DNA of 64,000 bases from Monocercomonoides exilis PA203 (taxonomy: Eukaryota; Protista; Preaxostyla), in the NCBI GenBank assembly GCA_001643675.2, contig LSRY02000003.1, forward strand, positions 1,984,001 through 2,048,000. Reading direction: 5' to 3'. A program made the position numbers and the translations under genes. Below, one piece after another: positions 1 to 64,000 of the stretch. Position 1 is the stretch's first letter, and the number at the start of each line of letters is the position of its first letter. Under the pieces are notes generated by a model. The model had not been told where the DNA came from. It worked only from the letters and a program-made list of their open reading frames with translations, and made no database searches.

Positions 1-951
1 GCTCATCCAGGAATAAGTTGCTGTGCAACACAGCGCAGCACCACCATAGGAAGTTGAAGTTGATGTCAATTTGTTGTTTATGAACTGGCAATCATTAACC
101 AAAAACTGGTTGGGCTTGGTTCCTGGAGGCCAATGAAATGTGAGAGAACCAGCAGAATCACCACCAGAATTTGAGATGCACTTGCATTTGGAAAACAGGA
201 ATTGGCCAGATGCAGACAAGTCATTTAGCAAGAAATACCAGCCAGTTCCGCACCAGTTTGTTATTGAACAACTTTCCACTCTGTTTTCTGAGAATGAATA
301 AACAGAATTTGATTGTGGTAAGCCAACGTAAGCAGCTCCTCCATGAGCAGCTGAACAACTTGTGAAATTGGATTTTGCGATATTCACATTTAACAAATAT
401 ATACAATATAACGCTCCTCCATGATCGCTTGTTGAACAATTGTTGAATGAGCAAGAAGTGATTGTGAGATTTGCATTCGCGCAATTTACATAAAGTGCAC
501 CACCACGACTTGACCCACCAGTTGAATCGTTCCATTCACACCATTCAAAGTGATAGCTATTCAAACTAGAAAAGGACAATCTACTTAAATTCTTTCTTTG
601 AGATTCAGATCCAATATATTCACCAGGATCATTTGATGAAGAACGAGTTTGATGGAGGAAGGATGTGTTGAAGGCAGAGAGGGAAGTGAAGGGGCCATTG
701 AGGTTGGGGAGGATGGTACCATCGATGGGGTTGTGGGTGTGTTTGAAGATGGTTGAGTGGATGGAGAGGGATGAGTGAAGGGAGAAGGAGGGGATTGTAT
801 TGATGTTGATGTTGGTGGAAGAGGAAGAAGAGGAAGAAGTGGTTGAGATGAATGAATTGAGTGAGTGTGAGGGAAGAGATGGAAGAGATGGATGGGATTC
901 GGATGAGGAGATGTTTGAAAAGAGAGTATAGGAAGAGTGAAAAGAGAAATT
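1..951 (-). pseudogene. Variable beta-helix surface-protein cassette 1 (runs off left edge; no in-frame ATG in leader)
   Basis: Minus frame is open from 951 to 1 after a TAA at 954-952. It reads a Ser-rich leader then THNPIDGTILPNLN...FEWCEWNDSTGGSSRGGALYVNC...WCGTGWYFLL...GSLTFHWPP...ALCCTATYSWMS. Not in the ORF track because it has no stop inside the window. Confidence 0.85.
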
Positions 952-3000
952 TTAAAAATTCTTTTGTGTATGTTTGTGTTAAAGAAAATGAAATTGCTCA
1001 AATTGCTTCATTTTTCCTTTGAATTATTCTTTTTGATGAAATGAAATTGACTTGTGTTTTCTGCAATTAAAATGAAAATAAAAAAAAATTATAGAAATGA
1101 ATTTTTGAATCAATAATTAAAATTTCATTTTGTTTCATTTTCGCGTTTTCATCAAAAAGCGAAAAAATCATATTTACAAAAATTTTATATTTCTGGGGAA
1201 ACTGAAAGCGCAAAATTCAACAAGAAATCGAAAAATGTTCAAATGATAATTAATATTCGTTTTTCAGTTTGGACTCTTTTTTGTTCAGTATTTCCAAATT
1301 TTGAATTTTTTTTTAATTTCATTTATTTGTGAAAGAACAACTTCATTAGAATACAACTGGTGAAAGAGAATTGAAGAATGACTTTATTATTTCTTCCAGA
1401 AAAATCATTTCATTTATGACTTTTGATGAAAGAATTTTGCTGTTTATCATTTTGCAAAATTATCTTTGAAATTCATAAAAACACTTCATCTGCAATATTG
1501 ATTGATGTTTGAAATTGTGTTTGCACTGACCAATTAAATAAGTCGTTTTCATTTTGATAAAAACGGAATGTCCATGCTTGCAAACAAAACAAATTATTCA
1601 TTTGAAATTATTAATTTTGTTTTTAATTGATCGTTTATAAAAAGAAAGGAAATGGAAAAACAATGCAAATATTTCAACAATGTGTCAGGCTATTATTGTT
1701 TGAAACTCAAATAAAAAAAAATTTATTTATACTATTATTCATTGTTTCACATGAAATTATTCCTTTCCATTGAGAGGATAAATTTCATTTATATTGATAT
1801 CTCAAACATTTTGTCTTTCAATTTTTCAAAAGAAATATCAAAAGAGTATTTCAACTTTTTTTCCTTTCAAAAAAGAAGTTTAATTAATCTCAAAGAATAT
1901 TCCCATTCTTTGTTTATTCTTCAACTTTTTGTTTAAAATTTGTCACTTCAAACATTCACATTTCCAGAATCAATGTCTGAAAAACAATTGAAGGATAACA
2001 CTGAATTATTGATAATTGAAATGATTTCAAAGATAATCACCCAATATTGAACTGTTGTTATCAACAACAAACAACCTTGACAACGGAGAATATCACTCTT
2101 TTCGTTCAAAAAGAGAAAAAGATTTTGGCCTTCACAATGGATCATTTGAAGAAGAACACACAAAAAATTATTTCAAAAAGCTTCTAACAAGATTAAAAAT
2201 GTGATAATGAATATTTGACCCTGTGACTATATTCGATGAAAAGATGGTTCAGAAAAGGTGATGATAAATATTAATTGAATATTCATGAAATGATAACTGG
2301 AATGAAAATAATTAATTCATATTTTTTTATTCAGTTGAAAAAAATGATTTGGTGGAAATATCTTCGAATAAACTCATATATCAATCAAAACATCACTGGA
2401 TTGTTTCGACAGAAAATTGAGAATCCATTATTTTTGAAAATCCATTGTTCATTGCTTTACAAAAAAAGGATTCAAATAATACAGAATTTAAACGAATAAA
2501 CGAAGAAATTATCAAAATCAGTGAAGTTCTTCAATACCAAAAATTGACATTCAGAATTTCATTATTTTCAGTCAACAACAATGATTTTTAAGAGGAAATA
2601 ATTTTGAATATCAAGTTATTGTGGAGCTTGGCTTTTAATTCGTTTCAAAATGATAAATTAATAATTGTTTATAATAATCAATTTTTCATTTTCTGGTTGC
2701 AAAATAATAATTATTATTAAGGCATTTGAAGAACAAAACAAAAGAAGGCTGTTCACAAATAAAACAGGTGTTTTCGATTGAACAAAAGATTATTCAGAAA
2801 ACAAAACAGATGATAGCTTGACAATAAATGCGGTTAAAATAAAAAACTTTCTATTTCTTTGTTGGAATAGAAAGAATTTCAATTTTAAAAAGATTTGATA
2901 AAATATGAAACAAAAAGAAATTCATATTTGCAATCATAGAAATTTCTTAAAATATTGTTTTGAAAAAATAATTGTAAAACTCAACATTATATGCAAATAA

Positions 3001-4251
3001 ATGCTGAAAATATTCATTTTGATAAAATTTCATATTTTGAAGCAAATTCTCGATATTTTTCAATTGCAAAATTCAATCTCTTTCTCTCCATTCACTTCTC
3101 TCCCTTTCTTCTCTTCACTCAACAGCCCATCCACTTCTCTCTCTGCATTCAATACCTCTTTCCTCCACCAAACTCGATCTTTACCAAATGATCCTGTTGT
3201 ATATGAAGGAAATGAAACTCACAGAAAATCACCTGGAAGGTTGGGTATTTCTGAATTGAACAGTTATCTTTTTGAATGGTGCGAATGGAATTATTCAAAC
3301 AGCGGATCTTCATCTGGTGGTGCACTTTATGTTAACTGTACATATGCTAACCTCACAATAGCATCTTGTTCATTCAATAATTGTTCTTGCACAGGAAATG
3401 GTGAAGGAGGAGCAATATTCTGTCGATACTTGTTGAAAATCAGCATCATAAAATCCAATTTCACAAGTTGCTCGGCTGCACATGCAGGTGCTGCTTTTGT
3501 TGGCTGGCCACAATCCAGTTCTGTCTGGGTATTATCAGAAAACCGAGTGGAAAATTGCGAAATAACAAGTTGGTGTGGAACTGGTTGGGAAATAGTGCTT
3601 GACAATATGTCATCAAACGGTCAATTCCTGTTTTCGAAATGTGTCAGTATTGCTAATACCGGAGGTGATGCAGCTGGTGCAGTCACATTTAATTATCCTC
3701 CACCAGTAATGCCTCTTCAATATTTGCTCAAAGAGTGCCAGTTCATCAACAACAAATTGACAAGCACTTCAACTTCCTATGGTGGTGCTGGTATTCATTG
3801 CACCAGAACATCAAATTGGATGAGTGGAGTAAAATTCATCACATTCTGCTTCTTCGATGGAAACACCGCAACAAATGGAAGGGGAAACGATGTGTTCTTC
3901 AGTGGTAATGCAATCACCCAATCTCCATTTGAAAATTGTGGATCAACAACCCCAACACAAAGAGTGTGGAATGCAGGAACAGCTGACAATGCTGAATATA
4001 ATGGCTGGCTCCCCCTCATCGCCCAGAACAAAATCGTTGCCAGCAATGGAACTGATGCTGATGCCTGTGGCAGACCCCAACAAACCCCATGTGCCACCAT
4101 CGAGTATGCCCTCAACGGCTTCATCTCCCTCCTCTACGACGCCTCCCTCACCCTCCTCTCCTCAACATTTGTTCCAACTCAAACACTCACTTTCAGCGCA
4201 GTTGATACAAAATTTACTGGAAAAGATGTATTTTTTCAGGTTCTCATATAA
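3001..4251 (+). CDS. Variable beta-helix cassette 2 (short form, 416 aa; lacks the NPIDG leader motif)
   Basis: ATG-initiated ORF with FEWCEW, repeated GGAL/GGAI, CGTGW, FITFCFFDGNTATNGRGNDVFF and GTDADACGRPQQTPCATIEYAL. Family homology ends at DTKFTG (~4221). Confidence 0.8.
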   Translation: MLKIFILIKFHILKQILDIFQLQNSISFSPFTSLPFFSSLNSPSTSLSAFNTSFLHQTRSLPNDPVVYEGNETHRKSPGRLGISELNSYLFEWCEWNYSNSGSSSGGALYVNCTYANLTIASCSFNNCSCTGNGEGGAIFCRYLLKISIIKSNFTSCSAAHAGAAFVGWPQSSSVWVLSENRVENCEITSWCGTGWEIVLDNMSSNGQFLFSKCVSIANTGGDAAGAVTFNYPPPVMPLQYLLKECQFINNKLTSTSTSYGGAGIHCTRTSNWMSGVKFITFCFFDGNTATNGRGNDVFFSGNAITQSPFENCGSTTPTQRVWNAGTADNAEYNGWLPLIAQNKIVASNGTDADACGRPQQTPCATIEYALNGFISLLYDASLTLLSSTFVPTQTLTFSAVDTKFTGKDVFFQVLI

Positions 4252-5756
4252 ATTCTTTCATTTTCCATATCATAGAAAAATTCATAAGCTATCATAGCTT
4301 TTTCAATTGGAGTATATATCATCATTATTTTTTTCAGAAATCCATACCATCAACAAGACATAAATTTTTCTTCGTCATTACCTCATCTAATTTTTCTTCT
4401 CCATCAACTACAAATTAAGCTCATGAAAAAAGATTCATTGCTGTCGTATCTTCAAAATACATTTCTTCAAGCATAGCAACAATCTCTTCAAAAATATCTG
4501 TTTCTTTTGTTTCACTGATTCCAACTTGCCTGTTGGCTGTCGAAGCTCTTATCTCATTGAATTGTCCTTCAAATATCGATTTTCCAATAAATCGCTTTAT
4601 CTTTGTTTCATCTTCGATGACTCATTAAAAGTGTATCGCATTGTGAAATCTCTCGAAGATCATCGAAATAATCGTTAATTATAAATGTTGTTTTCTGTCT
4701 TGTTCTTTCTGTTTTCTGTAATTCTTTTAATCTCAAAATAAATAATGTAGATTCGATCTTCATGGGTTGTGCACCAGAGGATCAACTTTTCTTGGCTTAA
4801 TATAGTTCTCTCATTTTCATCCTACTTCAGCTGGCATTCTATGTCAGAATGAACATTTCTTTTGTGTTTCAGAAAAGAAAATAAAAGATAACGCTTGGCC
4901 CTGAATTCGAGGGGAGTTGAATGAATTTGAATAAACATTATTTTTACCGATCATTGAAGAAGGCGTTGAAGAATACGATGAAAATGAAATCAAATAAATT
5001 CGTTCAAATTGCCTTTTTTCATCATTAGAATCGTGAATGAAAAATGAAAAGAAGGACAATTTTGCGATTGATCTGCCGAGCAGAAGAAAAGAGAAGGAAA
5101 TAATTTTCGTTTCAATTTTGTGGAGCTGTATATTGGAGCGTATGAACACAATAGAAGGTCGATAGCCTGATCCTACTCGTTGAAAGTGAAAACGTTATTG
5201 AAGGAGCTGAAGAAGAAGAAAATGACAAAATTGAAGTTGGAGGAGTTTGGGGGAAAGGACAAGACGCAGAAGAAATAACAGAATTTGAAGAAGATGAAGA
5301 AGACGAGAAGATTGAGAGACGAACAATTAGTCAAATAACATTTCCGAAGAAGATGATGAAAATGACTCGTATGATGTTGTCAGTTGGTTAAACGTCACAT
5401 TTGATAAGTTGACTTCGGAAGAAATATAAAAACTTCGATCATAAAAAATATTGGCCAATTCGCATTTATTTGTCAATGAAAACTGATATCCTCAGTTCAT
5501 TGGCAAACTTTGTGTGATTTCATTGCCTTTCTCTCCAAAAACAAAAAATTATGATGTTTGTCTGTTGGCTCTGAAAAAATACAAACGATATAAATATCTG
5601 ATGAAGATATTGACAAAAAAGAAGACGCAGATGAAGAAGCGGCAGAAGAAAAAGAAAACAGAGAAAAATTTGGAGGAAGAGTCAGAATATAATGCAGAAG
5701 AAGATTGTTTTGCTTGTTTTGAGATTGATGGTGACGGATCAGTTGATAAAGACAAA

Positions 5757-6050
5757 GAAGAAGAAGAAGAAGAAGAAGAAGAAGAAGAAGAAGAAGAAGA
5801 AGAAGAAGAAGAAGAAGAAGAAGAAGAAGAAGAAGAAGAAGAAGAAGAAGAAGAAGAAGAAGGAGGAGGAGGAGGAGGAGGAGGAGGAGAAGAAGAAGAA
5901 GAAGAAGAAGAAGAAGAAGAAGAAGGAGGAGGAGGAGGAGGAGGAGGAGAAGAAGAAGAAGAAGAAGAAGAAGAAGAAGAAGAAGAAGGAGGAGGAGGAG
6001 GAGAAGAAGAAGAAGAAGGAGGAGGAGGAGGAGAAGGAGGAGGAGAAGAA
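5757..6050 (+). repeat. Compound (GAA)n/(GGA)n trinucleotide microsatellite
   Basis: About 290 bp of pure purine made of alternating GAA and GGA blocks. Confidence 0.98.
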
Positions 6051-6183
6051 TAAGAATAAGAAGAAAAAGAAGACGAGGAAGAGGAAATAGAAGAATTGGA
6101 AGAAGACGGTGATAATAAATGAATTGATGAGTTGATTGAAGATTGAGAATTGTGACGATTATAAAAATCGAACAACAAAGGAG

Positions 6184-7551
6184 ATGTTCGTAGAAATCGT
6201 TAATTTCTGGTTTTTCAACTCAGAGTTCATCTGGCAAACAAAAACTCTCCAAATATTTTTCGCATTCATCTCAACCATCTTCCTCCACACCCACAACCCC
6301 ATCGATGGTGCCATTCTCCCCAACTTCAACGCCCCTGCCACTTCTCTCTCTGCCTTCAACACCTCTTTTCTTCACCAAACACGTTCTTTGTCAAATGCTC
6401 CTGTTGTGCATGTTGGAACTGAATCTCAAAGAGTGAAACTTAAAAGATTGGATTATTTTGATCTGAACAGTCATCGCTTCGAATGGTGCGAATGGAATGA
6501 TTCTAATAGCGGAAGTGCCTGGGGAGGTGCACTGATAGTTAACTGCACAGACGCAAATCTCACAATAGAATCTTGTTCTTTTCGCAATTGTTCAACGACT
6601 GGGGAAGCAGGAGCGTTATACTGTGGGCAACTATTGAAATTAAACATTGAAAAATCCAACTTCACCAGCTGTCAAGCTATGCATGGAGGAGCAGTCACTT
6701 CTTGGGCTCCTCAATCAAATTCTGATTGGTCATTCTCAGAAAACAGAGTGGAAAATTGTTCAATAACATACTGGTGCGGTACTGGATGGTTCTTTTACAT
6801 TGGTGATTTTTCTTCAAACGGTCAATTCCTGTTTTCCAAATGCAAGTGTATCGCAAATTCTGGTGGAGACTCAACGGGTGCTTTAACATTTCAAAATCCG
6901 CCAAGCAACAAACCTAGTCAGTTTTCAATTAATGAATGTCAGTTCATCAATAATAAATTGACAAGTTCATCGTATTATGGAGGTGCTGCAATTTTCTTCT
7001 ATTCAACTTTTTCCTGGATGAATGGAATGAAATTCATCACATTCTGTTTCTTCGATGGCAACACTGCCACAAATGGCAGGGGAAACGATGTGTTCTTCAG
7101 TGGAAGCAGCATCACCCAATCTCCATTCCAGCAATGTGGCTCAACGACTCCATCAAAAAGAGTGTGGAATCAAGGAACAGCTGAAAACGCTGAATATAAT
7201 GGCTGGCTTCCAATCATCAATCAGAACAAAATCGTTTCTAACAGCGGAACTGATGTCGATGCCTGTGGCAAAACACAGCAAAGCCCATGTGCCACTGTGG
7301 AGTATGCTCTCGGATGCGTTGCTCCCTTCAGCGATGCATCCCTCTCTCTTCTCGTCTCCACTTTCACTCCCACAAACACTCTCACATTCCGTGCCCCAAA
7401 TACAAAAATTTATGAAAATGATGAATTTTTTCTGTTTTCATCAGAATTTCTTCCATTTATTAATTTTGAATATTTTCCATATCAGAGAAATATCCTACAC
7501 CTATCATCTTCTTTTCAATACGAGAACATATCATCGCTTATCTTTCATTGA
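6184..7551 (+). CDS. Variable beta-helix cassette 3 (short form, CGKTQQSPC...GCVAPF C-terminal type)
   Basis: Same framework. The family start context ttcgATGaaatc reads ttcgTAGaaatc here, and the nearest in-frame ATG is 6184. Homology ends at ~7410. Confidence 0.7.
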   Translation: MFVEIVNFWFFNSEFIWQTKTLQIFFAFISTIFLHTHNPIDGAILPNFNAPATSLSAFNTSFLHQTRSLSNAPVVHVGTESQRVKLKRLDYFDLNSHRFEWCEWNDSNSGSAWGGALIVNCTDANLTIESCSFRNCSTTGEAGALYCGQLLKLNIEKSNFTSCQAMHGGAVTSWAPQSNSDWSFSENRVENCSITYWCGTGWFFYIGDFSSNGQFLFSKCKCIANSGGDSTGALTFQNPPSNKPSQFSINECQFINNKLTSSSYYGGAAIFFYSTFSWMNGMKFITFCFFDGNTATNGRGNDVFFSGSSITQSPFQQCGSTTPSKRVWNQGTAENAEYNGWLPIINQNKIVSNSGTDVDACGKTQQSPCATVEYALGCVAPFSDASLSLLVSTFTPTNTLTFRAPNTKIYENDEFFLFSSEFLPFINFEYFPYQRNILHLSSSFQYENISSLIFH

Positions 7552-9171
7552 GCCCAAAATCAGCCCAGATGAAAATATTTCTTCGAAATTTCTTCATCCA
7601 ATTTCTCCTTTTCATCAAATGAAAATTAAGCTCATGAAAAAAGAATAGTCTATTTCTTCTCTTCAACATGCATTTCTTCGATCATATCAGAAAGTTCTTC
7701 AAAAACATTTATTTTCTCAACTTTCCGATTTCAAAATTTTCGTATCAAATAAGAGCAAGAATCTCTATAATTTCTCTTCAAATATGCCTTTTCCTCTCGA
7801 TTCCTTTTCTTCTTCATTTCATTTTCTGCAATTCGCTGTTGCTTCGTAGCTGTGTAATCAGTCGAAGGCTATTTTCAAACTCATTCATTCCAAACAAAAA
7901 TTGCTTTTATACCATTTCCTTTTCACTTCATATGCTTGAGTTTAAAAATAATATAAGTCAGAATTGATTCAGTTGTTGATAACGTGCAAACTTTTCTTTG
8001 CTTTGTGCAGAATCACTTCCGTGGAAATATAACTTCAGTTGATATTTTGTGAAAGAATGAATAATCATTTGTGCTTCTGAACGAAATGAAAGATGATGCT
8101 TGGCCCTGGATTTAACGGGAGTTGAATGAAACGTAAAAATCAACATTATTTTTGTAGATCATCGAAGAAGGAGTTGAAGAAGAAGTTGATTTGAATGAAA
8201 TGAATGAATTTGTTTAAATCGCCTTTTTTCATCAAGAGAATCGTGAATGAAAAATGAAATGAAAGCATTATTGGTGAACGTTCGTTGAGAGGAAGAAAAG
8301 TGAATGAAATAATTGTTAGTTCAATTTGTCTGCGATTCCATTTGCACAGCTTAAATGCAACAGAAGGTCGATGATCTGATCCAATGCAAAGTTAGTGAAT
8401 ATGGCATTGAAGATGTTGGAGATATGGTAAAGATTGCACAGTCTGTGGGAAATGACTAGACGCAGAAGAATTTGAAGAATTTGAAGAAGATGAAGAAGAC
8501 GAGATGAATGAGAGATGAACAATCAGTCAAATAACATTTCTGAAGAAGATGATGAAAATGACTCGTATGATGTTGTCAGTTGGTTAAACGTCACATTTGA
8601 TAAGTTGATTTCAGAAGGAATATAAAACCCCAATCACAAATAAAATTGGCCAATTCGCATTAACTTGTCAATGAAAACTGATATCCTCAGCTCATTTCCC
8701 AACTTTGAGTGGTTTCATTGTCTTTCTCTTCAAAAACAAAAAATAATGATGTTTGAATACTGGCTCTGAAAATACAAAAGGTATCAAAAGAAGATGAATA
8801 CGAAGATGAAGAGGAAAAGGAAGAAGTTGAATAAGGTGAAGAATATGTTGCAGAAGAAGATTGTTTTGCTTGTTTTGACGTTGATGGTGATAAATCAGAC
8901 GATAAAGAAGAAGAAAATGAAGATAATGAAAAAGGAGGGGAAGGAGAAGGAGAAGGAGTGTTGTGTGCAGAATATCTCTGTCGGAGAAATAGAAGCTTAG
9001 GGATTGCATTTCTCCGAATGAGAATGTTCTCATTGGTTTATTTTAGAATTCATAGGAAGAAGAAGAAAAATTGGAAGAAGAAGAAGGTGATGATAATGAA
9101 TGAATTGATGAGTTGATTGAAGGCTGAGATTTGAGAAAATGTATAATTACAAATAAAATCTGAGTGTTTCG

Positions 9172-11526
9172 ATGAAATTTCTATTTTTTCTCTTCTTTTC
9201 TTTTGTTTTCTTTTGACAAATAAGATCCTCCACCTTATCCTTCTATATCCGCTCATCCATCTTCCTCCACGCTCACAACCCCATCGATGGAACCATCCTC
9301 CCCAACCTCAACAGCATATTCACTTCTCTCTCTGCCTTCAACGCTTCTTTCCTCCACCAAACACGTTCTTCATCAAATGGCCCTATTGTGCATGTTGGAA
9401 ATGAAACCAACAGAAAGAAACCTGGAAGATTGTTTGATTTTGATCTAAACAGCCATCGCTTTGAGTGGTGCGAATGGAAAGATTCAAATGGAGGAAACGA
9501 TCATGGAGGCGCACTTAAAGTTAGTTGCACAAATGCAAATCTCACAATCGCTTCTTGCTCATTTCACAATTGTTCAACCACAGGTAATTATAATGGCGGA
9601 GCATTGTATTGTAATCGTTCGTTGAAGTTAATTATCATCCAATCCAATTTTACAAGTTGCTCTGCATTACATGGAGGAGCTGCAGAAATAATATATCCTC
9701 AAACAAATTCTGTTTGGTTATTCTCAGAAAATAGAGTGGAAAGTTGTTCAATATCTGGCTGGTGTGGAACTGGTTGGTATTTTGCTCTAAATAATAATCA
9801 GTTAAATTTTCAATTTCTGTTTTCCAAATGCAAGTGCATCTCAAATTCTGGTGGTGATGCTGCTGGTTCTTTGACATTTGCAAATCCACCAATTAATAAA
9901 CCAGAGAAATTTTTGGTTGATGATTGCCAATTTATTAACAACGAATTGACTGCTTCTTCCACATATGGCGGCGCTGCAATTTTCTTCTATTCAACTTATT
10001 CCTGGATGAATGGAATAAAATTCATCACATTCTGCTTCTTCGATGGCAACACTGCCAAAAATGGCAGGGGCAATGATGTGTTTTTCAGTGGAAGCAGTAT
10101 CACCCAATCTCCATTTGAGAATTGTGGATCAACAACCCTATCGAAAAGAGTGTTTAATAATGGAACAGCAGACAATGAAACTTTCAATGGCTGGCTCCCC
10201 CTCATTGCCCAGAATAAAATTGTTGCCAGCAATGGAACTGATGCTGATGTCTGTGGCAGACCCCAACAGACCCCATGTGCCACCATCGAGTATGCCCTCA
10301 CCGGCTTCATTTCCCTCCTCCAAGACGCCTCTCTCACCCTCCTCACCTCAACATTTGTTCCTATTCAAACACTCACTTTCAGCGCAGTTGATACAAAAAT
10401 CACTGGAAATGGCACAACTGCCACCACCATCGCCTCCAGTGGCATTCCCCAACCACAAAACTCACATTCACACTCATCACAATCAACATCATCTCTTTCC
10501 TCATTTTCATCATTTTCATCTGCATCTTCTTCACCAGATCCATCTGCCTCGTCTGCCCTCTTCCAACAGACCCAGGGCTCCCTCACAGTCTCTGCTCTCG
10601 CCATCGCCCACAACTCCTCAAACCCCATCACCCCCATCCTCTTCCACCTCTCCGGTAACTCCCCTTCCCTCAACCTCAACACAACCACCATCACCGGAAC
10701 AACCTCCATAACAATCAAAACACCCCTCTTCTTCCTCACTGCTGGCTCCCTCGCCCTCAACCACACAGCAATCACTCATCTCACCCTCTACAGCCAAAGC
10801 ATCTTCCACCTCACCTCCCTCACCGCTCCCCTCACCCTCAACTCCTCCAACATCACCGGCATCACCTCCACAGCAACTCCCATCAGCTGTGTCCTCTCCT
10901 CTGCCACCTCCCCTGCCCTCTCCCTCTCCCTCGCCAACTGCACCATCACCAACATCGACTCAGCTCCACAAAACCAACAGACTGCCACCAATGGCGGGTG
11001 CATCTCATTCGCCTCATCTTCCACTGCCAACACATTTTCTGTGAGGAACTCCACCTTCTCCAGCTGCTCTGTGAGCGAGGATACAAGTTCTGGAGGAAAA
11101 GGCGGCGCTCTCATGGTTGAGTTCAATGAAGGCTCACAAGTGTCATCCACAACCTTTTCCATCACCAATATCGTGTTTTCAGCCAACAAGGCCAGTGTCG
11201 GAAGAGATATGTATTTTGTGTGTGAATCATTTGTCGCTTCTGTGAAAGAGCCCTTGTTCGCCTTCATGAGAAGCATCACTCAGAAAGACAACTCGGCTGT
11301 TGGACATGACAGAACAGAAGCATTCGGTGATTGGAATGTCGATTTGTTTATATTTCTCAACGGGCGTACAGCTGACAATGAATGCGTGGATGGTCATCTT
11401 GGCATCAAAGCAATGAATTGCTGGCTATCAAAGATGCCCTTCAAAAGCACACAAAATGCGATGGGTTTTCTGAAGAAGGTGCAGATCATAAGGCAGAAAT
11501 CATTTCATCAGCTGACTTGTCGGTGA
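9172..11526 (+). pseudogene. Variable beta-helix protein copy 4, LONG form, with in-frame TGA in the signal peptide
   Basis: ATG 9172 gives MKFLFFLFFSFVFF*QIRSS...HAHNPIDG, with TGA at 9214-9216 where copy 9 has TTA (Leu). The frame continues into the 712-aa ORF, which extends past KITGN into a Ser/Thr-rich beta-helical region and NKASVGRDMYFVC. Confidence 0.8.
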
Positions 11527-11868
11527 ATTTATGTGCAAATGAAGGCAAAGTCGAAGAAAGTTGGGGAGATGGCACACAAAATTGAAGAAAACATCTCATA
11601 TGTGCATTTGATGAAATCAACATTGCTTGTCGGGCATTTATTCTCTTCTTTCATAGAATTATCCATTAAATATGCCTTTTCAAATAAATATGTTTCCCTC
11701 ATCGTTTCATCTTCTCCGACATATTGAAGGCGTGTGACGTTGTGTAACCTGCCGAACGCTATTTTTGAGCTCATTCATTTCATAAAAGAATTGCTCTAAT
11801 ACTCTTTCTTTTTTATCTGCGCCTCTTTCAGCTTCCAAATAAAAAAAGGCAAAATCGTCCTCCTTTTT
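11476..11868 (+). repeat. Identical ~390 bp direct repeat at the 3' end of both long copies (partner 53264-53656)
   Basis: Offset 41788; identical ORF translations 11529-11774 and 53317-53562. Confidence 0.92.
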
Positions 11869-12840
11869 CGATTGCAAGTCTGCTGCTCTGCTTTTCTTGA
11901 TTCGAAATCATATCTATTCTTATTTAATTTCGGCTTACCTTCCATCTTAGAATAAATATTAATCTTGGCTTTCTGAAAAAAGGTTTAGGCAAGTTTTGGA
12001 CTTAAATTTGAGGAAAGTTGAGCAATTTAAAAATTGCAATATTTTTGTTTCTCCTTGAAGAAGGCGTTGAAGAAGAACAGAACAAGAATTAAAAGACTGA
12101 TATTGACCCAAATAGACTTTTTATCACAAATAACTTGAATGGAAATATAAATTATACAGTTATTGATATGTCGAGAAGAAGTGAAGAAATTGAAGCTATT
12201 TTTGTCTCATGTGGTATTTCTGCTGACTGAAAATGCATAAAATTTTCCAAATGAGGATGCTCCGCCCCAATGCGAAGTGAGATGGAGCGGCAAAATAGTC
12301 AAAGATCGATGAATAAGACGAATAAGGCGAATAAGGCGAAGAAGATAGTAAAGAAGGAAAATAAAAATGGAAACAGAGAAATCTATGAATAATCAGATGA
12401 TTTTTTTTTGTAGAAGAATATGAGAAGGCTCCATATGACGTTGTTGATTGAATATAATATCTTTCTTAACAAGTTGACTTCACAAGAGATAATAATCCAA
12501 ATTGCAATATTTATGACTGATACTTTCAAGCCTATAAACTTAATAATATTCCCTCAAAGTTAATTGACTCCATTTTCTGTTAGCGAAGGGAAAGGCAGGG
12601 ATCCCACAAAAAGGATGTTGTTCTGTCAGCGCTAAAAATTCAAATGAATCAAAAGCCTAATAATGATACAACAAAGAAGACGAAGACGAAGACGAAGAAG
12701 GGGAAGAAGAAGGGGAAGAAGAAGGTGAAGAAGAAGAAGAAGAAAAAGAAGACGACGACGATGATGAACGAATCAAATACGTTGATTGAAGGTCGAGATT
12801 TGCTGAGGAGAATGATAACAAATAAAAACAGAGTGTTTCG

Positions 12841-14304
12841 ATGAAATCATTTTTTCTTCTTCCATTTTCGTTGATCTTTTTGCAAATAAAATCCTCCAAT
12901 TCCTCCTTCTCCATCCACTCATCCCTCTTCATCCATGCCCACAACCCCATCGATGGAGCCATTCTCCCAAACCTCAACAGCCCATCCACTTCCCTCTCTG
13001 CCTTCAACTCTTCTTTTCTTCATCAAACACGTTCTTTACAAAATGATCCTGTAAAGCATATTGGAACAGAATCTCAAAGAGCGAAACCTGGTAGATTGTC
13101 CTTTACTGCTTTGAATACCTACCTCTTTGAATGGTGCGAATGGTATAATTCTAACAGTGGATCAAGCGATGGAGGTGCACTTTATGTTATTTGCACAAAT
13201 GCAAATCTCACAATTACTTCTTGTTCATTCAATAAATGTTCGTGCACTAATGGATACAGTGGTGGGGCATTGTTCGCTCAAAATTTATTAAATGTCAATT
13301 TCGCAAAATCCAATTTCACAAGTTGTTCAGCTGTTCATGCAGGAGCTGCTTATGTTGGGTATCCGCAAACAAATTCTGTTTATTCATTCTCAGAAAACAG
13401 AGTGGAAAGTTGTTCAATATCTGGCTGGTGTGGAACTGGTTGGTATTTTGCTCTAAATAATAATCAGTTAAATTTTCAATTTCTGTTTTCCAAATGCAAG
13501 TGCATCTCAAATTCTGGTGGTGATGCTGCTGGTTCTTTAACATTCAATGCTCCTCCAGGAACCAAACCAAATCAATTTTTGGTTAATGATTGCCAGTTCA
13601 TCAACAACAAAGTCGAAAATCCAACTTCATATGGTGGTGCTGCGTTGTGTTGCACAAGAACATATGATTGGATGAATGAAGTCAAATTCATCACATTCTG
13701 CTTTTTCGATGGCAACACTGCAACTAATGGAAGGGGGAATGATGTGTTCTTCAATGGCAGCAGCATCACCCAATCTCCATTCAATCAGTGTGGATCAACA
13801 ACCCCAACTAAAAGAGTGTGGAATCAAGGAACGGCTGACAACGTTGAGAAAAATGACAGGTTTTGGCTTTTCTTTTCATATTTCTTCTCTTTTCCTGTTA
13901 TCTTCTCTTTTCCATCCATTTTTGCTTTTTCTATTTTCTTCTCTTTCGTTAATATATTTTTTGATTTCTTCTGCATTTCATCATCTTCCCTTGTTTCGTG
14001 TTTTGAATCTCAAACATCTTCCACTGTTCATCCAAATCCATTTCTTCATATTTCTTTCTCTTTCCATCTCTTCACAAATCCAACTTCCTGCCACATTCTC
14101 CTCTTCCTTCCATATTCTTCCTTTCATTCACGCATCTTCTTCCTTTCTTCCAAAAATGTCTTCAACCCTCTCAATCTCATTTCCATCAAGCATGAATCCG
14201 AGATCAAGAATTTCTTTCTCTTTCTTTTTCTTATTTTTATTTCTTATTTTTTCCTTCATCAACACATTTCCTTGTTTCCTTTTCATTTCATTCATGATCT
14301 CTGA
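12841..14304 (+). CDS. Variable beta-helix cassette 5 (intact signal peptide; truncated at ~13842 and fused to a Phe/Ser-rich tail)
   Basis: MKSFFLLPFSLIFLQIKSS leader and full variable domain. Homology is lost after RVWNQGTADN. Confidence 0.8.
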   Translation: MKSFFLLPFSLIFLQIKSSNSSFSIHSSLFIHAHNPIDGAILPNLNSPSTSLSAFNSSFLHQTRSLQNDPVKHIGTESQRAKPGRLSFTALNTYLFEWCEWYNSNSGSSDGGALYVICTNANLTITSCSFNKCSCTNGYSGGALFAQNLLNVNFAKSNFTSCSAVHAGAAYVGYPQTNSVYSFSENRVESCSISGWCGTGWYFALNNNQLNFQFLFSKCKCISNSGGDAAGSLTFNAPPGTKPNQFLVNDCQFINNKVENPTSYGGAALCCTRTYDWMNEVKFITFCFFDGNTATNGRGNDVFFNGSSITQSPFNQCGSTTPTKRVWNQGTADNVEKNDRFWLFFSYFFSFPVIFSFPSIFAFSIFFSFVNIFFDFFCISSSSLVSCFESQTSSTVHPNPFLHISFSFHLFTNPTSCHILLFLPYSSFHSRIFFLSSKNVFNPLNLISIKHESEIKNFFLFLFLIFISYFFLHQHISLFPFHFIHDL

Positions 14305-16490
14305 TTTCAACGCAGAATGTGAAGAATTTCAATCAGATGAAGTGAATGAAAAAGAAGAAGAAGAAGAAGCTGTGTGAAATGTTGTTGATATATTTGAAGA
14401 AGAAGAAGAAGAAGAAGATGGTAATGATGAATGGATTGAATGAGATTATTAATTGTTGAAAATTGAGAAGATGAGAGACAATGAATATCAACGGAGAAAT
14501 TCATTGAAATTCCTTCTTCTGGATTTCTTCTTCTTCTGCAGAGGAGAAACTTCTGAATCATTTTTCACTTTCAGCTCAATCCTCTTTCTCACCAACAAAA
14601 AATACAAAGCACGCGTCAATCCCTTTTTCATTCCATCTCTTCTTCTTTCACAAAAAATCATCTTTCCTCAAAAACTATTCTTCTCCAAAGCCCAATGCCA
14701 GGCATCTTCGAAATATCTTGAATTTCATATGTCTGTCTGTATTTTTCCTTCCCTGCTTTTCTTCTTTTTCTTCAAGGTCATGCAATCCTTCGCTCTTTCA
14801 ACATCCTGAATAAAACAAAATTATAATCACTTCAAAAAAATAACAATATCTAACCTTCCAAACATATTTTAAAGTCAATAACTCTATGTTATCCTATTGG
14901 CAACTGTTTCCCTCCAATAAAAATTCATAATTCCTTCCTTTTTCAAGTGTTTCATCATCTGATTCCCCAACCGTCCTTTCCATCAGTTGTTTCTCCATCA
15001 AATGCATCGATTTCTGGTCCTTCTGAAAAATGTGAAATTCATGCATTTTGCTCAAATTCCATCTTTCTCATCATTGAAAAATATCATTGTTTTTCCTCTG
15101 ATAATATCATCTCCAATTCCCTCCCCAATCCCTTCATCCTGGGCACTTTCCATATGAATTCGCTCTCCCAACTCGATGGTCACCCTGCACAACGAGATAT
15201 CCCGCTTTCATTCATTTTCATTCTTTTCCGCCTCCTGCCATGAAAAAAACACAAAAACATTCAACAGATAAATATTCATATAAAGAAAAATAAATAAAGA
15301 CCAAACTGAGCTTTGACTGTTTTTTGCCAAGCACACTCATTTCCACAGCCATCATCATTCCAAAAATAAATCAATCTCTTCATTTCAGCCTCAGAATGGT
15401 CAAATTGCAGCACGGAATGCATCTCCACAAAATACATTGTATATCTCACTGGAGGGTCTTCTCAGCCCGTACACATTGTGGTGGATGTCCAGAGGGGTTT
15501 TTTCTGTTTTTGGCATGATCATCTCCTTTAATAATATTCTCAACCACCAAAAGAAGTATTTGAGGTTTATCTCATCAACACCATGAACATGAGGGATATG
15601 GGGCAGAGAAGAGATTGAAGAGGATTATTTGTGGGAGAGGGTGAGAGTTGAGTATATTTTTGAATGTTAATATTTCGAGAGGAGATTTTTGAATGAAAGA
15701 AATTCTGAGACAGAGGGATGGAGAAGAGCAGGTGGAAATTCGGAGAAGATAATATAATAAATATTTAGAAAAGTTGCTGAGGATGATAAAGAAGGTGATT
15801 ATTGTTGATGGGAGATATGGAATTTGAAGAGAAAGAAAAGAGGGCAAAAGCTTGAAAGAAGAAGAAAAATGAGAAATGTTCATATGAAAAGGGGGTAACT
15901 TTTATGAGAGGAGAAGAATGTTTTATGGAAGAGAATGGGAAAGATGAAGAAAAGGAGGGGATTGATATTTTCTGATGATTTGGGGGGTTGAATGGAAGAG
16001 GAAAAACGGAAAGGAATGGAAATTGAGAAAAATCAACATTCTCTATTTCTGAGGGAATGGAGAGGAAATTGCAAAAAGAAATTCAATTGGCTTTGGAAAT
16101 ATACAGCAATATTGATTTCCGCAATCTGTTCGTTACGCATTTTGTGATTGAATTTTTCAAGCCAATCTGAAGTTTATACATCAAATGAGACGTTTTGGCC
16201 AATCAACAATTTCATGCAAATTATTCTCAACTTCATAAATATCGTTCGACTGTTTTCGCATTTCTCAACTGCATCTTCTTCTTCCTCCTCATCGTTTCCT
16301 TCTTCTTCTTCTTCGTCGTCTTCTGATAATCCTCCTTCATTCAATCAACCATCTTCCTCATTTCTCGATTTGCAAACACAAAATTCGCCTTCTCACATTT
16401 CGCCTGTTTATTCAGCGACAAGCACGCCTGTTATGAATCGCATAGCCAAAAACACGCAAAATCTTCTTCACTCAACCATTTCTTCTTCTT
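14290..16490. repeat. Central 'D block' between convergent cassette arrays (diverged copy ~43000-45180; inverted copy ~53910-56095); decayed coding sequence
   Basis: Colinear similarity, e.g. ORFs 15324-15518 vs 44007-44213, and MNR(I/M)AKNTQNLL at 16433 and 45125. Confidence 0.85.
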
Positions 16491-16659
16491 TTTCTTCTTT
16501 AACTTCAACCTCTTCCTCTTCTTCGTCTCTTTCATCTCCTTCTTCTTCTTTGACTTCGTTCTTCCTCATTCATGCACACATTTGTACGGCATCTATCTTC
16601 ATTTCAACAATTGTGATCCTTCTTTTATTCTTCAACATCTTTTTCAACAAGCAACAAAA

Positions 16660-17390
16660 ATGATACTATTTTTTCATTTCGTTCAACTCCCCTCGAATTC
16701 AGTGCCAGGCGCCATCTATCATTGCTGTTTGGAAAGATACAAAGAAATACTTATTCAATCAATGAATATCAGCAGAAATTATAGGGCAACGGAAATGATT
16801 CTATTTTTAGCCGAGAAAAGCTGATCAGAGGCATGCAATCAGCAAGAAAATCGTTTCTGATTTTTTCATTTGGAGGCTGAAGCATCTGAAGCGAAAATGA
16901 AAGGACAATGAGGCTATTATTGTTTGGAATGGCTGGGTTTCAAAAATAGCCTCCGATAGATTTCGTAGGCACGAAGCAACAGCGAATTGAGGAAAGTGAA
17001 ACGATGAGGAAGAAAAGGAATTTTGAGGAAAAGGCGTATTTGAGGGGAAATTTCAAAGAGGTGGTTGCGATAATCGGATACAAGCATGTTGAAATATGAA
17101 CGCTGAGGAAAATATAATAATTGAAAAACCTTCGAATATGATTGAAGAAATGCTATTTGAGAGATGAAATAGATGATTCCTTAAGGCTACGAATTTAATA
17201 TTTATTTGATGAAGAAGGGGAAATGGATGAAGAAATGAAAAAGAAGTGTTTTTTTCTGGGCTGATTTTAGACATCTCGAAAGACAAGCAATGATACATAT
17301 TTCAGTTGAAAAAGCGATGAAAGCTCAAGGATTTTTCTATGAAATGGAAAATGGAAGAAATTCTGATGAAAACAGAAAAAATACATCTTT
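16660..17390 (+). pseudogene. Degenerate convergent partner ORF ('B module') abutting cassette 3' ends; representative copy
   Basis: Broken frames reading FHLEAEA...ETMRKKRNFEEKAYLRGNFKEVVAIIG...FWADFRHLERQAM. Similar blocks at ~4220-5000, 7410-8200, 11530-12080, 19400-20210, 36960-37760, 39440-40200, 45240-45980, 53320-53860 and 58620-59445. Confidence 0.65.
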
Positions 17391-18614
17391 TCCAGTGATT
17401 TTTGTATTTGGAGAACGGAATGTGAGAGTGTTTGTGGGAATGAAAGTGGAGACGAGAAGAGAGAGGGAGGCATCGCTGAAGGGAGCAACGCATCCGAGAG
17501 CATACTCCACAGTGGCACATGGGCTTTGCTGTGTTTTGCCACAGGCATCGGCATCAGTTCCACCATTTGCAACGATTTTGTTTTGGTTGATGATTGGAAG
17601 CCAGTCATTATACACAGCATTATCAGCTTGTCCATTATTATACACTCTTTGTGTTGGAGTTGTTGATCCACAATTCTCAAACGGAGATTGGGTGATATCA
17701 CTTCCGTAAAAGAACACATCATTCCCTCTGCCATTTGTTGCGGAATTGCCATCGAAGAAACAGAATGTGATGAATTTATTTCCACTCATCCAAGTGAAGG
17801 TGTTTGTGCAACACAGTCCAGCCCCTCCATAATTTGCAGAAGCAGTCAATTTGTTGTTTCTAAACTGACAATCATTGACTGAAAATTGATTTGGTTTTTC
17901 TTTCGGAGGCCAATGAAATGTGAGAGAACCAGCAGCATCGCCACCAGAATTTGAGATACACTTGCATTTGTTGAACAGAAATTGACAGGCTGAGGTCATA
18001 TTATTGAGCCAAAAATACCAACCGGTTCCGCACCAACTTGTTATTGAACAACTTTCCACTCTGTTTTCTGAGAATGTCCAAACAGAATTTGATCGTGGAC
18101 TTGTAGCATGGACTGCTCCTCCATGAGCAGCCGAGCAACTTGTGAAATTGGATTTTGTGATATCAATTTTTAACAAACTATTGCAATATAACGCTCCGGC
18201 ATGATCGCTTGCCGAACATTTGTTGAACGAGCAAGAAGTGATTGTGAGATTGGCATTGACACAATAAACCTTAAGTGCACCTCCATCGCTTGACACACCA
18301 TTTGAATCATTCCATTCGCACCATTCAAATTTGTGGCTGTTCAGATCAAACGAAGTCAATCTACCAGGTTTCGCTCTTTGAGTTTCGGATCCGTTATATC
18401 TTACAGGATCATTTGGTGAAGAGCGTGTTTGGTGAAGGAAAGAAGCGTTGAAGGCAGAGAGGGAAGTAGAAGGGCTGTTGAAGTTGGGGAGAATGGCTCC
18501 ATCGATGGGGTTGTGGGCATGGATGAAGAGGGATGAGTGGATGGAGAAGGAGGAATTGGAGGATTTTATTTGCAAAAAGATCAACGAAAATGGAAGAAGA
18601 AAAAATGATTTCAT
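17337..18614 (-). CDS. Variable beta-helix cassette 6 (intact signal peptide, 425 aa, GCVAPF type)
   Basis: Leader identical to cassette 5 through HAHNPIDGAILPN. Complete framework, with homology ending at NTKITG (~17390). Confidence 0.85.
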   Translation of the reverse strand: MKSFFLLPFSLIFLQIKSSNSSFSIHSSLFIHAHNPIDGAILPNFNSPSTSLSAFNASFLHQTRSSPNDPVRYNGSETQRAKPGRLTSFDLNSHKFEWCEWNDSNGVSSDGGALKVYCVNANLTITSCSFNKCSASDHAGALYCNSLLKIDITKSNFTSCSAAHGGAVHATSPRSNSVWTFSENRVESCSITSWCGTGWYFWLNNMTSACQFLFNKCKCISNSGGDAAGSLTFHWPPKEKPNQFSVNDCQFRNNKLTASANYGGAGLCCTNTFTWMSGNKFITFCFFDGNSATNGRGNDVFFYGSDITQSPFENCGSTTPTQRVYNNGQADNAVYNDWLPIINQNKIVANGGTDADACGKTQQSPCATVEYALGCVAPFSDASLSLLVSTFIPTNTLTFRSPNTKITGKDVFFLFSSEFLPFSIS

Positions 18615-18721
18615 CGAAACACTCTGTTTTTATTTGTTATTATTCATTTTCGCATATCTCCTTCTTCAATCAACGTATTTGATTCGTTCGTCATCGTCGT
18701 CTCCTCCTTCTCCTATTTCTA

Positions 18722-18947
18722 CTTCTTCACCTTCTTCTTCACCTTCTTCTTCACCTTCTTCTTCACCTTCTTCTTCACCTTCTTCTTCACCTTCTTCTTC
18801 CCCTTCTTCTTCCCCTTCTTCTTCACCTTCTTCTTCCCCTTCTTCTTCACCTTCTTCTTCACCTTCTTCTTCTTCTTCTTCTTCCCCTTCTTCTTCACCT
18901 TCTTCTTCACCTTCTTCTTCACCTTCTTCTTCACCTTCTTCTTCACC
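18722..18947. repeat. 12-bp minisatellite (CCTTCTTCTTCA/C)n upstream of cassette 6
   Basis: Directly visible tandem array. Short versions occur upstream of cassette 5 (~12695-12735) and at ~40705-40745. Confidence 0.95.
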
Positions 18948-20185
18948 ATCACCTTCTCCTTCTTCTTCTCCTTATACTCCGTCTTTTTCTTCATCTCCTC
19001 CTTCGCTTTCATTATCATCTATGTTATCTTTCTTGTCTTCATCTTCAAATTAGTGTGTGCAATAATATCATCTGCAATTTCCTTATGACAAAGAGAAACC
19101 ACAGATTAATTTTCATGTCTTTCTCTTCTCTTTCCTTCTCCATCTCCTTCATTTTCATGTGCTTCTTCATTTTCATCATCATCATCTTCTTCTTCAACTC
19201 CTCCAACTTTTTCAATGCTATCTTCACTCACTTGGAGTTGAATCGGAATATCACCTATCTGTTGCATTCATACGCTCCAATCAACAGAGACGCAAAATTG
19301 AACTAATAATTATTTCACTTGCATTTCTTTGTCTCAACAATCAATCACTGAACTAGTCTTCATTTTTCATTCACAATTTTGATGATGAAAAAAGGTAATT
19401 TGAACGAATTGATTTCATTTCATTCAAATCAACTTCTTCTTCAACTCCTTCTTCAACGAGCAGCAAAAATTATGTTTATTCAAATTCATTCAACTCCCAT
19501 CGAATTCAGCTCCAGACCTTGTCTTTCATTCTTACACAGAAAGACAAAAGAAATATTTATTCAAATAATGAATATCAGCAGAAATTATGATACAACGAAA
19601 TGGAAGTAACTTTTAGAGGAGAATAGGCTATTAGCAGCGCAAAATAAAAAAAAAGTGAGGTTGATTTTTCCCTTTTTCATTTGGAAGTTGAAAGAATTCA
19701 CAGAAATTGTAAAGAACAGGACAGGATAGGATATTTGGGGTGAATTGGTTACAAAATAGCCTTCAATTGAATTCACAACTTCAAAACTGGAGCAAATTGT
19801 TGAAAATGAAACATGAAGAAAAGCATTTTTGAGGAAAAGGCGTATTTGAAGGGAAATTTCAAAGAGATAGTTGAGCGAATCGGATACAAGCATGTTGAAA
19901 TATGAACGCTGAGGAAAATATAATAATTGAAAAACCTTCGAATATGATTGAAGAAATACTATATGAAAAGAAGATATAGATGATATAAAGCAACGAGCTT
20001 TATTTTCATTGGATGCAGAAACTAAAATAGATGAAGAAATATCGAAGAAATATTTTTATTTGAGCTGATGTTAAGGATTTTGAAAGAAAAGTATTGATAT
20101 ATGATTTAGTTGAAAGTGATATGAAAGCTTAAGAAATTTTCTATGATATGGAAAAAATCACAACAAGATGAAACGTTTGAGGAAA

Positions 20186-21550
20186 TTACAAGGAGATTAG
20201 AAAAGCGTCATCATTTCCAGTGATTTTTGTGTCGACTGCTCCGAAGGTGAGTGTTTGAGTTGGGACAAATGTTGAGGAAAGGAGGGTGAGGGAGGCGTCT
20301 TGGAGGAGGGAAATGAAGCCAGTGAGGGCATACTCGATGGTGGCGCATGGGGTCTGTTGGGGTCTGCCACAGGCATCAGCATCAGTTCCGCTATTAGAAA
20401 CGATTTTGTTCTGGGCGATGAGGGGGAGCCAGCCATTGAACACATCGCTTTCAGCTGTATTTTTATTCCACACTCTTTTCGATAGGGTTGTTGAGCCACA
20501 TTGCTGGAATGGAGATTGGGTGATACTGCTTCCACTGAAGAATACATCGTTTCCTCTGCCATTTGTGGCAGTGTTGCCATTGAAAAAACAAAATGTGATG
20601 AATTTTACTCCACTCATCCAAGTGAAGGTATTTGTACAGCACAGCCCAGCTCCACCATATGTGGTTGGATTTTCGACTTTGTTGTTTATAAACTGGCAAT
20701 CATTGATTGAAAATTGACTTGGTTTGTTGCCTGGAGGAGAATTGAATGTGAGAGAACCAGCAGAATCACCACCAGAATTTGAAATGCACTTGCATTTGGT
20801 GAATAAGAATTTACCATTTGATGGAAAATCACCAATCCAGAAATACCAACCAGTTCCACACCAGCCAGATATTGAACAACTTTCCACTGTGTTATCTGAG
20901 AATGAATAAACAGAATTTGATTGTGACCCACCAATACAATTTGCTCCTCCATGAGCAGCTGAACAATTTGTGAAATTGGATTTTGTGATATCAATTTTTA
21001 ACAAATTTCCGCAGAACAATGCTCCTCCTTCCCAGCCACCTGTGCAAGAACAATTGTTGAATGAACAGGAAGTGATTGAAAGATTTGCATTTTCACAAAC
21101 AACATAAAGTGCACCTCCACGATTTGACCCACCAGTTGTATCATTCCATTCGCACCACTCAAAGAGATAGCTATTCGGGTTGAATGAGTACATTCTTTCT
21201 AATTTCAATTTTTGAGTTTCTGATCCGTTATATTTTACAAGATCATTTGGTGAAGAGCGTGTTTGGTGAAGGAAAGAAGAGTTGAAGGCAGAGAGAGAAG
21301 TGAATGGGCTATTGATGTTGGGGAGGATGGTGCCATCAATGGGGTTGTGGGTGTGGAGGAAGATGGTTGAGCGGATAGAGAGAGATGAGTGCAGGGAGAA
21401 TGAGGGAATTGTGTTGAAATTTGTGTTGATGGAAATGGAAGTGGAAGAAGAGGAAGAAGTGGTTGAGATGAAAGGATTGAGTGAGTGAGGGGGAAGGGAT
21501 GGAAGAGATAGAGAGGATTGGGGAGAGGAGATGTTGGAGAAGAGAGTATA
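20186..21550 (-). pseudogene. Variable beta-helix cassette 7 (Ser-rich leader without in-frame start)
   Basis: Frame is open from 21550 after a TAA at 21553-21551 and includes NPIDG and the 340-aa ORF 20186-21208. Ends DTKITGNDDAFLISL. Confidence 0.8.
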
Positions 21551-22404
21551 TTAAGAGTGAAAAAAGCCATATTAAAAGAGCTTTCGTGTTTGTTTATGTT
21601 TGAAGCCAAGTTATTGTTCATGATATAAAAATCATATTAAGTGTTTTCATTCAATTATCGTTCTGTCTGATTGTATTTTCTGTGATGAAAGCTCAAAAAT
21701 TCAATTGAATTGTTGTTCATTTCTCGTTTCAAATTATTGATTTTGCTTCATTTTCATAAGTATTTTTTTTTTTCATTAATGCATTTGAAAAATAAAAAGA
21801 CCATATTTTTTTTTTGAAAAATGCACAAATCAAACGATTGATTATCAAAACAAAACAGTTTCATCATTTTATGAAATTTATTTTCATTCATGAAAAGAAC
21901 ATCAAAAAAAGATTTCATTGTTTAGTGAATAAACATTTTGCATTTTCTTTGTATTTTCCAATAAAACTTAACAAATCTGATTCACCTTTGATTGAATTGA
22001 ACGGTTAAGTTTTTCAAAGATGAATTCAATAATTTCAAAAAAAGAATATTCATTATGAATTGGGTTGTTGATTTTCTGAGGATTTTATTTCATTGAATAT
22101 GGTTTTTGTAAAAAAAAACACATTTATGAACATTATTTTGGAGAAGGGGAAAAAAAGAAAAATTGATTCTTTGTTTTATAACAGTTGAGCAAATAAATAT
22201 AGTCTCTCCCTTTCATTTGTTTAGTAATTCAACTTCAAAACCCATTCAACAACAAAAACATTTTCTCGTCAATTCTTGAATGAAATAGTTGCAATGGTTT
22301 ATCTCTTTCGCACAGAATTATCTTATTTTCTTTTCTTCAAATTTTTTCGTTTTTTCTCTTTTCTCACTTTCAACACCATTCAGTTTTTTTGAATGTTTTT
22401 GAAT
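21330..22404. repeat. Segmental duplication of the cassette 7 leader and upstream region (partner ~47080-48165)
   Basis: Colinear and highly similar non-coding sequence, e.g. ORFs 21814-22008 vs 47575-47769. Confidence 0.9.
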
Positions 22405-22423
22405 TTAAATATGGGGGATGATA

Positions 22424-22688
22424 TGGGTGATTATTTTGATATGTCCAAAATTTTTTGAAAAGTTCCTTTTGTTTGATTTTCAAATAAATTTAAAATTTCA
22501 TATTTCGATCAAATTTCTGTTCTCTCTCATGAAACTTCACAAAAATAGAAATAATACCAATGTCAAGATTTTGTTTTTATGATAGCGTAATTTTGTGAGA
22601 GGGAACAGAAATTTTTTCAAAATTTGAAACTTTTATTTAATTTGAAAATTAAGTAAATGGAACTTCTCAAATAAATTTTGACATATCA
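22424..22688. mobile_element. MITE/foldback-like element with ~95 bp imperfect inverted arms
   Basis: 22438-22534 (gatatgtccaaaatttt...aaatttctgttctctctca) is the approximate reverse complement of 22592-22688. It is preceded by GGGTGATT at 22424-22432. Confidence 0.65.
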
Positions 22689-22781
22689 TATTTTTTCTAT
22701 CAAAATTTTTTAGAAAAAAATTTGTATTGCGAATTATTAAATAAATCCCAATATATTAGATGAATTTTGAATAGATTTTTC

Positions 22782-22890
22782 TTATTCAAATAAACTAGGT
22801 TTATTCAAATGAACTCATGTTTATTCGAATAGATCGAGTTTATTTGAATAAACTGAGTTTATTTAAGATAGACTGAGTTCATTCGAGTAA
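22782..22890. repeat. 19-20 bp tandem array (TTATTYRAATARACTRRGT-like), about 5.5 units
   Basis: Units ttattcaaataaactaggt / ttattcaaatgaactcatgt / ttattcgaatagatcgagt / ttatttgaataaactgagt / ttatttaagatagactgagt. Confidence 0.85.
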
Positions 22891-23591
22891 CGAAAAAAAA
22901 AGATGAAAAACAAAAATTAAAAATGAATAAAAAATTGATAGCAAAAACATTCAAATATTATTTGCACAACAACAATGCAGTTTTGGAAATGTATTTTGTT
23001 ATTTTAGTCAAATTAATTCAAAGATCAAAAGGATCTAAAAGTTAATAAAACCGTCAAAATCCTTTTGCACTAATAAACGATTCAAAACGCATCAATATTG
23101 CATCCTTTGATTGTTGGACCTTCAATGTATGTAATCCACCTGTTTCAGCATGCGTTTAAAATTGAAAAAAAGAAGAATTTCATGAATTATGAAATGTTTA
23201 GCATTTTTTTAATTATCGCAAATAATGCTAATTGAAATAATGCTGAATAATGTGTTTGATTGTGTCAATGAATGTGCAAACAACTTTATTTCTGCTCTGC
23301 TTGGGCTAATAGCATTAAAAGACTTGAAAAAACAACCGGACAATATTTGTAATTGACATTATTTTTTTATAAAAAATAATTAAATCAAATAAGCTTGTCT
23401 TCATTATTTCATTGAATAATGAACAGAGTTCAGCCGCTTTTCTCTTGCTATTTGTCTGCGCTTCTCCAGCAGACATTCCTTTTTGCGTTAGAGGTTTCCC
23501 GTTTGAAATATGCGAAATGTTATTCTTCTAGTTTTAATCCATCGAATGTGGAGTCCACGTTCTAACTGCATCACATGAGAGCAGCATTGAT

Positions 23592-26313
23592 TTGACAAAT
23601 GTTTCAATGAGTAATATGGAACTTATGGGCAAAAGCATTGTGTCTGTGCTGGAGCAGGGCGAATTGCAAGACGAGCCACAGGAATTGAATGCAGGAGAAG
23701 ACCTAGCAGTGAATCTTAGATGCTGCACACTCCATTCGCTTCTCCAAAATGCTCCATCTGAGCCCTCCATCATCAGCTGCATTGGTAGCGAGCCTTGTAG
23801 CGTGTCTGTGCAAAACACATCGATGAAGAACTGTAAAAGCAGCCAAAGTGAAAGCGGTGGAGGAATGATTATGAGTCTAAGCGAAGGAGGTTTTTTTGAG
23901 TGCAGTTTTTCAGCTATCTCTGGATGTTTCTGCTCAGCGACCGGCAGAGGAGGCACTATATTCCTGGATTGCTCTTTGATCACAAGAGATGTCCTGCTTC
24001 CTTCCCTGTAAAAAAACACCGCATTCATGGAGAACAAAGCATTTGTGGGAAGAGACGTGTATGTGAAATGCGCGAATGCGAAAACTCAAACAGGAGCTGA
24101 GCTGTTCGATCTTGATTTCAGAGCGCCGTTTGTCAGGGAGTTTGCGATGTGTGGATGCGCAGCACCTGACTATGCTGATGAGCAAGATCTGTTGCTGCTT
24201 GTGGTTGTGTATCAGAGCGAGACAATATTTGCATCTTCAACAACGGACAACGCTTCTGATTCGCAGCAGCGTGGCGCAATGAGCGAACCGTTCATTTCCT
24301 TGAATGAAGCTCTGCCCCACATCATTCCTTCAGTTTACAGCAGTTTTCTGATTGACAAAAGCGCTGAGGTGACAGGGGAAGCAAGCGCTTGCGATGTTTG
24401 GCTCAAGTCGCTGGATGAAGAAGGAGAAAGAGGGAATGTTGTGCTGAACAGCAGCATCGGAAGCAAGACGAAAAGCCTCGTTTCGTGCTCATCGAGAGTG
24501 AAAATGGAATTTCTCACGTTTTTGTTTGGAAGCGCATTTTCTTCTTCTCATTCCAGCTTGTTATTGCTGGCTGATGAAAACTTGTCTATTTCAGACGCAG
24601 CATTTTCTCAAGAAGATTCGAATGGAAACTCTGAAATGAAATTGAATTGCTCCATCATTCTCGTTGAGAATGGCAGATTATCGATCAATGGATGCACTTT
24701 TTCTTTCTTTAGTCTCAGTTCTTCGTACCTGGCAGCAAGAGGTGTCCAATATTGCTCATATATGAACTTGAACATTTCTGACATGAATTCAAGTGCGTTA
24801 TTGGACTTCCGCAATCTTGCAAACCTGTTCATGTCTCAGGTGCTTATTTTCAGGTGTATTTTTGATCGATCCCCTCTCGTCCTTCGCAATTACAAAGATT
24901 CACAGCTTCAGAACATTCAGATGAAAGGCACTTAGAGCGGATCAAACGTGATTGTGCTTTCCTCAGATAGTTCTGGAGGCCATTCAAACATCCAATACTA
25001 TCATTCGGAATTCGATGCAATATCTGTGCTGTCTGGTTCTTGGCATTCAATAAAATGCCAAGATTCAGATATTGAGATCATTCTTGGCTATTTCAAACAC
25101 AATGCTTGGAGAAGGATGTGCAGTGAGCGTGACATAGAATGTTTCGTCATTCCATTTGAAGCAGTCTTCATTTCAAAACGTAACTAGAGATTCGCTTTGT
25201 CCGTGTTGCTTGGTTGCTTCATCTTCATCTTTTTTGCTGGAATTGGAAAACTGCTCGAACAAAAAGTGTGTTTCCACATCTGAAAAAGGGAGCATTGAAG
25301 CGTTGGCAGATTTGACGGATGTAAACTTATCTTCATGTTCATTTGATGGAGCAACAAGCGCACCAGAGTTGAGAGCGAGCGATGATCGATCAGAAGAGCT
25401 GTGCCAGTGGATTAGATCAATGGTTGATCTTCAGAATTGCTCGTGAAGAATATTAGACACGAGCATTGTCAATTCATCTAAAGGAGGGCTGTCTGTATCA
25501 GGCGGAAGCATTTCCATCCAATTTGTATTATTCACCAACAACAGACCGAATGTTGCATGCTATCCACACATGAGGAACTTCATCGCCTGCTCTGTCCATG
25601 CGCTTCTGAATATTGAAAGTTCGAAAGTCGGGGATGGCTTTCTTCCAAACACCTCGATGTGGATTTCCACCAGTTTGAGAACATTGGAAAAATGGCTTCA
25701 GAAAGAGCATCCCGTTCCTCATTCAACAGCTAAATTCAGTGATATCTTTCCAGTAAGGTGACACCCTTGCAGTTGATCTTGCTGGTTCCTTGCTTCTGCA
25801 TTGCGACTTGGCTCTCCAGGTTGATTCCTTCGATTGAATGGTTCACGAACTCCAGGTGTATCCGCATCTGTCAGAAGAGCTAGCAGGTGAAATAGAGAAT
25901 CATGAAGCCATTCCTGCATCAATTGTTTCAATGCATCTGAGAAAACAGAAATATCTGCAAAGATCTTGTTTGGAAAGATTGATTCTCTTTCATGACGGAG
26001 TCATTCATCCTGAAGAACAGAACTAAATCTGAGCTAAAGGGAGATGGAAAACTTGTTGAAGGAGGGAAAGAAAGAAAAATCATTTTTGCCAATTGTTGAG
26101 ATTGTGTGTGTTGTATTTGTTGTGCTTCTGCTTGTAATTGTTGCTATTCTGGCTGTTCGATGGAAGAAGGTGAAGAATGAAGCAGATGATCTGAAAGAGA
26201 TTGTGAATGATAACATCAAAAAGGATCCTAAGGCATTTGAAATGGTAACGATGGAGACATTACTAGTAGAGCAGTGGAGGAGAGCAGTCAAGGAGGTAGA
26301 GAAGACTTATTAA
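23592..26313 (+). pseudogene. Decayed large single-pass membrane protein of the same beta-helix superfamily
   Basis: Fragments 23592-24011, 24027-24935 and 24948-25187 share one frame and are separated by single TAA/TAG stops; frameshifted pieces follow. The motif GRGGTIFL...NKAFVGRDVYVKC resembles NKASVGRDMYFVC of the long copies. A C-terminal TM helix IVCVVFVVLLLVIVAILAV is followed by RWKK. Confidence 0.75.
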
Positions 26314-27034
26314 GAGAGGTTTGAAAAAAGAAATCTATCAATGAAAATGAAATATGTCCAGTCAATGGAGAAAGTGGCAAAGATGAAAGCTGCATCAACC
26401 TGTCGACTCGACTGAGCGCTTCAGAATTATAAACTTAATTTGCTGTAGATCACCCCACGAACATCAAAAGAAACAAATTTTTGTTAAAGATATTTAATTA
26501 CGTGATGATCACATTTTTTGTTAATGAGAAAAAACAGGACATAAGAATGATAACAAAATGATATTTGCATGCATTTCTATCTCTTTTTATCAAATAAAAT
26601 CATCTTTAAACATATCTGAAATTTTATTTATGAAAAAGGAAAAATCTCAGTTTTTAAGATTTTTCATTTTTTTGTTGATAAAGTGAAATATGAAACGTAT
26701 TAATATTATCATAAGTGTTCACTATTTTTTCATGAATTATTTATTTAAGTGTATCGCACTTTATTCAAGTGTCACTTCAACCATTTAAAATAACATGACC
26801 TCATTTAAGAAAAACCCAGTTCATTCAAATAAGTTGAATCTATTCAAATGAAAAAAATCTATTCACAATTCATCTATTATCTACCATTTGCTTGAAATTT
26901 TGCTATGAACAAATCTCAAACATTGGCAAAATAAAAAAAATTGAAAAACATTTTTCATTTGAAATAAATAATAATATTATTATTATTACGAACAGCCTTT
27001 AAAATTTCAATTCCTTTAAAAAAAATTTATGATT

Positions 27035-27113
27035 TCATAAACAATCACCCATATGTTAATTCAATCTTTTTCATTGAAAAAATTTGATTTAACATATGGG
27101 TGATTGTTTATGA
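27035..27113. repeat. Hairpin with 25-bp perfect arms
   Basis: tcataaacaatcacccatatgttaa (27035-27059) is the exact reverse complement of 27089-27113, and the interior is also largely complementary. Confidence 0.92.
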
Positions 27114-27799
27114 TAGGAAAATTTAAATGAATTTTGATCATTATTTGAAATACGAGTGAAGCCACAAAACATAATGTTGTGATATAATTGACAACTATTT
27201 TTAAACATGAGAATCCTATTTTTTGCAATCGAAGAGAGTTTAGAAAATTGAGAAATATTCAATATTTTTATGATTTGTGCTTTAAAAGCTTAAAAGTCAA
27301 AATTTTCCCTCAAATAAACACGTGTCAAACATAGATAATGAAAGATTCATTGTGTTTAAGGTATAATTAAAGTGTTCGTCACATAAACTTTCGAAAAAAA
27401 ATGAAGTTCTCAACAATAACAGAAAAACAAACAAGTGAGACTTTTCGAAAATATAAATCCTAATGAAAAAAATATTTTTTTTCTCCTTTTAAAAAATTCA
27501 ATTTCGGTTTTTCTGTTTGGTAAAAATTATAAGAAATTTAAAACTTTGATAAATAAATTTTCAAATGAATAAAAAAAAAAAAACATAATTATAGCTCTTG
27601 AAAACAAAAAATTTCCATATTAAGATTTAAAACAAAATAAAATGTCGATTTTTAGTGATCAGAAAATATTTCTTTGAAAAGAATAAACATCAATCTTTTT
27701 CTTCTTTTTTTAAACAAATACTTGCACACGTATTAATATATATGAAAAATAAAAAACATAAAAACAAAACAAAACAAAACAATAAAAAAAATTATTCAG

Positions 27800-30146
27800 T
27801 TAAAAAACTGATATGTCGATCTTTTGACGCTCGAGTGCCTCTTCTTCCTGCTGTTCTTCATTCATCGATACAATAGAAGCTTCTGAGTTTTAAATTATTC
27901 ATTTCAGAATTCAATGAAAAAAAATATAATATAATATAATATAATACAATAAAATAAAATATTTCAAAAAAGAAAAAGTTTCAAAATATTCAATAAAAGA
28001 TAGTTAACTATAAATGCTTCACACCATCAGAAAAAAAAGAGGATAATTTTACTGGGGTTGCAAGTACTTCATGTTCTGAATCCATTTTTGAAGGATGAAA
28101 CTTGTCAGAAGGCAAAGGTGATGCCACAGAGGAAACCAAAGAAGAGTCACATTGCTCTGTCTGATTAAATGAATACTGAAGAGGAAAAGAGGAGCTTGTT
28201 AAGGGTGATGAAGTCAATTGTGGCGAAGAAAGAGAATTTATCGAATGAATTGGAGAAGAAAGAGCGCTGTGAAAGGACAAAGAAGAAGAAGACGAAGATG
28301 AAGAAGACGAAGAAGAATTTGATTGTGAAATGCTGTTATTTTGACGTGAAAAAGAAGAAGGCTGCGATTCCTTTATCGGTGAAAACAGGCAAAAGGAAGA
28401 GCTTGACGATGTGGACAAAGGAGTCAAGGGAAGCAAGCTGAGACGAGCTGAAGTGGCTTGTGGCTGTTTGTCAAATGAGGTGAATGGTTCTTGGTGCTCA
28501 TTTGGCTGACTTAGCAAATTCTTGATGTGAGCTGTGAAAGGCGTGCTTTCAACAGAAGAAGACGGATCTTCAACTTTGGGAAGCATCTGAGAAGATTTGA
28601 AAGGAGTTGACAAGACTTCTGCTTTTGGAGCCTCGCCAAGCCACTTCACGCTGTGTTCTTCAGAAACAAGAGAAGAAGCGCTTTTTATTGGGCTCGTAGA
28701 TTTTTTGTCAAAAGAAGTGGAGGATGAAGAATTTGACGATGAGAGCAAAGAAATGACATTTGTGTTGGTTCCTTCAGCAAGCTGGTCCTTCTTCATCCAA
28801 CTGGGCATATCCCCTGCCTTTGCCAGAGCTGATGAAGTGTTCCCAATCGAAGAAAAACTGTTTGAATTTGCTGCTGAAGACAAAACATTTGCCGATGAAG
28901 TCGAAACAGAAATTGGTGTTTGAATGAATCTATTGCTGCTTGTTTGATCATTCAATTTCAAAGATAATCTTCGTGAAAGAGAAGATTGAAACTTGCTATT
29001 TGCGTCATTAGGGGATAAATGATAGACTAAATTGAAATTCACATTGAAAATAGCAATATAAATATTTATTATTGCAAGTTAATTCGAAATTCAAAAAATA
29101 TAAAAAAAAATAAAAAATTCAAATAAAAAAAAATTAAAATATGCAACTTGCACACGGTGCCGACGAGGGTCATTAAGAGGATAAATTCTTGATATTCTCC
29201 GTGTTGAAAACGCGGACTTTGAAATTTGCTTCCACAAGCCATCTATAATACAGTCTGATTCGAAACGTGAGTTTTCATCATTCCTGCGAATAACACGAAA
29301 ATAAAAAATAATTCAAATGATTCATATTTTCTTTTGTTTTTTTTTAGCAATGAAATAAAATTGTCACACTGCTCGATGTCGGACATTGCCCGCATGATTG
29401 CATTTGGAGATGTTAATACTAATCGCTGTTTTTCAGGTGTGTGTGGTTCAACACTCATTTGATTTTTGAGTTGTTGCTTTTTCAATTCTTGCCTTTGCAT
29501 TGGCAATCTCTTTTCGTTTGGTTTTTTCTGTGTATATTTTGGAATTTTAAAATTATGTAATTTCAGGTTTCGTGATTGATCATGTTTGATTGTAAGATCC
29601 TTCTTCTGCTGTTGAATTCTTTCAGAAAGTGCTGGCTTTGATTTTAGAATGGAAAAAGAAGTTTGTTGTGCAGTTTTAGTACCCAAAGACGAATTTTGTT
29701 TCTCTTTCCGAATGATTAAATTATTTGTTTGTTTAGAAGAAATGGATCTTCTGTTTGATTGCACAGTATTGTGATTAGTAACCTTTGTTAAAGATATTGG
29801 AGGTTGCTTCTTAATTGATTTTGATTGCGTTGGGAGAGTTTTTTGATCCATTTTTTTTATAATTTTGCTCGTATGAATAAATTGTTTAGAAGGAGGCGGT
29901 AATAAAGAAACAGATGGTTTGCCAGGAATTGAAGATGGTAATTTTGTGTTGGATTGTAATTTTTTCGATGCTACTTCTGAGTTTTCCAACATTTCTCTTT
30001 CAAAATGCAAACAGATGAAAAATTAATAAACATTAATAAAAAACACAATTACATTAATGAAACCTCGAGACATTTCGAGTTTGTGATTTTTCTACCTGCT
30101 TTTGCTTGCGCCACAACTCAAGCATTTCTCTTCGCGACAATGTCAT
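27800..30146 (-). CDS. Hypothetical intron-containing, Lys/Ser-rich, probably disordered protein
   Basis: ATG 30146 (MTLSRREMLELWRKQKQ). Phase-compatible GT-AG introns at 30063-29997, ~29369-29285, ~29156-29028 and ~28024-27884 join ORFs 29243-30010 and 28008-29042 to a last exon EASIVSMNEEQQEEEALERQKIDISVF* (TAA 27802-27800). Confidence 0.75.
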
Positions 30147-30241
30147 GCTCTTTTTCTTCAAATTTGATCCTTTTTCATAAAATGTTATATATTCAAGATC
30201 AATATTTTCCAAAAAAAATATAGATTTTCTTTCAAATTTGC
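30147..30241. promoter_or_regulatory. Putative bidirectional promoter region (95 bp between two divergent ATGs)
   Basis: Start codons at 30146 (-) and 30242 (+) from the spliced gene models. Confidence 0.55.
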
Positions 30242-33200
30242 ATGGGCCATTATAAAGATTGTTTTGCCATTTTTTGTCCTTATTTTTTACAAATATTTTT
30301 TGTTTATTTAATGAAAATTTTGCCTTTTTTATCATTTTGCTTCAAAAAGACAAATTCGTTAAGCGCATTGGTCATGGCGCTTTTGGATTTGTATCGCTTG
30401 TTAGACATGTTCAGACTAGAAAAAAATATGTTTGGAAAGAAATGCCTTTCGAGAAAAAATCGGAAGTGATTCATATTCGAAAGGAAATGGTTCTTCTTCA
30501 AAAACTGAAATCTCCTTTCATTGTAGAATACATTGATTCATTTATTTCTGGATCTTCGTTATTCATTGTTATGGAATATTGCGATAAAGGAGATTTGAAG
30601 AGATATATTCGAGATGCCAAAGAAAGAGGATTGAAACTAACGAAAGAGGTTTTCATCAACTTGTTTTTATAAAGAAAGGCTAGTGTTTTTAAAATTTTCA
30701 ATGTTTGCAGAAACTATGGGATTTTTTGTCACAAATTACCTTGGGCCTTGATTTTCTTCATAGTCATCATATTGTTCATCGTGATTTGAAGCCTGCAAAT
30801 ATCTTTTTGTTTGGGGATTTTAACATCAAACTGGGTTTGTTTCCTTATGCAAGCGTTCTTATTGAAGACTTTTTTTTCGATGGGGAAATATTTATAATGA
30901 AAATTGAACAGGTGATTTTGGATTGGCAAAAGAGCTTGAAAGTTCTGATTCTTTGACTCATTCTCGCGCTGGAACACCGTTTGTTAATTTTTTTTCAAAT
31001 TTGTTCTTGATCTACCTATGTCATATGTTCGTGCGTATATTCTATAATTTGACGTTTGACAGGTACTACATGTCCCCTGAGCAATTTCGAAGAGAAGAGT
31101 ATTCAACGCCCATCGACATCTGGTCGCTGGGTGTGATTTTGTATGAGCTTGCGACACTTCGTCATCCTTTTCCTGCAGATGACGAAGCATCGCTCGCACG
31201 AAAAGTTCTGAATGACCCACTTCCTCCTTTTGACACAGAAGGCGCTTATTCTGAATCCTTTCACAAAGTGCTTATTCAGATGCTAGACAAGGTTTGTAAT
31301 TCTCCTTTTTGTTTATCTCTTTTATCATTCTCGTGCATTTTCATTATGACCTCTTTACATCTTTTTCTTCATTGATGTTCTCTTTCCCTCTTTTTCTTTC
31401 TTTTTCTTTTTCTTTTTCTTTCTTTCTTTTTTTCTTTTTTTCTTTTTTTCTTTTTTTTCCCTCTTTATTTTTATTTCCTCCATTTGTTTATCTGTTTCAT
31501 ATTTGCAACGAACTTCTTTGATCATTACAGGATGCTCAAAAAAGACCAACAACTGGAGACATCTTAACAATCCCAGAGGTACAAGAGCGAGTTGCCTCTT
31601 CTCGTGCAAATTTTTCAGTGCGTTCTCATTCAATTTTTGCACATCAACCAAAATTGGGAGGAAACTTAGATGAAATGAAAGTTGATGACAACGAAGGCGA
31701 AGAAGACGATGATGATAACGAGGAGGAGGAGGAGGAAGAAGAAGAAGAGGAGGAGGAAGAAGAAGAGAATGAAGAAGAGAATGAAGAGGAGGAAGAAGAA
31801 ATAGAAGAAGAAACAAATAATAAGGGCTTGAAAAAAGACACTCACAACATAGTGTTCCCATATCCTCAAAAGCCAAAGGTTCGTATTCATCAAAAGCAAA
31901 AGAAGATGTCTGGGGATGAATTGTGTGACACATTTGGTGAGCCTGAAAAGTTGCCTGGGTCATTTTGTGAAGAAACTCTGCCTCTTCTACCACCGTTGAG
32001 AGAACAGAGGGAAGAAGGTGGGGAAGGGAAGAGAGGAGCAGCAAAACATCGTCTTCTTGGTAGGCATAATGGCATTCGGAATTTTGGGAAAGGGAATGAG
32101 AAGGAGAAGAAGGATGATGCTCGTTCATCGCAACCACAATCTCATTTTCCTTCAGATTCCCTCCATTCACCCACTTCTCCTCCTCATTCCTCACCATCTT
32201 CTCCTTCATCATCATCATCACCATCATCTGCTTCAAATTCGTTGAATATTGGGAGTCAGCCTCATTTTGAACATCCATGCAGCAGTGCTTCTGTTGTGAT
32301 TCAACAAGAAGAATGCAAACAAATTCCTCTATCGTCGTCGTCGTCGTCGTCGTCATCATCATCATCATCTTCATCATCATCATCTTCTTCTTCATATTCC
32401 TCTTCATATATGATCTCGAATTCGAGTAGTTGTGATTGTGATTGCAATTGTTCATCGGCCAGCCAGCCATCTGCATCGCAGTTGTTTCTGTCTGGCAGCA
32501 CACAGTTTGAGAGTATCTACCACACGCCGATGCTGTCGAAGATTCCCTTTGGAAGTGCTTGTGAAGGATCTGATTGCTCTTGTGTGCAGATGCCTTTTAC
32601 GCCTCCACATCCTTCAGACACACTGCCTCTTCCTCCTCTTCCACCTCTTCCACCAACCCTCCCTCAACCTCCTCCGCCACCTGCAATGTTATCATGCATG
32701 ATGAGGCATCCACTCAGAGGAACAGATTGTTCTGAGACACGTCAATTTTCTTCTTCTTCCGCAACAATTATATCTGCAGATGGTTCTGCTATTTCGAGAG
32801 AGAATTCGCTTTCTTCACCCAACACACACCACGCAAACACCCCTTCGTTCACTGTTACATCTCCATCTGTTACTATCCTTCAGCCATCTGTCGGAACTTC
32901 CTCGTCTCCTCAATCTGAAAAATCTTCTTCTCTCTCACCTTCTTCGCATTCTTCTCCTTCGTTGCGTTCACCTCCACCTCCTTTTCCTCCTCCTCCTCCA
33001 CCGCCGCCACCACATCCTCCACATCCACCATCTTCGTCATCGTCGTCACTTCCACCACCTCCTCTTGATCGTCTGAATCAACCACTTTGCATGCCTTCGT
33101 TTCGTTCTTCGCAAAATTCTGTTAATTCAACAATTTCAGCAGTTCAAAGCGGATTTTCTTTACTCGAATCTCCAAATGTTTGTTCTTTGCAACAGCGTGG

Positions 33201-34990
33201 TAATTGCTTATCGTCATGTCCTTCGTCGTCCTCTTCCTCTTCTTCCTCTTTAATTGATGAAGATCCGTTGATTGAGTGCGAATTTTGCCATAACACAGTT
33301 CGCTTCAACGATTACATCGAGCATCTCTCACAGTTCCATCCAAACATAGCTGGCATCACCTCCACACTTTCTCATCATTCAACGACCTCATCGTCGTCCT
33401 CATCACCTTCTTCTTCTTCATTTTCCTCCTCCTCTCCAAATTCTAATGCAACCAACGCTCTGCATGCTGCTAGCTATTCTCCTTCCACTGGAGACTCGTC
33501 TCGTCTGGCACATCTCGCGCCATCCACAACATATCCAACTTACTCACCTTCTTCTCATTCCTCTCTTTCATTTTCTCCTTCTTTGGACTCTCTCAGCCAC
33601 TTTCACCTTCGCGACCAGCAACGCACTGACTCTTCTTTTTCCTCTTCTTCTCCATCATCCTCATATCCTTCGACATTCTTCTTCAATCCCCTGTCTGAAT
33701 CTCACGCTCTGCCACAGACGATAAAAGAGCAGATTGGCATTCTGAGGACGGCAAACAGCAGAGTAGGTCTGATTGGCTCGCTGAATGCACTGTTAGAGGA
33801 GGTAAGTGTTGCAGGAGAGGAGATACTGAAGCAGGTGGTGGAGGCAGGGATAGTTGCGGACATGGCTGGGGTGCTGCGGAAGTACTCACAGAGGGATAGC
33901 ATGGACCGGGAGATCTGTGCCATGTGCTGCCGAGTTCTTTCCGTTGTGCTGGAGAGGCAGAAAAGGTCAAGTCAGGCAGCTGTGAAGGGAGAGGTGGTGG
34001 AGTCGATGGTGAGGTTGATAGAGGAGAAACTTGGGGGAGATGTTGAGAAGGAGTTTGTGAATGTGCTTTATGTGCTTTCGCGAGTGGGAAGTGGAGTAGC
34101 AGAGGAGATGGTTGGTGCGAATGTGTTGCCGTGTCTAGTGGGGTTGTTGAGACAGAGGAACCGAGCGATTGTGCGGAGGAGTGTAACTACGCTTTCGAAT
34201 GTGATAATCAAAACTGGGTTGCTTGTGGAAGCAAGTGAGCCACATCCTCACCGGGAGGAAGTAGAGGCAGTGGGCGGAGTGGAGGAGTTGATGAGGCTGT
34301 TTTCTGGATCTGCAAGCATGCAGGTGAAGGAGTATGCGGCTGAGTGCATCTGCGAGCTGATGCGGGGTGTTGTTCTGGAACAGCGGATGATTCCTGTGGT
34401 GGCGTCGCTGAAAGTACTGTGCTTCTCGCAGGAGACGGTGAGTACGAACGACATTGGGGCATTGTGTTCGCTAGCAACTCATCGAGGCTTGTGAAATTGT
34501 TTTTTATTTCCCACTGTTTTATTGATAAGTTTCTTAATCATCTTTCAATTTTCTTTTTTTTTTTTTTGTGTGTGTGAACTTTTAATTTGTTTATTGCGAC
34601 TGTTTTGCATCCACATATCATTCAGGTAATCACGAAGAGCTGCTGAAAGACGATTTCCTCGAGAATCTTATATCTTTTATTGTGTATGCATGCTATTTCT
34701 TCTTTTGAAAAGTTGAAATCACATTTTAAAATTTTTTGTCGATTTTTTCTTTTCATTTTTCTTCTGACTGTTTGAAAAGTGTATGCACGAAGCATGAGTT
34801 TGTGTGTGCTGCAATTGATTTTGTGATTATGATGTTTAAGAAGGGAGAAAGCAGCACTCGGGGTGCGATAACAAGATTGGCTCCGAACGTGGTGGAGGAG
34901 CTGCTTCATAGGGACGATGTGAACATCCAAACACGGTGCATCCTGTTGAAATCGCTTTTTGAGAGCGCAGATTCTGAAGAGATGGGTTGA
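30242..34990 (+). CDS. NEK/NIMA-family Ser/Thr kinase with low-complexity linker, C2H2-like motif and ARM-like C-terminus
   Basis: Exons 30242-30260, 30350-30648, 30711-30834, 30912-30978, 31063-31291, 31531-34486, 34626-34683 and 34780-34990. They splice to [71 protein letters not shown] and MLDKDAQKRPT. Confidence 0.9.
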
Positions 34991-35777
34991 TGCTTTTGCA
35001 ATGATTCATGGGTTAGCGATTTGTGTGAGGGAAGAAAAAACGTTAAGTTGAAGTGTTTTTCTGGAGCTTTTTGTTTGCGATTGAATTGCTTCAAGAAATT
35101 GAATTTGATTTTTGCTTGGGTTTCATATTTTGTGAGAGCAATTTTTGATGTTTGCGTTTTGAGAAACAAAAAAAAAAACAATGTTTTTGCGAAAACGATA
35201 TTGTGTTTGATATTAGATAACCGATTATTTAGAGCAATGATTTGCGGTTCACTGAATGAATTGCAAACAAAAAAGCTGAATCAAACAATCTTGCTCAATT
35301 CAAAAATGGTTTTAAAAATGTAATGTTGTTCAAGCTTTAAAAAAAAAAGAAATCTCCTTCAAAAATTTATTTCTTACATATTTTCCAATGCAGATTCAAT
35401 AAAGAAGAACGAAATAGAAAAAATATTGAAATGAAGAAAATGAACTCGATAAACCAAAGCGATAATTTTTGAAATCATAAATTGTTCATTATCTATGAAA
35501 AATTGAATTAAGAAAAATAATTCCAAAATGAACTTTAAAATTTCACTTGTTGCTATCTGAACAGTTTAGAAAATTCAAACATAAACGAACACTAAATATT
35601 CTTTCAAAAGACAAAACGTCAAAATTGCATCCTATTCACCTCACGCTGTGTAATTGAATCGCCCAGAAACAATTATTCAAAGAAAACTGGAAAATGGAAT
35701 TTAATATTTTTTTAAAATTATTAACTTCTAATCTGTATTCAACTATTATGAAGTCATTGTGAATTCATGCTTCATAA

Positions 35778-36968
35778 GGAAAATTCAACTTTTTTCTTTT
35801 TTCATTATTAATTCACACAACTCACAATCCCATCGATGGAACCATCCTCCCAAACCTCAACAGTCCATTCACTTCTTTCTCTGCCTTCAACTCTTCTTTC
35901 CTCCACCAAACACGCTCTTCATCAAATGATCCTGTTGAATATATCGGATCCGAAACTCAAAAAAAGGAATTAAGAAGATTATCCTTTACTGCTTTGAATA
36001 GCTATCGCTTTGAGTGGTGCGAATGGAATGATTCAACTGGTGGATCTTCATCTGGCGGTGCACTTTATGTTTATTGTGCAAATGCCAATCTCACAATCAC
36101 TTCCTGTTCATTCAACAAATGCTCAAGTAACGGATACGGTGGAGCGTTATATTGTAATCTTTCGTTGAAGATTGATATCGCAAAATCCAATTTCACAAGT
36201 TGTTCTGCTTTACATGGAGGAGCAAATTGTTTATCTACTCCACAATCAAATTCTGTTTGGACGTTCTCAGATAACAGAGTGGAAAATTGTAAAATAACAG
36301 ATTGGTGTGGAACTGGTTGGTTTTTTGCCATCAGCACCTTATCTTCAAACGGTCAATTTTTGTTTTCTGAATGCAAGTGCATCTCAAATTCAGGTGGTGA
36401 TTCTGCAGGCTCTCTCACATTTCATTGGCCTCCGAATAGCAAGCCCAACCTGTTTTCAATCATTGAGTGTCAGTTCATCAATAATATGTTAACTTCATCA
36501 TCCACTTATGGCGGAGCAGGAATATACTTTGATGGAACTTACTCTTGGATGAATGGAATAAAATTCATCACATTCTGCTTCTTCGATGGCAACACTGCCA
36601 CAAATGGAAGAGGAAATGACGTGTTCTTCAGTGGTAATGCCATCACCCAATCCCCATTTGAGAATTGTGGCTCAACAACTCCAACTAAAAGAGTGTATAA
36701 TAATGGACAAGCTGATAATGCTGAATATAATGGCTGGCTTCCAATCATCAACCAGAACAAAATCGTTTCTAACAGCGGAACTGATGTCGATGTCTGTGGC
36801 AGGCCCCAACAGACCCCATGCGCCACCATCGAGTATGCCCTCAACGGCTTCATTTCCCTCCTCCACGACGCCTCTCTCACCCTCCTTTCCTCAGCATTTG
36901 TTCCTTCTCAAACACTAACTTTCGAAGCGGTTGACACCATAATCACTTTGACAATGAACTTTTTCTAA
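35778..36968 (+). pseudogene. Variable beta-helix cassette 8 (5' truncated, no in-frame ATG)
   Basis: Frame is open from 35778 (TAA at 35775) through THNPIDGTILPN into ORF 35994-36968. The ATG at 35767 is out of frame. Confidence 0.8.
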
Positions 36969-38198
36969 TTTCTATATTATTCCTTACATTTTCTTATTTT
37001 CACCATTTTCCATATCATAGAAAAATTCATAATCTTTCAAAGCATTTCATTTGAGGAATATATCATCACTTATCTTTCATAGAGCCCAAAATCAGCACAG
37101 ATTATATTATTTCTTTGTCATTTTTTCATCCAATTTCGCTTCTTCATCAAATGAAAATAAAACTCGTTGCTAAATGGAATCTTCCCTTTTCCTTTCTTCA
37201 AAAATAATTCCTTCAAGCATATTCGAAGGTTTTCCACAATTATAATTTCCTCACCTTTCCTATTCAGATGTCAACCTGATATTCGTCCCATTTTTTATAT
37301 AGAATTATCCTTCAATTATTTGTTTTCAAATAAATTATGTTCTCCTCGTTTAATCATCCTCTCATTCCATTGAAGGCAAATGACGTTGTGAAATTTGTCG
37401 AAGGTCATCCTCGTAATCATTCGCCTCAAACATCCTATCCTGTCCTGTTCTTTATGTTTTCGGTGAATTCTTTCAACTTCCAAATGAAAAATGTCAGATT
37501 CGATCTTTATAGATTGTGCGCCCAATGTCGGCTATTCTTGGTTTGATATTGAATCACTTCCATTGACATATAATTTATACAGATATTTCGTTATAGAATA
37601 AATAATCCTTTTCCGTTTCAGAAAAGAAAATAAAAGATGAGGTATGGTGCTGCATTTAACAGGAGTTGAATGAATTTGAATAAACATTATTTTTGTTGAT
37701 CATCGAAGAAGGGGTTGAAGAATACGATGAAAATGAAATGAATGAATTCGTCTTGACGGTTTTTTTTCATCACGAGAATCGTGAATGAAAAGATGGATAA
37801 TTTTGCGATTGATCTTCCGAGATGAAGAAAAGAAAATGAAACATTTTTTGGTTCAATTTGGTGACTCCTCTGAATTGAATGGTATAAATGCATCAGATGG
37901 TTGATTCCTCGATGCAACGCAGCGTGAGTAAAAATTACACAGAAAAATGAAAGGAAGAAGAAGGCAAAGAATTTGAGGAAGAGGATGAAGGAGAAGGAGA
38001 ACCACTACGATAATGAGGAGCATATGTATTGATGATGATGATGATGCTGATGATGATGATGATGATGAAGATGTTGAAGAAGGTGAAAAAGATGTTGAAG
38101 AAGAAGAAGGAGACTACGATGATGAACGAAAAGAATAAGTTGATTAAAGGTTGAGATTTGCTTATGAAAATGATAACAAATGAAAACAGAGTGTTTCG

Positions 38199-39488
38199 AT
38201 GAATTTTCTATTTTTTCTCTTCTTTTATTTTTGTGTGTTCATATTACAAACAAAAGTTTCCAACTCCTCCCTTTCCGTCCGCTCAACCATCTTCAAACAC
38301 ACTCAAAACCCCATCGATGGTGCCATCCTCCCCAACCTCAACAACCCATCCACTTCCCTCTCTGCCTTCAACACCTCTTTTCTTCACCAAACACGATCTT
38401 CATCAAATGGCCCTATTGTACATGTTGGAACAGAATCTCAAAGAGCGAAACCTGGAAGACTGACTTCGTTTGATCTGAACAGTCATCGCTTTGAATGGTG
38501 TGAATGGAATGATTCAAATGGACAAAATGATTATGGTGGTGCTCTTAAAGTTGTTTGCGAAAATGCCAACCTCACAATCACTTCTTGTTCATTCAATAAT
38601 TGTTCAACAAATGTATCCAATGGTGGAGCGATATACACTTACTGTTTGCAGAATGTGAACATCACAAATTCCAATTTTTCAAACTGTTCTGCCACTCGCG
38701 GAGGTGCAATTTGCATTGATGGAAGACAATCATCTTCTGTTTATTCGTTTTTAGACAACAGAGTTGAAGGTTGTAAAATAAATGGTACTGTTGGAACTGG
38801 TTGGTATTTTTATATTGAAGATTTTTCATCAAATGGTCAATTCTTGTTCACAAAATGCAAGTGCATCTCAAATATCGGAGGTGATGCAGCTGGCTCATTA
38901 ACATTTTCTTATCCTCCACAAAATAAACCAAATCAATTTTTAATAAATGATTGTCAGTTTATGAATAATAAATTGACAAGTTCATCAACACGAGGTGGCG
39001 CTGCAATGTTTTTCAGAGACACATATTCTTGGATGAATGGAATAAAATTCATCACATTCTGCTTCTTCGATAGCAACACTGCAACTAATGGCAGAGGGAA
39101 TGATGTATTCTTCAATGGAAGCAGCATCACTCAATCTCCTTTCCAGCAATGCGGTTCAACAACTCCAACAAAAAGAGTGTGGAATGCAGGAACTGCAGAT
39201 AGCAGTGTGTACAATGGATGGCTTCCAATCATCGACCAGAACAAAATCGTTTCTAACAGCGGAACTGATGCTGATGTCTGTGGCAGACCCCAACAGACCC
39301 CATGTGCCACCATCGAGTATGCCCTCACTGGCTTCATTTCCCTCCTCCAAGACGCCTCTCTCACCCTCCTCTCCTCAATATTTGTTCCCACTCAAACACT
39401 CACTTTCTATGCAGTTTACACAAAAATCACTGGAAATGATGAACATTTTCTAATTTCATTAAAATTTCTTCCATTTTTCACAAAATAG
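38199..39488 (+). CDS. Variable beta-helix cassette 9 (intact signal peptide, 429 aa)
   Basis: Hydrophobic leader MNFLFFLFFYFCVFILQTK, then NPIDG and the full framework. Homology ends at YTKITGN. Confidence 0.85.
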   Translation: MNFLFFLFFYFCVFILQTKVSNSSLSVRSTIFKHTQNPIDGAILPNLNNPSTSLSAFNTSFLHQTRSSSNGPIVHVGTESQRAKPGRLTSFDLNSHRFEWCEWNDSNGQNDYGGALKVVCENANLTITSCSFNNCSTNVSNGGAIYTYCLQNVNITNSNFSNCSATRGGAICIDGRQSSSVYSFLDNRVEGCKINGTVGTGWYFYIEDFSSNGQFLFTKCKCISNIGGDAAGSLTFSYPPQNKPNQFLINDCQFMNNKLTSSSTRGGAAMFFRDTYSWMNGIKFITFCFFDSNTATNGRGNDVFFNGSSITQSPFQQCGSTTPTKRVWNAGTADSSVYNGWLPIIDQNKIVSNSGTDADVCGRPQQTPCATIEYALTGFISLLQDASLTLLSSIFVPTQTLTFYAVYTKITGNDEHFLISLKFLPFFTK

Positions 39489-39652
39489 AAAAATCCTTGA
39501 GTTTTCATCCCGTTTTCATTTGAAGAATATATCATCACTTGTTTTTTCATATATCATAAACTCATATCACATAAAAACATTTCTTCGATATTTCCTCTTC
39601 GAATTTCTCCTTTTCATCCAATGAAAATAAAGTTCTTTGCTTCAAAGAATCA

Positions 39653-40490
39653 TCCGTTTTCCTCTCTTCGATCATATCAGAAAGTTTTTCAAAAACATCA
39701 ATTTTCATCAGCTTTCTTATTCCAACTTGTTAGTATCCAATTGGAGCAAGAATCTCATATAATTTCTTTTCAAATAAGCCTTTCCCTCTAAATTCCTTTT
39801 CCTCTTCATTTCATTTCCAACAATTTGCTCCAGTTTCGTAGATGTGTAACCTGCCGAAGTCTATTTAGGAACCCAGTCATTCCAAACAAAAATCGCTTCA
39901 ATGCCCTTTCTGTTTTCACTGCAAATGCTTCAGCTTCCAAATGAAAAAAGTCAAACCTATCTTCCTTTTTTTTTTTTATTTTGCGCTGCTAATAGCCTAT
40001 TCTCCTCTAAAAATTACTTTCATTTCGTTGTCTCATAATTTCGGCTGTTATTCCGCGATTAAATGAATATTCTTTTTGTGTTTCCAAATTGATGCTGAAG
40101 GCGAAGCGTGCTGTAAAGTCTGAGGGTGGTTGAATGAAATGAAAAAATCAAGATTATTTTTGTTTTTCATCGAAGAAGGCATTGAAGAAGAATACGAATT
40201 TGAAGATGGTGCACTTGATAGGAAAGGACAAGACGCAGAAGATATTGAAGATGTTGAAGAAGTTGAAGAAGAATACGAAGAAAATGACGAGGAAAATGAC
40301 GAGGAAAATGACAAATAAGGTGAAGAAGAAGAAGGGGAAGATAAATATTTATGGTGTTTGAGAAATATATAAAAAATGCAAAAATGTTTCCGCAGAAGGA
40401 GGATGGTGTTATGTGTGTTGTCAGTTGATTATAAAAAACTTTTTCGATAGGTTGATTTTGGTTGAAAAAGAATTTCATAATCTCCATTAT
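39653..40490 (+). repeat. Outer ~840 bp inverted repeat arm (partner 58316-59153)
   Basis: Identical mirrored ORFs (40048-40314 and 58492-58758). Coordinate sum is 98806 at both ends. Confidence 0.92.
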
Positions 40491-41227
40491 TGTATTGGAC
40501 AAATTGATGCGACGTATCAAAATCGGTAATCCACGAATCAGTGGTTGATTTTGAGTGATTGTCAAACACTTCTTGGCTCAAACAGGAAATGAAGTTGAAT
40601 AATTGTCGCTTAAAATACAAACAAAATAAACATCTGATGAAGATATTGGCAAAGAAGAAAATGAACACGAGCACGAAGACGAAGACTAAAAAGAAGAAGA
40701 AGAAGAAGAAGAAGGGGAAGAAGAAGGTGAAGAAGAGGGTGAAGAAGACGAGAAGATTGAAAGACGAATAATCAGTCAAATAATATTGTCAAAAAAGATG
40801 ATGAAAATAATTTGAATGATGTTGTCAGTTGGCAAAATATAACATTTGATAAGTTGATTTCAGAAGGAATATAAAACCCCAATAACAAATAATATTGGCC
40901 AATTAGCATTTATTTATCAATGAAAACTGATATCCTCAGTTCATTTGCAAACTTTGTGTGGTTTCATTTCCTTCTCTCCAAAAACAAAAAATTATGATGT
41001 TTGTCTGTTGGTTCTGAAAATACAAAAGGCATCAAATGAAGATGAATACGAAGATGAAGAGGAAAAGGAAGAAGTTGAATAAGGTGAAGAATATGATGCA
41101 GAAGTATGTTGTATTGCTTGTTTTGAGGTTGGTGTTGATGGATCAGATGATAAAGACGAAGATAAAGACGAAGAAAATGAAAAAAAAGGGTAAGAAGTGT
41201 TGTGTATAGAATGTGTCTGTCGGAGTT

Positions 41228-44200
41228 ATAGAAGCTTTCAGATTGCATTTCTCTGAATGAGAATGTTCTCATTGGCTTATTTTGGAATTCATGGGAAAAC
41301 GATGATGGTTGAAGGAATTAAACAGCAAGGAAAAGAGGAAGAAAATAAAAAAGATGAAAATGAAGAAGACGAAGATGAAGCAGCAGAAGGCGAAGACGAC
41401 GAAGAGAGTGGAGAAGAAGAAGAGGTTAATGGAGTTGAAGAAGTTGAAGAAGGCGAAGAAGACGAAGAAGAAGCTGTGTGATGTGATGAAAATGAATGAA
41501 CTGATGAGTTGATTGAAGGTTGAGATTTGCGGAAATGAATATAAATAAAAACTAAGATTTTCGATGAAATCATTTTTTCTTCTTTCATTTTTGTTTGTTT
41601 TTCTTGCAAGCAAAATCCTCCAATTCAACCATCTTCCTCCTCACCCACAACCCCATCGATGGTGCCATCCTCCCCAACATCAACAACCCATCCACTTCTC
41701 TTTCTGCCTTCAACACTTCCTTTCTCCACCAAACACGTTCTTTATCAAATGATCCCGTTGAATATATTGGTTCTGAGTCTCAAAGAAAGGAATTAAAAAG
41801 ATTGCCCTTTACTGGTTTGAACAGCTATCTCTTTGAGTGGTGCGAATGGAATGATTCAAGCAGTGGATCAAGTGACTGGGGTGGAGCACTGCATGTTTCT
41901 TGCACGAATGCAAATCTCTCAATCAGCTCTTGTTCATTTTTCAACTGTTCGAGCGGCGACGAAGGAGGAGCCTTATTCTGTCAAAATTTGTTGAAAATCT
42001 CTCTCACAAAATCCAATTTCTCGAGCTGTTCAGCTGCTCATGGAGGAGCAGTCACCTCATGGTATCCGCAATCAAATTCTGTTTGGACATTCCAAGATAA
42101 CAGAGTCGAAAGTTGTTCAATAACTGATTGGTGTGGAACTGGCTGGTATTTTAGGCTCGAAAGCATGCCTTCTAATGCTCAATTCCTGTTTTCCAAATGC
42201 AAGTGCATTGCTAATTCTGGTAAAGATTCTGCTGGCTCTTTAACATTCAGTTGGCCTCCACAAAATAAACCAAATCAATTTTTAGTTAATGATTGTCAGT
42301 TCTTAAACAACAAATTGACATCAACTTCAACTTCATGGGGAGGAGCTGCGCTGTGTTGCACAGCAACTTATTCCTGGATGAATAGTATAAAATTCATCAC
42401 ATTCTGCTTTTTCGATGGAAACACTGCCAAAAATGGCAGAGGGAATGATGTGTTTTTCAATGGTAATTCCATCACTCAATCTCCATTCCAGCAATGTGGC
42501 TCAACAACCCAAGCAAAAAGAATGCAGATTAATAAAACTGCAGATTATCAGACTTTCAATAGCTGGCTTACTCTCATTTTTTCTTTCTTTATCATCGCCT
42601 CTCATCTCTTTCCTTCTTTTCTCTCTTTTTTCATATTTTTGATTTCTCTTGTAATTCATCGTATTGTCTTCTTTGTTGTTCTGCTTTTCAATTTTTTCGC
42701 TTCTCAAGCATCTTCCTTTTCTTATCCAAATAATCTCTTTTGTGCTGTTCAACCTTCCTTCTCTTCTCAAATTTTATTTCCAACTCATATTTGAAATTCA
42801 TTCATCTTCTTCCTTTCATTCAAAAAACCCCTCTTCCATTTTCTCTATTCTATTTCCTTTCCAGTTCTCCTCTCAAAACACGCTCTTCATTCTCATTCTC
42901 TTTCTCTTTCTCCTCTTCTTTCATTCTTCTTCTAACTCTTGTTTTTATTTCTGATTATTTCCTTCAGCCGCAAAATTTCTCCGTTTCTTCATTTCGTTCA
43001 TGATCTCTGACGATGAAACAGATCATGAAGAAATTCGATCAGATGAAGTGAATGAAGAAGAAGAAGAAGCGTGTGAAATGTTGTTGATATATTTGAAGAA
43101 GATGATGATGATGAACGGATTGAATGTGATTATTAATTGTTGAAAATTGAGAAGATGAGCGTCAATTAATGTCAACGGAGAAATTCATTGAAATTCTCTT
43201 CTTATGTTCCTTTTTCTTCTTGCAAACAATAGCCTCTGAACATTTTTCACTTTCAGCTCAATCTCTTTCTCTCTTTCCATCTAAAAATATGAAAAATTGA
43301 GCGTTCCCTTTTTCATTCCATGCCTTCTTCTTTCACTTCCCTTATTTCACTCAAATTATCTTTCCTCAAAAATAATTATTTGTCAAAGCCCAATGCCAAG
43401 CATCTTCGAAATATCTCGCATTTCATCTGTCCTTCTTTATTCTTCCTTCCCAACTTTTCTTCTTCAAAGCCATCTAATCCTTCATTCTTTCAGCATTCTT
43501 AAAACAAAATAATAATTACTTCAAAAAATAACAATATCAAACCTTCAGAACCAATGCTCAAGTCAATAACTCTATTTTATCCAATTGGCAACTGTTTCCC
43601 CTCAATAAAAATTCATAATTCCTTCCTTTTTCGAATGTTTCATCATCTGATTCGCAAATAATCCTTTCCAGAAGTCATTTCCCCATCAAATGCAGCGATT
43701 TCTTGCTCTTCTGAAAATGTGAAATTTTTGATTTCTGCTCAAATTCCATTCTCATCATTGAAAAATGTCCTGTTTTTCGTCGGAAAATATCATCTCCAAT
43801 TCCCTTCCCAATCCCTTCACCCTGGGCACTTTCCATATGAATTCGCTCTCCCAACTCCATAGCCACCATGCACAACGAGATATCCCGCTTTCATTCATTT
43901 TCATTCTTTTCCACTTCCTGCCCTGAAAGAAACACAAAATACATCAAAAGGCAAATATTCATATAAATAAAAATAAATAAATGTCAAACTGAACTTCGAC
44001 TGTGTTTTGCCAAACACCCTCATTTCCACAACAATCATCATTCAAAAAATAAATCAATCTCTTCATTTCAGTCTCAGAATGATTGAATACAGCACGGAAT
44101 GCATCTCCACAAAATACATTGTATATCTCACTGGAGGGTCTTCTCAGCCCGTACACATTGTGGTGGATGTCCAGAGGGGTTTTTTCTGTTTTTGGCATGA

Positions 44201-45304
44201 TCATCTCCTTTAATAATATTCTCAACCACCAAAAGAAGTATTTGATGTTTATCTCATCAACACCTTGCACAGGTGGAATATGGGGCAGAGAAGAGATGGA
44301 AGAATATTTTTTGTGGCAGGGGGTGGGAGTTGCTTGTTTTTTTGAATGTTTATATTTCAAGAGGGGCTTTTGAATGAAAGAAATTCTGAGACAAAGGGGT
44401 GGGGAAGAGCAAGTGGAAATTTGGAGGAAAATGTAGAAAATATGTAGAGAAGTGACTGGGGATGATGAAAGAGGACTGATTGTTGATTGGAGATATGGAT
44501 TTTGAAAAGAAAGAAAAGGGGTTAAAGTGGAAAAGAGGAGGAATATTCTGAAGTGTTCAAATGGAAAGGGGTGTTTTTTTATGAGAGGAGAAGGTATTTT
44601 GGAAGAGATGGGGAAAGATGAAGAAAAGGAGGGGATTGATATTTTTTGATGATTTTGCGAGCTGAATGGAAGAGGAAAATTGGAAAGGAATGGAAATTAA
44701 GAAATATTTTCATTATTTGTTTTTGAGGGGAAAGGAGAGGAAATCGCAAAAAGAAAGTGAATTGACTTTGAAGAAATACAGCAAGAGTGATTTCCACAAT
44801 CTGTTCGTCACAAATATTGTGATTGAATTTTTCAAGCCAATCAGAAGTTTATACATCAAGTGAGACGTTTTGGCCAACCAACGACATCGCACAAAGCGTT
44901 CTCATCATCTTTCTCAGTAATGCCAGTTGACTGATTGCACACTTCTCTGTCACATCATTTCTTCTTCCTCCTCATCGTTTCCTTCTTCTTCGTCTTCTTC
45001 TTCGTCGTAGTCTTCTGATAATCCTCCTTCATTCAATCGATCATCTTCCTCATTTCTCGATTTACAAACACAAAATTCGCTTTCTCACAATTCACTTGCT
45101 TATTCAGCGACAAGCACACCTGTTATGAATCGCATGGCCAAAAACACGCAAAATCTTCTTCAGTCAACCATTTCTTCTTCTTCTTCTTCTTCTTCTTCTT
45201 CTTCTTCTTCTTCTTCTTCTTCTTCTTCAACTCCTTCTTCGATGAACATCAAAAATGATACTGTTTTTTTCAGTTCGTTCAACTCCCATCGAATTCAGGG
45301 CCAA
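41228..45304 (+). repeat. Left arm of a ~4.1 kb near-perfect inverted repeat (partner 53785-57863)
   Basis: Mirrored identical ORFs with coordinate sums of 99091-99092. The differences I noticed are a 1-nt T-tract indel near 44645 and one TTC unit. Confidence 0.95.
41564..42794 (+). pseudogene. Variable beta-helix cassette 10 (frameshift in the T-rich signal peptide; hydrophobic non-family tail)
   Basis: ATG 41564 (MKSFFLLSFLF) is one frame off the 41595-42794 family ORF. Homology ends at ~42570 (FNSWL). Confidence 0.8.
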
Positions 45305-45981
45305 GCCTCATCTTTCATTCTTACTCAGAAAGACAAAAGGATTATTCATTCTTTCACAGAATAACAGCTGAAGTCATCTGCCAATGGAAGTGATTCTCCA
45401 CAAAGCAAAAAATAGTTTGCACGTTATCAACAACTGAATCAATTCTGGCTTTTTCATTTGGAAGCTGAAGCATTTGAAGAGAAAGAAAAAGGGCATTGAA
45501 GCGATTTTTGTTTGGAATGAATGAGTTTGAAAATAGCCTTCGACTGATTACACAGCTACGAAGCAACAGCGAATTATTGCAAATGAAACGATGAGGAAGA
45601 AAAGGAATCGAGAGGAAAAGACTTATTTGAAGGGAAATTTCAAAGAGGTTGTTGCACTAATCGGACGCGAACAAGTTGAAATCGGAATGTTGAGGAAATT
45701 AATGTTTTTGAAAAACTTTCTGATAAGATCGAAGAGAGGAAAACGGAAAATTGCTTTCAACAATGAGCTTTATTTGCATTGGATGAAAAGGAGAAATTCG
45801 AAGAGGAAATATCGAAGAAGTGTTTTTATCTGGGCTGATTTTAGACTTCTCGAAAGACAAGCGATGATATGTTCTCGTATTGAAAAGAAGATGATAGGTG
45901 TTGGATATTTCTCTGATATGGAAAATATTCAAAATTAATAAATGGAAGAAATTCTGATGAAAACAGAAAAAATACATCTTT

Positions 45982-47331
45982 TCAAGTGATATTTATATTT
46001 GGAGAACGGAATGTGAGAGTCTTTGTGGGAGTGAAAGTGGAGACGAGAAGGGTGAGGGAGGCATCGCTGAAGGGAGCAACGCATCCGAGAGCATATTCCA
46101 CTGTGGCACAGGAGCTTTGCTGTGTTTTGCCGCAGGCATCGACATCACTTCCATTGCTGGCAACGATTTTATTCTGGTTGATGATTGGAAGCCAGTCATT
46201 ATACACAGCATTATCAGCTTGTCCATTATTATACACTCTTTTTGATGGGGTTGTTGAGCCACAATTCTCAAATGGGGATTGGGTGATGCTGCTTCCATTG
46301 AAAAACACATCATTTCCTCTTCCATTTGTAGCCGTATTGCCATCGAAGAAACAAAATGTGATGAATTTTACTCCATTCATCCATGAATATGGTGGAAGGA
46401 AGCAAATTGCAGCACCACCATAATTGGCAGAGGCAGTCAATTTGTTGTTTATAAACTGGCAATCATTGATCAAAAACTGACTTGGTTTGTTATTTGGAGG
46501 GTAATGAAATGTTAAAGAACCAGCAGCATCACCACCAGAATTTGCGATGCACTTGCAGTTTGTGAACAGGAATTGGCAAGTTGAGGTCATATTATTGAGC
46601 CAAAAATACCAACCTGTTCCACACCAGTATGTTATTGAACAACTTTCCACTATATTATCGGAGAATGTCCAGACAGAATTGGATTGAGGATACCTGATGC
46701 AATTCGCTCCACCGTGTTCAGCTGAGCAGCCCGTGAAATTTGATTTTGTCATATTGATTTTCAACAAGTAATGGCTGTATAATGCTCCTCCGCCACATTC
46801 TTTTCCTGTGCAATAACAATTGTTGAATGAACAAGAAGTGATTGTGAGATTTGCATTGGTGCAAACAACTTGAAGTGCCCCACCAGATGAAGAGCCACCA
46901 TTTGAATCATTCCATTCACACCACTCAAAATGATGGCTGTTCACATCAAACGAAGTCAGCCTACCTGGTCTCTTTCTATCAGTTTCATTTCCAATATGAA
47001 CCACAGGATCATTTGATGAAGAGCGAGTTTGATGAAGGAAAGAAGCATTGAAGGCAGAGAGAGAAGTGGCAGGGCTGTTGATGTTGGGGAGGATGGCACC
47101 ATCGATGGGGTTGTGGGTGTGGAGGAAGATGGTTGAGTGGATGGAGAGGGATGAGTGAAGAGAGAAGGAGGGAATTGTATTGGTGTTGGTGTTGGTGGAA
47201 GAGGAAGAAGAGGAAGAAGTGGTTGGGGTGAATGGGTTGAGTGAGTGGGAGGGAAGAGATGGAAGTGATAGAGGGGATTGGGGAGAGGAGATGTTGGAGA
47301 AGATGGTGTTTGATGAATGAAAAAAGCCATA
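45982..47331 (-). pseudogene. Variable beta-helix cassette 11 (Ser-rich leader, no in-frame ATG, GCVAPF type)
   Basis: Frame is open from 47331 (TAA 47334-47332) into ORF 45982-47004. The GGA of KITG is TGA here (NINIT*). Confidence 0.8.
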
Positions 47332-49310
47332 TTAAAAGAGCTTTTGTGTTTGTTTATGTTTGAAGCCAAATTATTGTTCATGATATAAAAATCATATTTG
47401 AAGTGTTTTCATTCAATTTTCATGCAAATCTATTTTGTTTTCTGTGATGAAAGATCAAAAATTCAATTGAATGATTGTTCGTTTCTCGTTACAAATTATT
47501 TATTTTGTTTCATTTTCATAAGTATTTTTTTTTTTCATTAATGCATTTGAAAAACAAAAAAACCATATTTTTTTTTGAAAAATGCACAAATCAAACGATT
47601 GATTATCAATACAAAACAGTTTCATCATTTTGTGAGATTTATTTTCATTCATGAAAAGAACATCAAAAAAAGATTTCATTGTTTAGTGAATAAACATTTT
47701 GCATTTTCTTGGTATTTTCCAATAAAACTTAACAAATCTGATTCACCTTTGATAGAATTGAACATTTGAGTTTTTCAAAGATGAATTCAATAATTTCAAA
47801 AAAAGAATATTTATAATGAATTGGGTTGATGATTTTCTGAGGATTTTATTTCATTGAATATGGTTTATGAAAAACACATTAATGAGTATTATTTTTGTAG
47901 AAGGGGAAAAAAATTGAAAAATTGATTCTTAGTCCAATAACAGTTGAGCAAATAAATTTTGTCTATCCTTTTTATTTGCTTTGAAATACAACTTCAAAAC
48001 CCATTCAACAACAAATACATTTTTTCTTCAATTCTTTAATGAAATATTCACAAATTTTTGTCTCTTTCGTACAAGATAATCTTATTTTCTTTTCTTCAAT
48101 TTTTTTTTCATTTTTTCTCATTTTTCATTTTCAACACCATTCAGTTTATTTGATTGTTTTTGAATTGAAGCAAAAAGACAAATGACAAACGATTGCCAAA
48201 AGGGAACGAAAACAGAGAATTTTCAAATTGATTGAAAAACCGATAGATAATTACAATTCAGATTTTCTAAATTATGCAAAATTATTTTTGAATATTCGGC
48301 TTGAATGTTATTCAGGTGAAGATAAATAAAGGATATTATTATCGAATTTCTTTTCCAACTCACTTTGCAACTCAAAAATAGATATGAAAAAGAAATTTGA
48401 AAATATTCCTGATGTTAATATTCATTTTCGTAATATTTTATGAGTTGGAACTGAAATTTGATTGAAATATTAGGTTTTCATTTTCGAAAGAAAAATTTGA
48501 ACAAATGGGTTAAACAAATGAAAAATTGGAATTCATTTTGATTTCGTCTGATAAAAGCCAACATGTATTTGAATTTGTGTTGAAATGCTTTCATTAATTA
48601 AAAGACATATTGATGATCACGTTTTCATCATAGTTTTCAAAAACTGTGAAATGAGATTATTATAGCGGGGAAAAAATATGGTTTAACTTTAGATGAATTG
48701 AAAATAAAAAAAAACTCCTATTCATGTTTCATTATCTTTTCATCAAAAATGGACAAAAAGAACGAGAGTTGGCTCAAAATGAACCAAATATAAATTATTT
48801 ATTCAAAAGATCTTGTTCATAATCATTGAAGCGTTTGAGCAAAAACAAATAATGTTCAAATGTTTGATTAGAAATATTGACTGGAAAAAATCTGTAATTT
48901 GTCATTAACGTATTGTGCCTTAAAATATGAAATGAAAAGTTGTTGATCAATTTTGTGAAACACAACGTTAAACGATAAAACAACAAGAAAAATTTTTTTT
49001 TGTTTTTGAAATATCAGCATCATTCAAGATAATATTCAAAAATTGTTCATGAATCAGAATAAAAACTTCATCTTTGAAATCAAATGGATAGTTTGCAGTG
49101 TTATCATTTTTTATTTTGATAGCATTTATTCCAATTTGATGATAACAGTCTTTTCCATTTGAAGAATTGAATATTCAGCTTTCCTCATGATATTACACAA
49201 TTTTCTTTATTAATGAAAAAAAGAATTCATGGTTAAAATAATTCATTAATGCACAAATTCTGTACGAATCAAATTCTTAATGATACAATCATTGTTATAA
49301 TCCTTTATTT

Positions 49311-49549
49311 GGGTGATTCTTTTTGAAAAGTCACTAATGTTTAATTTTCTAATACTTCAAAATTTTCATATTTTGCTAAATACTTTGTTAACAAATATCA
49401 AACTTCACATTAATAGAATCTATCACTTGATAATGTTATTTCAAACATTCTTGAGGAGATTTGTGAGCTGAAACTGAAATTTGAGCAAAATATGAAATTT
49501 TTGAAGCATTTGAAAATTAAACATTTGTGACTTTTCAAAAAGAATCACC
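49311..49549. mobile_element. MITE-like element with ~70 bp TIRs starting GGTGATTCTTTTTGAAAAGTCAC
   Basis: Arms 49312-49381 and ~49479-49549 are reverse complements with few mismatches. TATTT flanks both sides. A further partial arm lies at ~49588-49640. Confidence 0.75.
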
Positions 49550-51013
49550 TATTTAATTGTAATTTTGTCATAAAGCAAAGTGCGTTTTTCTTTTGAAAAG
49601 TCGCAAATATTTAATTATCAGGTTCATTGAAATTTTGCATTTTATCATTAATTCTTTCAATTGAAATGTCATAAAGAACCCTTTAACAAATTGTGATTTA
49701 AAAAATTTCCAGTATTTATTAATGTTTATTTCAGTCAACTTAGACAGATCGATTGTTTGAATTCAAGTTGAAAAATCAAATTTCGATTAAATTGAAAATT
49801 GAATATTGCCGACTTTTCAAAAAGAATAACACAAATGAGCTTATCAAAACGGACTCGAGAATAAAAAAATACTCGTGAAAAAAAATTGAAAACTCAATTG
49901 AAAAACAAATTAATGAAAAACATTTCAAGAACAAAAGAAGTTTAAAAACAATATGATAAAAATGTTTAGTTTTATTATCAAAAAATCTTTGAATATTCAA
50001 TTCTGCTTTTTTATTTAAAAAGAATTATTTGTGTTTTCAGAAATAGATTTCATCATGTTTAAATATTTTTTTGACTGAAATGTTTTTATTAACGATTTCT
50101 GCTGGTTTGTTAAGTTTTGATATTTTGATGATCAATAATAAATCTTCCATGAGTTTTTGGCAAGGTTGAAAAATTAATTTCATTTGGATGTTTTTCAATC
50201 AGAAAACACAAGAAAAAATAGAGGCTCAAAGAAAATAAAAAAATACAATTTCACAATAGAATAACTTTTTATAAAAAAAAACTTGAATGAAGACACATTG
50301 ATGTGGCTGAAAAATAAATGAAAAAATGAAATCAGTTCAAAATTCTGATAATTCGTTTTTGACTCTTGAATGTTTCAGAGTGATAAACTTTGTGATAGAA
50401 ATAGCTCAAAAAGATTGAAAATGAGTCGATAACAGAGAGATATTTTTGTGTGAAAAAGAAACAAACTATTCAATAAAAATAACATTTTATACCCTATATT
50501 ATAATTTTTGATTATCTTTTGAAATAACAAATAAAAGAAAAACAGAGAAAAAATGTTTTGAAAGCGAAAAACAAACAAACAAAAAATATTCATGAAACTC
50601 TGAAATGTGAAATCAACAAACATATTCAAAGTCATCGGCACAAAATGTTCATTGGAAGATAAGAAAACAAAGTTGTTTTGTTCTTATCATCAATGGAGTT
50701 CTTTGTAAGGAAAAAAGGCAATGAGAATGCTTAATGATAATTCATGGATTTGTTCCAATGGATATTTAAAAAAAAATATATTTGTGGTTTCTATCGAATA
50801 AAAAATTATTCCTCAAATAACTTACACATTGAAAAACACATCGCACATTTCGCGCTCTCTCCCTCTTTCTTTTCCTATTCCATCGCATGCTCATCCACGT
50901 GCAACCTTCCAAAGAAAATAACTCATTGTCGTAACATGTTCTTTGTTTTTCATTTTCAATCTGATTAGAAATATTGAACGAAAAAGTTTGTTCAACTCAA
51001 ACAAATTTCTGTA

Positions 51014-53314
51014 ATGTATCTGTTATTGCATTCTTTCTCCATCCACTCAACCATCTTCCTCCACACTCCCAACCCCATCGATGGCGCCATTCTCCCTTCC
51101 CTCAACAGTCCATCCACTTCTCTCTCTGCCTTCAACACCTCTTTCCTTCACCAAACACGCTCTTCTCCAAATGATCCCGTTGAATATATTGGAAATGAAA
51201 CTCACAGAGAGAAATTAAAAAGATTGTCCTTTATTGAATTGAACAGCTATCTCTTTGAGTGGTGCGAATGGAATAATTCAAATGGAGGAAATGATTATGG
51301 AGGTGCTCTAAAAGTCAACTGCACGAATGCCAATCTCACAATCACTTCTTGTTCATTCAATAATTGTTCAACAAATGGATCCAATGGTGGAGCGTTATAC
51401 AGTTACTGTTTGCAAAATGAGAACATTGCAAAATCAAATTTCACAAACTGTTCGGCATTGCATGGAGGAGCAATTGCTATAGATGGTCGACAATCATCTT
51501 CCGTTTATTCATTTTCAGACAACAGAGTTGAAAGTTGTAAAATCACAAGTACAATTGGAACTGGTTGGTATTTCTATATTGGTGATTTTTCTTCAAACGG
51601 TCAATTCCTGTTCACCAAATGCAAGTGCATTGCTAATTCTGGTGGTGATTCTGCTGGTTCTCTCACATTCAATTGGCCTCCACAAAACAAACCAAGTCAA
51701 TTTTTGATCAATGATTGTCAATTCACAAATAACAAACTGACTGCTTCTTCCATATATGGAGGTGCTGCAATGTGTTTCCTTCCACCATATTCCTGGATGA
51801 ATGGAGTAAAATTCATCACATTCTGCTTTTTCGATGGCAACACCGCAACAAATGGAAGGGGAAACGATGTGTTCTTCAGTGGTAATGCAATCACCCAATC
51901 TCCATTTGAAAATTGTGGATCAACAACCCCAACACAAAGAGTGTGGAATGCAGGAACAGCTGACAATGCTGAATATAATAGCTGGCTCCCCCTCGTTGCC
52001 CAGAACAAAATCGTTGCCAGCAATGGAACTGATGTCGATGCCTGTGGCAGACCCCAACAGACCCCATGCGCCACCATCGAGTATGCCCTCAACGGCTTCA
52101 TTTCCCTCCTCCAAGACGCCTCTCTCACCCTCCTCAGTTCAACATTTGTTCCAACTCAAACACTCACCTTCAGCGCGGTTGACACAAAAATCACTGGAAA
52201 TGGCACAACTGCCACCACCATCGCCTCCAGTGGCATTCCCCAACCACCAAACTCACATTCACAGTCATCACAATCAACATCATCAAATTCATCCTTGTCA
52301 TCATCATCAACATCTTCTTCACCAGATCCATCTGCCACTTCTGCCCTCTTCCAACAGACCCAGGGCTCCCTCACAGTCTCTGCCCTCGCCATCGCCCACA
52401 ACTCCTCAAACCAAATCACCCCCATCCTCTTCCACCTCTCCGGTAACTCCCCTTCCCTCAACCTCAACACAACAACCATCACCGGAACAACCTCCACACC
52501 AATCAAAACACCCCTCTTCTTCCTCACTGCTGGCTCCCTCTCCCTCAACCACACAGCAATCACCAGTCTCACCCTCAACAGCCAAAGCATCTTCCACCTC
52601 ACCTCCCTCACAAATCCCCTCACCCTCAATTCCTCCAACATCACTCACATCACCTCCACAGCCACCCCTACCAGCTGTGTCCTCTCCTCTGCTTCCTCCC
52701 CTGCCCTCTCCCTCTCCCTCGCCAACTGCACCATCACCAACATCAACTCAGAACAATTCAGCCAACAGACTGCCACCAATGGCGGGTGCATCTCATTCGC
52801 CTCATCTGCCCCTGCCAACACATTTTCTGTGAGTGACACAGCCTTCTCCAGCTGCTCTGTGAGCGAGGATACAAGTTCTGGAGGAAGAGGCGGTGCTCTC
52901 ATGATCGAGTACAAGGATGATTCAGAAGTGTCAACCACAACCTTTTCCATCACCAATATCGTGTTTTCAGCCAACAAGGCCAGCGTCGGAAGAGATATGT
53001 ATTTTGTGTGTGAATCCCTTGTCGCTTCTGTGAAGGAACCCTTGTTCGCCTTCATGAGAAGCATCACTCAGAAAGACAACTCGGCTGTTGGACATGACAG
53101 AACAGAAGCATTCGGTGATTGGAATGTCGATTAGTTTATATTTCTCAACGGGCACACAGCTGACAATGAATATGTGAATGATCATCCTGGTATCAAAGCA
53201 ATGAATTGCTGGCTATCAAAGATGTCCTGCAAGAGGACACAAAATGCGATGGATCTTCTGAAAAAGGTGCAGATCATAAGGCAGAAATCATTTCATCAGC
53301 TGACTTGTCGGTGA
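51014..53314 (+). CDS. Variable beta-helix protein copy 12, LONG form (706 aa to a premature TAG at 53132-53134; homology continues to TGA 53314)
   Basis: Colinear with copy 4. GTC GAT TAG here corresponds to GTC GAT TTG in copy 4, and the downstream frame still matches copy 4 to HQLTCR*. Confidence 0.8.
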
Positions 53315-53784
53315 ATTTATGTGCAAATGAAGGCAAAGTCGAAGAAAGTTGGGGAGATGGCACACAAAATTGAAGAAAACATCTCATATGTGCATTTGAT
53401 GAAATCAACATTGCTTGTCGGGCATTTATTCTCTTCTTTCATAGAATTATCCATTAAATATGCCTTTTCAAATAAATATGTTTCCCTCATCGTTTCATCT
53501 TCTCCGACATATTGAAGGCGTGTGACGTTGTGTAACCTGCCGAACGCTATTTTTGAGCTCATTCATTTCATAAAAGAATTGCTCTAATACTCTTTCTTTT
53601 TTATCTGCGCCTCTTTCAGCTTCCAAATAAAAAAAGGCAAAATCGTCCTCCTTTTTTGATTTCGCTCCGACTGATCAGCTTTTTTCGACTCGAAATCACC
53701 TCTATTGCTATTTAAATTTGGCTACATTTTGTAATAGAATGAATAATCCTTTTGTGCTTCCGAAAAGAAAATAAAAGATGACAA

Positions 53785-56700
53785 TTGGCCCTGAATTCGA
53801 TGGGAGTTGAACGAACTGAAAAAAACAGTATCATTTTTGATGTTCATCGAAGAAGGAGTTGAAGAAGAAGAAGAAGAAGAAGAAGAAGAAGAAGAAGAAG
53901 AAGAAGAAGAAGAAGAAGAAATGGTTGACTGAAGAAGATTTTGCGTGTTTTTGGCCATGCGATTCATAACAGGTGTGCTTGTCGCTGAATAAGCAAGTGA
54001 ATTGTGAGAAAGCGAATTTTGTGTTTGTAAATCGAGAAATGAGGAAGATGATCGATTGAATGAAGGAGGATTATCAGAAGACTACGACGAAGAAGAAGAC
54101 GAAGAAGAAGGAAACGATGAGGAGGAAGAAGAAATGATGTGACAGAGAAGTGTGCAATCAGTCAACTGGCATTACTGAGAAAGATGATGAGAACGCTTTG
54201 TGCGATGTCGTTGGTTGGCCAAAACGTCTCACTTGATGTATAAACTTCTGATTGGCTTGAAAAATTCAATCACAATATTTGTGACGAACAGATTGTGGAA
54301 ATCACTCTTGCTGTATTTCTTCAAAGTCAATTCACTTTCTTTTTGCGATTTCCTCTCCTTTCCCCTCAAAAACAAATAATGAAAATATTTCTTAATTTCC
54401 ATTCCTTTCCAATTTTCCTCTTCCATTCAGCTCGCAAAATCATCAAAAATATCAATCCCCTCCTTTTCTTCATCTTTCCCCATCTCTTCCAAAATACCTT
54501 CTCCTCTCATAAAAAAACACCCCTTTCCATTTGAACACTTCAGAATATTCCTCCTCTTTTCCACTTTAACCCCTTTTCTTTCTTTTCAAAATCCATATCT
54601 CCAATCAACAATCAGTCCTCTTTCATCATCCCCAGTCACTTCTCTACATATTTTCTACATTTTCCTCCAAATTTCCACTTGCTCTTCCCCACCCCTTTGT
54701 CTCAGAATTTCTTTCATTCAAAAGCCCCTCTTGAAATATAAACATTCAAAAAAACAAGCAACTCCCACCCCCTGCCACAAAAAATATTCTTCCATCTCTT
54801 CTCTGCCCCATATTCCACCTGTGCAAGGTGTTGATGAGATAAACATCAAATACTTCTTTTGGTGGTTGAGAATATTATTAAAGGAGATGATCATGCCAAA
54901 AACAGAAAAAACCCCTCTGGACATCCACCACAATGTGTACGGGCTGAGAAGACCCTCCAGTGAGATATACAATGTATTTTGTGGAGATGCATTCCGTGCT
55001 GTATTCAATCATTCTGAGACTGAAATGAAGAGATTGATTTATTTTTTGAATGATGATTGTTGTGGAAATGAGGGTGTTTGGCAAAACACAGTCGAAGTTC
55101 AGTTTGACATTTATTTATTTTTATTTATATGAATATTTGCCTTTTGATGTATTTTGTGTTTCTTTCAGGGCAGGAAGTGGAAAAGAATGAAAATGAATGA
55201 AAGCGGGATATCTCGTTGTGCATGGTGGCTATGGAGTTGGGAGAGCGAATTCATATGGAAAGTGCCCAGGGTGAAGGGATTGGGAAGGGAATTGGAGATG
55301 ATATTTTCCGACGAAAAACAGGACATTTTTCAATGATGAGAATGGAATTTGAGCAGAAATCAAAAATTTCACATTTTCAGAAGAGCAAGAAATCGCTGCA
55401 TTTGATGGGGAAATGACTTCTGGAAAGGATTATTTGCGAATCAGATGATGAAACATTCGAAAAAGGAAGGAATTATGAATTTTTATTGAGGGGAAACAGT
55501 TGCCAATTGGATAAAATAGAGTTATTGACTTGAGCATTGGTTCTGAAGGTTTGATATTGTTATTTTTTGAAGTAATTATTATTTTGTTTTAAGAATGCTG
55601 AAAGAATGAAGGATTAGATGGCTTTGAAGAAGAAAAGTTGGGAAGGAAGAATAAAGAAGGACAGATGAAATGCGAGATATTTCGAAGATGCTTGGCATTG
55701 GGCTTTGACAAATAATTATTTTTGAGGAAAGATAATTTGAGTGAAATAAGGGAAGTGAAAGAAGAAGGCATGGAATGAAAAAGGGAACGCTCAATTTTTC
55801 ATATTTTTAGATGGAAAGAGAGAAAGAGATTGAGCTGAAAGTGAAAAATGTTCAGAGGCTATTGTTTGCAAGAAGAAAAAGGAACATAAGAAGAGAATTT
55901 CAATGAATTTCTCCGTTGACATTAATTGACGCTCATCTTCTCAATTTTCAACAATTAATAATCACATTCAATCCGTTCATCATCATCATCTTCTTCAAAT
56001 ATATCAACAACATTTCACACGCTTCTTCTTCTTCTTCATTCACTTCATCTGATCGAATTTCTTCATGATCTGTTTCATCGTCAGAGATCATGAACGAAAT
56101 GAAGAAACGGAGAAATTTTGCGGCTGAAGGAAATAATCAGAAATAAAAACAAGAGTTAGAAGAAGAATGAAAGAAGAGGAGAAAGAGAAAGAGAATGAGA
56201 ATGAAGAGCGTGTTTTGAGAGGAGAACTGGAAAGGAAATAGAATAGAGAAAATGGAAGAGGGGTTTTTTGAATGAAAGGAAGAAGATGAATGAATTTCAA
56301 ATATGAGTTGGAAATAAAATTTGAGAAGAGAAGGAAGGTTGAACAGCACAAAAGAGATTATTTGGATAAGAAAAGGAAGATGCTTGAGAAGCGAAAAAAT
56401 TGAAAAGCAGAACAACAAAGAAGACAATACGATGAATTACAAGAGAAATCAAAAATATGAAAAAAGAGAGAAAAGAAGGAAAGAGATGAGAGGCGATGAT
56501 AAAGAAAGAAAAAATGAGAGTAAGCCAGCTATTGAAAGTCTGATAATCTGCAGTTTTATTAATCTGCATTCTTTTTGCTTGGGTTGTTGAGCCACATTGC
56601 TGGAATGGAGATTGAGTGATGGAATTACCATTGAAAAACACATCATTCCCTCTGCCATTTTTGGCAGTGTTTCCATCGAAAAAGCAGAATGTGATGAATT

Positions 56701-57863
56701 TTATACTATTCATCCAGGAATAAGTTGCTGTGCAACACAGCGCAGCTCCTCCCCATGAAGTTGAAGTTGATGTCAATTTGTTGTTTAAGAACTGACAATC
56801 ATTAACTAAAAATTGATTTGGTTTATTTTGTGGAGGCCAACTGAATGTTAAAGAGCCAGCAGAATCTTTACCAGAATTAGCAATGCACTTGCATTTGGAA
56901 AACAGGAATTGAGCATTAGAAGGCATGCTTTCGAGCCTAAAATACCAGCCAGTTCCACACCAATCAGTTATTGAACAACTTTCGACTCTGTTATCTTGGA
57001 ATGTCCAAACAGAATTTGATTGCGGATACCATGAGGTGACTGCTCCTCCATGAGCAGCTGAACAGCTCGAGAAATTGGATTTTGTGAGAGAGATTTTCAA
57101 CAAATTTTGACAGAATAAGGCTCCTCCTTCGTCGCCGCTCGAACAGTTGAAAAATGAACAAGAGCTGATTGAGAGATTTGCATTCGTGCAAGAAACATGC
57201 AGTGCTCCACCCCAGTCACTTGATCCACTGCTTGAATCATTCCATTCGCACCACTCAAAGAGATAGCTGTTCAAACCAGTAAAGGGCAATCTTTTTAATT
57301 CCTTTCTTTGAGACTCAGAACCAATATATTCAACGGGATCATTTGATAAAGAACGTGTTTGGTGGAGAAAGGAAGTGTTGAAGGCAGAAAGAGAAGTGGA
57401 TGGGTTGTTGATGTTGGGGAGGATGGCACCATCGATGGGGTTGTGGGTGAGGAGGAAGATGGTTGAATTGGAGGATTTTGCTTGCAAGAAAAACAAACAA
57501 AAATGAAAGAAGAAAAAATGATTTCATCGAAAATCTTAGTTTTTATTTATATTCATTTCCGCAAATCTCAACCTTCAATCAACTCATCAGTTCATTCATT
57601 TTCATCACATCACACAGCTTCTTCTTCGTCTTCTTCGCCTTCTTCAACTTCTTCAACTCCATTAACCTCTTCTTCTTCTCCACTCTCTTCGTCGTCTTCG
57701 CCTTCTGCTGCTTCATCTTCGTCTTCTTCATTTTCATCTTTTTTATTTTCTTCCTCTTTTCCTTGCTGTTTAATTCCTTCAACCATCATCGTTTTCCCAT
57801 GAATTCCAAAATAAGCCAATGAGAACATTCTCATTCAGAGAAATGCAATCTGAAAGCTTCTAT
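53785..57863 (-). repeat. Right arm of the ~4.1 kb inverted repeat
   Basis: Reverse complement of 41228-45304. Confidence 0.95.
56297..57527 (-). pseudogene. Variable beta-helix cassette 13 (inverted duplicate of cassette 10)
   Basis: ORF translations are identical to 41564-42794, including the same leader frameshift. Confidence 0.85.
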
Positions 57864-59415
57864 TTCTCCGACAAACTTATTCAACATGTTAAAAGTCTTC
57901 TCATTCTTTTTCATTTTCGTCGTCTTTATCATCTGATCCATCACCATCAACCTCAAAACATGCAATACAATCTTCTTCTGCAACATATTCTGACACTTCC
58001 TTCTAATTTTTTTTCTTCTCCACCTTCTTCGTCGACTTCGCCTTTATCTTCGTCGTAATCATCATCATCTTCTTCTTCACCTTCTTCATTGTTTCCTTCA
58101 TCACCTTCTTTTTTTTCTTCTACTGCTTCTTTATCTTCGTATTCATCTTCACTTCTATCTTCATCAGATATTTATATCGTTTGTATATTTTCGGGCCAAT
58201 GGACAAACATCATTATTTTTTGTTTTTGAAGAGAAAGAAGAGGCAACCACACAAAGGCAGTCAATTTACTTGAGAAAATCCAATTTTATAAAGTTGCATC
58301 AATATGTCCATCACTATAATGGAGATTATGAAATTCTTTTTCAACCAAAATCAACCTATCGAAAAAGTTTTTTATAATCAACTGACAACACACATAACAC
58401 CATCCTCCTTCTGCGGAAACATTTTTGCATTTTTTATATATTTCTCAAACACCATAAATATTTATCTTCCCCTTCTTCTTCTTCACCTTATTTGTCATTT
58501 TCCTCGTCATTTTCCTCGTCATTTTCTTCGTATTCTTCTTCAACTTCTTCAACATCTTCAATATCTTCTGCGTCTTGTCCTTTCCTATCAAGTGCACCAT
58601 CTTCAAATTCGTATTCTTCTTCAATGCCTTCTTCGATGAAAAACAAAAATAATCTTGATTTTTTCATTTCATTCAACCACCCTCAGACTTTACAGCACGC
58701 TTCGCCTTCAGCATCAATTTGGAAACACAAAAAGAATATTCATTTAATCGCGGAATAACAGCCGAAATTATGAGACAACGAAATGAAAGTAATTTTTAGA
58801 GGAGAATAGGCTATTAGCAGCGCAAAATAAAAAAAAAAAAGGAAGATAGGTTTGACTTTTTTCATTTGGAAGCTGAAGCATTTGCAGTGAAAACAGAAAG
58901 GGCATTGAAGCGATTTTTGTTTGGAATGACTGGGTTCCTAAATAGACTTCGGCAGGTTACACATCTACGAAACTGGAGCAAATTGTTGGAAATGAAATGA
59001 AGAGGAAAAGGAATTTAGAGGGAAAGGCTTATTTGAAAAGAAATTATATGAGATTCTTGCTCCAATTGGATACTAACAAGTTGGAATAAGAAAGCTGATG
59101 AAAATTGATGTTTTTGAAAAACTTTCTGATATGATCGAAGAGAGGAAAACGGAATATTGCATTCTACAATGAGATTTATTATCAATCAAAAAAAAAAAAA
59201 AAAAAAAGAAAGAAAGAAAGAAAAAGAAAAAGAAAAAAAAAGAAAGAAAGAAATAATAAGATGAGGAAATTGAGAAGAAATATTTTTATATGAGCTAATG
59301 TTAAGGATTTTGAAAGAAAAGTATTGATATATGATTTAGTTGAAAAAGCAATGAAAGCTCAAGAAATTTTATATGATATGGAAAAAATCACAACAAGATG
59401 AAACGTTTGAGGAAA

Positions 59416-60665
59416 TTACAAGGAGATTAGAAAAGCGTCATCATTTCCAGTGATTTTTGTGTCAACCGCGCTGAAGGTGAGTGTTTGAGTTGGGACAAAT
59501 GTTGAGGAAAGGAGGGTGAGGGAGGCGTCTTGGAGGAGGGAAATGAAGCCAGTGAGGGCATACTCGATGGTGGCGCATGGGGTCTGTTGGGGCCTGCCAC
59601 AGACATCAGCATCAGTTCCGCTGTTAGAAACGATTTTGTTCTGGTTGATGATTGGAAGCCAGCCATTATATTCAGCATTATCAGCTTGTCCATTATTATA
59701 CACTCTTTTAGTTGGAGTTGTTGAGCCACAATTTTCAAACGGAGATTGTGTGATGGCATTACCACTGAAGAACACGTCATTTCCTCTTCCATTTGTGGCA
59801 GTGTTTCCATCGAAGAAACAGAATGTGATGAATTTTACTCCACTCATCCAAGTGAAGGTGTTTGTGCAACACAGCGCAGCTCCTCCGCGTGAAGATGATG
59901 CACTTGTCAATTTATTATTTATGAATTGGCAATCATTAACCAAAAATTTCTCTGGTTTATTTTGTGGAGGAGTATTGAATGTGAGAGAGCCAGTTGAATC
60001 GTTACCAGTATTTGCAATGCACTTGCATTTGGAAAACAGGAATTGGCAAGTTGAAGTCATATTATTGAGCCAGAAATACCAACCAGTTCCACACCAGCTG
60101 GATATTGAACAATTTTCCACTCTGTTTTCTGAGAAGGACCAATCGGAAGTGGATTGTGGATAAGCTATTTCAACAGCTCCTCCATGTAAAGCGGAACAAT
60201 TTGTGATATTGGATGTTGTGATGTTAACGTTTAACAGATAAAAGCAATCTAATGCTCCACCATTGTGTCCTTTTGCCGAACAATTGTTGAACGAACAAGA
60301 AGTGACTGTGAGATTTGCATTTGCACAATCGATACAAAGTGCACCTCCACGACTTGTTTCACTTTTTGAATCATTCCATTCGCACCATTCGAAGAGATAG
60401 CTATTCAATTCAGTAAAGGATAATCAACTTAATTCTTTTCTTTGAGATTCAGATCCAATGTATTCAACGGGATCATTTGATGAAGAGTGTGTTTGGTGAA
60501 CAAAAGAAGCATTGAATGCAGAAAGAGAAGTAGATGGGCTGTTGAGGTTGGGGAGGATGGCACCATCGATGGGGTTGTGAGTGTGGATGAAAATGATTGA
60601 ATTGGAGGATTTCACTTGCAAGAAAAACACACAAAAATGAAAGAAGAAAACCAGAAAAATGATTT
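59416..60665 (-). pseudogene. Variable beta-helix cassette 14 (start codon lost; in-frame TGA at 60426-60424)
   Basis: The ttcgATGaaatc context reads ttcgGAGaaatc. It has KELS*LSFTELNSY where cassettes 8 and 10 read KELRRLSF and KELKRLPF. The rest is the 330-aa ORF. Confidence 0.85.
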
Positions 60666-61262
60666 CTCCGAAACTCTCTGTTTTTCTTTGTAATCATTTG
60701 CCTTCACAATTTTCAACAATTAATCATCTCAGTTGTCTCTTCTTCTTCTTCTTCTTCTTCAAACATATCAACAACATATCACACAATTTCTTCTTCGACT
60801 TCATCATTCACTTCCCAATTTTTAATTCTTCATCAATTGCATCAGTGTGAGAGATAAAAAGAAAAATAAAGAAGAAACGAAGAGTATTATTTGAGCAAGA
60901 ATTTTTTGTTATGAAGATGAAAATGTGTTTTATGTGAGAAAGGGAAATGAAGGCAGGCAAGAAAACTCACACAAAGCCAGAGAAGATATTTATCGTCTGG
61001 AGTTAGAGCGAAATTGACTTCAGTTTTTGAGATTGGAGAGGAAAACATTTTGTGGAATCTTTCTGAAGCCGCATGGCTTCTGTGGAATTTTTGCTTTTAT
61101 CCAACAGAATGGCAAATGACAGCAACTGCAGCATTTTCCATTTTTGAATCGATCTTTTCACATATTCCACATTTTATTCATCTGATGCAAGACAATAACG
61201 ATTATTCATTCATCATCAGCATAGCTTCTTCTTCATCTTCTCATTTCAACTCAACTTTTTAA

Positions 61263-64000
61263 GAAACCCTGTTCCATCTGTTTCCATCACTCGAGAACGG
61301 CGAGCTTTTGTTGCTGGTTGATCTTTCTGATCCGAATTTGGATGTTGTGTTTGTGGATCCATTGGAGCTGTTGTATGACGCGAAAGCCTATTTCAAAAAG
61401 CTTCTTGTGGCCGGGGCAGCGCAGCAGTCGTCTCTTCGCTCGGCACCTTCTTCTTCTTCGTCTTCTTCAACAGGAGCAACACGCCGATCAACTTCGCCAT
61501 TCCGGAGGCGGAAAAGCGACGAGAAGAAGGCAGCAGGAGATGATCAGCCATCATCTTCATCAGCGCCTGCGATTGACCCTTCGGATGCGTCGGCTGTGGC
61601 TGCGTCATACACATCGACAGGAGCGATGGACGATATCGAGAGGCGGCTGCGGATTGTGGTGCCAGAGGCGGCTGGGGTGTATGGGCGGCACATGCCGCTG
61701 TCGCTGCAGCTGCTGCTGTCGCCGCGGGCGCTGCAGACGCTGCGGGGATATGTTGTGGCTCGGCGGGCGGTGCTGTATGGGGGTGTTGTATGTGCATACG
61801 ATGTGGCACTTTCAGCGATGCTTTCGGTTCCGCTGGTGGCTCCGCTTCCTTCGCTTGCAGCGTCGGTGGGCACGAAGTCGGGGAGCAAGCGGATCTTTGC
61901 AGCGGCAGATGTGAATGCGTTCCCGTCGATCTACGATCTGTTTGACCCGTCGCTGCTTCCGTCGGCGATAGCGCGGCTGGTGTCGCGATCGCCGCAGTCG
62001 AGGCGTGTGGTGGTGAAGCTGGACGACGAAGTGATGGGGCGAGGGATTGCAGTGTGTGAAGTTGGGGGGATTGTAGAGAAAGGGTTGTCGGCAGCGGGGC
62101 TGAGGATGGAGGATGTGGTTCTGTCACCAGCAGCGATTGCGCTGGCGGTGCTGGAGGAGCGGGAAGAAGCAGAGGAAGGAGAAAAGGGAGGCAAAGAGGG
62201 AGAAGAAAAGGGAGAAGAAAAGGGAGAAGATGGAAGGAGAGAGGGAGATGATGGGAATGAGGAGAAAGGCGGGTATCCGACAGCGCACAGAGAGTTTGTG
62301 GAGAAAATCAAAGAGAACCAGGGGAAGCTGGAAGAAGCGATGGCACCGCTGGTTGTGGAGGCGCTTGGGCTGAGTGGGCTGAGGTTTGTGAAGGCAGAGA
62401 CTGAGGTGGGTGCAGACAAGCAGCATTCAGTTGAACCCGAAGTGCGCAGTTCTTCTCCATCTGATGGCATCCAACAGGAGAACAGGAGAGCAGCAGAAGA
62501 AGCAGCAGACGGGTCTTTGGGTTTAGCTTCAGATGGAAGAGAAGAAAATGTGGGGAAAGATGAGGAACAGGTGGAAATGGCTGCGAATGATTTGGGGATG
62601 AATGAGGAGTCAGGGAAAGAGGGTGGTTCCATTGATTTGGAGAAGGAAGAGGAGGAAGAAGAAGAAGAGGGGCAGATTCTGGATGTGGAATCGCTGCTGA
62701 GTGTTCCTGCGCACCCGGAGTGTGTGACGCTGGTTGACGAGAGTGCGTATGGGAGCTGGCGGGACTATCTGGTGACGATGACGGTGACGGGGGCGCTGGT
62801 GGAGCTGTGTGCGGAGCGGGAGCGGATTGTGGGGAAGCCTGTTGTGGAAGGGATGATACAGCCGGACGGGACGATGAGCATCACGTTTATTGGGGAGAGG
62901 CTGTTTGGGAGGAGAGAGAAGAGAAGAGAAGGGGGTGTGGGTATAGGTGTGGGTATGGGGGTGGGTGGAGGTGGATGTTTGGCATCGGATGGAGTGTCGT
63001 TGCATTTGAGCTCGGACAGGCAGAGAGAGAGGATGGACGAGTTTGTTGCGATAGGGGCGGTTGTGCCGCAGGAAAGTGTGCCGTCGATCGCTCTGCGGGA
63101 TGCGACGTATGCGATTGGGCAAGTGTGCCACGGGAAAGGGATGATTGGGGTGTTTAGTGTTTCGTATTGTGTGTTTGTGGACGAGTGGGAGTCGCTGCGG
63201 ATGTGTGCGGTGGATCTTTCGGTGGGCCCGCTGGCAGCGTCGTCGGCGTTCCGGTGGATGTCGTATCTGCTGCAGGGGGGCATCGAGATTGCGTCTGAAA
63301 CTACCTCCTTCCGCGCCGCGGCGGCACTGCTGCTTTGCATGTGCGTGCTCCGTCCTCTGATTCTGCGCATTCTGCCTGTGCTCGGCCTCAGGGCTGTTCG
63401 AGCGGAGCACACAGGTCGACCTCGCCGCGCCAGGTGGCAGGTGTGCAGAGAGTGTCTCCTCAGGCGGTGTGTGGCTCAGCAAGCGCCTCTGCACAGGCGT
63501 GTGCCTGCCTCTCTCCAGCGGCGACACGCAGCTTTGTGATAGTGCAGCCGTTCTACCAGCCGGAGCTGTCGCGTGTGCCGCACGGGCAGTTCTTTTCGAA
63601 CTGCCGGGAGCACAACATCACGTTTGACTTTGAGGGGAAGTGCGGTGTTCTGTTCCAGCTGGCCGGGCATCTCATTGCGGGGGTTGTGGGGTTTGTTGCG
63701 TGCGAGCGGTCGGTGGAGCTTGCGGCGCGGACAGCAGCGCGAGCGCTGGAGACGGTGGCAGTGCAGATGCTGCACTGTGCGTTTGTTTCTGCGCTGAGCT
63801 GGGAAGAGAAGAAAAGGATGGAAAAGCGGGTGTATGGAGAGAACGGGGCTGTGGCAAGAGGGACGGCGCTGGGGAGGCTGGCTGGGCTTGGGGGTGGGCT
63901 TGTGAAAAGCGCGCGAGAGAAAGGAGACTTGGCAAAGGCTGGTCTTAACGACCGGTCGCGCATCGGCGCTGCAGTTCCTCTGAAAGTTCCGTTTGGCCAG
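61263..64000 (+). CDS. IQCH: IQCH-like (IQ motif-containing H, ATP-grasp-like) protein, partial at both ends
   Basis: LVDLSDPNLDVVFV, RLRIVVPEA, HMPLSLQLLLSPRAL, TKSGSKRIFAAADV, VVKLDDEVMGRGIA and AIGQVCHGKGMIGVFSV match my recollection of IQCH. After a frame change between ~63290 and 63530 (intron or frameshift) it reads RSFVIVQPFYQPELSRVPHGQFFSNCREHNITFDFEGKCGVLF, open to the window end. Confidence 0.8.

Follow-up and report, generated by a model that had tools for sequence, protein, structure and literature searches.

The window is a 64,000-nucleotide stretch of DNA from Monocercomonoides exilis PA203, located ~0.5 Mb from the right telomere of contig C25, which is the largest chromosome and extends from telomere to telomere with telomere repeats at either end. 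M. exilis is a gut flagellate with a commensal, host-associated lifestyle. Fourteen copies of a single domain of ~390 codons were located in the window using blastn and tblastn, the same number of paralogues as reported in the first-pass annotation. Thirteen of these are distinct, c13 being the palindromic duplicate of c10. When positioned on the N-terminal head of full-length proteins, the copies map to residues ~290-682, except that the two long ones (c04 and c12) reach residue ~1120. Every copy is truncated at both ends: residues 1 to ~235-290 (signal-peptide end) are absent on the 5' side, and the sequence past residue ~682 or ~1120, TM and kinase included, is absent on the 3' side.

Copy c01 (4-948, minus strand, residues ~235-548) is truncated by the edge of the window; it was mapped by tblastn with the full-length protein L002:782-9475, its translation is free of stops, and it reaches upstream into the S-rich region known from full-length genes. 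The short fragments on the plus strand are c02 (3118-4221, residues 317-681), in which a leader beginning MLKIFILIKFHILKQ replaces NPIDG and the tail reads KFTG/KDVFFQVLI followed by a stop; c03 (6238-7419, residues 288-682); c08 (35802-36947, residues 300-680), which is start-less and has a 5' junction of its own kind; and c09 (38262-39437, residues 292-682), which has an in-frame ATG leader (ORF 38199-39488) and whose closest relative genome-wide shows 85% DNA identity. Those on the minus strand are c06 (17391-18530, residues 301-681), whose leader has an in-frame ATG (ORF 17337-18614); c07 (20213-21562, residues 237-682), with the tail KITGN/DDAFLISL and a stop, an upstream S-rich region similar to that of full-length genes and one stop upstream of the domain; the start-less c11 (45985-47322, residues 237-680); and c14 (59443-60609, residues 296-682), whose leader has lost its ATG (GAG) and contains one in-frame stop. 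Copy c05 (12925-13869, plus strand, residues 301-611) has an early 3' break and carries the in-frame ATG leader MKSFFLLPFSLIFLQIK from position 12841. The long fragment c04 (9220-11715, plus strand, residues 286-1120) ends in KKVQIIRQKSFHQLTCR at the stop common to long fragments and is start-less because a stop comes after the leader ATG. The other long fragment, c12 (51026-53503, plus strand, residues 291-1120), has an ORF (51014-53134) with an ATG and an upstream sequence unlike that of the other copies. Copy c10 (41616-42599, plus strand, residues 296-621), with its leader ATG out of frame, and the identical c13 (56492-57475, minus strand) lie in the left and right arms of a palindrome.

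The palindrome is an inverted duplication with its left arm at 39653-45304 (plus) and its right arm at 53780-59153 (minus). Segment 39653-40490 is essentially identical to 59153-58316, and 41228-45304 to 57850-53780; the intervening block, 40491-41227, shows ~75-85% identity. The 8.5 kb spacer (45305-53779) holds c11 and c12. Most units are trailed by a non-coding block (B block) such as that at 53439-53889 (plus); the others appear at 7851-8185, 11646-12096, 16619-16950 (minus), 19433-19695 (minus), 37299-37737, 39755-40206, 45104-45554 (minus) and 58600-59051 (minus), and their median pairwise identity is 68%. The 3' breakpoint is single and common to all short copies, and the tails past it differ in length. 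The 5' junctions are of at least five types, recombined in varied combinations, and the commonest leader type is confined to C25:1.52-2.43 Mb.

The full-length proteins contain ~2,900-3,100 amino acids and comprise a signal peptide, the head, a beta-helix stalk, a TM helix and a kinase C-lobe that matches PF07714 (E 3e-9). Two examples are L002:782-9475 and L003:68-8893, each of which is one complete open frame. The window copies match the head of these proteins in tblastn (E values down to 0), with 68-74% of amino acids identical across residues ~290-682 or ~290-1120, and with 65-85% identity at the DNA level. By head homology they belong to the giant beta-helix receptor-like pseudokinase (TKL) family. 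The signal peptide, stalk repeats, TM helix and kinase-like tail are absent from them, only the head being matched by tblastn. The window copies are fragments of TKL family members and not complete members. This family is reported to be the largest in M. exilis, with 332 predicted genes (PMC6759080), and the TKL kinases to overlap the 'unclassified repeats' of the genome (PMC8767320). Both papers treat the family by kinase classification only, and neither describes a beta-helix ectodomain, fragments consisting of the head alone, gene conversion or the C25 territory presented below. The system had been thought undescribed; the TKL family itself was already published, but these features of it were not.

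The framework motifs previously called invariant were all found (NPIDG, FEWCEW, GGAL, SNFTSCSA.HGGA, NRVE.C.I..WCGTGW, QFLF.KCKCI.NSGGD.AGSLTF, CQF.NNKL and KFITFCFFDGNTATNGRGNDVFF) and are 90-100% conserved in a genome-wide sample of 96 of at least 340 copies, which were picked by score and are thus biased to intact copies. The proposed beta-helix fold was borne out by a model of the head (c09 query), which is a right-handed parallel beta-helix (Z 18.5, rmsd 3.4 Å, 237 residues); the passenger of the Vag8 autotransporter gives a Z of 16.6 against the same model. GGAL, GGAI or GGAV occurs on at least four rungs, and FSEN, FINN and FDGN are also read in the sequence. The suggested likeness to chlamydial Pmp/POMP proteins holds for the right-handed beta-helix fold and for these rung motifs (GGA[ILV] and FxxN-type), and bacterial POMP-repeat proteins were matched by phmmer via repeated short stretches (P0029, E 2e-22). 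It does not extend to the Pmp profiles: no Pfam or NCBIfam match of the window proteins to PF02415 or TIGR01376 was obtained at E up to 1, whereas the bacterial P0029 matches both in the same searches. The autotransporter barrel is also absent, and the complete M. exilis proteins end instead in the TM helix and kinase C-lobe.

On the structure model, the variable residues lie in register behind the GGA motif on six rungs, forming one face. The hypervariable segments between the framework motifs are real as in-register variable positions, but they are not a few reused cassettes: each has 64-79 distinct amino-acid variants among 92-94 copies, and most of the variants seen in the window occur only once in this sample. 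Positive selection at these sites is not supported; dN/dS at the variable sites does not exceed 1 relative to local dS. The value of dN/dS is 0.25 overall and 0.08 for the framework, and is alike in the window, the full-length genes and the fragments.

The copies had been described as truncated or start-less with a stop-free domain, and the reading frames agree with that description. The 13 distinct domains hold one stop in total (c14) and no frameshifts, and an in-frame ATG is present upstream in ~6 of the 13. The leaders of c04, c10/c13 and c14 are frameshifted or bear stops. Genome-wide, 15 leaders belong to the commonest type, and the ATG is present in just 2 of them; the rest have GAG, CTG or TTG. 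Identity is 0.68 in the flanks, 0.645 at third codon positions and 0.83 at first and second positions. The domain is open and under the same constraint as in the complete genes, with flanks that have diverged by ~32% (~32-35% with third codon positions). Stops are present in 13 of the 46 sampled fragments outside the window, so some copies do decay.

The patchwise sharing of segments was confirmed. Exact tracts of 71-154 nt occur in the window between copies that are otherwise ~77% identical. A 140-nt tract at 9733-9872 (plus), in the variable part of the domain, equals 13399-13538 in c05; a 141-nt tract at 3862-4002 (plus) equals 51839-51979 in c12; and a 154-nt tract at 12815-12968 (plus), covering the leader and domain start, recurs on the other strand in c06 (18487-18640). 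The PHI statistic is 0.597 against 0.693±0.0045, a value reached in 0 of 1000 permutations, and its z of -21.8 compares with 0.31±0.76 in recombination-free simulations. A GENECONV-like test was also highly significant. Within nt 1-900, globally significant tracts were detected in 67 of 1540 fragment-fragment pairs (4.4%), 16 of 561 full-full pairs and 28 of 1904 full-fragment pairs (1.5%), and the exchanged tracts are about 40-350 nt long, both among fragments and with complete membrane-anchored genes; those that match exactly measure 70-350 nt. The full-length gene L007 (C25:1.79 Mb) shares an identical 150-nt tract in the variable part with c06 and one of 195 nt with c14, and c11 shares 242 nt with fragment L050 (C25:2.05 Mb). 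All of the tract evidence comes from one reference assembly and refers to an evolutionary time scale only. Programmed or somatic recombination as the cause of the mosaics is not supported, and a search beside the tracts for a conserved recombination signal found none.

The window is part of a head-fragment territory of ~1 Mb on one chromosome arm (C25:1.52-2.51 Mb), which consists of tandem and inverted arrays and reaches to ~40 kb from the telomere. C25 beyond 1.5 Mb holds 62 of the best 123 head matches, and only 2 of these 62 are full-length. The matches of a cytoplasmic-tail query are almost exclusively full-length genes; within the territory its single match is the one at 1.896 Mb, which is full-length. 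Across the territory, copies of equal score were found in oppositely oriented pairs. Complete genes that carry this head number at least 34, have open frames of 2,000-3,100 amino acids and are spread over many contigs; complete tails number ~70. Fragments and full-length genes are intermixed in the tree, which has a star-like shape.

The 14 copies are best explained, with modest confidence, as germline head-domain fragments of the receptor-like pseudokinase (TKL) family that form a mosaic archive and an evolutionary reservoir. One or a few truncated units would have arisen and then multiplied locally by segmental duplication, palindromes included. Ectopic gene conversion at high frequency may have kept the heads intact, in combination with selection that acts on the complete genes and perhaps also on fragments in a donor role; such exchange would reassort the variants found on the in-register variable face. 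The greater exchange between fragments than between full-length genes and fragments indicates that passive refreshing by selected genes may not suffice to keep frames open once the flanks have diverged by ~32%, and the fragments may themselves be under direct selection.

The first-pass annotation had proposed a silent archive from which heads diversify expressed loci. Mosaic exchange and the heads-only territory were found, but expression is not tied to one locus or a handful of loci. In its strict form, silent heads would be copied often, during growth, into a few expressed receptors to give clonal head variation of an antigenic or VLR-like kind. The doubly truncated, mostly start-less copies with open frames, their concentration toward the chromosome end, the identical tracts shared with L007 inside the territory and the single variable face would all be expected of such donors. 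However, the complete genes have diverse heads of their own on many contigs and so provide no single expression site, no conserved signal was found beside the tracts, and the variants are mostly unique with little reuse. The reference is a single genome that contains no somatic evidence, the lifestyle is commensal, and the cytoplasmic pseudokinase tail suggests signalling rather than a coat protein. We regard frequent donor copying of this kind as improbable.

About as doubtful is the proposal that each fragment is an ordinary gene under direct purifying selection, expressed as a short beta-helix protein that is secreted or soluble (e.g., a lectin or decoy) and made up of a signal-like leader and the head, followed by a stop. 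An in-frame ATG with a hydrophobic leader in c05, c06 and c09, the constraint shared with full-length genes and the annotation of certain relatives elsewhere as proteins are consistent with it. The rarity of the ATG in the commonest leader type, the damaged leaders of four window copies, the unrelated 5' junctions and the unconserved length of the C-terminal tail argue against it. RNA-run contigs are likewise not enriched over spacers, with c08- and c09-specific pieces at a depth of ~10 and spacers at ~4-19.

The units are very unlikely to be non-autonomous transposons (Pack-type or Harbinger-related) spreading a captured head fragment. The annotated relative P0011 is fused to a HARBI1-like nuclease, and sharp breakpoints recur at both the 5' and the 3' end, but terminal inverted repeats were not found around the units in three window regions, nor was a transposase-like ORF found in the spacers. 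The contiguous tandem and inverted arrays with common spacers, together with a leader type limited to part of C25, point to local duplication rather than dispersal. Least probable of all is a source of double-stranded RNA, in which the recurrent inverted pairs would form hairpins and yield small RNAs regulating the family (e.g., for mutual exclusion), as such a source needs neither open frames nor a strongly constrained framework.

The reading as a germline mosaic archive can be compared with known systems. Plant NLR and receptor-like protein clusters evolve by birth-and-death, unequal crossing-over and gene conversion, with truncated paralogues as a source of variation. The M. exilis arrays resemble them in germline tandem and inverted clusters, truncated members, exposed hypervariable positions in register and mosaic exchange, and the arrays, palindrome, truncation and mosaics of the window are those of a birth-and-death cluster with ectopic gene conversion. 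The plant fold is LRR and the M. exilis fold a beta-helix, and in M. exilis one domain alone is amplified over ~1 Mb with frames unusually well kept.

Borrelia vls/vlsE, Neisseria pilS/pilE and the subtelomeric VSG genes of Trypanosoma brucei likewise have archives without starts or ends, a framework with variable segments, mosaics from short-tract gene conversion and arrays toward a chromosome end. M. exilis also has putative donors that lack start and gene ends and keep an open variable domain, and, over evolutionary time, segmental conversion that involves these copies and complete genes. It differs from these systems in its dozens of dispersed complete genes with no single expression site, in the absence of defined flanking recombination repeats and in receptor-like products with a cytoplasmic pseudokinase. 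Since at least 34 complete genes lie on many contigs, the architecture is not that of vlsE, pilE, VSG or VLR, and somatic completion of an incomplete germline gene, as in the agnathan VLR, is not seen, the full-length genes being complete single frames. By analogy, the archive would be closer to the truncated paralogues of plant NLR/RLP clusters, or to var/VSG archives, than to a one-locus switch.

The ectodomain of the EhTMK proteins (transmembrane kinases) of Entamoeba histolytica consists of Cys-rich CXXC repeats, a fold unrelated to the beta-helix head, and identity among EhTMKB1 copies is at least 95%, compared with ~75-85% in M. exilis. A megabase-scale head-only array is not known for EhTMK. 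Both are large families of receptor kinases in a gut protist, with ectodomains that vary and numerous truncated members. For EhTMK B1, 35 members are reported, only six of them full length (PMC2880585).

For the complete receptors of M. exilis, the likeliest role is ligand sensing in the gut. Patch swapping among the fragments and with complete genes makes the arrays a plausible evolutionary store of receptor variation. By shuffling variants of the head through conversion, they would act de facto, over evolutionary time, as a reservoir of receptor-head variation.

The fourteen copies of one domain (c01-c14) proposed in the first-pass annotation were recovered using blastn (query, the unit at ~51-54 kb) and tblastn (query, a full-length relative). 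The listed framework motifs are all present in the window copies and are 90-100% conserved when 96 copies, 14 of them in the window and 82 elsewhere, are aligned by codon; short patches of high variability sit between the conserved motifs. The variable domain is open as had been claimed: there are no frameshifts over the ~380 codons of each copy, and a stop within the domain appears only in c14. The single stop of c07 is upstream of the domain, and c13 is identical to c10. The same head domain is found elsewhere in the genome in single open frames of 2,000-3,100 amino acids, and two of these full-length proteins were read (loci L002:782-9475 and L003:68-8893). From the N-terminus they contain a signal peptide, a Ser-rich stretch and the NPIDG/FEWCEW head, after which come over 1,800 residues of additional repeats, a hydrophobic transmembrane segment and a cytoplasmic tail. 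The tail is likely a pseudokinase, because PF07714 is matched in the C-lobe only (positions 158-258, E 3e-9) and no HRD or DFG motif was seen in the two tails on inspection by eye.

The full-length proteins belong to the tyrosine-kinase-like family, the largest gene family of M. exilis according to PMC6759080 (332 members). This family is also reported to overlap the 28.9 Mb of "unclassified repeats" in the genome (PMC8767320); neither paper describes its ectodomain or fragments. Each window copy corresponds to residues ~290-682 of the full-length protein, with c04 and c12 reaching ~1120, and the signal-peptide end, stalk, transmembrane segment and tail are present in none of the 14. All 18 whole-domain homologues looked up are from M. 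exilis, and the window proteins are 64-83% identical to M. exilis entries named "uncharacterized protein MONOS_...". The copies are germline head-domain fragments of a giant receptor-like pseudokinase family.

The fold of the head was modeled for c09 using AlphaFold2 with an alignment of 39 paralogues. The pLDDT exceeds 80 at residues 70-320, where the strand pattern is regular. Since Foldseek provided only weak matches in the PDB (E ≥0.03, every one a beta-helix), the model was compared with 48,161 PDB representatives using VIA-align. A Z of 18.5 was obtained for a cyanophage tailspike (rmsd 3.4 Å over 237 residues), 16.6 for the Vag8 autotransporter passenger, and 15-18 for many other right-handed parallel beta-helices, which confirms a beta-helix fold for the modeled head. 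The likeness to Pmp proteins suggested earlier extends to the motifs and the fold but not to the profiles PF02415 and TIGR01376; both are matched by a bacterial POMP-repeat protein found with phmmer (P0029) and neither by the window proteins. Searches of the window proteins with Pfam and NCBIfam profiles returned no family, and a PDB sequence search returned nothing. The 36 most variable codons lie mostly in register, directly after the GGA-type motif of six successive rungs (c09 residues 96/98, 125-128, 150-154, 184-189, 216-220, and 252-253). This arrangement on the predicted structure is the one expected for a diversified binding face. The 3′ end of the head is dimorphic at nt ~930-1100 of the domain alignment (e.g., 39200-39380 in c09). 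The two sharply distinct types, "...GRPQQTPCATIEYAL.GFISLLQDASLTLL.STFVPTQ" and "...GKTQQSPCATVEYALGCVAPFSDASLSLLVSTFTPTN", are distributed independently of the remaining domain and therefore constitute a dimorphic module.

The contig that carries the window (positions 1984001-2048000), C25 (2,548,433 bp), begins with CCCTAA repeats and closes with at least 3 kb of TTAGGG and is thus a complete chromosome, the largest among ten reported; its right telomere is ~0.5 Mb from the window. The genome searched comprises 82.3 Mb in 101 contigs, in which the FEWCEW-coding motif occurs 340 times versus 0 for the control. Among the best 123 genome matches to the head, 62 are on C25 past 1.5 Mb, and just two of these 62 are in giant frames; those on the remainder of C25 and on other contigs are mostly full length. 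With the cytoplasmic tail as the query, 88 matches were obtained genome-wide, ~70 of them in giant frames, and the only one inside the ~1-Mb territory at C25:1.52-2.51 Mb is a full-length gene at 1.896 Mb. In this territory it is the head alone that has been amplified. Head copies on the 25.6-kb contig C98 score identically to those at C25:1581632-1590630, and this contig may represent either a haplotype left uncollapsed or a stretch of the territory duplicated in assembly.

The maximum-likelihood tree is star-like, with full-length genes and fragments interspersed. The PHI test and a GENECONV-like scan, as had been proposed, both returned signals of recombination. For the ten complete window domains, PHI is 0.597 versus 0.693±0.0045 (0/1000 permutations), and for 34 full-length genes 1.132 versus 1.175±0.006 (0/300 permutations). 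Fifteen recombination-free simulations on the inferred tree with the observed spatial rate profile gave z = 0.31±0.76 versus -21.8 observed. The scan, whose family-wise threshold of 5% was set by permuting columns, was limited to nt 1-900 because the conserved, dimorphic 3′ part of the domain had inflated the first run. Tracts were detected in 67 of 1540 fragment-fragment pairs, 16 of 561 full-full pairs and 28 of 1904 full-fragment pairs; full-length membrane-anchored members thus share segments with fragments. The tracts have a median of 77 nt (range 39-354) and involve 72 of 92 sequences. In the window itself, copies share exact stretches of 154, 141, 140, 120, 81, and 71 nt, outside of which their identity is ~77%. 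Copy c11 shares 242 nt with a fragment at C25 2.05 Mb, and the full-length gene at C25:1.79 Mb (L007) shares 150 nt with c06, in a variable part, and 195 nt with c14. A small deck of reused cassettes was not recovered: most variable segments are unique, and 64-79 amino-acid variants per segment occur in 92-94 copies. From these alignments, the variable segments appear to be products of point divergence shuffled by conversion rather than such a deck.

The mechanism is birth-and-death evolution with ectopic conversion, unusually specialized in being head-only, megabase-scale and located on a chromosome arm. Head fragments would be amplified locally via tandem and inverted duplication, and frequent short-tract gene conversion, complete genes included, would shuffle variants while fragment frames are kept open. 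We lean toward regarding the territory as an evolutionary reservoir of receptor-head variation. The analogy with silent-cassette systems stands for donor anatomy and mosaicism; it breaks down at the single expression site, which is defining there and which the M. exilis family lacks. The C25 territory could also be a silent library of head cassettes, kept for a purpose and used during clonal growth to give expressed receptor-pseudokinase genes a new ligand-binding face, a proposal we consider improbable. If true, this would be programmed receptor diversification by gene conversion, with a beta-helix as the scaffold, in a protist that is commensal and amitochondriate.

Pairwise Nei-Gojobori dN/dS is 0.25 for the window copies, 0.25 for full-length genes, and 0.26 for fragments genome-wide. 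Framework codons give 0.08 and the 36 most variable codons 0.8-0.95, despite their choice for variability; the closest independent pairs leave this picture unchanged. For 20 "face" codons the ratio is 0.77 (0.65-0.90) against local dS and 1.67 (1.41-1.99) against gene-wide dS, the latter being higher because dS itself is raised in the variable patches. The face ratios and the raised dS fit old variants that were kept and moved around; they do not demonstrate positive selection at the variable sites. The non-coding block that follows most units has a median identity of 68% between copies, close to the 64.5% of third codon positions; first and second positions are at 83%. An unconstrained 1,140-nt frame would have ~9-10 stops per copy (our estimate from a ~4% nonsense fraction and flank-level neutral divergence), and one was observed in 13 copies. 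The fragment domain is therefore either selected itself or constantly replaced with sequence from selected genes. Of 46 fragments sampled elsewhere in the genome, 13 contain stops. Singleton (private-mutation) N/S, which synonymous-site saturation inflates in both classes, is 5.6 in fragments versus 3.7 in full-length genes (p 0.11) and 7.25 versus 3.74 for the framework (p 0.05), which only hints at slight relaxation in fragments.

Short copies, in the window and elsewhere, all share one break, "...KITGN" followed by a "D.FFLISL"-like read-through that stops 7-45 codons on. The break is not read as an intron, since the junction lacks a GT and homology resumes in non-coding sequence only. Long copies all end with "...KKVQIIRQKSFHQLTCR" and a stop. 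At least five kinds of 5′ junction are found among fragments: the Ser-rich continuation of full-length genes, an "FFLQxK-SSNS" leader, "MLKIFILIKFHILKQ", "FHIDFLIHTT", and "FKRFLFFII...". Their various combinations with short and long 3′ ends imply crossing-over or conversion within the domain.

That the fragments are independently expressed short proteins is improbable. In c05, c06, and c09 the commonest window leader includes an ATG together with a hydrophobic stretch; a stop follows the ATG in c04, the ATG is out of frame in c10/c13, and it is lost in c14. The leader motif occurs 15 times genome-wide, all at C25:1.52-2.43 Mb, with ATG in c05 and c06 only and GAG, CTG, or TTG in the others, so the start is not conserved. 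RNA data were available as Logan contigs from four libraries of one study labeled "synthetic metagenome". Where contigs agree perfectly with stretches specific to c08 or c09, the depth is ~10, and in spacer contigs it is ~4-19, values that may reflect weak transcription, DNA carry-over or k-mers shared with paralogues; conserved-motif bins reach hundreds to a thousand, reflecting the whole family. Joints between c08 and c09 in these contigs were rejected as RNA mosaics, since they are bridges of short k-mers that probably derive from other paralogues.

The units are arranged in tandem and inverted arrays, with the shared non-coding block and GAA-rich low-complexity DNA between them. Very long GAA/CTT-type runs at 5500-6220 and 18670-19300, upstream of many units, encode poly-Glu or poly-Lys in one frame and poly-Leu/Ser/Phe on the opposite strand, and might be recombination-prone spacers. 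Capture of head fragments by a transposon is very unlikely: terminal inverted repeats, searched around units in three window regions, gave nothing past low-complexity matches, and no transposase-like ORF is present in the window spacers. In one inverted duplication, two essentially identical stretches, 39653-40490 with 59153-58316 (0.84 kb) and 41228-45304 with 57850-53780 (4.1 kb), are separated by a diverged block and flank an 8.5-kb spacer that carries c11 and c12. Identity between the c09 and c14 units starts ~215 nt downstream of the c09 domain, and the domains themselves are just 76% identical. An assembly artifact was judged unlikely given the unique spacer between the arms and the diverged block inside them. 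In the 24%-GC center of the spacer, at 49305-49836, inverted repeats of 46-80 nt are clustered, with spacings of 50-412 nt and complementarity of up to 89%; the cluster could be a foldback or MITE-like element. At least nine pairs of equal-scoring, oppositely oriented head copies lie 4-17 kb apart in the territory (e.g., C25:1547310/1553369, 1520572/1528700, 2050356/2065280, 2121034/2127983, and 2500473/2505483), and window-like inverted duplications therefore recur across it. A hairpin-RNA role for inverted fragment pairs is most improbable.

Other genes are also present. A divergent piece at 23763-25822, spread over three frames, is 28-40% identical to the membrane-proximal ectodomain of the family (L002 protein ~1900-2477) and resembles that of another subfamily; a TM-like segment, "...IVEIVCVVFVVLLLVIVAILAV...", follows at 26038-26310. 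The region 23763-26310 is either an intron-containing short receptor gene or a pseudogene. Between the two fragment clusters, an apparently ordinary multi-exon gene (30256-34494) contains protein-kinase-like exons (30256-31372) and, after them, a long ORF that has low-complexity stretches of Ser, Pro and Glu and, at its C-terminus, armadillo repeats (PF00514, E 4e-7). A GC-rich (58%) gene at 61308-63539 with an IQCH-like ATP-grasp domain (PF24923, E 8e-30) is the right-hand limit of the fragment cluster.

Previously, the "unclassified repeats" of M. exilis had just a loose literature link to "tyrosine kinases" (PMC8767320). Part of these ~29 Mb is now explained as pieces of the head domain of giant beta-helix receptor-like proteins; the pieces are concentrated in a ~1-Mb territory, have stayed readable and trade patches with complete genes. 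A beta-helix with an in-register variable face is a new scaffold to compare with systems based on LRR and Cys-rich repeats. The result is a concrete, testable model in which a free-swimming gut commensal would diversify a very large surface-receptor repertoire. Should switching be observed, it would represent a novel type of programmed diversification; if there is none, the family would be an unusually clean case of gene fragments maintained indirectly by conversion.

Follow-up and report, generated by a model that had tools for sequence, protein, structure and literature searches.

Chlamydial Pmp proteins (PF02415, Chlam_PMP) and the Pmp-like proteins of trichomonads are right-handed β-helices built from GGA[ILV] repeats, in which an F-x-x motif follows 14-18 residues later. 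In Pmp, the GGA is located at the end of turn T3 and the start of strand PB1, and conserved positions face the helix interior (PMC11166332). The LRR families, such as the lamprey VLRs and the plant LRR-RLK and NLR proteins, are also solenoids, and in these proteins the x positions of one parallel sheet vary on a fixed scaffold. The variable surface of the LRR families is rich in Tyr, recombination between paralogues diversifies the families, and the ectodomain of the plant RLKs is fused to a kinase. A third group consists of β-helix carbohydrate-binding proteins, including pectate lyases, PL6 and GH87 enzymes, tailspikes, AlgE4 and PfbA. In the pectate-lyase-type enzymes of this group, the substrate site is lined by T3 and PB1 (PMC10992409).

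Among eukaryotes that lack mitochondria, Monocercomonoides exilis is the best known. Its genome papers give the TKL kinases as the largest gene family of the organism (320/332 predicted tyrosine kinases; PMC6759080) and describe them as overlapping unclassified repeats (PMC8767320). A keyword search of PMC6759080 and PMC8767320 found no description of the ectodomain, a β-helix fold, a variable ladder or a tip-only array, and a literature search found no account of the M. exilis ectodomain.

We analyzed a 64-kb stretch of M. exilis DNA (the window; C25:1984001-2048000), which is AT-rich and eukaryotic, and found that it contains many copies of one domain. The closest kinds are the Pmp-type β-helix surface families by scaffold and the LRR receptor families by logic. 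LRRs are known to carry their variable residues in register on a single sheet; in the M. exilis domain, the same design would be present on a Pmp-like β-helix with a kinase-like tail, in the setting of the largest gene family of this organism. Our preferred reading, which we judge to be probable on balance, is that the variable PB1 side of this receptor tip is a putative paralogue-specific ligand-binding face whose diversity comes from recombined old rung variants and not from rapid substitution.

Copies in the window and the predicted full-length protein

Using the protein of the open reading frame at 3001..4251 as the tblastn query, we identified 14 copies of a single ~370-aa domain in the window, distributed over both strands, with amino-acid identities of 63-71%. 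The query is the copy 2 ORF (+ strand, 416 aa), which holds the variable face described below. It contains only the tip and has an atypical N-terminus. Its N-terminal tip domain, as defined by tblastn and the alignment, comprises 368 aa at 3118..4221 (+), with residue 1 at nt 3118. The DNA homology of copy 2 to the other copies starts at 3118 and, against the long copies, ends at 4223.

The other tip-only copies are copy 3 (6325..7407, +), copy 6 (17391..18482, -), copy 7 (20216..21316, -), copy 8 (35856..36947, +), copy 9 (38337..39434, +), copy 11 (45985..47082, -) and copy 14 (59446..60546, -), the last of which has an in-frame stop near residue 41. An ATG and a signal-peptide-like start were present in copies 6 and 9, and copies 7, 8 and 11 were without an upstream ATG. 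Two copies, copy 4 (9307..11715, +; also without an upstream ATG) and copy 12 (51101..53503, +), are longer fragments that extend over ~820 aa of the ectodomain. Three copies are shorter. Copy 5 (12973..13869, +) is truncated and breaks off near domain residue 298. Copy 10 (41679..42605, +) is also truncated, and its protein-level matches are those of copy 13 (56486..57412, -) in the inverted orientation, copy 13 being an inverted duplicate of copy 10. Copy 1 (1..702, -), also found by tblastn, is interrupted by the edge of the window.

None of the 14 copies is a full-length member; all are N-terminal fragments, and neither a TM helix nor a kinase was found in any of them. Ten copies lose homology to the full-length genes right after the residues ITGN (nt 4223 in copy 2). 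The short copies then share a common downstream sequence that is non-coding and unlike the full-length genes, and they have one common 3' junction. No sizeable ORF was found in this shared sequence on either strand. An intron was considered as the cause of the common end and was rejected, as the junction codons are GGA AAT and contain no splice-donor GT. A typical signal-peptide-like start was observed in three or four window copies. Because copy 2 is a tip-only copy that starts atypically, and because an upstream ATG is missing from about half of the window copies, copy 2 itself may not be expressed. On the contig of the window, C25, the short copies occupy ~1.5 to 2.5 Mb and form an array of roughly 1 Mb. 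The full-length genes are dispersed.

A search of the genome assembly (82.3 Mb, 101 contigs) gave 2,070 first-look candidates. Of these, 111 were scored, and each of them shared 70% identity or more with copy 12. Many copies sit inside open frames of 2,600-3,100 aa, and the full-length genes number dozens to hundreds. A profile of 32 copies was also compared with 1.84 billion representatives and gave 2,264 matches. When ten of these matches were looked up, nine were "hypothetical protein MONOS_*" entries of M. exilis and one was a metagenome protein; some of the MONOS_* relatives were distant but matched the domain over its full length. The matches suggest that the family is specific to Monocercomonoides exilis, which forms a joint part of our preferred reading.

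The full-length member L032 contains a single hydrophobic TM helix at aa 2488-2520, which is followed by RKKL. Its Pfam match PK_Tyr_Ser-Thr corresponds to the kinase C-lobe, at profile positions 158-257 only, and no kinase N-lobe was detected by Pfam in this one member. In carrying PK_Tyr_Ser-Thr, here as the C-lobe only, L032 may be akin to the kinases of the M. exilis TKL expansion and the transmembrane kinases of Entamoeba. The single TM helix and the kinase C-lobe suggest that the full-length members are receptor-kinase-like type-I membrane proteins, with a β-helix ectodomain of ~2,250 aa that one TM helix joins to a kinase-like domain in the cytoplasm, and that the variable domain is the far N-terminal tip. 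Pfam revealed no autotransporter β-barrel or PMP_M in the full-length member. The M. exilis protein would thus differ from Pmp in being a type-I membrane protein of a eukaryote that ends in a kinase-like tail, and not an autotransporter.

Predicted fold of the tip and register of the variable residues

An AlphaFold2 model of the tip was built on the 32-sequence alignment. The pLDDT was ~90 for residues 40-300 and low for residues 1-38 and 304-368. DSSP assigned three short strands to each coil of the model and placed offsets +1 to +4 after each anchor in strand PB1 in every coil. The exhaustive structural aligner VIA superposed the model on solved β-helices with Z-scores of 18-19 and an rmsd of 3.2-5 Å over 240-260 aligned residues. 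The best matches were GH87 glucanase, phage tailspikes, AlgE4, PL6 lyases and the PfbA adhesin, all of which are right-handed parallel β-helices (Z 16-19). Foldseek against the PDB returned weak rows only, with E above 0.1, and all of these were β-helices as well. As in known right-handed parallel β-helices, the model contained three sheets per coil (PB1-PB3), stacked coils and a short T2, which was 1-2 residues long in every coil, with longer T3 and T1 turns.

According to DSSP, pLDDT and VIA, the tip is a predicted seven-coil right-handed parallel β-helix formed by residues 62-273 (3301..3936, +). Its first anchor is the GGA at residues 67-69 (3316..3324, +). GGA-type anchors follow at residues 97-99 (3406-3414, +), 123-125 (3484-3492, +), 186-188 (3673-3681, +) and 222-224 (3781-3789, +), and the GGA-type position is occupied by GTG in the fourth anchor (residues 154-156; 3577-3585, +) and by GND in the seventh (residues 256-258; 3883-3891, +). 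The coils are 30, 26, 31, 32, 36 and 34 residues long, matching the repeats of 25-35 aa that had been proposed in a first-pass annotation made from the letters of the window. Conserved N-x-S/T sequons are present at N78 on PB2 and N114 on PB3.

We compared the repeat of the tip with that of Pmp. Both have the GGA at the junction of T3 and PB1, both belong to large paralogous surface families, and the distant profile matches of the tip domain carry Chlam_PMP and Beta_helix. The repeat takes the form GGA[LI]-x14-15-FxxC/N, where the second motif is mostly FxxC and not FxxN. The strict Pmp pattern, GGA[ILV] and FxxN at a distance of 14-18 residues, was found 0.01 times per domain, and 2.3 times per domain with FxxC allowed. 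Pfam gave no match for copies 2 and 3 at E up to 1. PF02415 was below threshold, with 10 bits and E 1.3 for copy 2 versus a gathering score of 20.6 bits; at E up to 10 it matched nine of the 32 members, the best with an E of 0.0038. As judged from these comparisons, the tip repeat is Pmp-like but is not a member of Pmp by either Pfam or motif.

The tip also differs from the other two groups. Although the β-helix carbohydrate-binding proteins are its best structural matches, no sequence relationship with them was detectable (7-15% identity), and in contrast to the β-helix enzymes, the M. exilis domain would be a receptor-like tip, in which no catalytic residues were identified. No LRR match was obtained from Pfam, and an LRR structure appeared only at a Foldseek TM of 0.09. 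The first-pass annotation had likened the variable surface to the concave face of the LRR-based VLRs. This likeness is a fair analogy for how the tip may work but does not extend to a relationship, since the predicted fold is a Pmp-like β-helix of three sheets, which is unrelated to the LRR horseshoe. Somatic assembly is likewise not indicated for the M. exilis tips.

The register of variation was determined from 89 distinct copies. Set A contained 32 copies, nine of which were from the window, and set B contained 57 from elsewhere in the genome, of which 22 came from full-length genes; the identity of a set B copy to any copy in set A was typically 81% and did not exceed 93%. The alignment was nearly gap-free, with 371 columns for 368 residues and a mean column identity of 80%. 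As measured by per-column entropy, the variable zone comprised residues 36-238 (3223..3831, +), which correspond to the cap and the PB1 side of coils 1-6. This zone agrees with the span of 3250-3830, equivalent to copy-2 residues 45-238, in which variable peptides had been noted after the GGA-type motifs. Every one of these peptides was found at its place in the MAFFT alignment of the window copies: AFVGWP, VTSWAP, AEIIYP, AYVGYP, VHATSP, NCIGGS, NCLSTP, ICIDGR, VTSWYP, NCIRYP, IAIDGR and VEIAYP after the third GGA; EIVL, FFYI, YFAL, YFWL, YFWI, FFAI, YFYI and YFRL after GTGW; NY, QN, AN, NA, HW, NS, SY, SW, HY, NW and NT, then PP, after L/VTF; and GIHCTRT, AIFFYST, ALCCTRT, GLCCTNT, GIYFDGT, AMFFRDT and AICFLPP after the last GGA.

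Upon pooling the seven coils by distance from the anchor, we found that omega and entropy alternated as expected of a β-strand, with the same profile in sets A and B. The GGA itself (offsets -2 to 0) showed an omega of 0.03-0.08, the range also seen for the first anchor, and a mean entropy of 0.04-0.27 bits. The corresponding values were 0.18 and 0.65 bits at offset +1, 0.38 and 1.42 bits at +2, 0.10 and 0.78 bits at +3, 0.90 (0.80-1.00) and 2.6 bits at +4, and 0.53 and 1.84 bits at +5. The residues just before the GGA also varied, as had been noted, with mean entropies of 1.6 and 1.7 bits at offsets -3 and -4 and an omega of ~0.5. In coils 1-5, the +4 ladder consists of N73 (3334..3336, +; 3.0 bits), R103 (3424-3426, +; 3.5 bits), G129 (3502-3504, +; 3.0 bits), V160 (3595-3597, +; 3.3 bits) and N192 (3691-3693, +; 2.6 bits). 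Its mean entropy of 3.08 bits, versus 0.94 bits in the helix region, was higher than that of all 100,000 random sets of sites, and the in-register variability recognized in the first-pass annotation is thus far beyond chance.

The variable sites were also unevenly distributed over the structural elements. The 30 most variable sites comprised nine in PB1, ten in T1, seven in T3, three in the N-terminal cap and one in the C-terminal part, and none in PB2, T2 or PB3. The PB1 side and PB2/PB3 differed in variability with a Mann-Whitney p of 8e-7, and the outward residues of PB2 and PB3 were conserved, with a median site omega of 0.05-0.14. This pattern differs from that of Pmp, in which variation lies mostly in the long T3 loops, whereas that of the M. 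exilis tip peaks at PB1 +4. The surface was rich in W, Y, H and R, as the annotation had proposed: these four residues together accounted for 21.6% among the top 30 variable sites and for 7.5% elsewhere. Tyr (5.4-fold), His (3.6-fold), Asp and Arg were enriched at the variable sites, but K, I, F and L, the other residues with AT codons, were not.

Adjacent PB1 strands of a β-helix form hydrogen bonds from coil to coil, and residues at equal offsets stack ~4.8 Å apart with their side chains in the same direction. With such stacking, the register and the fold topology predict that the variable sites form one stripe, which would cover the outer PB1 face together with the T3 and T1 ends next to it. 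In this arrangement, the GGA would close turn T3 and open strand PB1. Side chains at +1 and +3 would be directed into the core, and those at +2 and especially +4 would point outward and stack on their counterparts in the neighboring coils. Change between paralogues would thereby be concentrated on the PB1 ladder and the adjoining T3 and T1 ends, with PB2 and PB3 nearly constant. The stripe would coincide in position with the substrate-binding side of the β-helix enzymes, namely the groove of PB1 and T3 (PMC10992409). A short list of candidate specificity positions is thus obtained, which comprises the +2/+4 ladder, the T3 end and the T1 of coils 0-5.

A coil-0-like element was also observed, with PGR-L at residues 39-42 and variable residues 43-47, and it appears to carry the stripe into the N-terminal cap.

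Selection and discrete types at the variable sites

Selection was analyzed using a Goldman-Yang codon likelihood written for this analysis, the M0 value of which was that of IQ-TREE (-18923.08). On a single tree, 2ΔlnL was 128.7 for M7 versus M8 and 99.3 for M8a versus M8, with ~5% of codons at an omega of ~2.4. These single-tree tests were discounted because seven local trees fit M0 better by ~3,170 lnL. The local trees represent 53-codon segments and are noisy, and recombination is modeled between segments only; in the site models, each segment had a single free scale factor for its otherwise fixed branch lengths, and omega was taken on a grid. On the local trees, 2ΔlnL for M8a versus M8 was 41.5 in set A (32 copies; omega_s 2.0, 4% of codons), 31.7 in set B (57 copies; omega_s 1.5, 4.4% of codons) and 19.5 in the combined 89 copies (omega_s 1.2, 6.8% of codons). 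The comparison of M8 with M7 that had been proposed in the first-pass annotation was significant, as was that with M8a, but the effect shrank, with omega_s falling from 2.0 to 1.2, as recombination was modeled and sequences were added.

A dN/dS above 1 at the listed sites was not borne out. The 19 sites pooled had an omega of 0.45-0.53, which is significantly below 1, and the upper bound for the +4 ladder was 1.00. The omega of the listed sub-groups was 0.68-0.83 for residues 126-131, 0.35 for residues 158-161, 1.0-1.1 for residues 192-193 and 0.20-0.33 for residues 225-231. Most ladder sites were indistinguishable from an omega of 1. When one synonymous rate was fixed for each segment, omega exceeded 1 at L47 and R103 in sets A and B independently. 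We also applied a FEL-type test to the 89 sequences on local trees, in which each site was given its own synonymous rate. In this test, R103 showed p=0.06 and L47 p=0.33, F127 turned negative, and no ladder site fell below p=0.04. The sole clearly positive site was E148, a T3 residue off the ladder (p=9e-6), and 226 sites were under purifying selection.

The variable sites thus evolve at about the neutral rate, not clearly above it, and 5-30 times faster than the scaffold. In this respect the tip differs from the plant LRRs, for which an omega above 1 at exposed positions is typical. Pairwise Nei-Gojobori dN/dS by structural class was 0.05-0.36 throughout, with a dS of 0.5-1.4 that is near saturation and makes the class level uninformative. 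The hypervariable codons were rich in synonymous differences as well, and this excess is consistent with old variants that were kept apart while the framework was homogenized. The first-pass annotation had proposed one diversified binding face; the single face is upheld by the register, the topology and the lack of any top-30 site on PB2 or PB3, but diversification at a dN/dS above 1 is not. More generally, a multigene family that recombines and has very diverse amino-acid sequences can be significant under M7/M8 and yet fit an omega of ~1 when local trees and site-specific synonymous rates are used.

The segment after the third GGA fell into discrete, internally conserved types, among which ICIDGR-like (38 of 89 copies), YVGYP-like (11) and VHATSP-like (9) sequences were found along with others. 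Types in neighboring segments were almost unlinked, over a distance of ~30 codons. Single-linkage typing was also tried on the other variable segments and was rejected, as most of them chained into one cluster and clean types were obtained only after the third GGA.

An alternative is relaxed constraint alone. The PB1 side would then be idle and drift neutrally, PB2 and PB3 would be held by packing, oligomerization or glycosylation, and the stripe would be a by-product. We consider this explanation less likely than a binding face, but it stays a serious rival because, with site-specific synonymous rates, only E148, off the ladder, is clearly positive. The omega of 0.90 at +4, the many ladder sites indistinguishable from 1 and the FEL-type result for the ladder are all as it predicts, and glycosylation at the sequons N78 and N114 could explain the conservation of PB2 and PB3. 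However, drift under mutation bias in an AT-rich genome fits poorly with the enrichment of Tyr and His and not of K, I, F and L. The discrete types after the third GGA, within which omega is below 1 at residues 126-131, also speak against plain drift, as does the better fit of M8 over M8a in all three local-tree data sets (2ΔlnL 19.5-41.5). The sharp anisotropy, the Tyr and His enrichment and the discrete types together argue for a maintained, recombined binding face over plain drift. For such a binding face, paralogue-specific ligand recognition would be the most likely function of the PB1 side, and old discrete rung variants would be reshuffled among the copies by gene conversion, with rapid point substitution not being the source of the diversity.

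Exchange between the array and the full-length genes

The tree of the copies was star-like, and identical tracts of 100-643 nt were found between pairs that were 76-85% identical overall. Tracts of 100-201 nt joined short and full-length copies; in particular, copy 6 shared an identical tract of 150 nt over coils 2-3 with a full-length gene located at C25:1790937. The short and full-length copies were also intermixed in sequence, with an identity of 0.758 between the classes versus 0.765 and 0.754 within them. The identical tracts and this intermixing show that gene conversion is ongoing between the array and the receptor genes. The terminal-branch omega was 0.246 for the short and 0.236 for the full-length copies, with no difference between them (p=0.34). 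The frames of the short copies were open, and an omega of 1 was rejected for them with a 2ΔlnL of 4,524.

A stronger claim is that the megabase array (C25, ~1.5-2.5 Mb) is a maintained donor library that rewrites the PB1 rungs of the full-length genes by conversion. We regard this extension as doubtful. If it were true, such a library would amount to a cassette-based retuning of receptor specificity in a gut protist and would be a counterpart of the VLR and VSG systems on a β-helix scaffold.

Even less likely, in our estimation, is a system of the antigenic-variation type, in which the tip-only array of ~1 Mb would be a silent archive of donors for expressed full-length genes, comparable to the VSG, vlsE and VLR cassettes. 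Such an archive would account for the 14 of 14 window copies that are tip-only fragments with a common 3' junction, for the full intermixing of short and full-length sequences and for the identical tracts of up to 201 nt that link them, including that of copy 6 over coils 2-3. It would also account for the open frames and the terminal-branch omega of 0.25 in copies half of which are without a start codon. However, ordinary ectopic gene conversion suffices for the exchange, and for M. exilis, which lives as a commensal in the gut, no biology of immune evasion is known. Furthermore, there is no single expression site, because the full-length genes number dozens to hundreds and are dispersed.

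The reading of the register as an artefact of misaligned repeats or of comparison between pseudogenes, to which the truncation or missing start of several copies might point, is hardly credible given the almost gap-free alignment and the short-copy omega of 0.25 with its rejection of neutrality, and it is refuted by the replicate set, in which the pattern recurred in 57 other copies, 22 of them from full-length genes.

Truncation and exchange among the copies

The short copies of the family shared a sharp 3' junction, located at window position 4223 in copy 2 and at the equivalent points in copies 3, 6, 7, 8, 9, 11 and 14. The codons ACT GGA AAT (ITGN) immediately preceded this junction, and downstream of it the short copies carried a common AT-rich non-coding sequence that replaced the remaining ectodomain. 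The presence of one sharp junction followed by a common downstream sequence points to a single truncation event of the short copies and their subsequent amplification.

A tract of 150 identical nucleotides was found in tip-only copy 6 (window 17391-18482, minus strand) and in a full-length receptor gene on the same contig (LSRY02000003.1:1790937-1792034), corresponding to nucleotides 301-450 of the domain in coils 2-3. The two carriers were 80% identical overall, and this tract indicates a recent gene conversion over ~200 kb. Truncated copies 10 (41595-42794, plus strand) and 13 (56297-57496, minus strand) encoded the same predicted 399-aa protein in opposite orientations ~13.5 kb apart, and this arrangement is apparently a recent inverted duplication.

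We also observed that nearly all tip-only copies, which were open frames of 400-780 aa, were located in a single ~1 Mb array on this contig (approximately 1,520,000-2,510,000), which spans the window and extends toward the contig end. Full-length copies (2,600-3,100 aa) were scattered across many contigs.

Individual sites of the tip domain and the kinase region

When the synonymous rate was left free in the per-site test, E148 of copy 2 (window 3559-3561) was the sole site with a nonsynonymous rate clearly exceeding the synonymous rate (beta 1.5, alpha 0.15, p=9e-6). This residue is the x in the C-x-I mini-strand in turn T3 of coil 3 and lies outside the PB1 ladder of stacked variable outward residues. 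The N-x-S/T sequons at N12, N58, N78 and N114 (window 3151, 3289, 3349 and 3457) were kept in 74-89 of the 89 aligned copies, and two of the four were positioned on the conserved sheets PB2 and PB3, where the predicted glycans could mask the two sheets while PB1 stays exposed.

In the full-length member L032 (L032:47-8512), Pfam detected the kinase C-lobe (profile positions 158-257) but no N-lobe. The N-lobe has either diverged strongly, disappeared, or is split by an unrecognised intron; L032 is possibly a pseudokinase.

Other sequences in the window

An isolated plus-strand fragment (23694-25665) was 21-34% identical to residues 1113-2350 of a full-length ectodomain, its more C-terminal parts, and may be what is left of a further member, more distantly related to the family. 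The spacers contained long, purine/pyrimidine-skewed low-complexity repeats that recurred between copies (5514-6178, 12664-12771, 18684-19050, 31680-31812, 40640-40760 and 57618-58165), with one strand reading poly-E/G/K and the opposite strand poly-S/P. Two large ORFs (31618-34494 and 61308-63539) had no relation to the tip-domain family; the latter was GC-rich, with 58% compared with ~35% in the array.
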